Origin: Oikopleura dioica
Lineage: Eukaryota > Animalia > Chordata
Direction of reading: 5' to 3'
NCBI GenBank assembly: GCA_907165135.1
Contig: OU015566.1
Span: forward strand, 4,402,001 to 4,466,000
Length of the DNA: 64,000 bases
Part shown: in pieces, positions 1-64,000 of the stretch
Layout of the letters: each line of letters opens with the position of its first letter
How positions within the stretch are numbered: the stretch's first letter is position 1
Position numbers and translations under genes: made by a program
Notes under the pieces: model-generated
What the model saw: the letters and a program-made list of their open reading frames with translations, nothing else
What the model was told of the DNA's origin: nothing
Databases searched by the model: none

Positions 1-238
1 AATTTCGAATTTTCGACTAATTTTCGACTTTTCCACTAATTTTCGACTTTTTCGACTAATTTTCGACTTTTTCGACTTATTTTCGATTTTCTCGATTAAT
101 TTTCGACTTTCGACTAATTTTCGACTTTTCGACTATTTCGACTAATTTTCGACTCTTCGACTATAAATCGATTAAGTCGACTCGACTCGACTAGCGATTT
201 TCAAAAACGCTTTCGAGTCGACACGACTCGACTTCTGA
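1..238. repeat. Degenerate TTTTCGAC(T/A)-core minisatellite (intronic to the SLC15 gene)
   Basis: More than 15 copies of ttttcgact/tcgact with 9-20 bp spacing, grading into tcgactcgactcgac; array runs off the left edge. Confidence 0.85.
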
Positions 239-291
239 TTTTCAGCTGTGATTTAGAACCCTGAGTGAAAGAAGAGGAAAGCCTTACTTAC

Positions 292-1653
292 CCTCAGTGG
301 CGTCATCTTGACAAAAATATTCAAGCAAGGGTAGATAAACAACTCAAAGCAGGGCAAAAGAAGTAGGATGAAAACCGAGTTGAAAAGTTGAACTTGATCT
401 GGCCGCATTTTGAAGCTCTTCCCCCAGTACCCGTCCATCTGAGTAGCTGTCAGTGTCCAGCGGCTGCCTTGCATGTCAAACAGCGCCCAGAACATGATAA
501 TGGGAAGGTACATGACGACAATCGGCCACACCCACTTTGCATCTCGGATCATCCAACTTGGATACTTGCTCTTGTCGGCGTAGGACATCAAATCTGCATC
601 TGGATCTCGCTCTTTTTTGTCAGTTTTGCAGCGATTTCGGAGCGCGTTCCAAGTAGCGCCGAGAAATAGGGAAAAGACATTTTGCCCCGTTGGAGGTTTT
701 CGAATGTAGTACGGAGTTCCAACGAGGAAAAGAACGAGAGCAACCGCCATCAAAATCGATGGAACGGCAAAAGCAAGGACGTAGCTCAAGTCGCGAAGAA
801 TGGGAGTTATGAAGGTGGAGCAAAGACTTCCAGCGTTGATGGCGAAGTAGAAGACGGTGAAAAAGGAGGCGATGTGTTTTCGGCCCCGCTCAGTGGAATC
901 ATCGAACTGATCACCTCCAAGAGTCGACACACAAGGCTTGATTCCTCCCGTTCCGCAGGCAATGATGAAAAGAGCCGCCAATGCGAGTCCCATATTCACG
1001 GCTTGTCCAACTCCCGAATCGTCAAATTCCACCGCCGAAACGGCCATCAGCGCCATTCCAGCACAGTAAACAATCGAAAGGTAGAAGATGGTTTTGTACT
1101 TGCCCCAGTAAGAATCAGCCAGCATCGCGCCGAAAAGAGGGGTGAAATAACACTTTTGCGGGTTTTTCTTTTTCTCGATTTTCAAGGTCAAATATGAGAA
1201 AAGAGCAACCCTGTCAGAGCGGCAAAAGCGTGGTAAATCTCAACGGAGACGTCGTTACTGAAGCCAATAAAATAAGTCAAGTAGAGGACGAGAATTGAAC
1301 GCATGCCATAGTAAGCATATCTCTCGCAAAATTCGTTTCCAAGAATGAAAGCCACCCACCAAGGGTATCCTGAGCAGCACCCATCCCTCTGAAGAATTTT
1401 TTTGAAAAACCTTAATTGCAAATCGAGTTCAAAAGGACTGTAATATTTTGGGTCTCGAAGTGTTTGATATTTTATGCTAATTGAATTTATCGTGATTCCG
1501 CTCGGAGGCCGTTTATTATTATTAACGTTCACTAATATACAACTCATGAAATGAACTCACCAATGAATCATCGAAATCAGGGATCTTTTTATATTTTGGT
1601 TCATATAATTTTCTTGATATGTAATTTCTCAAAAGCGTTGCATATCTCATCAT
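292..1653 (-). CDS. SLC15A: Proton-coupled oligopeptide transporter (POT/PTR2, PEPT1/2-like), 5' part; continues off the left edge
   Basis: Exons about 1653-1561, 1388-1212 and 1152-292. Contains the ExxERxxYY motif (NEFCERYAYYGMR), the PTR2 signature region (GAMLADSYWGKYKTI), GTGGIKPCVSTLGGDQF and FYFAINAGSL. Ends at a GTAAGT donor at 291. Confidence 0.93.
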
Positions 1654-2153
1654 AATATCATTTCAAATATTTTTCTGTGAAACTTTTTTTTTGTTGTATG
1701 GTGCCTCAAGGCTATTCGAGCCGAAATTGATGAGCTAGAATGATTCATCTTTGTACTTAAAAATTCCACTCTCTTGCTAATTTTACCCCGAAAATTATGC
1801 CCGTTTTTGAAAATTTTAATAATTTCATTTTTGAGTCAAAAATTTTCACCCGTCAAGACTAACCCTAACTTTTCAAAACTCGACTTACTTCAACCTCTGT
1901 CTGATCCTCCACCACAAGCTCCTCCTCTTTTTTCTCCTCTCCCATTTTCTTCAGTCAAAAAATTTCAGAAAAAACTAGATCTTTCCCGATTTTCCGTAGC
2001 CACCTTTGATAGTCGACCTTTGTCGAATTTGCTTTGGCATAAAAACTCATCGAAGAAATTACTTCTATCGGTGAGATGCGGTTTTTGGAAAAGACTGCGT
2101 TTATTTGAACATTTCTAAATTCCTGTCGGGATTTTGTTGCAAGAATTCGGAGC

Positions 2154-2539
2154 TCAGACAAAGAAATTCGGGGTGTTTTCGGGAAAAGAAGCGCGTTTTT
2201 CGGGCTTTTTCAGGTCTGAAAAGCCTTCTGGAGGTTGGTAATCCATGCAGATGTAGGTTCTGAAAGAATATTTGAGAAAAAAATTTTTGCGAAAATTTAC
2301 CTCGTGAAATTATCGCAGGCGTCCCCGATATGAGCCATTAGCTCCTGGGACATTTCATCGGTTTCTTGGTGAAATCCCAGCTCGGCTAAAACAACAAATT
2401 TAACTTCGCTCAATTTTTCCTCAATACTTTCGGCGCAGAGGGAATAAATCTCGACGTATTCCTCGACAAAGTTTGCCGCTCCCGTTGCAGTTTCAAGAGC
2501 AAACGCAGAGAGTGGTAGAATTAGTTTTGAAAATATCAT
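2154..2539 (-). CDS. Small putative secreted protein (about 114 aa, 2 exons), unknown function
   Basis: Hydrophobic N-terminus MIFSKLILPLSAFA. A phase-2 GT-AG intron (2300-2260) joins exons 2539-2301 and 2259-2154 in frame. Confidence 0.5.
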
Positions 2540-3207
2540 CACTTCAAATGAATTTTTTTTTTAATAAAGTCGATTTTCCAAGAAGTTTATATACCTTCAA
2601 CTGCTGAATTAGTAATGCTTAAGGTCATTTGGATTTGACGCGGGACAGATTGACAGTAATGGACTCTCCTTGATTACTGAAGCTACTAAATGGGAAGTTG
2701 ATAAGTTTTTTTTTCTTTAACCCTAGCCGGCCAAGGTACTCCGAATTTGGAGTAGGGTTTTTTCATTTTTCACATACCCCCGATATTTAACGAAATTCTC
2801 ACTAAGAATCAAGGGAATAATTGAGCTTTTGATACCTACGTATTTTTAGATTTTTTCGGTAGGAATATGAATGTGTTTCATTACGCTCATTTGGGAAAAT
2901 TAACTTGTCTGGGCTCGATAGTTTCCGCGATCTTTTGCCTCCTCAATGATCCGCTCTTCAAAATTGTTAATAATATCCTCGACCAGGATCCTTTCTGGGT
3001 ACGTTGAACAAAAGTACCTGTTTGGCAAATCATTCTTAGTTGATTATTCTGGTGCTGGTCATTTCGCTCGTCATTCTACAAAGTCCTTTTTCTAATCAAA
3101 ACGACCAGATAATTTGCTGCTAACATGTTATAATCTGCTAACGGAATTCTAAAAAATGTAAATCGCAGTGAGTAGTCGTGAATCGTGATACTGAATCAGT
3201 AAAATAT

Positions 3208-3830
3208 TTATCTAAAGCCGGAAAATTCCCTTCCGGAAAATGAATTTTTCTGCTGCTGCTCGAAGCGACCAAATCCACCCGTACCACGTCCAAAGCCGCC
3301 ACCGAAGACACCGCCAGAATTGTTGCCAGAACCAAATGAGCTGCTTTGTTGGTTGCTACTGCCAAAAGCGGATGAGCCGGACGCTGAGCTGCCACCGAAC
3401 GCAGTTGAGCCAAAGGGACTGACGCTGCTGCTACCGAAGGCGCTGCCTCCAAACTCGCCACTTGAACCTAAATAAACTTCGTTTCTGATGTCTATTTAAA
3501 ACTTTCTTTGTTGAAAAAAATCTTTGTTGGTTGCTACTACCAAAAGCGGATGAGCCGAAAGCTGAGCTGCCACCGAATGAAGTTGACCCAAAGGCTCTGA
3601 CGCCGCTGCTACCGAAGGCGCTGCATCCAAATCCGCCACTTGAACCTAAATAAACTTCGTTTCTGGTGTCCATTTAAAACTTTGATACCTCCACCTGAGC
3701 CCGAGAAAGGACGAGTTGCCCCGCTTCTTCCAAAAAAGGACCAGAAGATGATTGTTGATTACTGGAATTCGAGAAGCCGAATTGGTTTGCAGGCGCGTTT
3801 ACAACAAAGCTCGAATTCTTACAAGTTTAA
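3208..3830 (-). CDS. Gly/Ser/Phe-rich FG-repeat low-complexity protein; start codon unresolved
   Basis: Spliced exons (about 3830-3689, 3645-3524, 3468-3208) read NQFGFSNSS...GSSGGFGCSAFGSS...AFGGSSAFGSSAFGSSNQQ...GGVFGGGFGRGTGGFGRF...FR-stop. A MITE lies immediately upstream. Confidence 0.55.
3345..3672. repeat. Tandem duplication of an approximately 180-bp exon plus intron unit
   Basis: 3345-3492 and 3523-3672 are near-identical, including the intron tail cttgaacctaaataaacttcgtttctg. Confidence 0.9.
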
Positions 3831-3838
3831 TTTATGGG

Positions 3839-4508
3839 TATAGTCATCGATTTTGGTCGGGTCTCCAATTTTTAATCTGAGCCCATTTTTAGAATCCCCA
3901 TAAAATTCTGAGCAAAAAGAATGATTATTTTGGCTATCTTAACCCATTTGGCCACAAATTGCGTTTGAAAGTGGCGAAATTTAGTGCATTCTGGCCATTA
4001 GCCGAATATTTTAAAATTTTGACCATTTTAGGGGTTTTGTAAGGGTGCCATATGATACATTTTTTGAAAGCTTATATTCAGGGCATTTATTAAGGACAAC
4101 GTAGGGTAAATTTGGGCCATGCCCGCAGGGCATTTTATCAAAGTGAAAGGTCAAAATTTGGTACCTTGGTTCTTTTAAAAATTTTTCAAAGAAAATCTTA
4201 TGATTACAGTATAAGGCTGTGTCATTTTTAAGATAAGGGTCTATTATTTAAGAAAATAACATAAAATAAATAGGTTTATATAGAAACTTTGGATTTATAA
4301 CGCCTTGAAAAGAGGCTATTTTCGCGTTCTTTGGCCGAGAGCTCAACTTTGAGCGATCCGAAAACCATGATTTCCTTGAAAATATCGTAAAAGGCAGTAA
4401 CAAAAGTGAGATCTAGGATAGATCTTTTATATGACCTATTTAAGAGCCTCCCACATATTCCAAGTCCCGAGTTATAGCCCCTTAGAATCGGCCAAATCGA
4501 CGACTATA
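3839..4508. mobile_element. Non-autonomous DNA transposon (MITE) with about 20-bp TIRs
   Basis: TATAGTCATCGATTTTGGTCG ... GGCCAAATCGACGACTATA. Internal approximately 550 bp homologous to 5550-6120 and to part of 44130-44290. Confidence 0.7.
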
Positions 4509-5414
4509 AATCGATATCTGCATGACATACATTTTTTGAACAAGAGTCCAAGGTGGCATTGAGAGCCAGAGGAGCCAAAGCTTTTCTCGGTCGGCGTGTT
4601 TTAACCGGCCCGATCATCGGTGGCTCAATGTCGGTCTATAATATTTTTACCATATTTTTCAAAATTTTAATTCAAACCCCAATATATCGCGCACCCTCTT
4701 CCCAATTTTCGTTGTTGTGTCCGTGCGCGGAGCAGAGATGCTGATATGGTTCGGAATTTATTCACAATCCTTGCTTGCTGAGCCTTGGAGGACACTGGGG
4801 GACACAATGTATTGAAGAGGTATAAAAAGTGGAGTTGGACTCATAAATTATAGAAACAGGCTCCCGAACTTTGTATCACCTCCTCGACCCCCAGCCCAAG
4901 GAATTCTTGCGCTCAAAATTACCGTTGCCAGAGTTGCAAATTTGCGTAGCGGAGAAAGCGGAGATACCTTCACTCATGGGCAAGGGGCGAGCATGGGAGG
5001 GGAGGGCGGGCGAGCGCGAGAGCATGAGCGGTACGTGCGCTTGCGAGCAGTATGAGGCTTGATTTTTTGATGGGCGGATGGGCGCGGGCAAAATTTGTCA
5101 AAATTTTTGGTGGTCGGATGGACGAGCGCGCCCGCCCGCGCACATTCTTTTTTCAAACACTGGAGCCGACGGCTCCGCTACGGGAAAAAAAAGCTACACT
5201 GAAAAAAATTCTGACCAGTTCCGCTACGGCCAAAAAAATTTTCGCCAGCTCCGCTTTGCTAAACTTTCCTCTCAGCTTCGCTATCTACGCTCAGCTACTG
5301 ATATTAAAATTAAGGCCCTTTTCTGTGTGAAAAAGGCCCTTATCTGTGTAAAATAAATTCTCAGTCAGTGTAAGTCACGTCCCTGGCCGTTTCAGCTATT
5401 TCAGCTTAGCTTAA

Positions 5415-6189
5415 GGGGGGAGGAGGTCGGCGAGAATTTTTTCAGACGTGATCGTAATTTTGCTTATACGCATAGTCAGGATATGAATCTTATATTTTCT
5501 GAATCTACAGATCCTCCCGAATCTTTCGTCAAGTCTCAGAATCGGTTTTTGACCACTTTTTCTGAATCTCCATGAAATTCTGAGCAAAAAACTCCGTATG
5601 AGTATTTTCTCTATCTTAACCCATTTTCGCACAAATTGCAAATGAAAATGGCAATAATTAGTGCATTTTGGCTAAAACGTGGAAATTTTAAAGTTTTTAC
5701 AATTTTTGGTCGTTATGTTAGGGTATCATATGATACCTTTTTGGAAAGCCCACGTTCAGGACATCTATTTGCGATGAGAACGGCGCATTTTGGGCTATGC
5801 CCGCAAGGCAATTCACGGAGTCAAAGGGACGGAAAATGGGTACCTTCGTACTTTAAAATTTTTAACATAGAAAATTTTGACCAATTGAAAAAAGCTCGTG
5901 TCATTTTTAAGATTAGGGTCAAAACTTTACCCTTCAAAAGAATCGAGGGGGCATTCATTGCTCACTTTGGAGGAGAGTCGCCCTGAATATTGGCTATTCT
6001 CGCGATTTTTCGCTGAGACGACAACTTTGAGCGAACCGTACGTGACTTTTCTCTTAGAATTTCGAAAAAAGCTCGTGTAAATCAGAAGATCTAAGATTGA
6101 ACTTTAATTTGAGCCATTACACGCCTTCCCAGCATTGATAGGTTCGGAGGAGAGTCTCGCTGCTTTGGGCCTGTACGGGGACCCTACCC
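5415..6189. mobile_element. TTAA-flanked non-autonomous element with GGG/CCC termini (Kolobok-like)
   Basis: TTAA|GGGGGGAGG ... CCTACCC|TTAA. Interior is a diverged direct copy of 3900-4480. The TIR match is weak. Confidence 0.5.
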
Positions 6190-6544
6190 TTAAAAGATAA
6201 AGCCCATATCTCCAGAGTTCGCTCTATTATTGCTGAGCTGAGCTAAGCTGACCTGAGTAAAAATTTCTCTAAGCTGAGCTGGCCTATTTCGGAGCTAAGC
6301 GGATCTTTTTGCCTATGCTCTCTTTTTGCTTTCTAAATTATCGATAAACCCCTAATTTGTTAATTTTCAGGCCGTCTCAGCCCCGTTCCTTGATTTTTAT
6401 AGGGGCTTGACGGCCCTTCGGCAAAAATACTTCTTACAGATTTTTACACTTTTTCATCCGCATTTGGGAAATTTATGTCCGACACTAGTCGACACTCAAA
6501 AAAACCTGAAAAAGTATTTTTTGAGGAAAAAGATGAACTGCTTA

Positions 6545-6662
6545 CAGTGCGCTTGCTCAAAGTCTGCTCGCTCAGCTCACGCTTGTTTTTTTTTTAAACG
6601 CTCAACCGCTCGCTCCGCTCATGAATTTTAAGCGGTCGACCGCTCAGCCGCTCGCTCAGCTC
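6545..6662. repeat. CGCT(C/A)-rich short-repeat cluster
   Basis: gctcgctcagctcacgct, cgctcaaccgctcgctccgctca and ccgctcagccgctcgctcagctca; a similar cluster lies at about 5190-5300. Confidence 0.6.
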
Positions 6663-6674
6663 AATATTCTTTCG

Positions 6675-7022
6675 ACGAAAATTGGAACCCTGATTTCTTC
6701 ATCGTCACTTAAGTCACCGACTTCAATCATGGCTTCTCTAATGTCAATCCCGAGTTCTTCGACGTCAATCCCAGCTTCATCAGTTTCAATCTTGGTTTTT
6801 CCAACGTCCATCTAATCTTGGAGAAGCCCTGATCGACATTCAAGAAACAAAAATAGAGAACTGAGAAGCCGGGACTGGCATCTGAGAAGCTAGGATTGAA
6901 GAAAGTGACGCCCGAATTGACGATTTAACCACCAGGATTCACGTATGTATAGCAAGGATCGAAGTTGTTAAAGCCGGGATAGAAGCTGGTGAAACCGGGA
7001 TTGACTGTGGAGAAGCCAAGAA
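6675..7022. repeat. Two degenerate 21-bp minisatellite arrays in inverted orientation
   Basis: The plus strand 6680-6830 reads NPEFFDV-NPSFISF-NLGFSNV. The minus strand 7022-6860 reads LGFSTV-NPGFTSF-YPGFNNF-DP...NPSFSDA-SPGFS. The two arrays are separated by about 40 bp. Confidence 0.7.
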
Positions 7023-7220
7023 AAAATGTGATATGATCAATCAACGAAAATTTGGTAAAGCAACTAACTCAAAAGAAAAAGAATCCCGCATTTCCAATAA
7101 TCCTCATTCGGCAGAATCCAAAATTGGCGATTTGAGAAATACGGGATTTTCAGGGCTATAGTCAATTTCAGGAGTTAAGAAGATTTGGAGTAGAATGATA
7201 ATTTGGAGCTGTTTTTTCAG

Positions 7221-7351
7221 ACCGATTTTTAAGGGTGTTAAAGTCATAATTAAGGGTATCTTACTCGGTCAAAAGAAAGCCCGGGCCCAAAGCCGGGTTT
7301 TCGCCAGGGTTTGAGGGGGCCGGGAGGCCCTTAACACCCTTAAAAATCGGT
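7221..7351. repeat. Short palindromic MITE-like hairpin
   Basis: Perfect 21-bp inverted repeat accgatttttaagggtgttaa (7221-7241) / ttaacacccttaaaaatcggt (7331-7351), with looser extension outward. Confidence 0.75.
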
Positions 7352-8265
7352 TCGAAAATTTCGCTGCTCTAGTTTCAAATTCATTTCAAAACTCCGCACG
7401 AAGCTTTATCTTTTGAAAACGCTTTTTTTCATTTTCAATAGGTTTCAGCCATTGCATCGGCTTTTTCCTGCAATTTCAATTGAAATTTCAATTTTTGAAA
7501 ATGTGCTCGAAGAACTCGAAAGTTGAAAAGTGAAATCAGTTTATTTAAATTAATCGATATTTCGATTTAATAAAATCAGTTTATTTTAATTAATCGATTT
7601 TTCGATTATTTCTTAATTAATGACACGAATCGCAACGTGCTGGAAATAAGCTAGCGGTGCAATAACTTCTATTTTGTCGTTTGGAAAAACTATTTGCGAG
7701 CTCGAGACCTTCACAAAGCTGATGATTTCGGATTTCACGTCAGCGCTCATTTCGTCAAACTTAAATTCCCCGATGGGCTTTAAAAAAAATGAAAAAATCG
7801 AGCGGATTATGAACGATAAGAGCTACCCAGTTTCATTCAGCATTTTCGGGGGGTCGGAGATTGGCTCTCATTTCGAGAATACCTTAGGTATCCAAAAATT
7901 ATTTCTCGAGTAACTAGATATGACCAATATCTAGGGCTGTTTTTCTCGGATTTTATTTTACTCAACAAGTTTTGGCAGAAGAGAGCTGAGACTCCTCCGG
8001 TTTTCACAAACTGGCAATTTTCGGTCCTCGGAGGATTGAAATTTTTCTTACAAATTTATATTTGATCATGGAATCACTTCTGGTTTTTGAAAGTTCACCT
8101 CCTTATCTAGGGCTGTTTTGAAGGAAATCTTGAAAATTCCAAAAATTTTTTTTTTTGAAAGGGTGATTCCAAAAATAATGATTTTCATAAAATTAACAGG
8201 TATGAAAAATGGTGTAAAAGAGAGAATTCCTTCTATTTTTCTGCGCCAACATTCATATTTCAGTC

Positions 8266-9322
8266 ATCTTCGCGCGCGCCCTTTTCTCACTTTCTCTCAT
8301 GCCCATAGAATCTGATGGGATAATTGTACTCAAAAATTTCTTTTTTACAATCACCCTTAAATTTAAATAGCTTTCTAGTCGTGTGAATTATTTCTCTCTA
8401 GCTAATACAGTTGACCTACAATTCACTATCAATATTTTTTCTTCTTTTGCTATCTCCTCCGAGGTCAGTGAGAGGACTCAGATGAAATTGGTATCGTTTG
8501 AAAGAACTTTTTTTGGACTTTTATAAATGGCCTATTACATTCCAAATTTGTACTCAAGTCAACCGTAATAATCGATAATTTGTTTTGTCCTGCGCGCTCC
8601 GCAATTTCTCACCTAATCACTCGCCTCTTTTTTTGATTTTTTGGCACTTGGAATGAATTCATGATGGAAAATTTCAAAATTAAAAAGAATGACAGAAGAT
8701 TAGCAAGCGGAATTAAGAATTTAGCAGTCAGACTGAACCAAATGAGTCGCTATTGTATTTGTATAGTCTATACAGTATAGAGATTGTAATTAGTGCGCTA
8801 ATCGGTTCTATGATTGTTTAGGCTTATATCTGGTCAAAATTGTCGGAAATCGACGGACATGTCAAAAAAACATGGATTTAAAGGCAATTTGAATATCGAG
8901 ATAGAAATTTATAGCGCATCAGTCCTTATATTTTCATGAAATAAACTTGAGCGAAAAAAGGAAAGAGAGAGAAAGGTGAGAAATCACGGACCGCGCAGCG
9001 CAAAAATAATAATCGAGTGTTACGATCATCTCGAGTGCAAATGAAAAATGTAATAGGCCATTTATAAAAGCTCGAGAAAAGGTCTTTCTAACGATAGTAA
9101 TTTCATTTTGTTACTCTCGATAACCTCGGAGGAGATAGCAAAAGAAGAAAAAATATTGATAGTGAATTGCAGCTCAACTAAATTAGCTAGAAAGAAATGA
9201 TTTATACGACTAGAAAGCTTTCAAAATTAAAGAGTAATTATTAAAAAGAAATTTTCGAGTAGCATTATCCCATCAGATTCTGTGGGCACGGGAAAAAGTG
9301 TAAAAGGGGCGCGCGCGAAGAT
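8266..9322. mobile_element. Foldback-type element with about 370-bp long inverted repeats
   Basis: 8266-8640 is the reverse complement of about 8955-9322 (for example gctatctcctccgagg/cctcggaggagatagc and cccatagaatctgatgggataat/attatcccatcagattctgtggg), with a spacer of about 310 bp. Confidence 0.9.
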
Positions 9323-9596
9323 CCTACTCTACCCTTAAAAATGCATTAAAATGTAAGAAAAGAGCATTCTGAAAAAGTTTTTTCCGCCGAGAATATGACC
9401 GAAAAATGTCAGTAAGTGCGGCTGGGCAATTTTCAATGATATTTTTAGGGTGTTTTTTTCTGAATAATATGAAAAATACTAAACATCTTTTTTGTTTGTC
9501 GAGCCCTAACCTACAAGCATCTGGAGAGAGATTATTGGAATTCCGACTTTCAAAAAATCGTGATAGTGCCCCTTAATATTTCAAACCATTCCTTTT

Positions 9597-10060
9597 TTAC
9601 ATCATACTTATCTTTGTACTGCTTAGCGCAATGACGACATCCCCATCTTCTTATTAAATCGTGGCTTTCCTCGTGGCGTGCCGCCTTGGTTTTCGTCGGG
9701 AATTTGCGCGGGCAGAATTGACAGCCAAGACTTTCATTTTTGGCTCCGATGTTCGTGTCCTCTCGCCTAAATATCATTACAAAAACTTAATTTAAAAAAA
9801 AATCAAGAGAGTTAAACCCGAAATTAAAAATGTGGATCAAAAATGAAAATGTCCAAAAATCAGTTTTTCTAAATTATGTGACTGTTACAATTAGATATTG
9901 ACGTGCTTTTTTTAAGGTTAACGAAGTTTTCCAGCCCAATTCCGCCATATAAACCTCAGAACACCATACTTTTTCAGAATCAGCAGAAAATTTCAAGAAT
10001 TTTGACCCTTTAAAATTCTGGAAATCTTCACTTCCGGTCGATTCTAGAGCCGGAAGTTGA
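9597..10060 (-). CDS. C2H2 zinc-finger protein fragment
   Basis: CQFCPRKFPTKTKAARHEESH followed by GCRHCAKQY (the second finger is cut by an intron). The upstream exon near 9880-10060 is tentative and the remaining exons were not found. Confidence 0.55.
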
Positions 10061-10080
10061 CTAAATTTTCGAAAATGTAT

Positions 10081-10696
10081 AGAATAGTTCTGCAAAATGC
10101 AGAATTGTTTCGATCAAATATCGCCCTTATTCGATCGAAATAATTCTGCATGCAGAATAGTTCTGCATCCGCCAAAACGGATATAAGCGCAAATAAACAC
10201 CAAAAAGACTCACAAAAAGAAAATTGACCAAAAGATTGGAGTCCTAGCGGTAGAGAAAGACTGCCCCTGCCAACCCAATGAGTTTCCTACCAGAAAATGC
10301 GCGCGTAAGGGCCGAAGGCCTGTCGCGTGCTTAATTCACGAAATGCAGAATACAGTGGTGTGAGGAGTTTCCGCACCCTTTGTGAGTGCTGCGTTCCCCC
10401 ACCCCTAGCCCGCACTTTTTCTACTATTTTCTTCTCGAAGTAGCAAAAGTGAGTGCTGCGTTTCCGCACCCTTTACCCGCACTTTAGGGGTGCGGAAACT
10501 CCTCACACCACTGTAGTTCTATTTATTGCAGAATAGTTCTGGATATAAAGAATAGTTCTGCTTCTCGCAGAATAGTTCTGTATTTTGCAGAATAGTTCTA
10601 CATTTGGAGAATAGTTCTGCACTCGGCAGAATAGTTCTGCGAAACGCAGAATAGTTCCATATTTTACAGAATAGTTCTGCATGCAGAATTGTTTCG
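10081..10696. repeat. Array of a quasi-palindromic AGAATAGTTCT core at 19-20 bp period
   Basis: Eight consecutive cores at 10529-10678 with 8-9 nt variable linkers, further cores at 10081 and about 10155, and one core split by a MITE. Confidence 0.9.
10353..10513. mobile_element. Tc1/mariner-type MITE (161 bp)
   Basis: TA|CAGTGGTGTGAGGAGTTTCCGCACCC ... GGGTGCGGAAACTCCTCACACCACTG|TA: perfect 26-bp TIRs and a TA TSD. Confidence 0.93.
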
Positions 10697-11584
10697 AGCC
10701 CCTCCCCAAAAAAGTGACACCGCGCATGCACCTGCCTACCCAAAAATTGTTCAATTCCCAAACTTAAATTTTCGACCGGAAATCCGCCGCGTTCAAAGAA
10801 AGACGCCACACGTGATTCGTAAAATCTTTTAGTTGCTAAATTAGTACCAGGGCAATTTTGCGCGATGTTTTATAGGCTTGCGCTATTTTTTATGGACTGG
10901 AATTTTGAGGAGGATAAGATGAATTGGCGAGTTTTTTACGATTGCTAGTCAGAACAACGTAAATTCAAAGGATTTCTTTGATACCTTTTGATATCATGGA
11001 GAAGTATTTTTTTGTTCCCTAAGATGCTCAAATTAACGGATAATCAAGTCGTTTAGCAATAATCCCCAAAGTTTGTAACGGTGGGACTGACTGATCGAAT
11101 TAGGAGCAAGGTGCTAATTTGCTCGTCTCTTATCAAGTTAGTTTGTTTCTTGTCTGATCCCGGTGACCGGCAGAAATCACTCGCAACTGATCGTCACCTT
11201 GCTGTTACAAAACGACTTTGGCCCAGTTTGAAACTTTTTTCCCATTGTCGCGCGTGTTTTTTCAGACAAGTAGCTACACACGTAGAGAAGTACGTAGAGA
11301 AGTGGCCTTACACTTGCTACTTGGGCGATTAGGGCATTTAGCGGATTGAAAAGGGGCGAAATTTGGGATCAAATCGCCTCCTAAGGGGATCGATTTGGGG
11401 ATCAGTTCAGTGCAAATTCCCATCGACTGATGCCAAATTGAGCTACTCAGCCTGAGCAGACCCTTTTTACAGCTGGTGTTATCAAAGCTGATTTTAGCTG
11501 GCTTTGTGATTCTTCAGAAGAAAATCATTGGTCTGAGCTGAGTTCTCTCAGAAATGACTGAGCGGGCTAGCCCGATGAGTGGTC

Positions 11585-11676
11585 TCCGTTTGCCCAAGTC
11601 GCCGTTTGCCGAAGTCGCCGTCTGCCCAAGTCGCCGTTTGCCCAAGTTGGGCAGACGGACATCTTAGGCAAACGAC
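11585..11676. repeat. 16-bp tandem repeat GTCGCCGTTTGCCCAA with an inverted copy
   Basis: About four direct copies followed by ttgggcagacggac and ggcaaacgac in the opposite orientation; resembles MITE subterminal repeats. Confidence 0.7.
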
Positions 11677-12850
11677 AATGTGATTTTTTTTAATTGATTC
11701 ATCATAAAATGATAGAAGTAACGCGACAATTTCATTATCATCACTGAGTCTGCTGATTGCGGTCTGATTTGCAACTTTCAGGTGAAGACAAAGGTTGTCC
11801 TGTTATGTCTTTTGTACGGTTATTGACAGTGGATCCTTGACAAGACCACCGCAATTTTCTTATATTGTTTTAAATAGTTTTAACCGATTTTTGAATAAAT
11901 TCTTGAGTATAAACACATAATAAGAGACGAAATGAAAAAACAGTATCGTGGACTCTACGGATGCTTTCCGAATTATGACATCGTTTACATTGATAACGAA
12001 GAGCCTTCGTAATGGATGGTTTAATTATGAGAGTCGCTTAATTCTCAATTAAAGTCCTAATAAACTATTCCCGGAAAAGTTAATCAAGAAGAAAAAAGGC
12101 TCCGCTTTACTGAGAGGGGATCGTAATTCGGTTGTCATTAAATTGTGCATTTGATGTTTGTAAAACAAGCGTGAGTACTCCTCTTCGCTGGGAGGAGGTT
12201 TTGGGAAGAGTTTCATCAGTTTTCCCCTTTTTCTCTTTTTCTCACTTCTCACAATGACTGTTTTCCCTCAGTTTCAATCAGAAACAACTCCAAAAATAGA
12301 ACGAACCGAAAATGAATCACAAGAAACAGCAATATGAAAATTTACCATGTCATCTCAGCGTCGGAGCGGTAGTTAACAGGCGCCATTATTCTATCTGAAT
12401 AAAAATTTAATTTAACCGTTAATTTCTTAAAATTTTGTTACAGTCTTCGAATAAATTAACAGTTTTCTCTTAATTTTTTTTAAATTTGGCGGCAGGCGGA
12501 AAACATCGGATTTCGAAGATTTTAATCGCGTGCGCGCGATCTAAAAATGAATCAGAAGCCTTTCGAAATTTTGTGACAGTCTTCCTTGATTTCAAAGCTC
12601 TCGGATTCGAAATTTAATCTTTTTATGCGTCTACTAATCCATTACCAATTTTTGGTTTCCACACATCTTATCAAAAACCTGATAAGAGCAATTTTTCGAT
12701 AAGTCCAATTTTCAAATGCGATTTTGGGGCTGAAGGAGTCGAGAAAGATTCCCAAAACAAGAGGCCTCGAAATGGTACAAAGAAGGAATCGACATTTGAA
12801 GAGTTTATTATTTCATTTCATTATTTTCCTATGTACAGAATAAAACCTTT

Positions 12851-15800
12851 TTAGAGCTGTCTGCTTCGATCAAGACTGAGCAACTCTCGAGGAATCTCGT
12901 TGAAACTGCACTGATCAACTAATTTGGGTACGTCCGTCATTCGGCGCCAGAAGTCCAAAAGTTGATCCGGTGTTACGCTGTGAAAAGTGACCAATTGGAG
13001 CAAATCGCAAAGAGCATTTTCAGATCTTCGTTCGCCCCAGCTTTTGAAACCGCGATTATTTCGAAGTTTTCCTAGATTAAAAAATTATATTGAAATTGTT
13101 TATTAAATTCAATTAATTTATTTTGAATAAAACTATTCATTTATTAATTATTCTTTAAATAATAATTTTTTTGTAATTTATTAAGAATTTTCAATATTTT
13201 AAAGATTTTATTAAAATATTTAAAAATCAATAATAATTAATATGTTAATAAATATATTTATTAATAAAGAATAATATTAATTATTATTTTAATAATTTAA
13301 TTATTATTAATTATTATTATTATTAAATTATTTAGATTTTTATCAGAATTTTCAACCGTTAGAACCTGATAAGCCAAGTTTATTCATCGCCAATCCGATG
13401 AGAGCATCATCGACAGAAATCGGCTGCATCTTCATCAATTGCGAATGAAGCGACTTCGCTGTCTTCCTGGAAAAACAAAGCCGCCGCCGGAAGGGTAAGC
13501 CGGAAATCGAGCGGGAGGATACTCTTCTTCGGAAATGTAGTACTTGCTTTCAGGGTCTCTCACTGGCTCCCCTCCTCGAAGAATCGAGCCGATCAAAAGC
13601 TCGGAATCAGCCTTTTCTTTGTACAAATCCAGCAGTTCATCGAGCAAAAAGCGGTTGAGAAAAATGTCGTCATCGCCCTTGAAGACGAATCTGAAAATGA
13701 AATAGTGTCACGGGTTAAGTCGAAAATCGGGCTAAGGCGATTTACCTGCTTTGGTAGCTACACGTCGCCAACCACGTGAGCAACAGCGCGTCCTGAAAAA
13801 TTATGAAGAAGAGGAAATATGTATATGAAATGACAGTAAATTTAATCCGAAAATGCGTTGAACCCCGAAATAAATAATAAATAATTATGCGGTAACGTGT
13901 GCTCCTTAGCTGGTTCGGTAATTAATGAAATCAAAATAAAGCTCGATTCAGTTCGATTTCCGGGAAAAATGAGGAAAAGGGTCTGTTTGGAAAAATAACA
14001 AAAATGTGTTTTATGAAAATTATGACATGAGCGAGAGTCTGTTTTTGATTGATGTAACGAAGTGTTTTCGAATCTTGTTCACTTTGATCGAATAGAAAAA
14101 TACAATTAGGATGTAAGAAGTTAAAATAGAACCTTTTTGACCTTTTTTAATTTTAACCTTTTGGCATGAGTTTTCACGAAAAAATATAAACGTGACAAAA
14201 AATGTTTGGTTTTGAGTCGAATCTGGCTGGGTTAGGGTTAGGGTTATAAAAGTGGAAATTTTCAACGAATCAAAAGCCTGGATTCAGCTCACGGACCAAT
14301 CAGAAGCCGAAAAACCGCCCACGAAAATTTGTCGGGCCAACCCGGTTTTTTCTATGGAAAATCTTTAAAATTTACCTTTTGAGATAGATTTCTAAACGTA
14401 TCAGCAAAGTTGCCCACCAAAAGATCCCCCGACTTCGCCGCTTCCTCCTTTAGCAAGGTCAAGTCCCTGTCACTTTGAGGATGCACGTCTCGTCCGACCA
14501 AAAACACCAGTTGCGCCCTCCTCGTCGGAAACAGCGTCTTAATCAAGTTTAGAACTCTTTCCGGCCAATTTAGCATGTTCAACGCGAGAAAAAACGAACC
14601 TGGTTTCCCCAAGTCGCTCTGATCGCTTCTCTCCGTTCCAAATTTTTCGGGGAAGACTTTATCGCAAGCGTCAATTCCAGCTGGCCGCCGATTCCCGATT
14701 CCAGCGCCTCGCCCCCGCCACAAGTCGGCGAAATCAAGGCGCCCGAAGAGCTCCATGTCTGAACGATTAGCTCAATTAGAGAATTTTTTATGCGTTTTTG
14801 TTCGATGAAATTTTTCATGTTACAATTGATTTTTGAAAATTATAAACGTGCGCGAATTCTGTGGAAATCCCCTAATCTGTCCGCAGATGATCCTCGATGA
14901 TCCCTTTTTCTTATCTAGAATCAGTCTTTAATGACCATGCTTGCTCTGGGCTCGGCAACCTGTGGTTCTGACGAGCAAAAACGAAAAGCCGCGAAGCGGC
15001 TTTTTTAATAAACGAAGCCGCAAAGCGGCTTCGCCAGTCTAACAAAAGGAACAAAAATATTTATGTTGCGAAGCCGCTCCGCGGCTTCGTTCTTAAAAAA
15101 AGCCGCTATGCGGCTTTTAGTTTATTTATTTCATACTCTTATCCTTTTTAAAAACTGGCGAAGCCAATTCGCGGTTTCGTTCTAAAAAAGCCGCTACGCG
15201 GCTTTTCATTTTTCTATTTTTTACCCTGACTCAGGTTTTCTTTACAGGTTGGCGAGTCCAGTCTTTTGGACGGAAAATTAGATTTTCGAGATAAGCTCTT
15301 TTTTTGGGCAACATCGGCTTGGGCGTTTTTTATTAGATTTAGATATAATGCTCTTTTATAAGAAGTGCCAGGTAAAAATACTTGTTTTCGTAAACTGCTG
15401 ACTACGTGTGTTCTGAAAAAGGCCACGGGTTCGACCGCAACTAGCCTACCCAGCGGTTGCTCATCTGCGCAACGCCAATTATATTCACACAAATTATGCG
15501 CATCGGCTTGTTGGTTTTGAAAACAAATATTTTTATCTCCGAAAAGGGATATTCCCCAGAAAAACATTTAATTTCATAATTATCGAAACAAAAATAGATA
15601 ATATAAATAATATTTTTAATTAAATTTATCTGTATTAAAAATAAATAATTTTATTGATTAAATTTTTTTTTAATTATTTTTCTAAAATAAATTATTTGAA
15701 TCATTTTTAATAATTTATTTAATTTTTTATTAAAAAAAATAATTTATTAAATTTGCCCGAAAATACCCCCGAATCGGGCGCCCCGATTTCAAATTTAAAA

Positions 15801-16103
15801 GCCTTTACCTTCAAAAAATCGTGAGTCAAGTCATTCTCCGTCGCCTGCGTCAGCAAACCTCTCCCTTCAGATTTCTTGTCAAAGTTGAAAGCATCCGACA
15901 AGTGCCATTGAGAATATCTGTTTTTGAGGATGACGCGAGTTTCAAGTAAAAAAGCGACCTTTTGCCCAGACAAGAGATTTTCTTTCTAAGCCAAAATCGC
16001 TTGTCAACAAAGTTGCTTTATCCTCTTTCCTGTCAAAAATGCACAAAAAAGTGATGCCAAAAAACAGCGCTATCGAAAGATTTAACAAAGGGTTCGTCAT
16101 CAT
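12851..16103 (-). CDS. GT31 beta-1,3-galactosyl/GlcNAc-transferase (B3GALT/B3GNT family) with an apparent 1-nt frameshift
   Basis: AIKSSPKNLERREAIRATWG, DLLVGNFADTFRNL, FVFKGDDDIFLN (DxD), PVRDPESKYYIS, YPSGGGFV, ISVDDALIG and HSVTPDQLLDFWRRM. The catalytic exons (14764-12851) are secure. The type-II TM N-terminus (MMTNPLLNLSIALFFGITFLCIF, from 16103) and stem exons are inferred. Confidence 0.85.
14946..15261. mobile_element. C(A/T)GGGCTCGGCAACC-TIR MITE family, long copy
   Basis: CTGGGCTCGGCAACCTGT ... ACAGGTTGGCGAGTCCAG, with internal AAGCCGC/GCGGCTT hairpins and CCTGACTCAGG. No TSD recognised. Confidence 0.8.
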
Positions 16104-17231
16104 CAGATTTTCGGATTTTCGGATTTTCGGATTTTCTTGTTTCTCGGCTTTATTTTCGTTTTTCTCTCTTTTTTTTCCGTTTGTTATTTTTAATCAGGAG
16201 ATGTTGATCCGTTAATTATCATGTTTGGCGCTGAACATCGCCGATTTCGCTGTCTTTTTTCTTCACTTTTGATTTCACTTGTTGATTCGTTCGGCCGTCG
16301 CGGCTGCGGAACTGAAAATGCTTGAACAGCGCCCCACCACCGTGCGAGCCCGATTCAAGGACTCCGAATCCGGCGGAACACAAATCGTGTTTTACAATTT
16401 TCTACGATTGTTAAAAACCTTTTTTTTTGTCAAGAAAAAGAACTATAATACACCACGTTTTTTTCTATCAAAGAAAAATTCAGTGCTTTTTTTAAAGTTT
16501 TTTCTATAAACTGACCTTCAAAAAATGTTGACTAAAGAATATGATAAAAATGACCTTGTCTACATAGTATGTAGTACATACGATTATCTTTGCGTCATTT
16601 TTCGAGTCAATTAGAACTTATCGTATTTTCATACTTCGAGATAACAAGAATGACACGCAATAGTAGCTCACAGCCGTTTTAGATAATAATAATTCCTCTA
16701 ATCTTCATTATTATAGAAATTAACGCATTAGAGCCTAATCAATCTTCTCCTAGAGCCAGATGAGTGCATTGTTTGCTATGGGTATAAAATTTCATCTATA
16801 TAAAATAATACGTTCTTGAAAAAGTAACAAAAATTATTCTTTTTATGATTTTCTCTTCTTTTTTCTAGGGGTTGAATTTTATTTGTTCTTTCAGTTTTTT
16901 ATATTTTCTTTGGAATTGGGATTAAGGACGCGGATGTCGTTCAAACCATCGTACTTGGAAAATCTCGACTAATCTTAAATAGTAGTCGGTCTCGTCCATT
17001 TTTCTAAGTGGAAGCAATTTCTAAACAAAACTTGAAGTTTTCCCGCCATTGGCAATTCTAGCCGCGCATCTGCTGATAACGTTGGCAGCAATCTATTAGC
17101 CAAGCTATTTATTAATTCTGCTTTCCAAAAAAGAAGGAAACATGAAGAAACTATGCCTCTATCAGCACGTGCTCTGTCATAATGGATATCTAGAATGCCA
17201 AAAATCAGGTTCTCAAGCTCAAATGCTCAAA

Positions 17232-17395
17232 TGAAAAGCCGCGGAGCGGCTTTTTAAATAACGAAGCCGCGAAGCGGCTTCGCAAAGATTTAATCAAGGA
17301 GGTAAATTTTTATGTTGCGAAGCCGCTTCGCGGTTTCGTTTTTAAAAAAGCCGCTACGCGGCTTTTCATTTTTAGTCTCTAGAACCTGACTAAGT
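17232..17395. mobile_element. Internal fragment of the same MITE family (no TIRs seen)
   Basis: aaaagccgcggagcggc...gaagccgcttcgcggtttcg...aagccgctacgcggcttttcattt...cctgactaagtttt aligns with 14985-15240. Confidence 0.75.
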
Positions 17396-17642
17396 TTTTA
17401 AATGACTCCTTACGGTAATAATAAGCTGCTATAATCGTTATCTTGGTAGTTGAAAATTTTCCGCTGGTAGCTGGAAATTATAAAAAATTGGCTTATCTTC
17501 GCTAATTTTGTGGCGCTGGGTTGTGTTGTCAGCAGTGTTGTGAGTTGGTGGTGCTGCGATAGGATCAGGCGCCATATAAAATGATGCCCGCGCCTTGGTA
17601 AATTCGTAACTTCGTGTTGACTACGAGAAGACAAGCAGAGAG

Positions 17643-18889
17643 ATGAAATCCTCGTCCTTTGCGCTCCTCTTTTTCTCCGTAAGTTTTTTTTTTGAAGAGA
17701 TTGATGATTTTTTTCACGTGAATTTTCAATCAAAAAAATTCTCGTCGTTGAATAATTCTTTTGAATTTTGAATTTTTGCATAATCAAATTTTTCATCTGA
17801 AAATTCTAGAATGGCCCTTCTGCCAATGCCTTTTCTGGCGATGGCTCTGGAGAAGAACCGTGCGAGTACGTCTTTGAAAACTCGACTGAAATCATCTGCG
17901 ATCCGATGGAACGCGGAGTCAGAATTTCAAAATGCGGCTTGGAACCGACTCCTTTCACGATCGACGATCTCTACATGGAGAGCACCGCTTGCAGGGCTGT
18001 CGACGGCGACGACGGCTGGTACTACTTTCTCGTGGACAACACCGACTGCTCTGCGAATAGAAACGTCAACGACACTCACATCAGCTATTCCGCCGCGATC
18101 ATGGGCTCCGTCGGCGCCACGGTCAACAACAAAATCAGCCGCGTCCGCAACTTCGGGCTCGACTTCACCTGCGATCTCTTGGTCGACTACGTCATCAGCG
18201 CCATTCCAGTGACAGCAAAACTTCATTTCATAGAAATGGAAGTTGATGAGAATTCTGGAAGCTTTCCTGTTTCGATGGCGATTTATGAAGACGAATCTTT
18301 CAGTGCCGAAAGAGCTGGTAAGAAGTTGTCTTCAACGATTTCCATTTGCTTTTTTTTTTCAAGATGGTGATGTTGTCACTGTTCCCGATCCAGTTCATCT
18401 CGCCGTGCATGTCGACAACCAGAGCAGCCTCAACATCGTCACTCAGCTCGTCAACTGCTGGGCGACTCCTGAGTAAGTCCATTTGAAATGGACCATTTCC
18501 TCCTTTTCCCTTCCCCAATCCCCTTTTCAGCAACAACGCAGACAACCCGATCCGATTCCCCTTCATCGAAAATTCCTGTGGCCTCGACTCCGAGCTCTAC
18601 GAATATGAAACATTGGAAGTTCTAGCTAATGGAGAAGCAACTTCTGCACGATTCGCCATTGACTCTTTCCTCTTTGATGCCTCGGAAGAATCACCCGGTA
18701 AAATCGGCCTTTTTTCTCTAGAAATTAATTTTTTCAGTCTTTTTCCACTGCGAAGTTCGCTTGTGCGACGCTGATATTGAAAACTGCGTGCCCGACTGCT
18801 CCACCGACGCTGGGAGAAAAAGAAGATCAGCCGACGATTCTAATTCCGCTGTGCTTTCTAGCAAGCCTGTTACTATCCGCCGCCACTAA
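17643..18889 (+). CDS. Secreted zona pellucida (ZP)-domain protein
   Basis: Signal-peptide exon MKSSSFALLFFS (17643-17678). ZP-N and ZP-C cysteine pattern (NCWATP, FIENSC, FHCEVRLC...NCVPDC), a DGSGEE motif, and a furin site RKRR near the C-terminus. No TM anchor. Confidence 0.88.
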
Positions 18890-19131
18890 ATAAAGAAAAA
18901 TTCCTGTAATGAAAGTTTGATATTTGTTGATTTATTTAAATGCAGGGACATGTAAAACAGCTGAACGGAGTTTCTCAGTCCACTCATTTTTCATGAGGTT
19001 TGAAAGTCGGTAATTCGTTGATTCTGACGGTAACTCGCTAAATCTCAAGTATGGAAAGGCAAAACCTTCATTGAGAAAAAAGAGAAGAAGAAACTTGAAA
19101 TCGATCGGACTCATGAAAATTTTTCGATTTT

Positions 19132-21736
19132 TTATTTATTTTTTCTTTTTATAGAAAAAAGCCTTTTTGCAAAGAACAACGGAAAAGCCAGCATCAAAAC
19201 TTGCACAGCGATGAAAAAATAGAAAACAGCGATAAATCCTTCTTTTCCAAATTTTTTCGAAATTTCTTGAAAGCCAAAAGTGGACAAGCTTTTGAGATTT
19301 TAAGATATTTTGTTCGCAAATAAAAAAAACCTGGTGATTCCAAGAATAAGTCGTTTGATGCCAATCAGGAAGCCATAGTACTTTTCGTCGAAAAGAAATC
19401 TGCAGATAACAGGAGCGAGCGCGAATACCCACGCATCGAAAATTCGCAGCAAGAAAATTATCGACAGAAGATTTTCTTCAGTGAAAGAAAGCTTTAACGG
19501 AGTTATGAGCCGGATGTAATGATATCAATGTTATGAAAATAATTTTTAAGTGTTATCTTGTTGAACTCTAGCTGAAGAATATTCATTGTGATTCCAACAA
19601 TAAGATTTAAAATCACGAAAATCAGACACCCAAGAAGTTTGCCAAAATGAGCAGGTCTAGATTTAATGCATTTTCCGAGAGCATCAGAGATACATCCACA
19701 TGGCAGCGTGAAAAATGCCGCTGTCCAAGCGAAATTGCCAAAGTCGTCAACATGTTTTTGGTAGGAATCTTTGGCGACGAGTCTTGTGTAAGCGTTCCAG
19801 GTCATGACGCAAAAGAGCAGGTTGAAATTTGCTTGGACGATCCAAACAACAAGGAGGATATAATTTATATCAGAGCACTGTTTTCTTATATCCTTAAGGG
19901 GGTAGATGTCAAGAATCGGACTTCCTGTCAGTGTTTTTTCAAATTTTTAACATAATGACACCCTTATTTTTTTTTTTGCTTAAAATTTATTTCAGGCAAT
20001 TATCTCTTTCCTATGGAAGCCAAAAATTGAGATTTTTTAGCTTTCGAGGTGCTACAATGGAAACCGGGCACCTTCGATTGCCGGCAAAATGACCACTTTA
20101 GGAAAAAAAGCGATCTTTGACGAAAAATTTTGTGAAAAATTTTTTTGAAATTCAAAATTTCGGCTTTCAAACCAGGGTTCGGTATTTTGAATTCGTCGAA
20201 AAATTCGCCAATACACGCAGCGAATATGCTCTTTTCTTAAGCGAATGAGCGATTGTTCGCGAATCGCCTATTCGGGCGAATATTCGCTCGAAATTGAGCG
20301 TACAGCCCTGGATTGGCTGAACTCCAGGGCCGCGGGTGAGAAAAGGGTGGCGCCCGCGAGCTATAAGGTTATTTAGGCGGTGAAGATAAAATTATAGGCT
20401 GCGCAACGTCAAAGCCCGACCAATCAGAGCGCGCGGCAAAGCGAATGTTTGAGAAATTCGCTGAATTTCTGAAAAATTCTCCGAGAAAATTCGTTTTCAT
20501 TCGCTTTGAATATTCGCTCATTAGAGAATATTCGTAAACGAATAAATAGAAAATTCAAATGAAAAACGAATAATTTCGCGAATTCAAAATACCGAACCCT
20601 GTTTCAAACGAAAAAGAAAAAGGTCCAAAGTTTTTGTTTCCGTAGTAAAATAACTTATTTTAAATAAGGGTGTCACTATTTTAACTTTGGGAAAAAAGTC
20701 TGACGGAAAATGGCGATTCTTGATATCTACCCCCTTAAACTTGATCTTTTCTTTCTCGATCAAATATTCTCTGTGCACTTCGCTCCAAGTGGACATTCTT
20801 CGCTTGTTGATCCTTGTGTCCTTCTTCTTAATTCTCCCAACCGTCTGCCCGACAATGCTCCTGGAAAAACTCGAAACGTCGCTCTTAAATCTGATGACAG
20901 GGAAGAGAAAAAATGTTCGCAGCCAAACTGGAATCGTCCAAAAGATATTTATAAGGATAACCCAATTGTAGGCAAGGCCATTTTTGAAGAGAGTCGCTAA
21001 AACGCGAAAATACGACCATCCAGCGAGGTAGAAAAACTCGACGAAACTCATCACGAAAGCGCTGATATTCGGGAACAAAACAGACATGAGCGAGTTTGTG
21101 AGGACGAATGAGTAGGTTCCACTAGAATATAGAAAGGTTGCTACGTTTTCGGCTCGAAAAATCTGGTTAAAAATCAACTCTATTAAAAATTTAACTAATC
21201 ATTAAACAAATTTTTTAAATAAATTTTATAAATCAATTATTATTTATTATCAATATTATTGAAATAATAAAATATAATTAATTTAAAAAATATTTTAAAA
21301 ATTTAAAAAATTTTTTCGGCCGTTTCTAGAAAAATCAGCCAGTTGGCTTGCGGCGTGAATAGAAAACACAAGAGTCCAATAGTCACTGCAATGGTGAGTG
21401 CTACTCTTGCCATAAACACCCCATATTTTTCAATCATCACTCCAACAAAAATAACACAAATGCTGTTCGAGAAGGTGCCGATGATCCCAGCCAGAGAAAA
21501 AAGGCTATCGCGCTCTTCGCAATTGATGATCTCATTTGTCATTGTCGTCGAGTTCGAAAGCGTGTCACAAGAAGATTCAAAGACTTTGAGCGATTTCAAG
21601 ATTTCAACAAGATTTGGCCATCCTAAAAAAATGGTTAGTTTTGTTGGCGAAAGGTGGACTCACCGTAAATAGTTCCGAAAAAGGCAAAGCCTTCAATGGG
21701 CAAAGTAAAAATGAGCAAATAATTTGAAAGAGTCAT
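19132..21736 (-). CDS. SLC43A: MFS transporter of the SLC43 (LAT3/LAT4/SLC43A3) family
   Basis: GFAFFGTIYGWPNLVEILKSLKVFESSC, multiple TM helices, FGVMIEKYG motif A-like region, and C-terminal YYGFLIG. The frame runs through the TTAA-element insertion once it is spliced out. Confidence 0.75.
19898..20734. mobile_element. Kolobok-like MITE (837 bp) inserted in SLC43 coding sequence and forming an intron
   Basis: TTAA|GGGGGTAGATGTCAAGAATCG ... CGATTCTTGATATCTACCCCC|TTAA with about 75-bp imperfect TIRs. The empty site restores K-F-K-D-I-R-K-Q-C. Confidence 0.9.
20173..20601. mobile_element. hAT-type MITE nested in the Kolobok-like MITE
   Basis: Perfect 8-bp TSD TTTCAAAC (20165-20172 and 20602-20609), 23-bp TIR CAGGGTTCGGTATTTTGAATTCG, and many CGAAT/ATTCG subterminal motifs. 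Confidence 0.93.
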
Positions 21737-22179
21737 TCTCTGATACTATTTGATTCAAATGCTGTGTCTACTCGCGATTAAATAGGTCACATAGAATCGA
21801 TGATGCTCATTATCACGACCGAGACTTTGACTTTCACACCTTTGATCATCGTTTTTAGAGAGGTCACAATAAAATAGTTATTAAAGATCATTTTCTATCA
21901 TTCTGTGGTTATCAAAAAAAGCTTACTAGCACTTTTTCTTGCAACCCTGGCGGGAAGCAATAAATAGAAAATTGATGGTCACTCCTGCTGACTAAAAAAC
22001 CTGCTGATTACCCCGTTTTGGTACAAAAATGATGCTTCTTCCGATATCAAGAATCTCCAAAATCTGTCTTTTCTGTTCATTTTCAAAAGATTTGTAAGAA
22101 TCAAAATTCTATTTGAAGAAAAATTGACGAATAAGGCAAATAAGTGGCGCGAAGCAAATTACTCCGAAAATTACTAAAA

Positions 22180-23719
22180 ATGAGATTTTTGCTATCAACT
22201 TTTTTCTTTTCTTCGTTTGCAGCAGTTTGTACGATAGAAACAGCCAAATACACAGTGAATGCGATTTTGGGCAAAGATGGAGAGTGCGACTTTGAAAATA
22301 GAGAAATCGAAGAGATCGTCGATTACAGCTTTCCTAGTGGACTGACATCCTTAAATTTAAGGTGCTGACTTTTCGTAATTGACAACGAGACTAATATTTT
22401 TAAGATTCAACAAATTGACGAGCTTAAATTTAACGCAAATGGAGCTGAAACTTGAAAAACTCGATGTCAGTTACAACGAACTCTCCTCCCTCGATGAAGT
22501 CGACCTCTCATCGCTAGAATTTCTCGACGTATCTTCCAACAACTTAACCTGCATCGACTTTCAAGAGCTTCCGAAGAATATTCTTCTTCATAAAAATCCA
22601 ATAAGCTGCGATTGGGAAACGCTGAAACCTTACTTTGATTTTTCTCCCGATCGAAGGAGCAGAAAAGGGATCGAATTTGTCTGTGAGACGCCTGAAGAAC
22701 TCGCGGGAAGATCGATCAGTTCGTTGACAAAGCAAGATATTCAGGATCTTTCATCGAGTTGCAAAGAAAACGAAGAAGATACCATCAGTCCGGATGAGTT
22801 CTGCAGGTAAAACAAAAGAAACCACCCTTATTTCATGAATTCAGCTAGGGTGTAGGGCGGCCACGTTCGCAATTTGCGAACGCCGTTCGTAATTTTGCGA
22901 ACGGCGTTCGCAATGAAATAAAATTGTGTCTTGAGGATGCACTTCGTGCATTTTCTGGTAGAGAACTCATTAGGTTGGCAGGAGCAGTCTTTCTCTACCG
23001 CTGGGACACATTTTGAGAAAAGAAGAACTCGATTTTCGACCGAGATTTTTTCGATTTTGCGAACGCCGTTCGTAAATTGCGAACGCCGTTCGCAAAAAAG
23101 CCTTTGCGAACGAGGCCGCCCGCCACCCTTCAGCTACATTGGAGTCATTTTCGTGGGAATAACCTGCACTCTTGTTTCGATGACTGGTCTTTTCGCCTTC
23201 ATCACTTACCGGTAAGACCTCTTTATTCTTCGTCATCCTCAAATCCCTAGAAATCGCAACTCTCCGTTCTGGTCCCTCATCGATTCTTCCGACCAACCCG
23301 GCCTTTTCGACATGAATTACGATGGCGATAGAGACAGTTTGGCTCTGTAAAACTACTGTAGAAAAAAATTCATCACCATATCTGCCATAGCCTCATATTA
23401 AAGATGCGATTCTGCTTTTCTAGAATGCTAGAGTTCAGGAGTTGAAAAAGTTATTGCAAAGTTTGAAAGAAAGAGAGTATCGTCGCGTTTTTTCGCTGAA
23501 AGGAGCTATCGAAATCATGAAAATCTACTACAACCGAGCTGGAAATCGTCAGAGAAAACTGTCTCTTCAGAAGCACAAGGTATGGAATCCTCATTGATCA
23601 TGGTGGGGAATTTCTAGTTCGATTTGAACCAAGCTGGGACGATTTGGAAGAGCGCAATGAGAATGCATCGTGCTTTGCTTAACGGCGATTTTACTGTTTT
23701 AGATGAAGGAAGGTTATAA
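22180..23719 (+). CDS. Type-I membrane leucine-rich-repeat protein
   Basis: Signal peptide, LxxLxLxxN repeats (LTSLNLRFNKL, LEKLDVSYNEL, LEFLDVSSNNL), LRRCT (NPISCDW...FVCETPEELAG) and TM YIGVIFVGITCTLVSMTGLFAFITY. The cytoplasmic exons after 23250 are tentative. Confidence 0.82.
22847..23129. mobile_element. MITE inserted at the 3' splice site of an LRR-gene intron
   Basis: 26-bp TIR AGGGTG(TA/GC)GGGCGGCC(A/T)CGTTCGCAA, flanking TCAGCT duplication, and internal TTGCGAACGCCGTTCG repeats. Confidence 0.85.
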
Positions 23720-23924
23720 AGCCCTTTTTTTAACAGAGAATTTGTTGCTCGGAAATAACTGAAAAAAGAACGGCTTTCTGCATCTGAAGAAATCGACTCA
23801 AAGAAAGTGAAAAAACATGAAGAGAAATAAACCCTCTGCATATTGAGGAAAGACGAATTTGTGTATCTGTGAGTCCCTGTATTGTTTCTTTTTCTTTCTT
23901 TCCGATATTCGGAAAAACAGGTTT

Positions 23925-24058
23925 TTTTTTATACTGCTACAAAATGGTGGAGCACTTTTCACTACCTTAAACTCAACATTTTTTAGTTCTCTCTTTTGTG
24001 TCATGTAGAGAAAGGTCTGTAGTGTGTTAAATAAGCTTTTGGTGCCATCAACATCATT
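23925..24058. repeat. Solo arm of the foldback family at 48.7-49.3 kb
   Basis: The reverse complement matches accaaaagcttatttaaca...acagacc...caaaagagagaa...gctccacca at 49138-49260. Confidence 0.7.
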
Positions 24059-24306
24059 CAAGTCAAGCGGCGCAGTTTAATAAATAAATAATTTTAAAGA
24101 TGAAAAAGCAGCTCGATGAGTTTTTTTTTGTTGTTAAATTTGAATCTGGGCATGAATTCAATTTTCTATTTTTTTTTTGTGTTCTTGCTCGTAGAATCGT
24201 GTAATTACTAATTATTAAGGAGGTAAATCGAGAAACAGTCACTCAAGATACGGAAAGTTTTGTTCGCTAAGTTTGGAGTGTTTTGGAAGATTGCGAGAGA
24301 GAAGAG

Positions 24307-25977
24307 TTAGCCTTCGTTGCCGAAAATCGTGTTCAACTGCTGCGTCACGCGGATGAAAGTGGTTCGCTTCGAGAGCTCTTTCAACTTTCCTGCTCCAACA
24401 TATCTGAAGAAAAAATGAAGGAAAATGAAAGAAAAAGGCGTGAAAGAGCTTCTCTCAAGATATACTCACGTGCAAGTAGAGCGAACTCCGCCAAGAATAT
24501 CCCTGATCGTGTTGTTCAAGTCGCCTCTGTAAGGAATCTTGACAGTCTTTCCTTCCGACGCTCTGTAGTTAGCAACGCCGCCTGAGTGCTTTTCCATCGC
24601 GGTGGAAGAAGACATTCCGTAGAACAGCTTGAACTTCTTGCCGTTTTCTTCAACAACGTCGCCTCCAGACTGATCGTGACCAGCGAACATGCCTCCTGCC
24701 ATGACAAAATCGGCGCCAGCGCTAGAAAAAACGGTTTCGAGCGGCTCTAACTGTTGTTTTTCCTTACCCGAAAGCCTTGGAAAAGTCACCAGGGCAAGTG
24801 CATCCTCCGTCGGAAATGATGTGGCCGCCGAGACCGTGGGCAGCATCGGCACACTCAAGAACGGCAGAAAGTTGGGGGTAGCCGACGCCTGTCTTCTTTC
24901 GGGTTGTGCAGACCGATCCTTAAATCATTTGGGTAGAGGGCAGGGGGTAAACTTGTTTGTCTTACCTGGTCCAATTCCGACTTTGATGATATCCGCTCCA
25001 GAGAGGATCAATTCTTCGACCATTTCCCCAGTCACGACGTTTCCAGCGATGATCGTCTTGTCCTCGAAATTCTGTCTCACTTTTCTGACGTAGTGAACAA
25101 AGTGTTCCGAATATCTAAGTCCTTGTTAGTCGCGAAATCAAGTAACCAAACAATTACCCGTTGGCAACGTCGATGCAAATGAAGTTGACTTCGGGAATCG
25201 CTTTCAAAATTGCACTCATCTTCTCGAAATCGTTATCGGAGGTGCCGGAGCTGACGGCGACGTTCTTGATGACTTCTGGGTTGTTTCTCGCGAAAAGCTC
25301 CCACTGTTCCACGCTAGAAAGAAAGTTGTAGAGCAGTCGGTGGTTAACTGTGACTTACGTGTAGTGCTTGTGCATACAGACGAAGAGGCTGTGCTCATGG
25401 AAGGCCTTGGCGATTTCGAATGTACCAGTTGTGTCCATGTTGGCGGCCATGATCGGAACACCTTTGTAGGAGCGCTTCGAGTTTCGGAAGGTGTACTCGC
25501 GCTCGAGAACGACCTGAAAAAGGGGTTGGTAAGGGCTTGAATGGAAGCAAGTTGCGAATCAAAGCTCAATTCAATAAAAACACAAATTTTATGTTTGAAA
25601 AATAAAAACCCCACTAAAAAGAAGACGATTACCTCAGATCTTGATCTCAACGAAGACCGTTTCGGTCGGAAGAGAACATCTTTAAAATCAAGTTTTACAT
25701 CCGCGTCAATAAACGGCATCTTTTTATCTCTTTAGAGAAATTTTTTGAATGGAAAAAAATAGCGCGCGTGCGTGATCGATGATTAGCCAAGGTGACAATG
25801 ACAACCAGGGCATCTCACTTTTCAGCAAAAAGCGCAGAAAAGGATTTCTTTAGCGTCTCCTAATTGTCGAATTATGCCAATGAAAAGTACCTCTGATCGG
25901 GATTTTAAGGTGCTCCTCTTTGGTCGGAAAAGAACATCTTTGAAGTCGAGTTTCACTTCTGAGTCGATACGAGGCAT
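24307..25977 (-). CDS. GMPR: GMP reductase with two duplicated first coding exons
   Basis: [86 protein letters not shown]. All introns are GT-AG. Confidence 0.97.
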
Positions 25978-26018
25978 TGTCTATCTAGGATAAGTTAAGG
26001 GACCTTGATGTGTTGAGT

Positions 26019-26122
26019 CTGGCTCGCCAAACTGTGTGGAAACCTGTGTCAGGGTCTGAAATATCTCTTGCGAAGCCGTTTTTAGACCCTGACTCAGGTT
26101 TTCAAGACTGATTTGCCGAGCT
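26019..26122. mobile_element. Short degenerate copy of the C(A/T)GGGCTCGG-TIR MITE
   Basis: CTGGCTCGCCAAACTGTG ... CCTGACTCAGGTTTT ... TTTGCCGAGCT. Confidence 0.6.
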
Positions 26123-26486
26123 TATTGTCGAATAGAATATGTAGAAGTCGAGTTATTGAAATATATTGCACAGTGAGCTTATTTATAATCGTTTATAATA
26201 TATAAATATTCAACTAGTAGAACATCGAAACAGGAAGTTCTGATGATTGGAAAGAGGGTAATACAGAAATATAAAAGATAAATGCAGAATAAAGGCAGGA
26301 AAAAGAATTCTAGGAACAAAAGAAGGCCTTAGCTGTGCACTCGTGGTAAAACGATGTGATTTTCTTCTGCTGGAGCTTCGACTGGAGCTAAAATCAGCCA
26401 ATTTAGGCGACGAAAAAATCAGACAATACCGAAAAATCGCATAAAAAAACACCTTTTTTCTCACCGGTTAAAAATATACACCAATC

Positions 26487-27995
26487 TTAACCTTCCGCTC
26501 CCTCAGGAGCTTGAACTTCTGGAACTTGAGCTGGTTCTTCAGCAGCTGCTTGGACGGGAGATGCGACTCTTGGCAGCTGATGCAGGACTTCTTCCACATG
26601 TTCTTCTCTAGCAGCTTCTTCCGCATCGACGACCGGAGCTTCTACAGGAGCTTCGGGAGCTTCCACAGCTTCTGGAGCGTCCTGGACTTGTTCTTGTGCG
26701 ACGAGTTCGGGCTCGGCGACTTCTTTGCTTTCTTCGACGGATTCTACAGCTTGAGGCTCTACTGGTTCTGGAACTGAAAATAAAAGAATGAAGTTATTGT
26801 TAAAGAAGGGTTTAATTTCCTGTTTTTCGTATCTCAGCGCCAGAATAAACAAAAACAATTGAGAACGTTTTTTACGGCCACTCAAAGTCCTTACCTTCAG
26901 GAACAACTGGATTTTCAACAGCTGGAGCTTCATCAACAATTGGCGCAACTTCTTCAACCTCGACTGGATTTTCTGGCACCACTGGCTGTTGCTGAATTTC
27001 TACCGGAGGCTGAACTGGAGGAACGAAGCCGGAAGGATTGAGAGGCGCTTCGAAGAAGTACATTTTGAAGCCGACTGAGAGGCCCAAATTGGCGACGACG
27101 GCCAAAGCTAGAACAGCGTATGCTTTTTGCTTGTTCGTGACGGCCTAAAAAGGGATGAAGAAAGAATGGTATGACATGAAGGCTCTTACCTTGAGCCCGT
27201 TGTAAATTGGAAGCCCAACGACAGCTCCAGAAACGACTGAGGCGAAAATGACGAGAAGCCATCTGATGAACTCGACGGGAATGATCCAGAAAAAGCTGAT
27301 TGGGATGAAAATTGAAAGAGAGTAGCCGTACGCAGTGAGCAGCTCGACAGCAGAGAAACCAGTCATGATCTTTGAATAGTACATCACAACTGAAAAGAAA
27401 AGCTATCTTTTGATAAATAGAAAAGCGTACCCGAAAGAAACATGGGAAAAACAAAGACATATCCGAAAATAGCAGATGCAGCGGAAGTGACTCTTTCGAA
27501 TTCTGGCGCGTAGACATAAGCCTGAATCGAATTTCTAGAGCGGGAAAGACCCTTGAAAGACTTACAGGATCTCCTTTATTCTGAACAAAATTCGCCAGGT
27601 TTCCGCAAATCGCCGTGGAAAAGCAGAGAGTGACGGCGACCCAGAAAGGGCCGTAAAGATCTGGCTTCCCGCGCAGGTTCTTGAGGAAGTCTTCTCGCGG
27701 CATCATCGCGGATTTTACTCGTAAGCGGACTTCGTTTGTCGTCACGTCCCAACATTTTTGGTAGAAACTGATTGAGAATAAAGAAGGATAGGTTTTCTTT
27801 GATGGTTGAGCTCCGGGCATATTTTGGAATCGAGAATTGAAATGAGAAAATAATGAGTAAGGATTTCTCTTAATAAAGAATATAAGCATGCACTTTTCGA
27901 TCCCGAAGCAATAAAGGTTCGTTTCCACTACCACTGTCCATCAAATTCGAATCTTCTCCTACGTCTTCGAAGGAACCTTCCCAACTTTGACTCAT
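26487..27995 (-). CDS. YIPF1: Yip1-domain Golgi protein (YIPF1/YIPF2-like) with a long acidic Pro/Glu/Val/Ala C-terminal extension
   Basis: FSISFYQKCWDV, PDLYGPFWVAVTL, YGYSLSIFIP and GFKMYFF, followed in frame by APLNPSGFVPPVQPPVE... to a stop at 26487. Confidence 0.88.
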
Positions 27996-28311
27996 TTTCG
28001 TATTCTTCCCTTTTTCCTCTGAGTGCCGGTCTTTGCCTTTCGGTGGAGCCAAGAGTCAGCGCGCAGCCAATCAGCGCCGCGCTCCGCCGTTGATTTTCCC
28101 TCGCTTTGGGTTGACCGATTCTAGAACTGAATTTTCAATGTCGACTATTAGTTAAATCTGACATTGAAAAGGATGATTATGGCGTTTCTAGAATTAGTAT
28201 TGATGCCATTTTTGTTGATTGAAAATTCATCAGTTTTGCTTTTTCATTTTCAAGTGCAGGTACCAACATTAATTTTTTGAAAATGCATGATTTTCAATCA
28301 TTAACAGCAGG

Positions 28312-29371
28312 ATGCAGCCAAACCAGGGAGAAGTGGATGCTTGGGGAAACCCAGTTGATGCTTATGGACAGCCAGTTGCCCCCGCTCAGCCACAGGTAGA
28401 TGCATTCGGCCAACCCCTCGCCCAGCAAGCTCCCGCTCAGCCTCAAGTCGACGCCTATGGCCAGCCGGTAGCTGCGGCTCCTGCTGCCCCAGCGCCAGTG
28501 ATCATCAACATCCAGCAAAACTGGGCTCCAGCTCCCCAAGGCGTTCCAAGCTCCGTTCCTCAGGGACTCGAGTACCTCTACTTCGTCGACAGCCTTTATG
28601 TCAAACAGCAAATGGAGTTGTTCGAAGCTTTCACTGCTTTTGAAACATCAAACAGATACAAGGTCAGTTTCGATTTTTAATAGAAAAATGTTCAATTTCA
28701 AAAGGTTTTGAACAGCAATGGCCAACAAGTCTACTTTGCTGGAGAACAGAGTGGATGCGTCGCGAAATGTTGCTGCGGACCAAATCGAGATTTTTAAATG
28801 GCGATTACTGACAATCTTGGGCAAGAAATTGCGAGATTTCAGCGGCCATTCAAGCCTACCTGCAGATTTGGCCTCTGCTACCCTCCATGCTTTCTTCAGG
28901 AAATGGGTAAGCAATTTACCCATCATCTAAGTTTGTTCTCATTGTTGATTTCAGATGTGACAACAGGCGGCCACATTGTCGGTAAAATCCGCCAAAAGGC
29001 TGACTGCTCTCGACCAGTCTTCTCGATCCAAAACGCGTACGACCAAGAAGTCCTCCGAATCGTTGGTCCCATGGTCACCATCAACTGTTGCAGCAACGTC
29101 GAGTTTGAAGTCGTCACAGCAGACGACATTGTTGTCGGAAAGGTTTCAAAACTTTGGAGCGGCATGGCGCAGGAAATGTTTACCGACTCGGACAATTTTG
29201 GAATCAACTTCCCGATCGATTTGGATGTCAATATCAAATTGACGCTCATGGCCAGCGTTTTCCTCATCGTAAGTTTCAATCGACTGAAAATACGAAACCC
29301 TTTTGTGCTAATTTCAATTTCAGGATTTCATGTTCTTCGAAGATAAGGCACGAACTAAAATAGGGAAGTAA
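28312..29371 (+). CDS. PLSCR: Phospholipid scramblase; last exon interrupted by a MITE
   Basis: Pro/Gln-rich N-terminus with VDAYGQP repeats, PQGLEYL, FETSNRY, CCGPNRDF, VGKVSKLWSG, FTDSDNFGINFPIDLDV and IDFMFFE. Confidence 0.93.
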
Positions 29372-29700
29372 TAAGCTAGGAAGTGACAGCGTAGGAGCGA
29401 ACAAGAAAGTATCATACACGAAAGGATCAAATAAGAAAGTATCATACATGAAAGTATCAAATTAAATAGGATCATGCATTAAAGGATCGAATTTTTTGGA
29501 ACCAATAAGATTGCCGTATAAGGCCTACCGGCCTATAAGAAACCCATCCTCAATCATTTTCAAATGTATGCCCGATCCAATCTTGCACGATACTGGCTTG
29601 GATCTTCCATTATAATTTGATCCTTTCGTGTATGATACTTTCTTGTTCGCTCCTACGCTGTCACTTCCTAGCTTATTACTTCCTTATTTTGGTTCGGCCC
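29347..29700. mobile_element. MITE with GG termini and an 8-bp TSD (Merlin-like)
   Basis: TSD GAAGATAA at 29339-29346 and 29701-29708, with near-perfect approximately 88-bp TIRs. Confidence 0.9.
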
Positions 29701-29899
29701 GAAGATAACAACAACAAAGATGGCGGCGGAAACAATCTCCTTTGCTGCCTTCTTAAAACGATTCTTGGAGGAGGAGAATAAACTGTTTGAATTTCCTGTT
29801 CAAGATGTCTGAAAGAATACACAACTTATATTTTTACAAAATTCGTCTTTATTTATGAAAAAGAAAGTGGCTAGGAAGGAACAAAATTTTAAATTGGAA

Positions 29900-30144
29900 A
29901 TCAAAATGCAGAAAAACTTCAAGCAGAAATTTTGTTTTTGTGAGCTCTGAAAGCCATCATTTTTCGGCAGCGAGGATTTGAAATACAGTAGCGCATCCTG
30001 TAGTCTACAAAAAGCATTCAAAATTATCTTTAAACGAGAGAGACTTACTCGTAATCGGGTTTGAAAATGCTTTTTCGCGCGATTTTGCGGAGAATCGCCA
30101 AAAATGCACGCAAAAAGAGTGAAAACAACGAGGACTCTCATCAT
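29900..30144 (-). CDS. Possible small secreted peptide or protein
   Basis: MMRVLVVFTLFACIFG signal-like N-terminus and a GTAAGT donor after QTRLR. The downstream exon is ambiguous. Confidence 0.3.
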
Positions 30145-30796
30145 CAATCGTCTCAAACGGTCTCCTCGAGCTTTTTATATTAAGTAAAATGATGAAAAAT
30201 GCATGAGAAATTGTCAAATACTATTGAGATAATGGATGTGTGCAGAGCTATGTCATTAATACTGTATATTCCTATCAAATGAAATGGAGCAATCAGAAAA
30301 AAAAAATGAAGAAAAAAGACCTTAAATTTTCATCTTTTTTAACTCTTTTTTGAAAAAGTTAAAAATATAAATTATTCTCAAAAGTTGCCAAAATCAATGT
30401 TCCTGTCAAATGGGCATTAATTTCTCGCGCGTCCGTTAAACTTTACAAGTTCAAGGTTCGTCCAGCTGCTGCCAAGCCATCATATCGATAGTATCGGATT
30501 TAGAAAGTGATGGATCATCCCATTAGCCTAATTCGTCACAAGCAGGGAAACAAAGATTAATTTCCACGAATTTGCAAATTTGCATTTCAATTATTAACTA
30601 AAAAAGGGACCGTCATTAGTCAAGTCTTCTCAAATGGTAAGAAATTATAATTAACATGCGTTGGGTTAGAATTTGCGATTAATTTCTTTAAATTTTTACA
30701 AAAATAAGGAATTTCCCCATTTTCACAGTTCGAAAACTCGTTTCAACTTGGTCTCTACTATCTTCAAAAGTTGGTTTCTAACTGAAACACTTCACG

Positions 30797-31406
30797 ATGG
30801 CGAAATTGATAACGGAATTTTCATCGGGTGATTCTCTCCACTCCTCATTTGATTTTCGAAAAAGGAGTTTTCAAACTGATTTTATTTAAAAAAATAGAGA
30901 TTTGCGAGAGAGAGAAAAGGCAACTGTTAATGACTTGAAGCCCTTTTTTATTTTTTAGCCCATTTTATTTTTGTAATTTTAGACATGAAGCAAATGATTA
31001 TGAATTTGGACATTCTCGAGCTTTTTCTTGATCTAAGTGGAGCGGCCATCGTCTGGTTTATCGCCAAAATGCAAGAATTTATTTTTTTTAGCAGCCGAAA
31101 ATGATTTTTTAGGTTCTATGAATTTCGACACTCGTCTAAAATCAAAGAACTCAAATTGAAGTTTGAACTCGACATCGTGGAAGCGGATTACAAGCAGGCG
31201 AAACATATGCAAGACTTTTACCGCGAACAATACGAGTAAGTTTAAATCTTCTCAATCAAATTAACATTAGATAACTACTAAAATAACTGTTCTTCAGCAA
31301 ACTGTTCGAAAGAAAAATGGCGCCCGCAGAGCCTCCGCGCCGATACCAACGATTGGAAACCGTCAGTTTTGGCGACCTCGGCCAGCCTCGTGACGCTGGA
31401 GACTAG
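30797..31406 (+). CDS. Small single-pass membrane protein with a coiled-coil tail (4 exons), unknown
   Basis: MAKLITEFSS|DMKQMIMNLDILELFLDLSGAAIVWFIAKM|FYEFRHSSKIKELKLKFELD...EQYD|KLFERK...DAGD-stop. Intron 2 must be GC-AG. Confidence 0.6.
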
Positions 31407-31697
31407 GGTAGGCCAAGAAAAAAGTGAAGTCTCATTTCAGCGAATTTTATTGCAGTTTCTGATAGATCTCTGACTTTGAGTCATTTGTACTCGAATAAAA
31501 GATTACTTATCAAATCATGATTTGATTCAAACTTCCATTTTCGGTTTATTTAGCAAAGTCAGGAATAAGCAAGCAAAAAGCAGCATAATCCTCAAAATAG
31601 ATCTCCACTCTCAATGTCCGTTAGCTTCCGAATCTCTTCTTCTATTTAAATGTTTTGTTGAATGAGCATTTGCCGATTGAAATCCCGTTTTCGACGG

Positions 31698-31713
31698 AGG
31701 TTGCCGAGCCCTG
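31698..31713. repeat. Solo TIR of the CAGGGCTCGGCAACC family
   Basis: AGGTTGCCGAGCCCTG; no partner end found. Confidence 0.55.
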
Positions 31714-32157
31714 ATTCCTTCCGTAGGATTTTTTTTTTCTAGAACTCAACTCTACGATTAAAAGTAAGCTCGAAAATAAGAAGAGCCGTTTCCGCAAACT
31801 CAGAATTCAATTTTCACCAAAACGCGTCAAATTCAAATATCGCTTCCTTTCGATTTTCTCTTTCGCGAGCAAATCTGGCGCTAATCGCAATCGCAAAAAC
31901 CTGATCGGCAAGAGATTTTCTAATTAGCTTTTTTTAACCTAACCAGTCTTCATTCGATTTTCGCTGATTCATTTCATCATTTCTCGTTGATTTTCAAGAA
32001 AAGAGAAATAATCGCGACTTTTTTTTCGAGAATTGAAGTTTTTAGCAATCGAGAAATCAAGAAAAAAAGATAGAAAAAAATTGAGAAAAAAAGAGAAAGT
32101 GAGAAAAAAAGAAGATGATTCATCGGTTTTTTGATAGAAAGGTTCGAATACGTCATT

Positions 32158-32290
32158 TTTCTGAGGTAAAACCTGTGTATAAACCTGACTAAGGCATGTT
32201 TCCTGTTTTGAGCGACCCTGAGTCTCAGGTCAGGGCCCTGAAAACAGGAAACAGGTCCTTAATAAGGTTTTTAGACAGGTTTTTCTTCAG
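32158..32290. repeat. Approximately 130-bp palindromic MITE-like hairpin
   Basis: aaaacctgtgtataaacct...tgtttcctgtttt / aaaacaggaaaca...aggtttttagacaggtttt around a central ccctgagtctcagg. Confidence 0.7.
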
Positions 32291-32829
32291 ATTTAAATGG
32301 TTTTCAAGCTAAAATTAGGGTTGAATCCGGAGAAAAGCTGCTTTAAGCTGTTTATTGTTGAGAGAAAAAACAGTATCGGTGGATTTTCGCGGCCATTTAG
32401 CGTTGCAATTAATTTTTTATTTCGATTTTGTATCTTTTTTATGTGACAAACGGAAAAATGTCATTTCGTCTAAGTGCCATATTTGAGGCGTGTGCCCGAA
32501 TTCTCTCGGGCGCCAAAAAAGAGCGGCACCTGTCCATTCCGCGCAATCGCTTTTTTAATGAAATAAAGTGAAAACATATGTTTTCGAAATGACGATATCG
32601 AAAATAAGAGAAAAGTAATGACAAGATTGAAGATTTGTTTATTCCTGTTTTCTGTGTATAATTCCTTTTGAAAGAGTTAATTTTTGCGACGACTCTTTCA
32701 TCTTCTAAGCTCCTGAGTCAGGAGTCCTGATTTCTTATCAAGACCTGACTCAGGAGCGAATTTTTCAGTTCAGAAGAGAAAATGAAGTTTCTTTCCCTTC
32801 ATTCTCTTCTCTGACTCAGGAATCCTGAG

Positions 32830-32988
32830 CTGGGCTCGGCAACCTATGTCGAAAAACTGAGTCAGATTCTAAATAGCAAAAATGATAAGCCGCCCGAAGC
32901 GGCCTCGTTCTCAATTTAGCCGCCATGCGGCTTTTCATTTTAGCGCTAAGGACCTGACTCAGGTTTTCTCACAGGTCGCCGAGCCCAA
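32830..32988. mobile_element. C(A/T)GGGCTCGG-TIR MITE with an 8-bp TSD
   Basis: TSD ATCCTGAG / ATCCTCAG (7/8). Preceded by a cluster of CTGACTCAGG motifs (32712-32821). Confidence 0.82.
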
Positions 32989-33315
32989 ATCCTCAGGTGT
33001 AATACTGTATTTATGCAGCGAGCCGTCACTTGTTTCGGTACTCATCTTTGTCCATCCCATTACTCGCCATTAGTTTCGCTAGTAACAAATCAATGCATTA
33101 GCATAATCATCAAACTGAATAATTGATCAAGTGCGGGGTCGCTTGTTTAATTCTTTCTTTATTCCGTTAGTCAAACTTTATTATCGACGGATTTCGCGTC
33201 GCCCTGTTCAATGTCTTTCTGCGACTAATGAAGATCATCTCTCCGCTGATCCATTTTCTTTTCTGTTTCGTTCACTCACCTTTTCAACCCTTTTAGAATG
33301 AAAAAATAAGAGACA

Positions 33316-35512
33316 ATGATCCTCTTCCTTGCTCGGATCTTCCTTTTGACCTCGTCAGCTCTCGCGGTGGATTTTACAGTAACGATCGAAAATGACTTCA
33401 CGATTCCCTGCCCAATCGCTCAACTGCCCTGCTCAGGAATAGATTAAACCCTCTTTTCAACCCTTTTTTCTTAAAGAAAGACTTGTTTAATCAATCAAAA
33501 CAGAATCGGAATGCGAGAAGATCCAGATTATCGTCAAAATCAACGAAAACAAAATCTTCGAAAAGGAGAAAGCTGTCAGGGACAGGGCTCGACAACCTGT
33601 GTTTAAATCTGAGTAAGGGTCCTGACTCAGGGTCTGAAAAGAAGGCGGTTCTTCTGGCAAAGCCGCTTCCTTTTTGATAAACTGCTGCTTTTTCTTAGAG
33701 TCTATTTCAGGACCCTTACTCAGGTTTTAACACAGCTTGCCGAGCCCAGATCAGGAATGGACAGATTCTGTCCGATTACGAGATAAATCCTAAGAGCGAG
33801 AAATTCGAGTGGAACTGGGAAGCTGGCGGGTTGACCCTGAAAAATACAAGTATCAAAGATAGCGGAAAATTCACCTGCCATATCAAGTAAGAACAAAATT
33901 TGGGAAAAAAATATCTGAAAAATTCCAAAAGAGTTCGAAAAAACATCATTACCGACGACAGTACGGACTTCTCGACGTACACGACCCTGACCGTCCAGAA
34001 AAAGCCCCTTCTCATCAAGGCAGAGCTGCACCAGAGCTACATCGAAGCAACCGAAGACTCAGGGTTGAAGACGATTGCCTCTTGTGTTTACGATCCTGGA
34101 AAACCTGAAGCGATAGTACGATGGGTGAATGGACTGAACGGAGCTGCACTACAGCAGAACTTTTTCAAAACCTCCATTACCAGGTAAAAAGACAGTTTTA
34201 GTCTTTTAGTAAGCTAGATTTTTCATTCAGATTGGAAAATCAATACACTCAAGAGCTGCAAATGATCCCCGACAAAAAGTTCAACAACGCGTACATTAAG
34301 TGTTCCCTCTCTCATCCCCTGTTGACGGACGAAAGCGAATCGATGAAGTTGAATGTCACCTACAAACCCGCCAAGCCCAATATTGTCCAGAACGGGGATC
34401 GCTTATTCTGCGCTGCTGAGGTAAGAGTTGGTCTTTTGGATCTGCTACATGCGGACAGGTAGATTATCTACCGTAGATATTCGGAAGAGCTCATTTTGTG
34501 TTCAGGGAAATCCAATGCCGACGATTTCTTGGGAAGTTGAATCCGAAGATGACGATGTAGTGACGACGATTGCCGAGACAAATGTCAAGATTCGCTTTCT
34601 TGGAGCTCGAAACTTGAATTATACTTGCAAAGGAAAGGTTGAAAAAGAAGAAAAACGACGTTCAGTCAGTCGAATTTAGTTCAAAAGCAATTCTTTTTCA
34701 ATCCTGAGAAGCCGCGAACTTTATGGGAACTTCTGAGAGCACCATTTCGAATCTATCGATAGCAACTGTTGCTGAAATCCGCGAGAAATATACAGTCTTT
34801 GCTGGTATTATCATCGGAGCTGTCTCTCTTATTTTCATTATCGGAATCGTCGTTTGCCACTTTGCCTGGAAGTCGACGAAGGAAAAAGATGAAAATGAAT
34901 CTGGATGGTAAGAAAAGCAACTTTTGTGTTTCATTAGCGAGTTTTTCAAGGTCCGAGCCTTTGCAAATCACAATGACAGGCGGTCATTCGCATTCTGGCG
35001 CTGGTGATACTGGCGACTTCATCTACCGAGTTCCCGTTCCTCAAGAAAACAACTCCAAGCTCATGGACTACTACACTGCCACTGACAGCGGAACCGACTC
35101 GCACTCGATTGAGCCTGACGACTTTGAATCCTCTTTTGTTCGATCGGAGTCGATTCTTCAGGTAAAAAAAAAGAAATCAAGGACTATCTGAAGATTTCTA
35201 GGCATATCATTTGACTATGCCGATTTGGCGAGTTCCTAAAGCTGATAAACTTGAGGTTACTTTTGTGGCGTAGTATTTGTTGTTAATATTTGTGAATTTT
35301 GAATTCGAAAAAGATCTTTATTTTGAGAATAACTGTCAGTTTTAGGGTCAACAACGCGAGAACGCGAGAGGTCAGCATTTCCAACCGCGATTCAAATAGT
35401 AAGTGATCCCTTCCACTTCCTTTGTCAACCCTTTATCCTTAGTCACGAGGGCTATCACAGCGAGCACGACCTGCTAAATTCATCCACCGAACAGCCCTCC
35501 CAAGTTGTCTAA
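33316..35512 (+). CDS. Immunoglobulin-superfamily type-I membrane protein (nectin/CADM-like architecture, 3 Ig domains)
   Basis: Signal peptide, LTLKNTSIKDSGKFTC, SCVYDPGKPEAIVRW, KCSLSHPLL, CAAEGNPMPTISW...YTCKG, TM FAGIIIGAVSLIFIIGIVVCHFAW, and a multi-exon cytoplasmic tail. Intron 1 (33437-33503) is GA-AG. Confidence 0.85.
33583..33749. mobile_element. hAT-like MITE that constitutes intron 2 of the Ig gene
   Basis: TIR CAGGGCTCGACAACCTGTGTT / AACACAGCTTGCCGAGCCCAG (18/21), TSD GTCAGGGA / ATCAGGAA (6/8). Intron 33575-33749 equals the element plus one TSD. Confidence 0.88.
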
Positions 35513-35637
35513 AGCTGCCGTTTCATCCCCTTTCCCTTCCACCTGTTAACTGAGAAACAATATATTAAAACTCTATTTATTCAAAATAGCGATTGAACAG
35601 GAGCAAAATCCCAAGGCCCTCTCACTCGAGCTCATTT

Positions 35638-35686
35638 TTTCCTCAAAGCAACTTCCAATTGTTGGTTTTGGTCGCTAAGAATCATT
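35638..35686 (-). promoter_or_regulatory. Candidate form-2 SECIS element in the GPx 3' UTR
   Basis: The minus strand reads AUGAU-UCUUAGCGAC-C-AAA-A-CCAA(caa)UUGG-AA-GUUGCUUUGAG-GA: UGA/GA quartet, helix II, unpaired AAA and an apical mini-stem. It lies downstream of the stop (35813) and upstream of AATAAA (about 35578). Helix I is weak; folded by eye. Confidence 0.65.
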
Positions 35687-35812
35687 CTATCCAGCTTGGC
35701 AAGTGAGAGAGCGCCTTAAGATCCGAGAAGGAAACTTTTCGCGTTAATCCAGCTACAAATTGTTGCAAAATTATTTCATCCCCGGGCTCCGATTCAACTT
35801 CTGCTTGAAGGT

Positions 35813-36906
35813 TCAGCAAGCAGGTTCTTCAAGAAGGAGCGCGACGACCTGATCTTCCCAGGTTTCTGGATGCTCTGGTGGCTCGTGTCGCTGTCGGACT
35901 CGCCCGCAGCGATCGATCACGAAGTTGGTAAAGTTCCACTTGATCGGTTGATTCTTGCCGGGCTCGGTCGACTTCATCCATTCGTACAGCGGGATCTGGT
36001 CCGGCCCGTTGACGTTGATCTTGGACATCATGTCGAAAGTAACTCCGTACTTTTCTTGGACGTGCTCCTTGATCTCCTCATCGGTGCCTGGCTCTTGGCC
36101 GCCGAACTGGTTGCATGGAAAGGCCATGACGGAAAGGCCCTGGTCTCCGTAGATTCTCCACATATCCTGTAGCTGGGGATAGTGGTACTTGGCGTAGCCT
36201 CATTCGGACGCGACGTTGGTCACTAGGGTCGGACCCTTTACTAAGGATTCCTTAGTCGCTAAGGGTAAGGGTTTCGAAATTGCGGAAAATCAAAAAAGGA
36301 CTAAGGAAAGGATTAAGGACTTTTCTGAAACCTGACAAAGGATAAAGGAAAGGGTTTTTTCCTTAGTAAGGATTTAAAAAAGGAAAAGTCATTTTTTTGT
36401 GATTCCTTAGCAATTTTTCCTTAATCCCTTTCCTTACTAAGGGTTTTAAAAAGGTTTTTCGTAAGAATCGGTTTTCAAGTGCGTAGGTTGACAGAAAAAA
36501 TCCTTTCTCAAACCCTTAGTAAGGGAAGGAAAAAAGGAAAAATCACTAAGGATTAAGGGTCCTTACTAAGGGTCTCTGAAAACTGAGAAAGGAATTAAGG
36601 AAAGGATTTTATTTCTTCAAAATCCGAAAAAGGGTAAGGAAAAAATAAAGGAATTAAGGAAAAAGGACCCTTAGTAAGGAAAAAATAAAGGAAAGGAGTC
36701 CGACCCTAGGTTGGTCACGATCGTCACTCGGCCGCGGTATTTTTCGCCGAAGTCGATCAGCTCGCCATCGATGTTGTAGTTTTGGAAGTCGTAGAGGGTG
36801 GTTTCCTCCAGCGGCACCGCTAGAAAAATAAGTTAAATAAACCCCCTTTTCTCTGGTTTTTGTCTCTTACCCGAAGCAATGGCCAGAGCAGCCGCAAAAA
36901 TTCTCA
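35813..36906 (-). CDS. GPX: Secreted selenocysteine glutathione peroxidase (GPx4/PHGPx-like)
   Basis: MRIFAAALAIAS signal, KYRGRVTIVTNVASE-U(TGA, 36200-36202)-GYAKYHY, AFPCNQFGGQEPG, and IKWNFTNFVIDRCG. The CDS is interrupted by a MITE at 36223-36709. Confidence 0.9.
36223..36709. mobile_element. MITE (487 bp) with CTAGGGTCGGAC TIRs inserted five codons before the Sec codon
   Basis: Perfect 8-bp TSD GTTGGTCA (36215-36222 and 36710-36717). Interior full of CCTTAG/TAAGG motifs. Confidence 0.92.
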
Positions 36907-37309
36907 TTTCTGCTGCTCGAAAACGCTTTTTCTCTCGATTTTAAGGAGTTGCTCTGTCAACAAAGGTGGCTCGATTCCCATCTTATACTCCTATTTGCGT
37001 AACATTTCAATAACCTCGTCCAACATCTTGCTGTTTCCCGAAGAGTTCCAACCTTCGGGGCATGAACTTGAAAAAAATGAAGTTCACACGTTATCATTTT
37101 TGATTTTAGAAATTGTGTTTGTTCGAAAATATTGACATGGTGCTTGTGTACCAGCAAATAAATACCTTCGCTGAATCATTTTTTGAGCCAAAAATTTCAG
37201 GAAGCTGAAAATGAAGCTTCTTTATTCTTTGATCGGTTTATGTTTCTCATACGGTGTTGACAGAGAAACCGCAAATGGTAGATATTTTAATGAAAAAGGA
37301 CGAATAAAA

Positions 37310-38380
37310 GGTTACTTTGAGGATTTTTATCGAGAAAACCGAGGTGGGGATTCGGCCTGGAAGAATTGCAAGAGGGAGATTTAGAACGCGAATGCATAGA
37401 GGAAACCTGGAACGTTTTCAAAATATCGAATAATTATTCCGAGATCTCTGATTAAGAGGTTCTCCTTGGAAAGCCAAAAAAGCACAAAGAGTGAGAACTT
37501 CGAATGTTTCGACCACGATGAGCGCCACAACGAAAGTTGGAGCAAAATCAACGGGTGCTGGACCATGCTCGAGCTCAAGTAAAAATGCAACAAAGGACCT
37601 CAATTATTTTTTCTTTGAAGGAAACAAGTTATGAACCCGACAGCAGTTCGAAATTGCTACTCAAACGACGATCGAACTCTCCCACCAGAAAAGTAACAAT
37701 TATTTCCATGGCCAGGAATGTATTTACAGTCATATTTGATTCGCAAATGAATAAATTACAGCAGATCATCTCCTTCTTTACTTTCAATTTCTTCCCCATT
37801 CTTTGGCACAATTTTCGCTTCTTTGACTATCACATATACTGCCAGGCAGGACATCTAAGAGACCGTAAGAAACCGTCAGCTTGGTAATTTCTAATAGACT
37901 TACGGCAAAAGAGCTAGAAACGAGGATCCACATAAGCTGAGTCCCTTTTGATTGGAAGATATGACAAATTTCGTATGTGCAGTTTTGCTCAGAAGACCTA
38001 AAAAATAATTTCAGCGAAAAAAAAGTAATTTTTTTTTTTCAAGTAAAAATTTGAAATAATTTGAAATCATAAACAAGTTCAAATCCTTGACTAAAAATCC
38101 TCATCCGCATCAGATTAGGATCCAATTAACACTTCTCAAAAGCGCACTCACCTTGACAAGCCAAGAGCCATCATTCCAGCGAGAAGGAACAAGGTGCTGA
38201 TTACCATCAGCAGAATAAATCTCTCCGAAAACTCTGGAAAACTTTTAACTTGGCGAAAGGGAGGTTTTAACTTGCCAACAACGAGGAATCTCTCCGACTG
38301 GACCGGCACGGAAATTGATCTGGAACGGACGGCGCGGGCATATGCTTGCGAGATGATTGACTCGCGGCGACTAAGGAATT
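37310..38380 (-). CDS. Uncharacterised multi-pass membrane protein (multi-exon)
   Basis: Hydrophobic exons FILLMVISTLFLLAGMMALGLS, LMWILVSSSFA|MSCLAVYVIV, FLAMEIIVTFLVG and FVVALIVVETFEVLTLCAFLAF, separated by short introns. Boundaries are approximate. Confidence 0.5.
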
Positions 38381-39099
38381 TTGAACGGAAAAAAGGCTGA
38401 TTTTTTAAATTTAAATTCGATTTTTAGAAAAAAATATTCGATTTTAAAGATTATAATTGGCGAAAAAACTCTCTTTTTCGATTTTTTTCTATTTTGTTTA
38501 TTTGTTAATTCTTAATAAAAATTATAAAAGCTCATTTTTGATCTTACTTTTGATCAATTGCCATTTGCTTCTTTGACTTTTTCTTCTCTTAGGGTATTTC
38601 GGGAACGAAAAGGTTTTCTTTAATTTTGTGGTTGAAAGTAAAGTGGACCTGCTAACAGTTGAATTGTAAATCTTGTTTCTCAAAGAAGACTCGCGTCAAG
38701 CGTCACCCCTCAATGAACCTGACTCGAGCAGGGCTCATATTCTCGCATTAATATTCGCATATAATATGAGATGCTATATGTGTACAGGGCGGTTCGGTTC
38801 ATCATATGACTTAAGGGTGTCAACAACGATTTTCAGCCAACTTTTGACCCTGGTAGAGATACCTTAACTTGGGTTGTTCAAGATTTTTATATGCCAAAAG
38901 TAAGTTTAAACCCTTTTGTGACGCCTCTGAAAGCCCGATTTCGGATTAGTACTTTCGTCAATCCTCCCGCCGACTTCAAAGGAAGCTCGTTTTACACAAA
39001 AAAGGCCCTATAATAGGGATAACTTTTGACCCCCGTTACTAGAATTCTAGATGAGATGTGATCATGAGATGTGAAGCAGTTTTATTCGTGTAGAAGAAA

Positions 39100-41370
39100 T
39101 TAAACAAAGAGGTTGACAAAAGTAAATTTCTGATTTTTATCATCAGCATCGCAATCTGCAAAAACGACTCTTCCGCTTGAATTCGTGATATTTCTGAATT
39201 TCAGACATCTTTTTCTTTCCTTGTTGTCTCCAAAGCGAAATAAGAACGAAACCATTCCAGTCGTTTCATCAAAATCCCATCCAGCGTCATTCTCAGAACA
39301 GTCATCGGAAAGTTTTATCTCCGAATTTACGCACAAGTCTCTTTGCCTCAGTTTCCCGTTTTCAGTGAGTCGGAAGATCTGAGAAGGCCGCAATTTATTG
39401 CAATTCCAAGTTTCTATTTTCCCAGTGTACTCGTAACCGCTATTTGCGTCCAAACACTGGGATGTATTTCGCACTTGAATGGCGCCCCAGATTTTATTCA
39501 TCGGAGGCGGCGGTGATTCTAGAGCAACTCCAAAAGCGATTTCTGAATTTTAAAATGAAAGCTCAATAAAAACCTCGTTTGAGGAAGAACCTTTCATAAA
39601 CCAATCAAAATCATGAGGGCAATGATTTTTCCTGAATTCAAGCTGCTTCGAAATGTCGCCAAATTCGATGTTTTTCGCTTCAGGCCGATCTGCGTAAAAA
39701 TATTTCTTCCAATCATCATCAAACCAAGTTTCGACAACCCGCCGATAATTTCTCACCGAAGAACTCGGCCGAAAAACGGGAGGATTTCCATTCCACTCCA
39801 GGTCTCTGTAAATGTGTCCAACTCTCGAGCAGGGTACGAATAAGAGCTCTCCGCCGCAAATCCAGAGTTTGAAGCTCAACTCGAAGTTTTCTCCACCCCA
39901 AATTTCAAGACCAGGATCGTAGAATTTCAAGTCTTTGAAGTACTGTCGATTGATCGCGAAAAGTCCACCTGCCATTGCCGGACTAGGATAGGGTTCGATT
40001 TTTGACACGAGTCTTTTCTTCTCGCCTTTTTCTTGGAAAGGTATTCTTTTCCAAGTCAGTCTCCAGTCCCATCCACCTGAAGAAAAAAATCAAATACCAC
40101 TTTGTGTGAGAAATACTCACAAGTAATGTAACAAATTTCTGTTGATAAATTTAATTTACTTAAAATTATTTTAAATAAAATTCTAATTTAACTTAAATTT
40201 AATTAAATCAATTTGAATTTTCTTTAATAATTTTAAAATTATTTAATATATTTTAAAAAATATAATAAATTTAAGTATTTTTTTAAATAAAGTTCATTTA
40301 TTGAATTCAAATTTATAATATAAATATTTTTTTTAGTTTGTTAAATTTTTATTTCTGCATAAACAGTACCTATTGCTCTACCCAAATCATCAGTTCCACC
40401 TTGCGCCGAAAAATTGAAATAATTCGCATCAATCTTGTCGATAATCGGCACCGTCGCGATTCGATCATTCCTCGCTATCGGAGCTAGAAGTGGCGGGAGC
40501 CAGTTGTACTCGGCTTCACAATGAGCATCGAGAAAAACAAGAACCTCTTTGATCGCAAGAGATGCGCCAATAGACCGGGCGCGGATCAGACCTTCGCGAT
40601 TTTCGTTTCGATGAATTTTGACAAGTCCATTCCAGCGCTGAATGTACTCGTCTAGTTTTTCTTTCAAATGGTTTCTGGTGCTGCCGTCATCGATGAGAAT
40701 TATTTCCCCAAGAAGCTTTTTCGGCGTTTGATTTATCACAGAATGGACGGTTCGGAGAAATGTACTCCATCCTAAATGAGGATCGGTATAATTTTTAACG
40801 AAAAATTTTCGGGCGACACTGGGAAAGTCGCCGAATGTCGCCGAAAAAAAGCAAAAAATAGCGACATTCGGCGACATTCGGCGACATTCGGAGACATTCG
40901 GCGACTTTCCCAGGCCGCCCCGAATTATCCAACCCTAGTCCTTCATTAAAAAAGACGATGATGACAGAAACTTCAGGAAGATTTTCCGGGTAGTCGACAT
41001 GTTTGCATTTCTGATCCCTCAGATCATCTGGAACCCGATCAAGTGGGATTTTATCGGAAACAATCATGTTGAAGCCATAAGTTTGAATCGACATTTTTGC
41101 TGCGTAATTCTCTTTTTCTTCCCAAGTGAATTCTTGCCTGCTCATTTGATAAACTGAATCGATTTCTTCCGGCTCATAATTTCCAAGTCTTCCGGAATCT
41201 CTGTAAACATCTTCTTTGATATTTTTATTGGGTCCATTTCCAAAAATAACGCCTTCAAAACCAGGGTAAATCTGAGAATCACAGCTCTTTTTGTCCTTCG
41301 TAAAAATAGCCAGCGCGAAGAAAAAGGTTGAAACTAGAATAAAAGAGGGGAGACGATTATTTCTAATCAT
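39100..41370 (-). CDS. GALNT7: Polypeptide N-acetylgalactosaminyltransferase (GALNT7-like)
   Basis: FNMIVSDKIPLDR, VSVIIVFFNEGWSTFLRTVHSV, FLDAHCE (DxH), GGWDW, SPAMAGGLFAI, WGGENFELSFKLWICGG, PCSRVGHIYR, and a C-terminal ricin-type lectin domain. The family is certain and the subfamily is inferred from QGGTDDLGRAIGGWDW. Confidence 0.92.
40777..40937. mobile_element. Aged hAT-like MITE that constitutes a GA-AG intron of GALNT
   Basis: Degenerate TIRs TGAGGATCGGTATAATT / AATTATCCAACCCTA, 10-bp CGACATTCGG internal repeats, and TSD remnants TGAAGGAC / TTTAGGAT on the minus strand. Intron 40772-40940 is 161+8 nt. Confidence 0.78.
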
Positions 41371-41539
41371 GCTTTTTTCACGCAGAAATGAGAAAAAATT
41401 GCAAGAACTTGAAAGATGTTTATTTTTTAAAGACTAAAAATGTCACTTATTTATTCAATCCTCAGCCCCCTTCGCTGCGCTGCTGATATTTTGGGCGGTT
41501 TTTTTTTGCATTGACGTTTGAGATCATACCAAAAAGTAA

Positions 41540-42584
41540 GTGCAGAAGAAAAACAAGAAGAGTAACCTGTCTAAAAAAGGCGTGACAAGAACTCTGAATC
41601 GCGATAATCTTGTTGTATTCAAGTTTTTCGTCAAAACTTCTGACGGAGACTTTCGTGCGTCTTTTTCACTACTAGTAGCATCTTACTGTAGATTCTACAG
41701 TGTAGAAACTCAGATGCTCAAAAACAAGGTTAGTGATTCTTGATTGCATTTTTCAGTTTTTCAAGCTCAAAAATCTGAAAAATAATGCTTTGGGCATCAA
41801 GAATTGGCCTTTGATGATTAATCTTTCAAATGCCGATCTGCCAAAATCAATCAAAAAAGCAATAAATTTTTCCTTCTTGTCAAGTGAGTTTAGCCGGGGA
41901 AAACCCCGGTCACGAATTCATCGACTGATCTTATGAGCAAGTGTACTAGCGGCTTCGAAATGGATGATTATATAATCTAGGTAGTTTAGAAAAAGAAAAT
42001 AGATTTCATAAGGATTTCACCATTTGTCACTTTGGTGAGGAAATGATGTCAAAAGAGGCGCAGATGAAGAATGCTAGCGCCTGGCGCTGGCGATTACATA
42101 AATCTCACGCGCTAAGCGAGCTCACTCCTCAAGGTGGAGGGCTGATGCTTTCTTCTTTTAAAAACCAGCCGCTGCCAGTTTTTAACTTCACAAAATATAT
42201 AAAAAATCAAGATTAAAAAAATTTTAATTCGCCAAAAAAAATTTTAAAAAAGATGGTGATGGCAGAAATCAAAACAAAAAAAGCAGAAAAAGAATCGACA
42301 AAGACAGAGGATGAGAAAATTCAGGAAATAAAAAAAGCTGTCAACGCGATAGTCATTAAAAATGACGCAAAATCGTCATCGAAAAAAATCTCTTCCTTCA
42401 ACCCGGTAAGTCGAAAATTCGAAAAAAAGTCACGAAAATCTTTCAGGTCCGAAAAACGATTCTCAAGAAAACCATCAAAATCCAGAGCAAGTATTCCATC
42501 AACCAAATCCGCCGCCAACCACCCACTTACTTTGACGCTTCATCCCTTTCTCTCACGATAAAACGCCTCAACTCTTCAAAATAA
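41540..42584 (+). CDS. Uncharacterised lysine-rich multi-exon protein
   Basis: Several short open exons bounded by GT/AG (for example ...NASAWRWRLHKSHALSELTPQ|, MVMAEIKTKKAEKES...SFNP|VRKTILKK...NSSK-stop). The full structure was not resolved. Confidence 0.4.
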
Positions 42585-43012
42585 CAACCATAACAAAAAA
42601 AGAATGTCTGTACAGAATATTTTCTTTGAATGCTTTACTCGTTGACTGTGCATGAATAAATACAGTGATTGAACAATCGAGAGGTCGAAAAATTGTTTGC
42701 GAAAAATTTCTCTTATCATCAATAATTGTTTACAAATACGGTATCTTCGGTAAACTAAGGTGTTCTATTTGCATCATTTTCTTCTCTCAACCGCTTTTTT
42801 CCCAACGAAAAAGTGAAAAATGAAACTTTCAAGTGTTCTTTTTCCCTTCACTTCTCTTTGTCTAGCGGGGAACCAGCTGGTCCACGAGAAAAAACATCGT
42901 GTCAGGACTTTAAGATAGAGAAGAATGTCGACTACCAAGGCATCTTTTGATTATATGGAAAAATCAAACTGTTAATTAAAAATCTCAAATAATGAGTTTT
43001 CAATAAATTTAA

Positions 43013-43040
43013 GGGAGTAGATATCAAGAATCGGATTTAC
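43013..43040. repeat. Solo left TIR of the Kolobok-like family found in SLC43
   Basis: TTAA|GGGAGTAGATATCAAGAATCGGA; no right end found. Confidence 0.6.
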
Positions 43041-43935
43041 TCAAATTTTTCTACTCGAGTGTTTTTGCTATTTGCAGATCTAGTACTAAGGATATCCTAA
43101 GTAAATTGACTCTTTTTCTGACACATTTTTGTCATTTTTGATGAACACTGAAAACAGTGAAGATTCAAACAAGCGTTACAACTTTCCGCCAAGTGCAGTA
43201 CCACTTTCTCCAGAGCGCCTAATTGCGAAGTGGGATTCTTTTCATTTCAAAAGTAACCCTACCTAAAAATCTACGTAGAATTGTGGTTCTCTTTTCCGCA
43301 ATATTCTAGCTTAGCATTTATTTAATAAATACCTTCTTTTTGGGAGTAAAATTCGGTATACGGTGTCGTAAAAATTCTGATATTTTGTACCGGCAGTACA
43401 AAATTTGTACTGGCAGTACAAATTTCAATTTTGTACTGCATTCGCCCGCCACCCCACGGGCGCTGTCGGTCTGCCAGACCGGCGGTCTTCGAAAACAGAC
43501 CGGCGGTCTGCAATTACAGACCATCCAAATACATCATTTATTCAAATGTTTCATCCTATCCAAAAAAATTTTGGATGAAATGAAGTATTTCGATAAAATC
43601 AAGCTTTTGGATAAAATGAAGCCAAATCCTTTGCTATTGTGGGGTAAAAATGGTAAGGTGATTTACATCCCTGATCTCAACTCTCAACGACCAAACAATG
43701 GCACCAATTCCTGAACTTGCGATGAAAACAACTGAAGACTTTCTCGGCGATAAAAGCAACGTTGAAATTCACTCACTCAGGTCATCTGGCAGTAACTCCT
43801 GAAATACAAGTGGTAGAAAAGTCTGATGAATTATGCAGCATAATTTATGCTGGCTTGAAATGCGATATGAAATGGTCAAGCAACTCGACAGATGAAGATA
43901 GAACCAAAGAAGCGAATGATCACAGACGAGTTTAA

Positions 43936-44669
43936 GGGGGTCCCCCACGATTTTGCGATTTTGCGAATTAGATTTTTTTCTCTTCAGATCTGAATTCCTC
44001 GTGCAAAAAGCTGCAAAAAAGGTCTCTAGCTTTTTTCAATATTTGTAGAAAAATGTGTCTAAAATCGATCTTGAAGTTACCAATTTTGCTTCATCTTCAT
44101 AAAAATTGAAAAATCAACCCTTTTTTTTAGTTGTCTAATGGTCGCACATAGCACCTTTTTAGAAAGGCTATGAGCTTAGCTTTCTGAAAATGCTCGAAAA
44201 TATGGGTTTGGGTTATGCCCAGAGGGCAATTCACATGATTGAAATTTCCGAAATCGTACATTTTTAGATCGTCTTTGTTACACTCACATTTTTTGGAAAT
44301 AGAAAAAACTGAGAGACGCTTCACTAGATTAGTGTAAGAGCTTGAAGAAACAGCGGGAAAAATTTTTGTAACCTAAATTTTTGAAGTAATCTCAGGTGAA
44401 AAAATGACCAAAAACGCGATTTTCTGCGAGATGCTCTCCTTCTCGGCGCCGATGCGCGAGATGTTGTTGAATTTTAAAGAATTTGAGATACGCTTCACTA
44501 GATCTAGGTTTGACCTACTTGTATGTAAAAAAAATTTTGAAAAATATAAATATTAGTGCCGAAACGCGTCCCCTGAATAAAAAAAACGAATCTATGAAAA
44601 ATATAAGTCTGTGTCGGCGTGAGCGCCGGTCGAAAATGGCCAATTTCGGAAAAATCGTTGGGGACTCCC
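43936..44669. mobile_element. Second TTAA/GGG (Kolobok-like) MITE
   Basis: TTAA|GGGGGTCCCCCACGATTTT ... AAAATCGTTGGGGACTCCC|TTAA. Interior shares ctttttagaaag...tttgggttatgccc...ggcaattcac with the 3.9 and 5.6 kb copies. Confidence 0.8.
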
Positions 44670-45599
44670 TTAAAGGAAAATAACGGAAATTCTCAGAGTA
44701 AATTTTTAGCATCTTGCAAAAATGAATTATTTTATTTTGAAGTGGTTTTAACGTCAAATTGGATGAGAGTCTCTCTGACGATGCTATTGTCATAGCAAAA
44801 GCTCAGTAAATAAAATCAACAAAACACTGTTAAATTTTATTCTTACACAATTGATTCACTTGCAGAATAATTGTCAGCTGCATTCATTTTTTCTTCCAAA
44901 CGTGCGAGAAACGCTTCTATTTTTTGTAACCTCTCTTCGGTATTTTTTTCAGTAACGACTAATTTTCCATAAGGATCCCCCCATCAAGAATCGTGAAAAT
45001 AGGTCTCTTTAGTGAACGATTTTCTCGAAAACTATCTAAGAAAAAACCCTTTATTCCAATTGCAAGCTTTAGGTGAAATCCTCGCCTGCAACCGTTACCC
45101 TTTTGGTGATATCTCGGTATCAAACTTAAGGTTATACAGGCCGTTAAAGGTAAGGTTGCTTAGTGAAGGTTTTTTTCGGGTTTTTAGTTGGGTTATACCC
45201 TTAATCTTTTTTCAGGATAAAGTTAAGGCCCTTAGCTACGACCGTTCCCTTTTTGAAAATTTTTGGCCAACGAACTCAAGGAGGGAAGCCTCTTTAAAAT
45301 TTAGTCAGTCGAATTTAAGGCGAATTTCCAGATTTATATTTTCAGTTTTTATTCCCTAAATTGCCTCGAATAATGTTTTTGTACTCTTTCTTATGACAAA
45401 AATAGTTTTTATGATTGGTATATCCTTAATGATCACTAAAAATTATCTATAAGAGCAAAATTTTTTCCGAATAAAAAGTTTTCCTGGTCGTCTAAACAAC
45501 CCAAAAAAGCTTAAAAACTTAGACGATTTTGATTTTTCATCTTGATGGGGGGGGTTCTTAAATGAAATTCAAAGATATAATAATATTTCAAAAATATTA

Positions 45600-47220
45600 A
45601 ACTTACCACTATTGACAGACGGGGCCCGGTAATCTCCAAGTGAACTCTCTGATTGGAGACTCACACCGTCAAGAGGAGCATGATTTGTTCCTAGAGGGCC
45701 AATACTTTGTGCATTTTTCTGTGAAAGCGGGTCTTGTTGCACAGATTCTACAAGGCTTAAACATTTAAAATGAGAATAATAATTTATAAACTCGCCATTA
45801 TTATAAAAGGGAAGGGTTCCAAGCGTTCTCTCCGAATGTCTTCTTTTTAGTGACTGGACATGCAAAAACTTTTCTGGTTGAGAGGAGACTACTGTATTTT
45901 GATCACTCGAAGAGCTTTTTTCTGTTTCTCTATCCTCATCATCTAAAAATCTAGGCTTTAGGGTTTTACCTTTGGTTACCCAAATGACCGGAAAGTTTAA
46001 TTATACATCGAAAATACAGTCGGATACCAAAGTAAGACGCCTCATTTAAAAGCCCTTTTTGGATTTTCGCTGAATTTTATCATCATGAACAAGATCAATT
46101 TAAGGCCACTCTGATCAAAAATTTTATTAGAAATCAGGAAATCTAAGAAGAGAACAGTTTTACCTTTTTCAATCAAAAAATTTTTTCATCGTTGATTGTT
46201 TTGTCGGCTACTTTGAAGCTCATGGCTTTTCAGCGTCGGCTTCGTCTGTCATTTGAATTTCAGGAACCTGGTCAACATCCCTTTAACCGCATGGGCCAGA
46301 TCGGGGGGTAGAGGCGCTGGGACAGAAGGTGCATTCCACTGTCATTTAAGGAAACTACAGATCGGATCGACTCAAAAATTTTAGACAGTACTAAATCTCG
46401 GCCATAGATTTCAAATCTGTTGTCAGAAATCGTTTTGATTACTTAATTATTTATTAAAAGTAGGAATTAATTTCTGGTTAATTTAAATGAAGCATTTTTT
46501 CGACGATTATTTTGCAAAATAAACTTGATTTTTGAAATCTCGAAGATAGAAAACCTATAAATACGTTTCATCATCACAAATATGCGACAGTTGGTTCGGT
46601 TTGTCTGTATGAATACTCAGCGGGATGGATAGAGCGCTCTGCCTAATCCGTTGTTAATCTCGGCTGGTGACCGATTATTACTCGAAATTCAGCATGTAAG
46701 GCAAGATGTAGGTAAGTTAACCCTATTACAATTTATAACTCATGAGGACTTGTAGTTTTTGAAATATTGACTGTCAAAAACTTAAATGACAGTGGAATGC
46801 ACCTTCTGTCCCATGCGGTTAAGCTGCAACTCGCGGTTTATCAATTTGAAGTGCCATTAAACGCTCGAAAAGTTCTTCTTCCTCTACTTTCTCCAAATTA
46901 CTCTTAGCAATTTCTTCGTCAACAATTTCTACAATTTTCTCGAACTTTTTTTCATCAATGAGTCCAATATTGATCAAAGAGCGCTTAAAGATTGCCGGAT
47001 TCATGTTTATTAAGACTTCGTTGGTCTTGTTCACCAGGTCTTCTTCTTTGACATCCAAATTGTCATACTATACGATGTGATCATCCAAAAACGATTTTAT
47101 TTTTTTTAAGATTACAAGAGATAAAATCGTCGCAGAATAATTTATACTGTCTTCGTTAATAAGTATCTGCGCATATTTTTTCCGATCAGCAAGAGGAATT
47201 CGGTTTCTCTTTTTGGACAT
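45600..47220 (-). CDS. Uncharacterised acidic/helical multi-exon protein (possibly degenerate)
   Basis: MSKKRNRIPLADRKKYAQILINE...; a 48-nt GT-AG intron removes an in-frame TAG. Further open segments DVKEEDLVNK...KPR, VPEIQMTDEADAEK and DEDRETEKSSS...VNS|gtaag. Confidence 0.38.
46287..46818. mobile_element. piggyBac-like MITE (532 bp)
   Basis: TTAA TSD, CC/GG termini, and 38-bp TIR CCGCATGGGACAGAAGGTGCATTCCACTGTCATTTAAG. The left copy carries an approximately 26-bp insertion. Confidence 0.88.
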
Positions 47221-47816
47221 TTCTCAGCGAAATGTATTTTGAAGAATGACAGAGTTCAGATTGAGAGAACAGAGCTCGAGCCTGAATCTGGAAAACACTT
47301 CCCTGGTAGATCGGACAATTTTACTCTCTAGATGTCATAGGCTAAGCAACCCTTCTTTGCGTAATATGGATAAAAAGGGCGTACATTCGTTGTGGCCATT
47401 TTAAGAATTCGTCCGTTGTGTCGATTCGTCCATTGTGTCCGTCACGTAGGGTGTTCGAAAATGATCACAACGGACTTATGTCCACAATAGACTCATGGCC
47501 ACAATAGATATTTTTTTTCAAAAATTTCGTTATCAGATCATCAAATTGATAGATAAATTTAATGAAAAGCCTACCAGAAATTCAAATCAGTCTGACTTTT
47601 TCTGACGGTCGTCAAATAAGTTAAACTCAAAATTTAAATTTTGATATGATAAATTCTATTTCTTGAGCTCTTAGATCAAGGGTAAGTACACGAAAAAGTA
47701 AAAAAAAACGAAGAGAAAGAACAGAACAAGAACAAACGGATTCTTAAGCGTTAAAATATTTCTCTTTCTCGCTTTCAAATTTTGGCGGCTAACTAAGGAA
47801 AGATTCTTTAAGAAAA

Positions 47817-49600
47817 TCATTGAAAACAATCACTGTCATTATTTTGGAATTGACGGACAACTGAACACATTTGTTTTATCAATTTGAGAATCTGAGAACG
47901 AGCTTTTTTAGAAAGGAATTTCTTGTGACCATGAGTCCGTTGTCTGTTGTGTTGCGTAGGGTGTAAAAAATGTCCGGACCAGACGCATCTCCATATGGTC
48001 GACCCAAAATTATTCAATTTTGAAAGGCCACTTTTTCAAATCCATATTATCAAAAATAGGCCTCACTTTGATATTCGACTGTATTTTATACTTACCACAA
48101 TAAAATTTAATTTTTGGAGCTGGAATATTTTTTTGCGGTATTAAGGTGAGAAGCGCGAAAACCGTTGAAGTTCCTGTGAAGGGAAGAAACCAAAGGAAAT
48201 ATTGGCGAAAATGCCACGTTTGAAATAATTCGTAAGGATCTAGTTGTTGTTCCCAATCATGAGTCGCCAAAACAATACTGCATACAATAGGTCCGTAAAA
48301 GATCAAAGCTATTATGTGTGCAATCACCAGTCTCCGTCTATTTTCAATAATTTTCCATTCCACGCGCCAGGCGTAGCTTAATAGCTTTCGAGCAAGATAA
48401 ATTGGGGTCCTTCTTCGGAAAAAAAAACAAGTACAAAAAACATGATTTATGATGAATATAAATGATATATTTTCTAATTATTATTTTTTCCGTTCCAAAA
48501 CCGCAAAGTGAAGACAATTAACAAGAGAAATACCCGTGAAACAACAAAAAGTGTAACAGAAGGCTGTCCATTCCCACCTTATCAATAGATGATAATTTTT
48601 GGGAGACACTCGATTGCGCCGCTTAACAACGCCCAGCGCCGGCGATCTCGCCTGGTTCGAAGAAATTTTGACTCTCAAAGGCGAAAATTTTAGATTTTTA
48701 TGTCAACTTAGTTATTCTGACTCCTTTATATAGTAACTGGTTTTTTTTAACGTTGCACCATTTTTGTGGAGCGCTTTTCAGCGGGTTAGAGTCGAGATAT
48801 TTTGGTTATCTCTTTTGCACCATGTAGGGGAGAGTCTGTAGTATGCTAAATAAACTTTTGGTGTGAGAAGCATCACTGGTGGTGGAGTAATGACGTCATC
48901 TATTGGGAATTCGCGGCAAACCGTGAATGGTTGGAGAAAATTTGAACAATCCTTAAAAGCACCATATATGCTTTTATCATACAGGGATGTTTCCTACATG
49001 TATACGAAATAAACCTGATAGTTTTTGGTGCCAGCACCAAGGTTGGTGCTGGAGTAATGACGTCATCAAGATTTTTTCCTATGCTTTTAGTGTATTTTGG
49101 ATGTCGTGATTACTCGACCACCAGTGATGGTGCCAACACCAAAAGCTTATTTAACATATTACAGACCCTCTCAAACAAGGTGCAAAAGAGAGAATTGAAA
49201 TATTTCGACTCTAACACCATCAAAAACGCTCCACCAATTATGTACAACGTTAAAAAAAATCCTGTTAGTCCCAAAGTTAAAAGAGGAAAACCTTTAAATT
49301 AAAGTGAACTAAAAGTAGAATGAATCATTTTAATGGGGTCCTATGGCCCTGGAAGAAGCCAGAGCAAAAGCTGTTTTGTCTTACTAATATCTATAAATCG
49401 AATGCTTTAGATTTAGAAAATTAAAATAAGTCGACTTAGGTGCCTCTGAAACTCTCAAAAAATCTCATCAACTAGGGAAAGTTCTCTAGAACTCTATAGT
49501 TTATCTTAAATTTTCCAAGAAATCCTCAGTTCGTTCACAAATCCAAGACGGTAGGATACGTTTTTTTGGGTTATTTTTCAGAAGAATTATAGCACTGAGG
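47817..49600 (-). CDS. Possible rhodopsin-like GPCR fragments broken up by MITE-containing introns
   Basis: IAERFWFSMNHPQCY (DRY-like), hydrophobic segments at 48490-48600 and 48080-48350, and PKIKFYC followed by FLSKKARSQILKL (NPxxY/helix-8-like). Splice phases were not fully reconciled. Confidence 0.35.
48725..49290. mobile_element. Foldback/MITE with about 190-bp inverted arms
   Basis: ttttttaacgttg...tggagcgctttt...ctcttttgcacc...aaacttttggtg...catcactggtgg versus ccaccagtgatg...caccaaaagctt...ggtgcaaaagag...aaacgctccacc...caacgttaaaaaaa. Confidence 0.8.
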
Positions 49601-50218
49601 ATGGTTCATTGAGAACCAGAAACGTTCTGCAATAAAGTCTTGTTTTCAATTATCATCAGATGTCATTTATCAACGAATAAGGGGGATTGTGAAAATGAAA
49701 TTGGACCCATCGTGCTCCCGTGAAAGTTAAAGGCTATAATTATAGGCTATAATACCGGTAGAGAAGTTCAGAAGTACAATTGGTTTCCAAATTTCCGGAG
49801 TCCAAATTTCCGGACATTTTTAAGATTTTAAGGCATCTTAGTGGGACACTACGAAATCGACCATTGTCCGAATTTCCTGACTTTTCTTCAAAATATTATT
49901 TATGAGCGATCATTTTCTCTAAAATAGGAATCAATTTACGGTTAAATTAACTTCTTTTTGGGCGCAAACTGAGCTTGTTCGCGAGGTTAAAGAAGAAGAG
50001 TAAAACTAAGGGTCATTGTTGTGGACTCGCTTTGCTCATCTCCAAATAAGGAAAGGAGATTCGCCGCACCTGTTCAAAATAACTTTCGCTTGGCCCCGGC
50101 CACTTTTCTGTTCACTCTGCCAGACCGCTTGCTACAAAATGCCGCTAATATTAAATTTTTACAATTCGCAAAACTAGAGTCAATCTTTTCGCATCGCAGC
50201 AAATGCATATCCACAACA

Positions 50219-50553
50219 AATTGGTACCAGGACATAACGAACCCGCGACGGAGGACACCTCCAAGAGAAGAAACTGGCACCAAACAACAAATTGGTACCA
50301 GGAATATACGAACCGCGCCGCACAAGACCATCCATAAGAAAAACTGGCACCAAACAAGAAATTGGTACCAGGACACGAAGAACCCGCGACGGAGGACACC
50401 TCCAAGAGAATTAACTGGCACCAAACAAGAAATTGGTTCCAGGACTCAACGACCCTGCGCTGGAGGAAACTGCAAAAAGAGAAAAACTGGCACCAAACAA
50501 CGAAATTGGTTTCAGGATGCTATCTGTGGATCAAACAAGAAATTGATTCCAGA
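50219..50553 (+). repeat. Tandem array of six PBS-containing units (about 70-73 bp period)
   Basis: PBS copies at 50222, 50293, 50363, 50434, 50507 and 50544. Conserved block AAACTGGCACCAAACAAGAAATTGGTACCAGGA plus a variable approximately 38-bp segment. Confidence 0.92.
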
Positions 50554-50711
50554 TAAAAAGAAAAAAAACCTCCTGTAAGTAATTCCCCGCAATGGTTACA
50601 GAAAATTTGCACTGTCGTCATTATTTTGGGAACTTTTTTGGATTTATTCGCTAGTGGATTTGCTCACTGGTGGATTTCCTTTATTTATTTTACCGTTGTG
50701 GATCGCATGCC

Positions 50712-50872
50712 TTTGGACGAATTTCTAGCGAGACGAATTTCCAATCAAGCTTTTGGACGAATTCTTGCTAGACGAATTCCAATAAATTTTGCCTTTGGAC
50801 GAATATTCAGCCGAACGAAATTCCAAGCAAGCATTTGGACGAATTTCAGCTGAACGAATTTCCAATATAAAT
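50712..50872. repeat. Four approximately 40-bp units (TTTGGACGAATT...GACGAATTTCCAA) inside the TRIM
   Basis: Paired GACGAATT motifs in each unit. A third small array (tgggtatcattcc x3) lies at 51066-51180. Confidence 0.8.
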
Positions 50873-53043
50873 TGCTACAGCCGCCACAAAAAAAACCGAT
50901 TACCCGACGATTAACTGGGGGGAAGGGAGTATCGCAAATTATATAAAATTTATCTCTTCTCGTCAAAAAGAAAATAAGTTAACCGCCGTCAGCGCATTGG
51001 AAATCGGACTTCAATTCTGCTCTTGCAACCGCATAAATGATACAGACTGGATCCCGCATGGAAAACTGGGTATCATTCCGCTTCTGCACTGCTCGAAAAT
51101 CTGCAAAAAATTAATTGGGTATCATTCCCACAGCACAGCTACAGCAACGCACAACCAATTGGGTTTTATTCCCACTGCATTTACAGCTATTTCTTCTGGT
51201 ACGCCGCAAACTACCGTGCCCGCATAGAAGATCAAGTCGCGCAAATAAAAATAAGCTTTATGAAATTAATCTGCGATCAGAAGAGAATATTTGAACACTG
51301 GTGGAATCTGCAAACTTTGCGCGAAAATTCTACTCATCACATGCTGCACCCGAATCTGGGGGATGTTGTGGACTCGCTTTGCTCATCTCCAAATAAGGAA
51401 AGGAGATTCGCCGCACCTGTTCAAAATAACTTTCGCTTGGCTCCGGCCACTTTTCTGTTCACTCTGCCAGACCGCTTGCTACAAAATGCCGCTAATATTA
51501 AATTTTTACAATTCGCAAAACTAGAGTCAATCTTTTCGCATCGCAGCAAATGCATATCCACAACATCATTAAGTGGTTTTTCTTTCATAATCTCTTTGTA
51601 TTGAGCCTGTACCAACGCTTTTTTAAAATTTTTGGTGGGACATAAAATTTTTTCCGGTGACCCAAATTTCCGGACATTTTTATGGAAACCAGGGGACGAA
51701 ATTTGTCCGGAAATTAGGAAACCAACTGTACTAGTTCTCAATCAAAATCAGATTTCTTGAAAAATCAGATTTCTTGAAAAAATTCTTGAAAATCTCACTT
51801 CTAAGATAAGCTGCGAGCCCGTGAAGTTCGGCTCCGCGCTGCTCGCCCAGGTCCCTTAAACTCACTAATACGAGGCCCTAACGCACGCATTTTCTGGTGA
51901 AGAATTTATTGAATTAGCGGGGCCCAACTCTCACTCTTGTTCAGAACTGTTTCCTAGGTCATGGTTTGGTCAGATGATGGCCAATTGGTTACGGCCGGGC
52001 GGCGCAATTCAGTACTCCCCTTATTTTTTATTACAAATTACCTATCACACTGAGTTATGAGAAAGCAAAAGTCCCACTTATATTTCTCTTTTGCCATTTT
52101 ACAGCTTCGTGCTTTTCCCTCTTTTTGCAAAGTGCGAATGAATTTCATTGACACTAGACTCAAGGAAGAGTTTATTGAAATTTATTTTACCTGACAAATT
52201 ATTGATTTTTCTTTTTTATTTCGATTATGGACGTTCATGAAAATCTTATATTGGACCAACAAAGGACGGAGCTTTATGATTTCATTTCATGACCGATATT
52301 TCGATGAACTGCCAATAAAAGCGGTTTGCATAAGCGCAAATTTTCTCAATAAATTCGAACTTGTGTTTTGAACAATCGTTGCGCAAGATAGTAATGATTT
52401 TTATACCAGGTCACGGGAACATAACGCCGGAACGCATAAAAAAATTTCTCATTCAAAAGCTCCTTATAAGGGCTTTCTATTTGACTTATAATACGAGATT
52501 CCATCCTGGTAAAAGGAAGACTTGTCTTCCATGATTCCATTAGTCAACACGGTCGCGAGCGACCGGGCGGTAGGGCCGCAGGGCCAGCGCAAGGCTGACA
52601 CCTAGACGCGAAAACATCCCGCGCTGCGTTTCGACAAGTTCAGTCGTCGAAATCGGACAACGCGGTAAGTCACTTCTCGAGAGATTACGAGAGAACGTGA
52701 GTTTAGAAGTTAGGACCCGGGCCCACGTACATTTAGAACGTTACGTGCGAAACGCAACGTTAGAACTAACATTTAGAATTTAGATTTCCGCCCAACTCGA
52801 CTTGCAGCAGAAGACAACAACGAAGAGAATTCCACTGTTCATTCTGCCCCGAGAATATAAATAAACCTAACTTAAATCGAATTAGTCCCACGTTTCTTGT
52901 GGTGACTGAAGCGCTTTTAAGCGGGCTTACGTTTTCCGAAGTACATCAGGAAATCGCGTATTCTCCACATTTAGCTCTCAAGAGAGTGACATTTTGAGTC
53001 CTCTTTGAGTAAAACATTTAGCGACGTGCCCATTTAAAGCACA

Positions 53044-56000
53044 ATGTCGAACAACCCATCTAGCATGATCTACGCTAAGGCTAATGCCCGAAGCTATGAA
53101 CCGTACCGCAACCTCAGCGACTCCCAGAAGCCGCCGAAGTTGTGTACAGATATTCCCCCGGCGATGGCGAAAATCATTTATGAGGCTTGGCTGGCGCATT
53201 TCGACAGCTACGTCTCAAAACGAATTTTAGCCAGAAGCCCTAAAAACCCGTACGCTCAGTTTAGCACTGACTTGCCATGCCTCTGGGATACGCCCTCGGG
53301 CAGGGATATGCCGAATTGGACGGGCTCGTGTGGCATCCCGAGCACCTTGATCGAATTCCGTAACTGGAAAACAACCTTCCCGAAAAGGTACAAGGGAAAA
53401 GGTATGATCGAATTCATCGGTGTCGATGACGACCTCCAGGACGGGGTTCTCGTTTATGAAGGACCCATCGAATTGGAAGGGAGACCAGTAGGACAAGATC
53501 AGATAAACGAAGTGTTCATCAACTTCTTCTTCCCAGGATTGTCCAACTTTGATAACTGGAATGAAGAAGCGAACCTTAAGTTCGCAAGGGAAGCCGTGCG
53601 AAGAGCGGGTGAAACCTTCATCACGCAATGCCGCCCTGACCACAAGAATGCGGTCAGACGAGGACAACTGGCGTCAGTTAGAGCCTACGTCGATAAGCTC
53701 ATCGAAGACCTCGAAGGGCCGAGCAAGAAGCCAGAGTTTTTCAGATGGTTTGCTTTGCTCCGCACGTTGGCGAACAAGGAATACGCCGCGTTCACCGTCA
53801 AAAGCAAGATCGACCTGGCTCGCCAAGTGATGATGAACAACTTGGGGGATTATTCCCGCGAAGCGGTCGCCATCGGCCACAGCTTCGAAAGGGCTGAATT
53901 TAACGAGGCTGAGGGATGGACTCCATTAATGGAACTTACAGCTTTCTTAGCCGGAATCCTTTCCAATTCGGAGAAGGATCTCGTGGCTATCTTGGAGTCT
54001 TTGGCTACCAGGGTCGACAAGGACTACGAGTCCATCGATCTGAAAACGGTCCTCGAGAACCAGCAGTTCATTTTGGGGAAATTCGAAAGGAACGCAAGAG
54101 ACGATTTGCTCAACATCTGCCCTGAGAAATGGGAGCTGAGCTACGTCTGCGACCCAGAGAATCCAATGCGCGCCTACCAGGACGTGGTGGACCAGGAAGC
54201 CAAGGCTGTCAAGGAAGCCGAGAAGAAGGAAAAGCCCAAGTTCAACAAGTGGGCTTCTGAACGCAAGGACAAGAAGAGATTTCCGAAGTACCAAGCGAAC
54301 GCCGTCAACTCGCGAAACGATTTAATCGTCGACGCGAACACTGGCAAGGTATTCGCGGAAGTAAAGGAGCTCAAGATGTCCCAACAGGAGCTCGGCAGAG
54401 TGGATCAGGACAAGATCCGGTGGATGTCCAAGAACAGATTCAGCCGCCAGGTCAAAGCCAAGGTAACTATGGCCAAGAAAGATCTGAAATCGAGATCCTG
54501 GGGCCCGAAACAACTTCCAGGTAAGAAGTTCAAGGCGGTCGCTTTGGAAGAGGTCGAACGCGAGCTCGATTACATCCAACGGGCGATCAGAAATGAAGAA
54601 GGAGGCTGGCACCTGGCCCAAGAAGACGACGACTACGAGAAGACTGACACCGACGGAGAAGAAGTATCAGCTACGTCTGGAGAAGCAACTTCATCGTCGG
54701 AAGAAGGTTTGTCCGATAGAAACATAACGGAGAATAACCGCATTTTTAGACTCATAAGAAGTATCCGCTCGGCAAAAGAAGAACATGCAGTCTTCAAGAA
54801 ATACGATAAGAGAAACGTTTCTTTAAAATTCGATTACATATCTGTTGTAACAAATGATTCGGCAAATAAAATTAAAACTAGGAATACTTACACCCTTGTG
54901 TTTGATACAGGAGCTAATACAACACTAATAAACTGCAGGTTTCTAAAGCAACTCGAAGAAAACAACTGTGCGGTACGCAGAGATTCAGGCATACGAAAAG
55001 GCTCCACCGCGGGCGGCGGAAAGCTTAAACTTATGCCTTTCGCAGTTTCCTTTTCATTGTGTTTAGGAGCATTGGAAATTAAGGCAATAGATGCGGCCGT
55101 CCACGAAGGGAAAGACGACAATTGGATTCTTCTAGGAGTTAGAGATTGGCAACCGAACGGCGTTGAATTTAAAAATATCGACGGCGAAACTAGGATAGTA
55201 GTAAACGATCAGCCGCTTGAGGATTATTGGACATTTGTGAGACACGTGGAGGTCGAAGATCAAGAATGGTCGGAGTTGAGCAGAGAGTTCAATAAAATTA
55301 TTACGGAATCTTTAGTCGCAGAAGTGAGTATCAGATCTGAAATTGACCCAAACGACGAATTAGCATCGATATTTTTTGATTTGAAGCCTACAGACAAAAT
55401 GAACCCAGACGGCATGCGTGAATTTTGGAGGAAAATCGAACAGATCCACGAAGATAACAAAAAAATTAACACTGTTGACGAAGTTGTCATAGATGAGTTC
55501 GGCGAAGTCTTGGACTTGAGTGACCCGGAGGACAAAAGATTTTTTAGAAGAATAAAGAGACTACTGTTGAAATATTTTGTCGTGTTTTCTAAAACTCAGG
55601 GCGTAGTACCTGATGAGCAATTTATTGTGCACGGCGAGATCAAGGGAAACCCTACAGGTAAGTTTGCGGACAAGTCTTTCGAAAGATGGTCTCCGGAAGT
55701 GCAGGAGCAGGTCATCAACAAGCTGAACAACGAACTCGCTGAAGGAATCTTGAAGCCTTTAGACCCAAAGATTCAACCCAAGAATTTTATGAGAATATTC
55801 CCAGTAAGCAAGAAACACTCACCGGGAATGACAGTAGAAGAGAAGATGGCGAATATTAGATTAGTCTCAGACTGTTCAGCAGGTATCAATCAGAATACGA
55901 CCTTTGCCAATCATGAGATGGACTCGATCAGAGACGCTATTCAAAAGATGGCGAGATTCACGGAGACGGGACTCATTGGGATGGCGGATCTGTCATCAAT

Positions 56001-58779
56001 GTTCCATTCGTTCAGAATGTCGGATGATCTCATACCGAACTTCTGCGTCAGACACCCTCTGATCGGAAACACGGCATATGTAAGACTTCCGATGGGCTGG
56101 GTATGCTCCCCAAGCATCAGCAGAGATTTCCTCGCTAGAATTTATTACCCGTGTAATGATTTTATGTGCAGATATGTAGACGACTTGACGTTCTCAGCGA
56201 ATTCAAGAGAAGAATTTTTACAGAATTTAGAGAAAATTCTGATAATCACGCACAAAAATAACCTTAGATTCAACGGAAAAAAGATGAAACTGCTCGGAAA
56301 GAGCATGAAAATCCTGGGCAAGAAAATCTGCAACGGTAAAATTTTAGTTGACGAACACAATCTCCAGAAGATTTTGGACGAAGATCATGAATCAGTTAAG
56401 ACGGTCAGGCAGCTTAGAGCGATTCTAGGAAGAGTGGCCTTTGTGTCTGATAGCATTCCGAGCAGAGTGGAAATCACTAAAAACTTAGCAGAGGCAGTCG
56501 GCGGTAAGAATTCGGCGGAGAATGTTGAATGGACGGAAAAGCTAATCACTGATTTCCGTAACTTGAAAACCGTACTGTCGAGAAACTTGGTTGAATTATT
56601 CCCAGTTGTAGAAGGCATGGAGACGATTTTGGTGGTAGACAGCTCCTACTGCGCCACGGGTGGTTTTCTAATGCAGCTCGATAACGAAGGAAATAGAAGA
56701 ATGATCAGACTCTTCTCAAGAAAGAGAACAGATCTCTCGAACAAGTTTGCTATGTCAAGCTGCCTGTTGGAATTGACAGGTTTAGTTGCCGCGGTAAAAT
56801 TTTTCAAGATAGAAATGCAAATTGCGAAGGTGACTACTAGAATTTATACGGACAGTCTATCAGTCGAGAAGCTGTTCAAGCGATTGATGAAAGGAGAAAG
56901 CTTAAGCGATGATCTAAGGATCAACTGTCATTTACTAGAACTGATCAACCATGACGTTGACGTAATATACATGTCCGACAAAAGCGAGTATATCGTTCTT
57001 GCAGATTTTATTTCGAGAAAACCTTCGATCGCTACAACATGCGAAGGCAAGTGCAAAGTATGCGAAGCGGCCGACGCAATCATCATCAAAACGGAAAATT
57101 TGCAATTTCAACAGACAAATGGAGACAACGAGGAAAAACAGAAGGACTTACAGCTGGCAGAGGTCATGATCCCTACAAAAAGTCTATACGAATATGAAGC
57201 GATTCAGGACATCAAATGCAACGAGCTTTGGTGGGAGGAACAGCGTAGGGCATTTAGATCAACAAACTTCACTCCGTTCAGAGCGGAGATCTTGAGTTTT
57301 AAAGTCGGCAGGACTAACCCGGCCGTTTTAAGAGATCATCCAGAGCTTAAATCATTATCTTTAGCTGAATTTTTGGCAAACGATGCTTTAATCGCTTGCA
57401 TACAGAGGAGAGACAGAACGCTCAGAGCGGTGTTTCAAGCGAAAGAAGACGAGATCTTGCCCGGCGCCAAAAACAGGCGGGGCGAGACGGCCAGATGGAA
57501 GATGGAAGTGATGAATGGGAAAGTGGTCACGGTTAAAAACTTCGGAGTTCGCCAGATTTTTGTCCCCGTCATCCCAGAAAGGCTCACCAACTGGATTGCT
57601 CAAAAAATTCATGACGATAAAGGCTGCGCTTCACACACAGCCCTCATGAACGAAGCAAAATGCATCGTTCACGCTCCCAAAATCAGAGACGCCCTGAAAG
57701 CAATTATATCGCGTTGTAGGAAGTGTTCCTTCCTCAGAAACGTGCCGAACACGGTGTGCAACTTGAAGGAGTACAACGATTTCAACCCTGAGTTCATTGG
57801 ACACATCTGCTCTTGGGATCAGATGACTAGGACGAATGAGTTGGACGGAAATAAGCCCGTCCGGTTTTGGGTGATAACCGACCACTTGACAGCCTTTACA
57901 AGGCTGATTCCGGTAGAAGGAGCGTCCAACGCGAAGAATAACCGCTTGGCCCTGATCAGGGCAGTAGCTTCTTTGAAAGGCGATAGAGCGGAAATGACTA
58001 CAGTTGTTGCGGATGGCGCGAGAATCAATTCATCGCTAGTAGAAGACCCGGAATTGCTAGGTTTTAATATCAAGGTTTTGATCACAACAAAAAGCTCAAG
58101 AAGCAAAAATAACTTAGCAATTTTAGACACTCGATTAGGAAAATTGACAAAATTCTTAGTACTAGCTTTAAACGAAATGAAAGACGCTTGGGATTTAGCG
58201 GAAAATGTTAATTATAATCACAACAAATTGAAGGCTTGCCACGGATATTCCCCAATGGAACTTTTCTCGGGCAAGTGCCAAACGACCGGTAAAAAGCTGA
58301 ATATAGACTGGGAGAAAATTAGATCGAGGATTAAAAGAGGTCGAGAAATGTCCAGAAAGGCGAATGATAAGTTGGCTAGGAAAGGTTTCATCCGTGAAGC
58401 TATGGAACTGATCCCGTTTGACGAGTCTGACGGATGTTATGGCGGCCTGACAAGATCGCCGATCAAACTAGGAGACATTATAATTCTGTCGGAGGCTTTT
58501 AATAAAAACAACTCACGACCCTTTTGGAAGGTAGTGGAATGCGATCAAATCCCTTTGGGCATCGATTTCGAAAATAAACTCGTGAGCACATTGAAGATGG
58601 ATTTAAAGCGTAATCATAAAAATTCCTTTAAGATTTGGTCATTTTTCGCGATTAAAATGGTGATCGACGGGAGAGGGAATCCAAGCATTGAAGAAATTCA
58701 AGAGCTAGAAAGCCCGATCCCAGACAAGTTTAACATGTGCTTTACTGAAGTCCCCAAATCTAGATTTAACCAAAATTAG
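53044..58779 (+). CDS. gag-pol: Ty3/gypsy Gag-Pol polyprotein (1911 aa, single uninterrupted ORF)
   Basis: Protease LVFDTGA, RT ADLSSMFHSF / RLPMGW / YVDD, RNase H VDSS...LLEL...YTDS...ADFISR, and integrase HDDKGCASH...CRKC, WDQ, VADG. Domain order PR-RT-RH-IN. The Gag region lacks a CCHC knuckle. Confidence 0.95.
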   Translation: MSNNPSSMIYAKANARSYEPYRNLSDSQKPPKLCTDIPPAMAKIIYEAWLAHFDSYVSKRILARSPKNPYAQFSTDLPCLWDTPSGRDMPNWTGSCGIPSTLIEFRNWKTTFPKRYKGKGMIEFIGVDDDLQDGVLVYEGPIELEGRPVGQDQINEVFINFFFPGLSNFDNWNEEANLKFAREAVRRAGETFITQCRPDHKNAVRRGQLASVRAYVDKLIEDLEGPSKKPEFFRWFALLRTLANKEYAAFTVKSKIDLARQVMMNNLGDYSREAVAIGHSFERAEFNEAEGWTPLMELTAFLAGILSNSEKDLVAILESLATRVDKDYESIDLKTVLENQQFILGKFERNARDDLLNICPEKWELSYVCDPENPMRAYQDVVDQEAKAVKEAEKKEKPKFNKWASERKDKKRFPKYQANAVNSRNDLIVDANTGKVFAEVKELKMSQQELGRVDQDKIRWMSKNRFSRQVKAKVTMAKKDLKSRSWGPKQLPGKKFKAVALEEVERELDYIQRAIRNEEGGWHLAQEDDDYEKTDTDGEEVSATSGEATSSSEEGLSDRNITENNRIFRLIRSIRSAKEEHAVFKKYDKRNVSLKFDYISVVTNDSANKIKTRNTYTLVFDTGANTTLINCRFLKQLEENNCAVRRDSGIRKGSTAGGGKLKLMPFAVSFSLCLGALEIKAIDAAVHEGKDDNWILLGVRDWQPNGVEFKNIDGETRIVVNDQPLEDYWTFVRHVEVEDQEWSELSREFNKIITESLVAEVSIRSEIDPNDELASIFFDLKPTDKMNPDGMREFWRKIEQIHEDNKKINTVDEVVIDEFGEVLDLSDPEDKRFFRRIKRLLLKYFVVFSKTQGVVPDEQFIVHGEIKGNPTGKFADKSFERWSPEVQEQVINKLNNELAEGILKPLDPKIQPKNFMRIFPVSKKHSPGMTVEEKMANIRLVSDCSAGINQNTTFANHEMDSIRDAIQKMARFTETGLIGMADLSSMFHSFRMSDDLIPNFCVRHPLIGNTAYVRLPMGWVCSPSISRDFLARIYYPCNDFMCRYVDDLTFSANSREEFLQNLEKILIITHKNNLRFNGKKMKLLGKSMKILGKKICNGKILVDEHNLQKILDEDHESVKTVRQLRAILGRVAFVSDSIPSRVEITKNLAEAVGGKNSAENVEWTEKLITDFRNLKTVLSRNLVELFPVVEGMETILVVDSSYCATGGFLMQLDNEGNRRMIRLFSRKRTDLSNKFAMSSCLLELTGLVAAVKFFKIEMQIAKVTTRIYTDSLSVEKLFKRLMKGESLSDDLRINCHLLELINHDVDVIYMSDKSEYIVLADFISRKPSIATTCEGKCKVCEAADAIIIKTENLQFQQTNGDNEEKQKDLQLAEVMIPTKSLYEYEAIQDIKCNELWWEEQRRAFRSTNFTPFRAEILSFKVGRTNPAVLRDHPELKSLSLAEFLANDALIACIQRRDRTLRAVFQAKEDEILPGAKNRRGETARWKMEVMNGKVVTVKNFGVRQIFVPVIPERLTNWIAQKIHDDKGCASHTALMNEAKCIVHAPKIRDALKAIISRCRKCSFLRNVPNTVCNLKEYNDFNPEFIGHICSWDQMTRTNELDGNKPVRFWVITDHLTAFTRLIPVEGASNAKNNRLALIRAVASLKGDRAEMTTVVADGARINSSLVEDPELLGFNIKVLITTKSSRSKNNLAILDTRLGKLTKFLVLALNEMKDAWDLAENVNYNHNKLKACHGYSPMELFSGKCQTTGKKLNIDWEKIRSRIKRGREMSRKANDKLARKGFIREAMELIPFDESDGCYGGLTRSPIKLGDIIILSEAFNKNNSRPFWKVVECDQIPLGIDFENKLVSTLKMDLKRNHKNSFKIWSFFAIKMVIDGRGNPSIEEIQELESPIPDKFNMCFTEVPKSRFNQN

Positions 58780-58993
58780 ATTTAACATAACACGCCTTGG
58801 GTAAAATTACTGTAACTCATAAACAGAGATTTAAATCCCATTCCTTCAAATTTAAGAGCAACAAATTTAGAGACATCTTTCATTTAAAAAGTTAGTCAAA
58901 AGTCTGCAAATTATTAACAACAAAATAAATACAAATAACGTTTAAGTGACAGGTGATTTATTAGGATTTAGTTTCACATGATTTGCAAAATAT

Positions 58994-60457
58994 CTAGCCA
59001 ACAAAACAAAGTGACCCCTGCTGCACGAGCAGAGGGAACTTGACAACAACAGAATTGATCAGAGCGTCGAGCTTGACGTTGAGTTCTTCATGATCGCAGA
59101 GCAGACCGGGCGTTCGATGAAGATAAGCACCACGAACGTAGCGATAAAGTGATGCCAACAGCAGAGTGAGATAGCTGGAGAGGAATCGGACGAAAAGCTT
59201 TGAGGATATCTGCACGAGACGTTGATACTGAGGCTCAGTGTCGACAATTTGGACCTAGGTGAAAGATTGTGGAAATTAAGAAGGAATAACTTGAATCTTA
59301 CCACGGGCGAAGCACCAAGTCTAATGAAGAATGAAGGGCATAAGCTAGAGGAGTTGAGGAATCGACCAAAATGCTGCAGGAAAGTCAGATGCCGATGATA
59401 AAAGGGAAGTTCAGGATGATTCAATTCGAGAGTCGACCCCGAAATCCGGTATTGGGCAAATTGCTCAGGAAAGCCGCGTTGCAAGGATTGACGCCCGATG
59501 ATTTCCCCTCTGGAACGACTAACTAAAGCATTAAAAGTTAGAAGAAATAAACAAATGATGAAAATTTGGAGATTTTAATAAAAAATAGATAATATTAGTA
59601 GGTTAGTACCTTACTCCCGTCACTGACAAAATAAATCAGATCCAGCGGGTATTCTGGCAAATAGAAGCCATTGGCACGTAGATGAAGCAGCTGGTAGACG
59701 CCGAATAGATTTCCTCCAACAACAGAACCAGTCAAGACATTAACACGTGTCAATGTCTCATCAGAGACTTCATACTTGACAGGAGAAGGCTTGAAAGGAT
59801 GAGTAGGAGGTGGCCTTGGAGGACTGGGCGCATCGTTCCGCTCTGGCACAGCAGCGGGAGTCCCATCTTCGGTGATTGGCTCGTCGATTAAAGTTTCACT
59901 CATGACGTGAGTCTGAGGTTCGTCTGCAGCAGGAATCGGAGACATGGAAGAGGGCTTAAGCGAATTTAACGAAAACTCTAGCGTTGAAAAAGGTAAAACC
60001 CGCTGAGACGCTGGAAGACTGTTGTTCGCTGCAGCAAGAGCGCATAAGTAACGGTTCTGCATAGTGACGATCTGATTAGCTAACCCGAGATGCGGGGCCA
60101 TAAGTTGACTCGAGTTCAGGGTTGAATTGGTGATAGCAACGGAAGATATGGACGAGCGCTGAGTCGCAAGCAGGGGCGTCGGAGGATTGGCGATTTCGTG
60201 ACCTCTGATTACCTCTAAAACGAGAATCAGTAACCCAGCACTAAGAATTCGGTTTAAATAGATCACTAGATTTAGTCATAAAATTATTAAAACTTTTTCT
60301 GGAAACCTATTATGGGCGCAAACGATTGAGGCAGCTCGGAAACTGGATTCTGCGCCAAATGACTGCTTATTTCTAGGTCTGAAGGATCCTCTACCACTTC
60401 CGAAGGCATCAGAGAGCGCCCTAATTCTCGAACAAGTTCAGATATATAATCGCTCAT
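58994..60457 (-). CDS. Antisense 4-exon gene downstream of pol, 410 aa, unknown function
   Basis: Exons 60457-60307, 60214-59615, 59522-59302 and 59254-58994 joined by AT-rich GT-AG introns of 92, 92 and 47 nt. Phases 1, 1 and 0 give one 1233-nt ORF with a central Pro/Ser-rich linker. Confidence 0.8.
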
Positions 60458-60599
60458 CTCTAAAAATTTACAAAATAATTTTTATGAAAGAAGCCAGAGT
60501 ACTGAGCGAAATTCCGGCGAGAAACGGAGTCACCAAATCAGCTTGCGCGCGAGGAGGCTGACCCGCGGGCTTAAATTTCGCGCCTGACGAATATCGAAA

Positions 60600-60900
60600 A
60601 CATAGAGGACCCCGGGCCGATTTTTCTCGGCGGATCGACGAAAGGTCATTAACCAATGAGACGCAAACTAACCACGCGGGCCAACCGGTTTTAAAATAAT
60701 TAGAAACTGACAGAAACAGAGAAAAACGAAAGAAGTCGGAATCGCGCTCGATCCTTTAAAGAAATCCTGAAATTCAAATACAAACTTAGCCCACTGTTCA
60801 TGCATAAGCTAACTTTATCCCCATTTAGAACTGTATAGTGAGTTAAACTCACCATTTCGCTAAATTTAAATCTTATTTGTAAAATTCTTTCTAGTCTAGA
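60600..60900. promoter_or_regulatory. Putative bidirectional promoter between divergent accessory genes
   Basis: GC-rich stretch with CCAAT (aaccaatgag, about 60652) between ATG 60457 (-) and ATG 60910 (+). Confidence 0.35.
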
Positions 60901-60909
60901 AATCTTTGA

Positions 60910-61683
60910 ATGGCCATGGATCGGATCGTGGGTAGCATGATCTCTCGATTTTCTGAGAATCAAGCCTTTCGAAACCCTGTCCCGCTAAGCGTGAGAAAGG
61001 AGCTAACCAAACGTTTGATCTGCAAGAACTACGACGATAGCCTGCTGAGCAGCTTGATCAGCGATAAATATGTCGCTGGAGTTGCCATGAGCCTCGAAAA
61101 TTGGAGACGAGTAGCGGATAGATGGGCAGCCATTCAACCTGCTAAACGAATGAAAATTAGCCGCACTCAAGTTGAAACGAAAGCTTCGATCTTCAGAAGA
61201 ATTAACGAGCTGCTTGTCCACCACGAACTCCGACCAGAGGTCGACCTGTTGGTCCTGGTCGAATCCGACTCGAGCTACGAATTCATCTGTCAAGAGTTAA
61301 CGCTGGAGGTGGAGTGGAACTTCTCACTGGAGCGAATTGGGACGCTTTCTCGGGTAGGAAAGGTCTGCTTCAATCTGTTGGCTCCAAAAGCGGGCCCGCT
61401 TGACCTGGTCTTTGGACAGAAAATCGCGATTTTTGGCCCGACAGCCGAACCAACCTTGAACATCCAGCACCTCGCCAACACGATCTGGCCGGGCTACAAT
61501 TTCGCCATGATTAACAAGGCTGAAATGAAGAACTTCTTGCGGAATGCTCACGACAGAGGAGAGGACATCTCCAACCTCTTTCACCAGTGCTGCGACCTAC
61601 ATGCCTTTTGTCAAACTTTGGAGCTAGAGATGCAAGATGCTGAAATGCTCGCTTTAGACGAGGAAACACCTGAGGTAATTTAA
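60910..61683 (+). CDS. Sense-strand ORF (257 aa), apparently intronless, unknown function
   Basis: Uninterrupted ORF with globular protein-like composition and no recognised domain. A possible donor (GAG|GTAATT) lies just before the stop. Confidence 0.65.
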   Translation: MAMDRIVGSMISRFSENQAFRNPVPLSVRKELTKRLICKNYDDSLLSSLISDKYVAGVAMSLENWRRVADRWAAIQPAKRMKISRTQVETKASIFRRINELLVHHELRPEVDLLVLVESDSSYEFICQELTLEVEWNFSLERIGTLSRVGKVCFNLLAPKAGPLDLVFGQKIAIFGPTAEPTLNIQHLANTIWPGYNFAMINKAEMKNFLRNAHDRGEDISNLFHQCCDLHAFCQTLELEMQDAEMLALDEETPEVI

Positions 61684-61876
61684 AAGACCGCTTGGTTTTA
61701 AATAATATCAAATAAGACTTAAAGGTTGGGTTATGAGCCAGATTTAAACTTTATTTTCTGTTATAAAGACGGTTACAGTTGCGTTTTCAATTTTGAGCTT
61801 ATTAAAAGAAAATGTAGAACAGATAGGAGCAAAGAAAGCAGAGGCACTCACGTTGACCCCGGCCAATCTTCTGTCG

Positions 61877-64000
61877 CCTAGAAAAGGGCGGGATCTTCGA
61901 GCTCGAGCTCGGTAGGGGCAGCAGGCTCGCGGTCGAGGAATTCCATGGCGTATTCAAACATAGTTTGATCGCGGGGATCGTCGAAGACGTAGTCGATGGC
62001 TCCACGGTGCTCGCGCGCGACATGAGCCATGAACTGGTCGTGCTGGCGATTGAGGCGGCCCTAGAAACGATAGATTTAGGTAGAATAAGTTGAGAGTGTT
62101 TAAAACGAAATTCAGAGTCCCGAGGCTGATTCGAGCTTCACCGAAGGCGGACGCAACGGTAGAAACTCAAGCCACGAAGCCGCAGACAACGCTGTTCTAC
62201 TAAATTGGATAAACTCACCACTCCGACGTGCGACAAGATCCGCGGAGCACTTCCGGTAGGGGCACCATGCGTACTGCGCAGCCGGTAGTTGGTCTCCTCC
62301 ATGACCCATGAGCCAAGATAAAGCTCACCCAATCCTGGAAGCATCACGGGAATACGGCCTGAAAAGAGAGTTTAAGGAACAAGTAAATAATGTAGTAATA
62401 AAACTTACAAGGGGGAGTGTACGGGTTTCGGCGGCCGGGATTTCGTACGCGCATCTCTAGGGCGTTGGGCGTGACGTTGAGTCCAACGTTCCACTCGTCG
62501 TCGACACGTTCTTGGCGGTCACGCTCGTAATCGCGCAAAACGCGGAAGTCGACCTGTAAGGAAATTTAGTTCTAGTTCGCTTTATTTTAAATTCTTTCAA
62601 TTTAGCTTTTGAAATTCGAATGAATCCTAGACTAATCTACCTTACTTACGTAAAACTGTTGAATCGACTGGAGCCCAGTCGTGAAGAGCGAGAGGGGAGG
62701 GCATTTCAGGAGAAGATACTTCACCTGAAGTGCGTTGAAAAACGCAAATTCCAAAGGATTGCCCATCATCATCTTGTAGCGCGAAGTGGCTAGGCTGAGC
62801 GCACGGGAAACCAAAGTCGCGAAGGCCAATTCACCAACGTTGTCTTTGGGCCGGAAGAAAACTAAAATTCAAATTTAGTATGAGAAAGTCACCGGAGAAA
62901 ACGCCAGCCCGCGACAACGATTTAGAAGTGGACATGATGGTGTGGTCCACGTTGGAAAGCGAAGAAAGTTTCTGGACTATGCTCGAGATCGCCGGCGAGT
63001 TCGACCTGATCAGGGCTGCCAAAGTGGAAAACTTGAAGAGCCCGATTTTCAAGAAGCCAGCCACGTTCCCGTTAGAAGGCTTTTCTGACTCGGCTGAGAT
63101 GTTGTTTTTGAGCTAGCAGAATTCTACTGGCCCAAGCTCGAAAACGTGGATACCGGCGGATACGTCCGAACCCAAGAAGATCTAACGGTGTGCCAAGAAA
63201 TCTGCTCGCTCACGGGGCCGCTAATGAACATTAAAACGCCGGGCGAATTTCCGATCGCTTCGATCAGCCCCGAACTCTGTGGGTCCGAATCGAAACGCCC
63301 GAGCCTGACGACATTAAACGACTGGCAAAATGGATCAGCAGCATCTGGGATCAGATCGAAAAGGCCGAAAGACGAGAGCTAGCTGCTTTGGTTCGCCTCA
63401 AAGAAAGCGGCGAAGCAGGTAAAACTTATTAAATTAAAAGCCGATTGATGATTTAATTTTCGGTTATTCTTTTCTCGTGATTAAAAAAGAAATTATAGCT
63501 TTAAATCAATTAAAGTAGACAGAATAACTTACGTCCAAGATCGCGACGCCGCCGATTTGGCTCGGGATGGCCTGGATATTCCGGACTATCTTCGAATTCG
63601 CCCTCAAGTCCGACGGAACGCACCAGCTTCCACAACAGGAATCGAGTTCGCTTGGAACGGCGATTCACGCCATCTGGGGAACCAGTAGCTACGGCGGGAC
63701 CGTCGACCATGTTTTCTCCAGTGCCGTCAATCGATCGCTGATGCTAGAAATATAAAATTAAATTTGGAACCGTTTATTTGGATTTAAGCTCAAATTGTGC
63801 CCGAAATTGTTTTTCTTTCTGATTTCTATTAATGAACAATTTTGCGTTTTAAAAGCCAAACTAACCTGGAACCATTTATAAGAAATGATCACGGCGAGCA
63901 GGAACGGATCGGAGACAAAGTGACAGTCCAGAAAGCCGTACTCGTCGTGAAGGTCGCCGACGCACTGATGACCTGGGACGTTGTCAAGCCACTCAACAAT
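61877..64000 (-). CDS. Second antisense multi-exon gene, unknown function; 5' end beyond the window
   Basis: Phase-compatible GT-AG exons >64000-63866, 63743-63533, 62861-62650, 62553-62409, 62358-62142 and about 62061-61877, bounded by AT-rich introns. Optional exons at 63344-63214 and 63112-62893. The frame of the last exon is ambiguous. Confidence 0.65.
62880..63687 (+). CDS. Possible sense-strand gene nested in or overlapping the second antisense gene
   Basis: Protein-like segments MRKSPEKTPARDNDLEVDMMVWSTLESEESFWTMLE..., AEFYWPKLENVDTGGYVR..., EPDDIKRLAKWISSIWDQIEKAERRELAALVRLKESGEA|gtaaaa and DRITYVQDRD...NQ-stop. Two frame changes are needed. Confidence 0.35.

Follow-up and report, generated by a model that had tools for sequence, protein, structure and literature searches.

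[quoted passage not shown] Introners, with which Huff et al. reportedly dealt in 2016, resemble the cases considered here in that excision is exact, a DNA transposon contributing the splice site at one end and the target duplication that at the other; each of their specialised families, however, has intronic copies numbering from hundreds to thousands, whereas the elements in the 64 kb viewed here are ordinary MITEs lying mostly outside exons. Introners are known from Micromonas, dinoflagellates, fungi, and others (Gozashti et al., 2022, PMC9860276), and Oikopleura is absent from the main text of that paper. In O. dioica itself, 11–12% of introns are non-GT-AG and the majority of introns are lineage-specific (PMC8008620, PMC4122922), with reverse splicing being the favoured account of their turnover (PMC4122922).

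Larvaceans were already known to have introns that derive from transposons. MITE-derived non-canonical introns were described in Fritillaria borealis (Henriet et al., 2019) and, as recounted in PMC11282704, make up most introns of that species and have AG-AC or AG-AT ends. The present locus is like that system, as there recounted, in belonging to a larvacean, in its lineage-specific positions, in the TIRs and TSDs at the borders, and in the permissive U2 spliceosome invoked, but differs in offering few candidates, with GT/GG/GA-AG ends, from several families and with RNA for one. An earlier report (Denoeud et al., 2010, as given in Table 1 of PMC3443670) concerned introns arising by transposon insertion in O. 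dioica itself, and it has the species complex and the proposed mechanism in common with the cases described here. What is added here is a look at the population level, where one insertion segregates and another has deletion alleles.

Inverted-repeat elements in the window

The window—that is, the whole 64-kb stretch analysed—is part of OU015566.1 of O. dioica OKI2018_I69 (Okinawa). The following features are numbered from its first nucleotide.

19898–20734, minus strand: MFS ('SLC43'-like) transporter gene, loop-coding exon; 837-bp TIR element with a TTAA duplication
20173–20592 (about), no strand assigned: hAT-like MITE lying inside the preceding TTAA element, TIR CAGGGTTCGG.., perfect 8-bp TSD TTTCAAAC
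22864–23085, plus strand: TAGGG-type TIR element in the intron after an LRR exon (exon end ~22807)
29351–29696, plus strand: scramblase (PLSCR) gene, last exon; TIR element with 129-nt arms, flanked by CGAAGATAA repeats
32831–32990, no strand assigned: second copy of the Ig-gene MITE family, 7/8 TSD ATCCTGAG / ATCCTCAG
33583–33749, plus strand: 167-bp hAT-like MITE interrupting an exon of the gene for an Ig-like membrane protein, TIR C(A/T)GGGCTCGRCAAC, covered by RNA and DNA contigs
36223–36709, minus strand: 487-bp hAT-like MITE in a GPx gene, TIR CTAGGGTCGGAC, perfect 8-bp TSD
40777–40937 (about), minus strand: degenerate, MITE-like hairpin in a GALNT gene, whose conserved NEGWST motif it splits

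The four inverted-repeat elements that a sequence-only reading had placed inside coding exons (MFS, Ig, GPx, and GALNT) are all real. Pfam identifies GSHPx in the GPx gene, Glycos_transf_2 in GALNT, and Scramblase in PLSCR; the 'SLC43' gene gives a weak MFS match, and the Ig gene weak or faint Ig matches, obtained on its annotated product. That reading also held the TSDs to be legible at all four sites, which is borne out for the MFS element (TTAA) and the GPx element (8/8) and in part for the Ig element (6/8, or 7/8 in another haplotype), but not for GALNT, where a TIR is accompanied by a candidate TSD matching at 5/8, the level of chance. The claim that the insertions lie in conserved coding sequence holds for the NEGWST motif of GALNT but fails for MFS, where the site is a variable loop. 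Removing the element plus one TSD was said to restore the protein, and the resulting sequence is indeed found in GPx empty alleles, the MFS exon of a sister lineage, an Ig RNA contig, and, for GALNT, a larvacean-like gene, L008.

A TIR beginning with (C/T)AGGG is typical of hAT elements, and this start, together with an 8-bp TSD, was found in the GPx element, in the Ig element and its second copy, and in the element nested at the MFS locus; no autonomous element encoding a hAT transposase was found in the 64-kb window. The 7/8 TSD of the second Ig-family copy indicates that this family transposes with 8-bp duplications. Furthermore, the Ig and GPx elements are covered by DNA at 5–25 times the depth of their flanks, and more family copies occur within the window; the high depth shows these to be multi-copy families. 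Two other assignments were considered and rejected. A piggyBac type would agree with the TTAA duplication of the MFS element, but the termini of that element are GGGGG...CCCCC, whereas piggyBac termini are CCC...GGG. Introns of the F. borealis type (AG-AC/AG-AT) are likewise set aside, all in-frame options here starting with GT, GG, GA, or TG and ending with AG. Folding of the candidate introns gives long hairpins with z-scores of −9 to −14, compared with −2 in the same gene's ordinary introns.

Two further insertions illustrate other outcomes. In the scramblase gene, the truncation read from sequence is confirmed, the 14 C-terminal residues after DFMFFED being swapped by the element for 8 others, and in the LRR gene the element lies within an intron.

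A probably spliced insertion in the Ig gene

The arms of the Ig element's TIR span 60 nt with 80% complementarity, and its flanks, GTCAGGGA at 33575–33582 and ATCAGGAA at 33750–33757, match at 6 of 8 positions; the right flank of another haplotype is ATCAGGGA, which raises the match to 7/8. An RNA contig from a wild metatranscriptome lacks 33576–33750 (joint 33575 to 33751, reading ..GCTGTCAGGAATGG..), exactly the 175 nt that make up the element and one duplication. The neighbouring intron at 33887–33931 is also absent from this contig, which is therefore true spliced RNA. The RNA support consists of this single contig, at depth 2. Among the sampled DNA haplotypes (the window, X26, and X28; n = 3), all carry the element, with internal deletions of 78 nt and 96 nt in X26/X28 DNA contigs. 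At that depth, the Ig gene offers the one good case of an intron derived from a transposon, and here the earlier proposal that MITEs are becoming spliceosomal introns is supported. The annotated length of 486 aa was not reproduced from the exon model of this analysis.

With the window haplotype, the GT/AG cut first proposed for this site matches the observed junction only if position 33750 carries a SNP; the intron would be GT-AG with that SNP, and GG-AG otherwise. Its ends would be furnished by the first duplication copy and the ...CCCAG end of the element, or would lie 5 nt further on in the GG-AG case. The Ig element would be an older insertion, present in all sampled haplotypes and leaving the mRNA as a 175-nt intron.

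One might ask whether such elements are artefacts of the Nanopore-based reference, and a bridge from the GPx exon into its element was indeed not seen in an independent read set. From 33544 to 33860, a stretch that takes in the whole Ig element, one X26 contig is identical to the window, however, and duplications such as the perfect 8-bp and TTAA ones mark transposition rather than misassembly; an artefactual origin is very improbable.

A probable presence/absence variant in the GPx gene

The GPx element is bordered by perfect copies (8/8) of GTTGGTCA at 36215–36222 and 36710–36717 and interrupts the gene five codons upstream of its Sec codon (TGA; tca at 36200–36202, plus strand). Empty-site alleles, suggested earlier as something to be sought in other haplotypes or populations, were found at this locus in three independent DNA sources of the window's own lineage, namely a DNA contig of X28, the run of another animal, which retains GPx intron 1, and two wild metagenome contigs (Tara, ENA; 97% alike), and also in the Bergen genome, where the locus (L001) has no synteny to the window, limiting the comparison to the GPx site itself. 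Overall, the site is uninterrupted in L001, L002, L003, L005, L006, and X28, and the element looks like a private or rare insertion, a presence/absence variant.

The splice-junction RNA evidence covers the Ig and GPx sites. At GPx, the junction in an RNA contig from X1 matches the product of an empty allele equally well and is uninformative on splicing because the empty site exists as DNA; the proposed conversion into an intron thus gains no support from it. This contig runs into 126 nt that are absent from the window, and this loose end had no match among the sequences compared. A raw RNA run, X6, is of a divergent lineage (90–95% alike) and aligned solely on the most conserved GPx exon. Candidate splices at the element are TG-AG, which would be exact, and GG-AG, which would add 4 residues. 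Most likely, the insertion disrupts its allele or leaves only by one of these odd splices, and it would be young, either segregating in the population or private to the sequenced animal.

GPx behaves exactly as expected if all four elements were disruptive insertion alleles of the sequenced individual, with no splicing, RNA derived from empty alleles, and gene models that are guesses of a gene finder. The exact 175-nt skip at Ig is also what an empty site would give, and an empty Ig allele may exist in the population behind the metatranscriptome. Yet the Ig element occurs in every sampled haplotype and has deletion variants, implying age and high frequency, and the GALNT element is eroded while the 511-aa frame and all domains are intact. 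Disruption at all four loci is accordingly regarded as rather unlikely.

Candidate introns in the GALNT and MFS genes

The arms of the GALNT hairpin are 38 nt long (84–91%), with degenerate termini; its candidate TSD is TGAAGGAC / TTTAGGAT, and no second copy was found within the window. The annotated protein of 511 aa needs the removal of 169 nt at the element, and all three of its Pfam domains are intact. Two candidate introns of 169 nt each are available, 40940–40772 (GA..AG) and 40933–40765 (GT..AG). The length of 511 aa fits seven splice combinations, among them GA-AG, which would give NEGWST, and GT-AG, which would give NEGLGT, so that the predicted non-canonical and canonical cuts fit the length equally. 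Taken together, the four loci do not establish that tolerance of GA/GG donors is what made such conversions possible. In L008, a larvacean-like gene that may be a paralogue, the motif is uninterrupted (FHNEGWSPLMRTVHSV). In protein searches, the N-terminal GALNT ORF gave no match.

The MFS element has TTAA copies at 19894–19897 and 20735–20738 and TIRs matching at 24/25. In-frame removal would be possible by GG..AG at 20733–19893, which is scarless, or by GT..AG at 20730–19893, which adds one Gly. The exon is continuous (KEKVKFKDVRKQ) in a genomic contig of a sister lineage (L007/P0138) that keeps the neighbouring introns. A protein search with the MFS ORF gave one match, from the sister lineage, and a representative search with the exon gave relatives at no more than 51% identity. 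An empty-site ORF of the Okinawa lineage was recorded for neither MFS nor GALNT in the protein searches, which is weak evidence.

Relatives were compared for an uninterrupted site at the GPx, MFS, and GALNT loci, and no intron was found at the orthologous position in any of the three (L007 for MFS; the possible paralogue L008 for GALNT). This comparison bears on the idea that the introns came first and the elements landed in small existing introns, mainly at GALNT and Ig. GALNT has no readable duplication and its element ends do not lie exactly at the splice sites, and MITEs inside existing introns do occur in this window, as in the LRR gene. Against this stand the absence of an intron at the MFS and GALNT positions and the fact that at Ig, GPx, and MFS the stretch to be removed is exactly the element plus one duplication. 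Pre-existing introns are quite unlikely.

Proposed course of events

The reading preferred here, to which a probability of about 65% is given, is that cut-and-paste MITEs of several families inserted into coding exons at different times, and that those in the Ig and GALNT genes are now introns. At least three non-autonomous families, one of them with TTAA duplications and two or three hAT-like with duplications of 8 bp, would have entered exons of the Okinawan chromosome. The GALNT element would be an old, eroded hairpin, now a 169-nt intron, and the MFS element a large composite in an exon that is continuous in the sister lineage. Splicing at GALNT and MFS, like the role of long TIR hairpins, which may bring the splice sites together, is what we infer from these arrangements. 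A more general form, in which ordinary MITEs from several superfamilies would begin to function as introns in O. dioica on or soon after arrival, the hairpin pairing a G-purine or GT donor with an AG and donor and AG each coming from an element end or duplication, is possible but doubtful.

Meaning for intron birth in O. dioica

An insertion in an exon, however plausible the splice that would remove it, should be read as an intron only on the strength of genotyped RNA. Loci at which one insertion is absent, present, shortened, or spliced across animals could open the birth of introns to testing in a laboratory chordate, and this region offers such material. If the more general form described above is true, wild Okinawan animals would hold a series in which GPx is just landed and still harmful, Ig is fixed and shrinking through its 78- and 96-nt deletion alleles, and GALNT is eroded to the appearance of an ordinary intron, and intron birth could be followed allele by allele in a culturable chordate.

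Gene Models and Placement of Insertions

Public gene models were taken from L004, the window's own DNA in reverse orientation, with window position equal to 46164 minus L004 position. Single insertions were placed by an inverted-repeat scan of the window, and the region containing the Ig and GPx genes (33250–37050) was compared with reads and contigs from four runs. Pfam matches were to GSHPx, Glycos_transf_2/Glyco_transf_7C, Scramblase, and PTR2 transporter, with only a weak MFS match for the "SLC43" gene. The GPx fragment (encoded at 35813–36163) is identical to an annotated product on OU015566.1 (GCA_907165135.1).

Public gene models (L004) and elements inserted in coding exons
GALNT model, 511 aa
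Ig-like protein model, 486 aa
Scramblase, two models, 147 aa and 213 aa
GPx fragment model, 116 aa, beginning after the selenocysteine codon
19898–20734, minus strand: MFS-gene element, 837 bp, between two TTAA copies, terminal repeats 24/25
33583–33749, plus strand: Ig-gene element, 167 bp, flanks GTCAGGGA and ATCAGGAA
36223–36709, minus strand: GPx-gene element, 487 bp, flanked by perfect copies of GTTGGTCA

The Ig Gene: Probable Removal from RNA

A contig of the wild metatranscriptome X1 (215 nt, depth 2) joins 33575 to 33751 through the sequence ..GCTGTCAGGAATGG.., the 175 missing nucleotides corresponding to the element plus one duplication. The same contig, when its loose end is compared with the window, also lacks the next Ig intron (33887–33931), and a second X1 contig lacks the intron at 34421–34505; both thus derive from spliced RNAs. 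In genomic DNA, one contig of X26 matches the window without a difference over 33544–33860, element included, and two more contigs, one from X26 and one from X28, bridge the element and its unique flank or exon. Forms that have lost 78 nt (X26) or 96 nt (X28) internally keep both ends, so that at least three length forms occur across the window, X26, and X28; they look like a new intron shrinking toward the usual size of about 50 nt. No empty site was found among the X26 and X28 DNA contigs.

At a depth of 2, the junction may have come from a wild allele with an empty Ig site, yet this is less likely than splicing, because X1 combines variants that each occur in element-bearing haplotypes. Removal of the element by splicing is therefore the likelier reading of this single RNA contig, and of the four insertions only this one has support from RNA. 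The missing stretch agrees with the sequence-only reading (element plus one duplication), but the GT(33575)/AG(33749) cut of that reading fails on the window haplotype, where it predicts GCT/ATC, unlike the X1 junction. To judge from the sequence, either the X1 haplotype would carry G at 33750, putatively the ancestral duplication state, or a GG-AG cut would be made at 33580/33754. Two ordinary short introns of this gene (33437–33503 and 34633–34711), in which inverted repeats are absent, need GA-AG to keep frame, giving ..PCS/ESECEK.. and ..YTCK/EAANFMG.., respectively.

The GPx Gene: A Likely Presence/Absence Variant

The GPx element sits five codons ahead of the selenocysteine-encoding TGA. 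An X28 contig of 697 nt covers 35709–36214 and continues straight to 36710–36900 without the element; since the first GPx intron is retained, the contig is genomic and its site is empty. The element is also missing from two more wild DNA contigs, found by exact match to the GPx fragment (one a Tara metagenome scaffold); at 97% likeness and with intron 1 in place, both have ...ATCGTCACCAACGTTGCGTCCGAATGA... at the empty site. The site is likewise uninterrupted in the Bergen genome and in two Logan contigs of the Bergen lineage, so that the empty-site alleles sought for this gene do exist. An X1 contig shows the identical 495-nt skip, but since the joined form occurs as DNA, this junction is uninformative on splicing. 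That contig departs from the window at 36784, 32 nt into exon 2, and its final 126 letters, which match neither the window nor the other loci compared, may point to chimerism of the contig, to structural variation, or to a different 5′ end of the transcript.

By sequence reading, exact excision on the coding strand would be a TG-AG intron, and the only other in-frame cut, GG-AG, would add 12 bases (LVTN) beside the active site. Given the empty sites and these awkward options, the insertion is read as young; it may be confined to the animal that was sequenced and is probably harmful to its allele. A MITE with readable duplications does lie in a coding exon here, as had been proposed; its conversion to an intron is not borne out, the RNA junction being equally well accounted for by empty-site DNA.

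The MFS and GALNT Genes

The sole close relative on record of the MFS transporter, P0138, comes from L007, a 1459-nt metagenome contig of a sister lineage (71–80% alike in DNA). L007 retains the neighboring introns but is continuous at the insertion site (KEKVKFKDVRKQ versus KEKIKFK/DIRKQ in the window), which marks the insertion as derived. Nested inside the element is another MITE, whose 8-bp duplication, TTTCAAAC, is perfect. Two in-frame splices would be available: a scarless GG-AG, and the previously suggested GT-AG, adding one glycine. The interrupted sequence is a coding exon, as claimed, but not a conserved one, the site being a variable cytoplasmic loop.

A conserved coding motif of GALNT (minus strand), FFNEG/WSTFLRTVHSV, is indeed split by a hairpin element, but the 8-bp duplication described as readable is a 5/8 match attainable by chance, the termini being eroded; no second copy was found within the window. 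Wide enumeration of splice combinations reached the annotated 511 aa only with 169 nt removed at the element, for which two natural options exist.

GALNT splice options
40940–40772, minus strand: GA-AG, 169 nt, keeps conserved NEGWST
40933–40765, minus strand: GT-AG, 169 nt, yields NEGLGT

As these are equal in length, product length does not tell which the annotation chose; for OKI2018_I69, genes were annotated by AUGUSTUS guided by RNA-seq hints, and 11% of introns are reported to be non-canonical (PMC8008620). Eroded ends beside an intact 511-aa frame suggest splicing of the element over a long time. L008, a genomic JGI metagenome contig (Ga0099826_10196185) probably from a larvacean in a marine metagenome, carries a gene 46% identical to the window GALNT, with larvacean-type introns of about 45 nt and FHNEGWSPLMRTVHSV uninterrupted at the motif. 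This hints weakly at a lineage-specific intron, since the L008 gene may be a paralogue.

Element Families and Other Insertions

Several further copies of the Ig-element family lie within the window, one (32831–32990) with a 7/8 duplication, and DNA depth over the Ig and GPx elements is 5–25 times that of the flanks, indicating that both families are multi-copy. Long hairpins are predicted for all candidate introns (z −9 to −14), against z of about −2 for ordinary Ig-gene introns. The target sites of two Ig-family copies (32823–32830 and 33750–33757) are very similar, with a TCCTGA/TCAGGA core, a hint that the family may prefer targets by which CAGG-like protosplice sequences would come to lie at each end. 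A solitary terminal repeat of the TTAA-element family (TTTAAGGGAGTAGATATCAAGAATCGG) occurs at 43009–43041, beyond the range reported earlier, and a tandem array of short TTTTCGACT(A)A-type units (1–240) adjoins the PTR2 transporter gene.

The LRR element lies, as described, inside an intron starting immediately after the exon. The reported scramblase (PLSCR) truncation is also correct but small: the true last exon reads DFMFFED, and an element flanked by CGAAGATAA repeats swaps the last 14 residues for 8 others. The public annotation cuts this gene (28312–31406) into the 147-aa and 213-aa models, the second spanning 2.5 kb over the inserted element, to 31406.

Relation to Known Intron Gain

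Transposon-derived introns are a known phenomenon, to which these loci add further candidates. Introners have been described for many protists and fungi (PMC9860276), and introns derived from MITEs, with TIRs and TSDs, in the larvacean Fritillaria borealis (PMC11282704); Oikopleura transposon-insertion introns already appear in the table of a 2012 review (PMC3443670), citing Denoeud et al. (2010). In O. dioica, new positions account for 76% of mapped introns and GA-AG for 12%, and the favored model has been reverse splicing (PMC4122922). The value of the present loci lies in their allelic series—absent, present, and shortened—rather than in any new mechanism.

Follow-up and report, generated by a model that had tools for sequence, protein, structure and literature searches.

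A TTAA-type transposable element carrying a nested hAT-type MITE interrupts a coding exon of a predicted transporter gene of Oikopleura dioica and is a candidate new intron

A coding exon of a predicted SLC43A3/ENBT1-like transporter gene of Oikopleura dioica is interrupted by a non-autonomous DNA transposon of the TTAA type, which in turn harbours a younger hAT-type MITE. The explanation that we prefer, tentatively, is that the host gene most likely works and that the 0.84-kb insert leaves the pre-mRNA as a candidate new intron by way of a canonical GT donor. Productive removal of the element as such, by whichever donor, we regard as somewhat probable; within it, we estimate that about two thirds falls to the canonical GT, with one additional glycine, and most of the rest to a GG donor. 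All positions refer to the window, that is, the whole stretch of 64,000 nucleotides that was analysed.

Each sequence feature named in the first-pass annotation was recovered at the position given there. The outer element interrupts the minus-strand coding exon over 837 bp, the whole feature occupying 19894-20738. Read on the minus strand, it runs from GGGGGTAGAT to ATCTACCCCC and is flanked by a symmetric TTAA duplication. Its parts are as follows.

19898-20734: outer non-autonomous TTAA-type (Kolobok-like) MITE, 837 bp in total, 400 bp after subtraction of the nested element
19894-19897: TTAA target-site duplication of the outer MITE, low-coordinate copy
20735-20738: TTAA target-site duplication of the outer MITE, high-coordinate copy, within the codons TTT-AAG of the upstream exon
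19898-19918, plus strand: terminal inverted repeat (TIR) of the outer MITE, GGGGGTAGATGTCAAGAATCG
20714-20734, minus strand: terminal inverted repeat of the outer MITE, GGGGGTAGATATCAAGAATCG in the minus-strand reading, with both candidate donors inside

With the TTAA included, the two arms are 25 nt long (19894-19918 versus 20714-20738) and 96% complementary as determined by the repeat finder. Weaker subterminal complementarity reaches about 76 nt.

For the comparison with the outer family, the 400 bp were used that remain when the nested MITE is taken out together with a single copy of the 8-bp duplication. This core aligns from the first to the last base with genomic copies of about 384 bp, at 80–86% identity, and such copies are present on all large contigs. 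Among the 29 other copies listed, TTAA flanks about 23 at both ends; in most of the remainder, one flank deviates from TTAA by a single base. The TIR pattern with TTAA occurs 121 times genome-wide, compared with 0 occurrences of the reversed control. A second form of the family, about 656 bp long and non-coding, has the same TIR and explains part of the unpaired TIR matches.

The first-pass annotation had described the outer element as Kolobok-like, which agrees with its ends. Kolobok transposons combine a TTAA duplication with 5'-RR...YY-3' termini, unlike piggyBac (PMC9587614). The TTAA-specific 4-bp duplication is found at the window copy and at the roughly 23 listed copies mentioned above, and the termini have the form GG...CC: the window copy ends in GGGGG...CCCCC and the family consensus in GGGGG...CCTCC. 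In contrast to the Kolobok superfamily, no transposase-encoding partner sharing these TIRs was found; a search of the genome for such a relative returned only the non-coding forms of about 384 and 656 bp. The assignment is therefore made from the ends, and ‘Kolobok-like’ is a fair structural label and no more. The ends of piggyBac elements are CC..GG. PiggyBac was rejected for the outer MITE, whose ends are GG..CC, and no copy of the TIR lies within 1.5 kb of either of the two PF13843 loci in the genome. A further candidate for the autonomous partner, an 8-kb block that ends close to an outer TIR, was rejected as well, being a 99% identical duplicated segment which runs past the TIR; its 188-aa ORF gave no Pfam match. 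The other unpaired TIR matches belong to this block. Elsewhere in the genome, another locus (L067) has an end of the GGGGGTGGTGGTCAAG type, and its TIR family is at least partly different from that of the outer MITE.

The second element lies within the outer one.

20173-20601: nested hAT-type MITE, 429 bp, with the TIR CAGGGTTCGGTATTTTGAATTCG and its complement
20165-20172: 8-bp target-site duplication of the nested MITE, first copy, TTTCAAAC on the plus strand
20602-20609: 8-bp target-site duplication of the nested MITE, second copy

The TIRs of the nested MITE are CAGGGTTCGG...CCGAACCCTG, and its duplication is perfect over 8 bp (GTTTGAAA in the minus-strand reading). Once the nested MITE is taken out, the outer element is colinear without gaps with the other copies of its family. 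hAT elements have short TIRs which begin with YARNG. The copies of the nested family all begin with CAGGG and end with CCCTG, and 10 of its 11 full copies are flanked by perfect 8-bp duplications, all of them different. The earlier identification of a nested hAT MITE with a perfect target-site duplication is thus confirmed, both at the window copy and in its family. The family is young and consists of eight full copies at 98–99% identity, two more at 93–94%, and split or partial copies. Compared with the family consensus, the window copy shows six substitutions and one indel in 428 nt (about 1.4%). Nine Dimer_Tnp_hAT matches were found in the genome; a 5.7-kb element with the ends of the nested MITE (L068) contains ORFs without Pfam matches. 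The core of the nested MITE is GC-rich and contains a CCAAT-like motif.

The outer insertion came first and the nested one second, as the first-pass annotation had proposed, since the nesting and the divergence from the consensus (8.6% for the outer window copy, about 1.4% for the nested one) agree. The value of 8.6% gives no date for the stay of the outer element at this site, however. The closest pair of outer-family copies is only 2.9% apart and has different flanks, so that the family must have been mobile fairly recently, and an old copy could have moved late. Dating of the outer insertion by divergence was therefore rejected as decisive. Judged from the nested copy, the insert has been at the site at least since the arrival of the hAT MITE, which has since accumulated about 1% change.

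Each exon of the host gene model was analysed singly. The model consists of six coding exons with 479 codons plus a stop codon, and the number of internal stops is 0.

21664-21736, minus strand: host exon 1, start codon ATG at 21736-34; the intron after it is GT-AG and 41 nt long
21327-21622, minus strand: host exon 2, matching the N-terminal part of human ENBT1/SLC43A3
20734-21162, minus strand: host exon 3, 143 codons, ending with ...EKEKIKFK at the insertion site
19569-19892, minus strand: host exon 4, 108 codons, starting with DIRKQCSD
19331-19491, minus strand: host exon 5
19132-19288, minus strand: host exon 6, stop codon at 19134-32

Sequence similarity assigns this gene to the SLC43A3/ENBT1-like transporters. 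Exon 2 matches ENBT1 (PDB 9l38_A) with E = 8e-6, and a metagenomic member of the family (P0011) matches ENBT1 with E = 1.7e-16 and LAT4 with E = 6e-8. Pfam MFS_1 matches of the host family are weak. The host model is 479 aa long, the ENBT1 chain 491 aa. Similarity to SLC43A3/ENBT1 or LAT4 together with an MFS fold that has a long central loop, as expected for SLC43, was found for the host gene. According to the alignments, the insertion site lies in this loop, that is, in the long and length-variable cytoplasmic TM6-TM7 loop between the two six-helix halves. Host exon 4, downstream of the insertion, retains 28 of the 28 residues that do not vary among nine members of the family; its single private change is conservative, and its conservation is no worse than in the relatives. 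A search of Rfam over 19000-22000 gave nothing at E <= 0.1, and a search of the phage collection gave no match.

Introns 1 and 5 of the host gene are GT-AG. Intron 2, with a length of 164 nt, does not contain a usable GT. GA donors are proposed for introns 2 and 4 because there is no in-frame GT, and both introns appear to use CTA/GA donors (GA-AG; the slash marks the splice boundary), as judged from frame and homology. GA-AG introns are unusually common in O. dioica, and a conserved upstream AG has been reported for them (PMC7072748). The CTA/GA donor models lack this typical upstream AG and are thus uncertain. Among the other four acceptors of the host model, two likewise end with AAG. The GT donors of the host gene are no better than the GTAGAT offered by the outer element, being as weak as GTTCAA-like sequences or GTTTTT.

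The site without the element is represented in a metagenome. A word search with host exon 3, which returned only two metagenome ORFs, identified P0001, a continuous ORF of 230 aa on an ENA metagenome contig. P0001 is 71–80% identical to the host gene and is nearer to it than to any paralog in the genome. It crosses the insertion site without interruption (...NIEKEKVKFKDVRKQCSDINYILMVVWIV..., KFKDVRKQCSD) and has no glycine there. An ortholog-like sequence thus shows K-F-K-D-[I/V]-R lacking Gly, the ancestral state that the first-pass annotation had assumed. When the element and one TTAA are removed from the host gene, an open frame of 284 codons (153 + 131) results, and this restored frame matches P0001 across the site (...EKEKVKFKDVRKQCSDINY...). 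Four paralogous loci in the genome are also continuous across the site. An exhaustive representative search with P0001 gave 39 matches, nearly all of them short fragments, with no full-length Oikopleura model among them, and a scan of metagenome contigs with P0001 found nothing.

On the minus strand, the upstream exon reads ...GAA AAG ATC AAG TTT AAG, followed by GGG GTA GAT ATC of the element. The codons at the border are AAG (20742-40), TTT (20739-37), AAG (20736-34) and GGG (20733-31), and the GT is at 20730-29. The far end of the element reads ...GACATCTACCCCCTTAAG and is followed by GAT ATA AGA AAA CAG, with GAT at 19892-90. Three candidate splice signals can be predicted from these borders.

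20729-20730, minus strand: candidate canonical donor GT, phase 0, GGG/GTAGAT
20732-20733, minus strand: candidate non-canonical donor GG, AAG/GGGGGT
19893-19894, minus strand: candidate acceptor AG, CCCCCTTAAG/GAT, formed by the last A of the target-site duplication and the flanking G

Removal from GT to AG would take out 838 nt and leave three additional nucleotides, one GGG codon for glycine. Removal from GG to AG would take out 841 nt and be scarless. It is exact because a G follows the second TTAA and also begins the element, which makes the effective repeat TTAAG. The minus-strand codons thus reproduce the arithmetic put forward earlier, according to which a phase-0 GT adds one Gly and a GG donor leaves no scar.

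On the acceptor side, the minus-strand reading of the low-coordinate TIR offers CTTGAC, which resembles a branch point (A at 19909), and, before TTAAG, the pyrimidine run ATCTACCCCC. CTTGAC is located 16 nt upstream of the candidate AG and is followed by ATCTACCCCCTT; TTAAG provides the first AG after CTTGAC and the pyrimidine run. The donor GTAGAT has no G at +5. In the predicted RNA structure, the two TIR pairs fold into nested hairpins (MFE -297.7 kcal/mol, z = -11 versus shuffles). The base of the predicted stem sets the donor opposite the acceptor, which could join the ends of a long intron or hide them.

The course of events can be described as follows. A TTAA-targeting non-autonomous DNA transposon landed at the TTAA in the codons TTT-AAG of what are now exons 3 and 4, and a young hAT-type MITE later inserted into this TTAA-type element. 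The inverted repeat of the transposon would give the donor GGG/GTAGAT, the mirror-image end the branch-point-like CTTGAC with its pyrimidine run, and the second TTAA copy together with the flanking G the acceptor AG. If the canonical GT is used, the product would gain one glycine, KFK-G-DIR.

Removal is favoured by the fact that all six exons are open and that workable splice sites are available, with the GT at 20730-29 and the AG at 19894-93 in frame. It is further favoured by the time which the insert appears to have spent at the site: a dead coding sequence of 1.4 kb would probably have gained a frameshift or a stop since the arrival of the hAT MITE, a rough argument that may be worth a several-fold likelihood ratio. 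The AAG acceptors and the weak GT donors elsewhere in the host gene also speak for it, as do the TIR pairing that sets donor opposite acceptor and the tolerance of O. dioica for non-GT/AG introns, which make up about 11% in the assembly OKI2018_I69 (Okinawa; PMC8008620). Against removal, only one of the 30 outer-family copies examined is located in a long ORF, so that the family is not adapted to splicing, and the candidate donor has no G at +5. The candidate intron of 838 nt is also very long compared with the median of 49 bp in that assembly (PMC8008620), and both candidate splice sites are inside the stable predicted stem.

A gene-breaking insertion without productive removal is quite possible, if somewhat doubtful. 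The allele would be a recent or segregating null, tolerated through paralogs, of which at least four loci could buffer a loss. Translation would enter the transposon for 48 codons and then stop, leading to half a transporter or to nonsense-mediated decay, and the read-through ORF (20584-21177) does stop within the element. Mobility of the outer family lasted until a point some 1.5% of divergence back. An unrescued exon insertion is also known from the same assembly: a 98%-identical copy of the young nested hAT MITE (L037, C2:10718405-10718832) lies in an exon encoding a CUB domain, between open frames of >500 and 236 codons and with no obvious in-frame rescue. Recent gene-breaking exon insertions with intact flanks thus occur in this assembly, and intact flanks alone prove little for the window locus. 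Against a broken gene, however, stand not only the open exons but also the intact conserved residues downstream, and the insert is older than a nested element which itself has gained its six substitutions and one indel. Moreover, an in-frame GT...AG with branch point and pyrimidine tract is on offer, and an extra residue should be harmless at this site, because the loop varies in length.

Scarless splicing by the non-canonical GG (AAG/GGGGGT...CTTAAG/GAT) would restore K-F-K-D-I-R exactly. We consider it unlikely, although the flanking G, by extending the repeat to TTAAG, makes the 841-nt GG-AG removal exact, and AAG/GGGGGT agrees with the donor consensus in positions -2, -1, +1, +5 and +6. 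The proportion of non-canonical introns in the assembly (about 11%; PMC8008620), the unusual frequency of GA-AG introns in O. dioica (PMC7072748) and the two introns of the host gene itself which appear to need GA donors for want of an in-frame GT all speak for it. However, a canonical GT in frame with the GG follows after only 3 nt, and our literature search found no record of GG-AG in Oikopleura. The GA-donor models of the host gene are themselves uncertain, lacking the upstream AG conserved in GA-AG introns (PMC7072748).

Other ways of processing are rather improbable, whether by cryptic sites elsewhere in the exon or within the element, by loss of exon sequence through skipping, or by transcription of each transporter half on its own. 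In their favour are the degenerate donors of O. dioica and the GC-rich core of the nested hAT MITE with its CCAAT-like motif. Near the junctions, however, no alternative in-frame pair of sites retaining the residues of P0001 was found, and TTAAG remains the first AG beyond CTTGAC and the pyrimidine run. That the transposon landed in an intron already present at this position can practically be dismissed; nothing was found in favour of it. It is contradicted because excision of the element with one TTAA leaves zero extra nucleotides, so that the frame joins directly and meets the residues matching P0001, and because P0001 and the four paralogous loci are continuous ORFs over the site.

If the insert is spliced, the locus would represent a cleanly dated birth of an intron by transposon insertion in a chordate, with the empty ancestral state known. 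The cost would be defined, namely one glycine or none, and the second insertion would show the growth of a new intron. The locus would also offer a natural comparison of GT and GG donor choice in a species rich in non-canonical introns. Otherwise it counts as one of several exon insertions of this genome, though a well-described one.

A more far-reaching interpretation, which we consider unlikely, is that the TTAA-type MITE family is a latent introner and the locus an animal intron observed at its birth. As the ends are mirror images, either orientation combines a G/GTAGAT end with a CTTGAY-pyrimidine-TTAA end. If the family is a latent introner, any exonic insertion at TTAAG would be spliceable in any codon phase with a net gain of 3 nt (0 by GG), and the permissive spliceosome of O. 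dioica would make insertions new introns, which would then grow by nested insertions.

Transposon-derived introns of comparable architecture have been described. Introners, as presented in the review PMC11282704 and in PMC12130899, have one splice site in the element, while the duplicated target provides the second; Micromonas and Aureococcus are among the many eukaryotes that have them (Huff et al. 2016; Gozashti et al. 2022; review PMC11282704). The outer MITE resembles them in being a non-autonomous DNA transposon of small size that has TIRs and a target-site duplication, and the candidate splice sites follow the same scheme, one being internal and the other being provided by the duplicated target and the flanking base. 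In contrast, introner families have hundreds of copies which are mostly genic and spliced, whereas among the 30 outer-family copies examined, only the window copy is located in a long ORF. The many copies as genic introns that define an introner family were thus not found, and the outer family is not a specialised introner family. In addition, the predicted canonical product at the window locus is not scarless but has three additional nucleotides.

A closer relative is Fritillaria borealis, which is also a larvacean and for which MITE-derived introns removed by a permissive spliceosome are described (Henriet et al. 2019, as cited in PMC11282704 and PMC13326754). Lineage-specific positions, with TIRs and target-site duplications at the borders, are common to both systems, and the permissive spliceosome is proposed to neutralise insertions. 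The introns of F. borealis are mostly AG-AC or AG-AT and are found genome-wide, whereas the case described here is one locus, for which GT-AG or GG-AG are the candidate borders. O. dioica itself is listed among the species with intron gains by transposon insertion in PMC3443670, which cites Denoeud 2010 on this point. The window locus has the species complex and the proposed mechanism in common with the gains listed there, and belongs to the assembly of the Okinawa lineage. The type of event is already known, and it is plausible that the window locus works like an introner and is a candidate for a further case.

A coding-exon insertion of the hAT-type MITE, 98% identical to the copy nested in the outer element, was found in a multi-CUB-domain gene of the O. 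dioica assembly (L037:1501-1928, G000:C2:10718405-10718832; Pfam CUB match, E = 2.8e-115). This copy is bounded by an 8 bp TSD (ATTCAATC), and the reading frame flanking it remains open for more than 500 codons in one direction and for 236 in the opposite one. No in-frame GT-AG pair was obvious on inspection, and the insertion may represent either a fresh null allele or one that is spliced through unusual sites. The ends of the hAT MITE are also borne by a 5.7-kb element (L068, G000:C1:6715705-6721644), in which the likeness comprises the first 250 bp and the last 189 bp. Its internal ORFs (up to 314 aa) gave no Pfam match; the element may be composite or may carry another insertion.

The TTAA-type family of the outer element has a further terminus at window positions 43009-43033 (TTAAGGGAGTAGATATCAAGAATCG), for which no partner TIR was found in the window at up to three mismatches. 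A second, non-coding subfamily of about 656 bp (L053-L063, e.g. G000:C1:4357131-4357790) has the GGAGGTAGATATCAAGAATCG terminus in common with the outer family, while its opposite end reads GGAGGT[A/C]GATATCAAGAAAAA. In the left flanks of four loci (L011, L012, L013 and L030), outer-family copies adjoin the apparent end of another copy (...CTACCCCC TTAA), which suggests insertion into the TTAA next to a resident copy.

A TIR of this family is also embedded in an 8-kb block present on two chromosomes with 99% identity:

G000:C1, about 1350513-1358640 (L065+L057), first copy
G000:C5, about 10817590-10826170 (L066+L064), second copy

The block contains tandem repeats of ~110 bp and one 188-aa ORF lacking a Pfam match. 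As the copies stay similar beyond the embedded TIR, the block is either a duplicated segment or some larger, unknown element.

The piggyBac-type transposase domain PF13843 occurs at two loci, one with two stops and the other open; no TIRs of the outer MITE were found within 1.5 kb of either:

G000:C1:539284-540003
G000:C5:1088671-1089363

In the SLC43A3-like host gene, two ordinary introns lack a usable in-frame GT (minus strand, window positions 21163-21326 and 19492-19568). From reading frame and homology only, both seem to begin CTA|GA (GA-AG). At least four paralogous loci of this gene occur in the assembly, the two on C5 being 7 kb apart:

G000:C5:4442908-4443480
G000:C5:4450255-4451495
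G000:C1:993912-995693
G000:C4:8561181-8561796

Since its database relatives are almost all short metagenome ORFs, the family looks larvacean-specific and divergent.

Follow-up and report, generated by a model that had tools for sequence, protein, structure and literature searches.

A tandem leader array of primer-binding-site copies in a small non-coding LTR retrotransposon of Oikopleura dioica

A tandem array built around copies of a primer-binding site (PBS) lies in a 64-kb window of Oikopleura dioica DNA (the whole 64,000-nt stretch analysed here), where it forms the leader of a mobile element. By its structure, this is a complete, non-autonomous, non-coding, TRIM-like LTR retrotransposon with a PBS-bearing leader array, an identification of which we are highly confident. 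The insertion is recent, because its two LTRs are identical at 201 of 202 positions. Every full unit of the array repeats a PBS-like motif together with an inverted copy of it, and the inverted copy of one unit is predicted to pair with the PBS-like motif of the next. Judging structure and stem function together, we consider it probable that the array is best explained as the 5′ leader of this recent non-coding LTR element; taken separately, the functional reading of the stems appears to us evenly balanced.

Structure and surroundings of the element

The original prediction placed the array behind a single LTR. Direct-repeat detection and comparison of the copies instead revealed two 202-nt LTRs in the same orientation (50017-50218 and 51364-51565) that differ by one mismatch, with the array inside a complete small element, right after its 5′ LTR (Table 1). 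Both LTRs carry the TG...CA ends of a 9-nt terminal inverted repeat (TGTTGTGGA...TCCACAACA). The pair is bounded by a 4-bp target-site duplication (TSD), and a polypurine tract (PPT) lies beside the 3′ LTR; these are structural features expected of an LTR retrotransposon. The element measures 1,549 bp, with an interior of 1,145 bp. Within the 64-kb window, we found neither an empty (uninterrupted) paralogue of its flanks nor any further element copy or solo LTR. In the flanks themselves (49773-49822 and 51651-51732), a CCAAATTTCCGGA motif recurs in short direct and inverted orientation, among others as 27-nt arms with 93% complementarity, and the insertion site may have been a small palindromic repeat of the host.

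A Pfam search of the internal ORFs returned no match at E ≤ 0.09, indicating that coding capacity for gag and pol is absent; the element is without gag, pol or env. One 185-aa plus-strand frame (50021-50578) stays open across the 5′ LTR and the whole array, and as units 1 and 2 together make 141 nt, or 47 codons, a basic peptide motif repeats in frame within it. This frame has no ATG and no Pfam match and its sequence is poor in T, on which grounds the array was ruled out as a coding repeat; the open frame is probably a by-product of the T-poor composition. ARAGORN found no tRNA gene in the 64-kb window. Rfam gave nothing at gathering thresholds over the same window, and near the element it listed just two chance-level bacterial sRNA rows (E 5-7). 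On these two negatives, we rejected a known RNA or a tRNA-derived element as the identity of the element or its array.

Three repeat blocks make up most of the interior (Table 1), and the remaining interior shows no unusual RNA structure (z +0.8). One of the three copies of the TGGGTaTcATTCC motif follows a ACAACCAATTGG stretch that resembles the loop and PBS start of the leader array.

Table 1. Features of the element, its leader array and the neighbouring polyprotein ORF, in window coordinates.
Feature	Position	Strand	Support or remark
Left TSD, TCAT	50013-50016	+	same 4 nt at both element ends
5′ LTR, 202 nt, termini TGTTGTGGA...TCCACAACA	50017-50218	+	201/202 identical to 3′ LTR
Leader tandem array	50213-50570	+	Tandem Repeats Finder, MAFFT
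Array unit u1	50213-50283	+	
PBS1, putative, 11-mer, 3 nt past LTR end, predicted unstructured	50222-50232	+	fold -0.8 kcal/mol, z +1.3; opening 3.2 kcal/mol
GGAGG-ACA-CCTCC mini-hairpin, unit 1	50250-50262	+	motif search, fold
Junction hairpin 1: CTGGCACCAA / loop ACAACAAA / TTGGTACCAG; 4+5 bp, 1x1 C.A internal loop	50274-50301	+	-11.2 kcal/mol, z -4.4
Array unit u2	50284-50353	+	
Internal perfect PBS copy 2, 3′ arm of hairpin 1	50293-50303	+	
Junction hairpin 2	50344-50371	+	-11.2 kcal/mol, z -4.2
Array unit u3	50354-50424	+	
Internal perfect PBS copy 3, 3′ arm of hairpin 2	50363-50373	+	
GGAGG-ACA-CCTCC mini-hairpin, unit 3	50391-50403	+	motif search, fold
Junction hairpin 3; one change in PBS-like arm, at internal-loop position	50415-50442	+	-11.2 kcal/mol, z -3.9
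Array unit u4	50425-50497	+	
Junction hairpin 4; second PBS-like-arm change gives G-U pair	50487-50515	+	-7.8 kcal/mol, z -2.2
Array unit u5, truncated	50498-50534	+	
Junction hairpin 5, most diverged unit; strongest stem, 13 bp	50521-50555	+	-13.1 kcal/mol, z -5.3
Array unit u6, remnant	50535-50570	+	
Second internal tandem block, ~40-nt unit, ~4 copies	50705-50867	+	Tandem Repeats Finder
TGGGTaTcATTCC motif, three spaced copies (51067, 51116, 51160)	51067-51172	+	read from sequence
PPT GGGGGA, short (6 nt), abuts 3′ LTR	51358-51363	+	
3′ LTR, 202 nt	51364-51565	+	direct-repeat match to 5′ LTR
Right TSD, TCAT	51566-51569	+	matches left TCAT
Probable Tor-type polyprotein ORF, 1,911 aa, unbroken	53044-58779	+	Pfam: protease, RT, RNase H

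A probable Tor-type polyprotein ORF begins 1.5 kb downstream of the small element. The proteins most similar to it come from O. dioica and share 52-59% identity with it. For integrase there is a weak hint of an H2C2 zinc finger below the Pfam cut-off, with no integrase core seen by Pfam, and the C-terminal 631 aa have no sequence match in the PDB. No LTR pair or inverted repeat surrounds this ORF in the window. In a comparison confined to the surroundings of the ORF, the small element had no LTR, termini or PBS in common with it, and a tie between the two was rejected for this reason.

Other ORFs of the window, searched singly, belong to the host. One is a scramblase exon that matches a protein from the Okinawa assembly of O. 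dioica at 95% identity; a POT transporter and a GT2 glycosyltransferase are encoded by others. Together with the relatives of the polyprotein, these identify the window as O. dioica DNA, not human. Positions 59000-64000 resemble the polyprotein region in their GC content (44-50%) and A-rich plus strand, the stretch from 41 to 50 kb having 35-36% GC; ORFs in these last 5 kb (e.g. 59595-60266 on the minus strand and 60910-61683 on the plus strand) gave no Pfam match. Further repeats are scattered through the window. They comprise a 178-nt tandem duplication (3344-3683, 91% identity) in apparent minus-strand coding sequence, a 112-nt dispersed pair (3921-4032 and 5598-5709, 77% identity), and short tandem arrays with TTTCGACT-based units at 3-164 and with 20-nt or 59-nt units at 10514-10682. 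The 112-nt pair was considered as a copy of the element and rejected as an unrelated dispersed repeat, and the 178-nt duplication is likewise unrelated.

The primer-binding site and the tandem array

The PBS-like sequence closest to the LTR, the 11-mer TGGTACCAGGA (PBS1), begins with TGG 3 nt after the terminal CA of the LTR, which is where a PBS is expected. Its complementarity to tRNA-Leu(UAA) had been proposed with reference to the vertebrate tRNA, and published mammalian sequences bear this out. Human tRF-3009a derives from tRNA-Leu-TAA, and both its sequence and a complementary probe have been printed (PMC6049499). Read as its reverse complement, the 11-mer matches the final 11 nt of this fragment exactly, and it is the same as the first 11 nt of the probe (cf. 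PMC6049499); the 18-mer of tRF-3009a is listed identically for rat and dog. Complementarity to the human tRNA ends at 11 nt, and nucleotides 12-18 vary among units 1-3. We treat PBS1 as a putative PBS on the strength of an 11-of-11 match to the tRNA-Leu(UAA) 3′ end as printed for mammals, the tRNA compared being mammalian and not that of Oikopleura. It is very unlikely that an 11-mer matching a tRNA 3′ end would occupy the exact PBS position by chance. The second motif of the units was also tried as a PBS for another tRNA; strings from the literature gave only primer-type chance matches, and this candidate was rejected.

Tandem Repeats Finder reports a 71-nt period with 4.3 copies and 80% matches over 50213-50517, and in a MAFFT alignment four full units (u1-u4) are followed by a truncated u5 and then by a remnant u6 that ends at about 50570. 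The array and the motifs described for it in the original prediction are present, with the span now refined to 50213-50570, so that its start falls 6 nt inside the LTR. From 5′ to 3′, a unit consists of an LTR-end-like ACAAsAAAT, a PBS-like motif, a variable middle of ~38 nt and an inverted PBS copy. The second unit exactly duplicates the last 6 nt of the LTR and the 3-nt spacer, and u3-u6 have ACAAGA or ACAACGA upstream of the PBS in place of the CA-ending LTR terminus. All three perfect copies of the 11-mer (starting at 50222, 50293 and 50363) lie in the array and are its sole exact occurrences in the 64-kb window; degenerate forms follow at 50434 (1 mismatch), 50507 (2 mismatches) and 50544. 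Allowing up to two mismatches, the window holds 15 sites versus 6.6 expected, a count reached by 0 of 100 shuffles. The second motif, TGGCACCA, recurs in units 1-4 (50275, 50345, 50416 and 50488), and a GGAGG-ACA-CCTCC hairpin, GGAGGACACCTCC, in units 1 and 3 (50250 and 50391).

As had been noted in the original prediction, the 11-mer decays outward from the LTR, and it does so monotonically (0, 0, 0, 1, 2 and 4 mismatches). This gradient, together with the three perfect copies, could mean that units are added singly at the LTR-proximal end by strand-transfer slippage, yielding a multi-PBS leader that draws off primer tRNA or 3′ tRNA fragments (tRFs) as a decoy or sponge; in human cells, 3′ tRFs of tRNA-Leu-TAA do occur and are loaded into Argonaute. 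We nonetheless regard such an origin and function as very unlikely. Whole-unit similarity is not polar, as u1 is closest to u3 (91.5% identity) rather than to u2 (76%); u2 and u4 are 70% identical, and full units other than the u1-u3 pair share 70-78%. Diverged and truncated edge units are, moreover, common in any tandem array. A clean duplication of two units was ruled out as well, u2 and u4 being just 70% alike.

The age of the units also argues against their addition one by one at this site, since divergence among them greatly exceeds that between the LTRs. Because the units differ by 24-30% and the LTRs by 0.5%, the array predates the insertion and was inherited, not grown at the locus. 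The array has thus passed through replication cycles as an array.

Pairing across the unit junctions

The second motif had been presented as a feature in its own right. Folding of the leader shows it to be an inverted copy of the PBS: CTGGCACCAA is, apart from one mismatch, the inverse of the PBS-like TTGGTACCAG. At each of five junctions, the inverted copy of unit n is predicted to pair with the PBS of unit n+1 across an 8-9-nt loop made of the LTR-end-like ACAAsAAA. All five fold individually (z -2.2 to -5.3, Table 1), and hairpin 1 also appears in the centroid of the 421-nt leader fold (z -3.9). The LTR-PBS1 junction, in contrast, is predicted to be unstructured (-0.8 kcal/mol, z +1.3), and local folding gave no upstream partner for PBS1 beyond 3 bp. 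Opening the 11-mer is calculated to cost 3.2 kcal/mol at PBS1 versus 7.8-11.0 kcal/mol at the internal copies, and on these models only the LTR-proximal PBS looks open for priming.

This predicted sequestration, which makes the internal copies 5-8 kcal/mol costlier to open than PBS1, argues against an efficient tRNA or tRF sponge. So does the nature of the outward changes in the PBS, which preserve pairing as expected of a stem and not of a decaying PBS: one lies at the position of the 1x1 internal loop, another creates a G-U pair, and in hairpin 5 a C-G pair becomes U-A through changes on both sides. Dimerisation through the palindrome, another suggestion of the original prediction, is energetically possible (homodimer -13.8 kcal/mol), but the palindrome is already set by the tRNA 3′ end, and this potential is a by-product of it.

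A different use of the internal copies would make every unit a working "LTR-end plus PBS" module, with tRNA priming at PBS2 and PBS3 as well and providing redundancy; the LTR-end-like ACAACA/AAT before each PBS would let the cDNA end still be recognised for integration. The exact repetition in u2 of the LTR's last 6 nt and spacer fits this proposal, as do the three perfect 11-mers, and an 11-bp primer duplex (-19.2 kcal/mol) would outweigh the cost of opening a stem. The stems would still disfavour internal priming, however, and u3-u6 lack the CA-ending terminus. Use of an internal PBS would furthermore produce cDNA with at least one array unit after the 3′ LTR, whereas the 3′ LTR of the present copy ends cleanly at the canonical terminus with no array units after it. 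Working modules of this kind seem to us decidedly unlikely.

We examined conservation along the units as a further indication of constraint on the stems. In the five stems, 95.6% of cells are paired, compared with 13-60% when the partner columns are slid, and the changes amount to one compensatory pair and two wobble changes. Between full units, the loop and PBS segment is 90-100% identical and the inverted copy 80-93%, whereas the 38-nt middle is 50-68% identical, with the exception of u1-u3 (92%). The arms are more conserved than the middles in 5 of 6 unit pairs (Fisher p 5e-5 to 0.05). The 11-mer of u2 is perfect even though the middle of this unit is 57% identical to that of u1, an outcome with a chance of ~0.002 at the rate of the middle. 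Stem constraint is judged here from units of one array in one copy, which are not independent of each other, and with n=5 the covariation falls short of significance, the observed score being reached in 101 of 500 shuffles.

The same data bear on the possibility that the array is a functionless leader minisatellite, in which the U5 end, PBS and inverted PBS were duplicated by slippage, unequal exchange or template switching by reverse transcriptase (RT), and in which conservation of the arms reflects homogenisation seeded at palindromic motifs. Tandem repeats are common in the window and elsewhere in the element, and the high similarity of u1 and u3 suggests conversion-like events. The insignificant covariation also speaks for neutrality. 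Furthermore, TGGTACCA is itself palindromic, and any duplication of such a PBS therefore brings some hairpin potential free. Against neutrality stand the strong difference in conservation between arms and middles and the perfect 11-mer of u2 beside its diverged middle. Direct repeats are usually lost fast during reverse transcription, yet at least four diverged units survive here. We consider a neutral origin somewhat unlikely.

Leaders of insect LTR elements such as gypsy, ZAM, Idefix and roo carry tandem repeats downstream of a single PBS, which are read as protein-binding sites. By analogy, the present array could offer binding sites for proteins at the DNA level and serve as an enhancer or insulator within the 5′ untranslated region. 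It occupies the same position just past the 5′ LTR and PBS as in the insect gypsy-type elements, and each unit has two conserved short motifs. These motifs are mutually complementary, however, and their changes keep the pairing, which points to a single-stranded structure and not to two duplex sites; nor is a binding factor known. This makes protein-binding sites, in our estimate, very improbable.

The explanation we favour remains that of a leader whose repeated stem-loops accompany a single accessible PBS. The element would be copied in trans by proteins of an autonomous Ty3/gypsy-type (Tor) element, with tRNA-Leu(UAA) priming at PBS1. Internal PBS copies would persist mainly as arms of the repeated leader stem-loop and less as extra primer sites. 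The stem-loop may serve in cis, as an RNA module, in packaging, in Gag binding or in the choice of primer site, although a role in packaging or primer choice is something that we purely infer. The array itself would arise and turn over by template switching or slippage between direct repeats, and the present copy would have inherited it from its source.

A stronger form of this explanation holds that selection maintains the stem-loop of inverted PBS, LTR-end loop and PBS as a cis module of a parasitic retroelement without genes, and that this is an undescribed leader organisation. We judge it unlikely. If it were true, the module could be a multiplied packaging or Gag-binding signal with which the element out-competes its autonomous Tor helper. 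Alternatively, it could be a gate that hides spare primer sites until a capsid chaperone opens them; every unit would then provide an alternative "LTR end + PBS" boundary.

Significance and comparison with known systems

The element belongs to a known kind of mobile element, of which it is an unusual variant with the PBS and its inverted copy repeated in each unit. With it, the very compact Oikopleura genome gains a small non-autonomous LTR element; descriptions of its LTR-retrotransposon content have so far dealt mainly with Tor. Should other copies confirm the arrangement, it would show that a PBS and LTR end can become the unit of a leader minisatellite, and that such an array can last many replication cycles as paired stems. 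This would bear on how non-autonomous LTR elements compete for helper proteins, on the choice of primer sites and on the origin of tandem repeats borne by retroelements. At present, with one copy and a mammalian tRNA for comparison, it is a well-documented curiosity and not a discovery. A limited literature search found nothing relevant on multi-PBS or PBS-bearing leader repeats, and no description of a unit combining an LTR end, a PBS and an inverted PBS.

In self-priming of the Tf1/sushi type, the very 5′ end of the transcript folds onto a single PBS and serves as the primer. The present leader is similar in that an element-encoded complement of the PBS folds back onto it. Here, however, the partner lies 8 nt upstream of each internal PBS and not at the transcript start, the LTR-proximal PBS is partnerless, and the PBS matches a tRNA 3′ end. 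A Tf1-type self-priming element was accordingly rejected as an identification, PBS1 having no upstream partner beyond 3 bp. With gypsy, ZAM, Idefix and roo, the element shares a short tandem array between the PBS and the first gene or interior, and it differs from them in that its repeat unit includes the PBS and LTR end and its conserved parts pair with one another.

Seen as a target site of tRF-3009a (PMC6049499), the 11-mer agrees with the first 11 nt of the complementary probe; the match ends at 11 nt and the tRNA compared is mammalian. Among LTR elements, the Tor family, of Ty3/gypsy type and with retrovirus-like members, comprises those described from the Oikopleura genome (PMC4402516). 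Tor elements share the host genus with the small element, and the probable Tor-type polyprotein ORF lies 1.5 kb downstream of it, while the small element differs from them in having no gag, pol or env. It is plausible that Tor elements are the source of its proteins.

The closest resemblance is to small non-autonomous LTR families, of which 115 have been surveyed in sugar beet and show the same hallmarks as the present element (PMC13570524). Like TRIMs, it has short LTRs (202 nt) with TG...CA ends, a TSD, a putative PBS and a PPT, is non-coding and depends on the proteins of another element. Its LTRs fit the TRIM size range (about 100-250 bp), and at 1,549 bp the whole is at or above the classical limit of ~1-1.5 kb, for which reason we call it TRIM-like. 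Unlike TRIMs, it has a 1,145-bp interior that is longer than classical and built largely of three repeat blocks, and its PBS belongs to a tandem unit in which an inverted PBS copy is present too.
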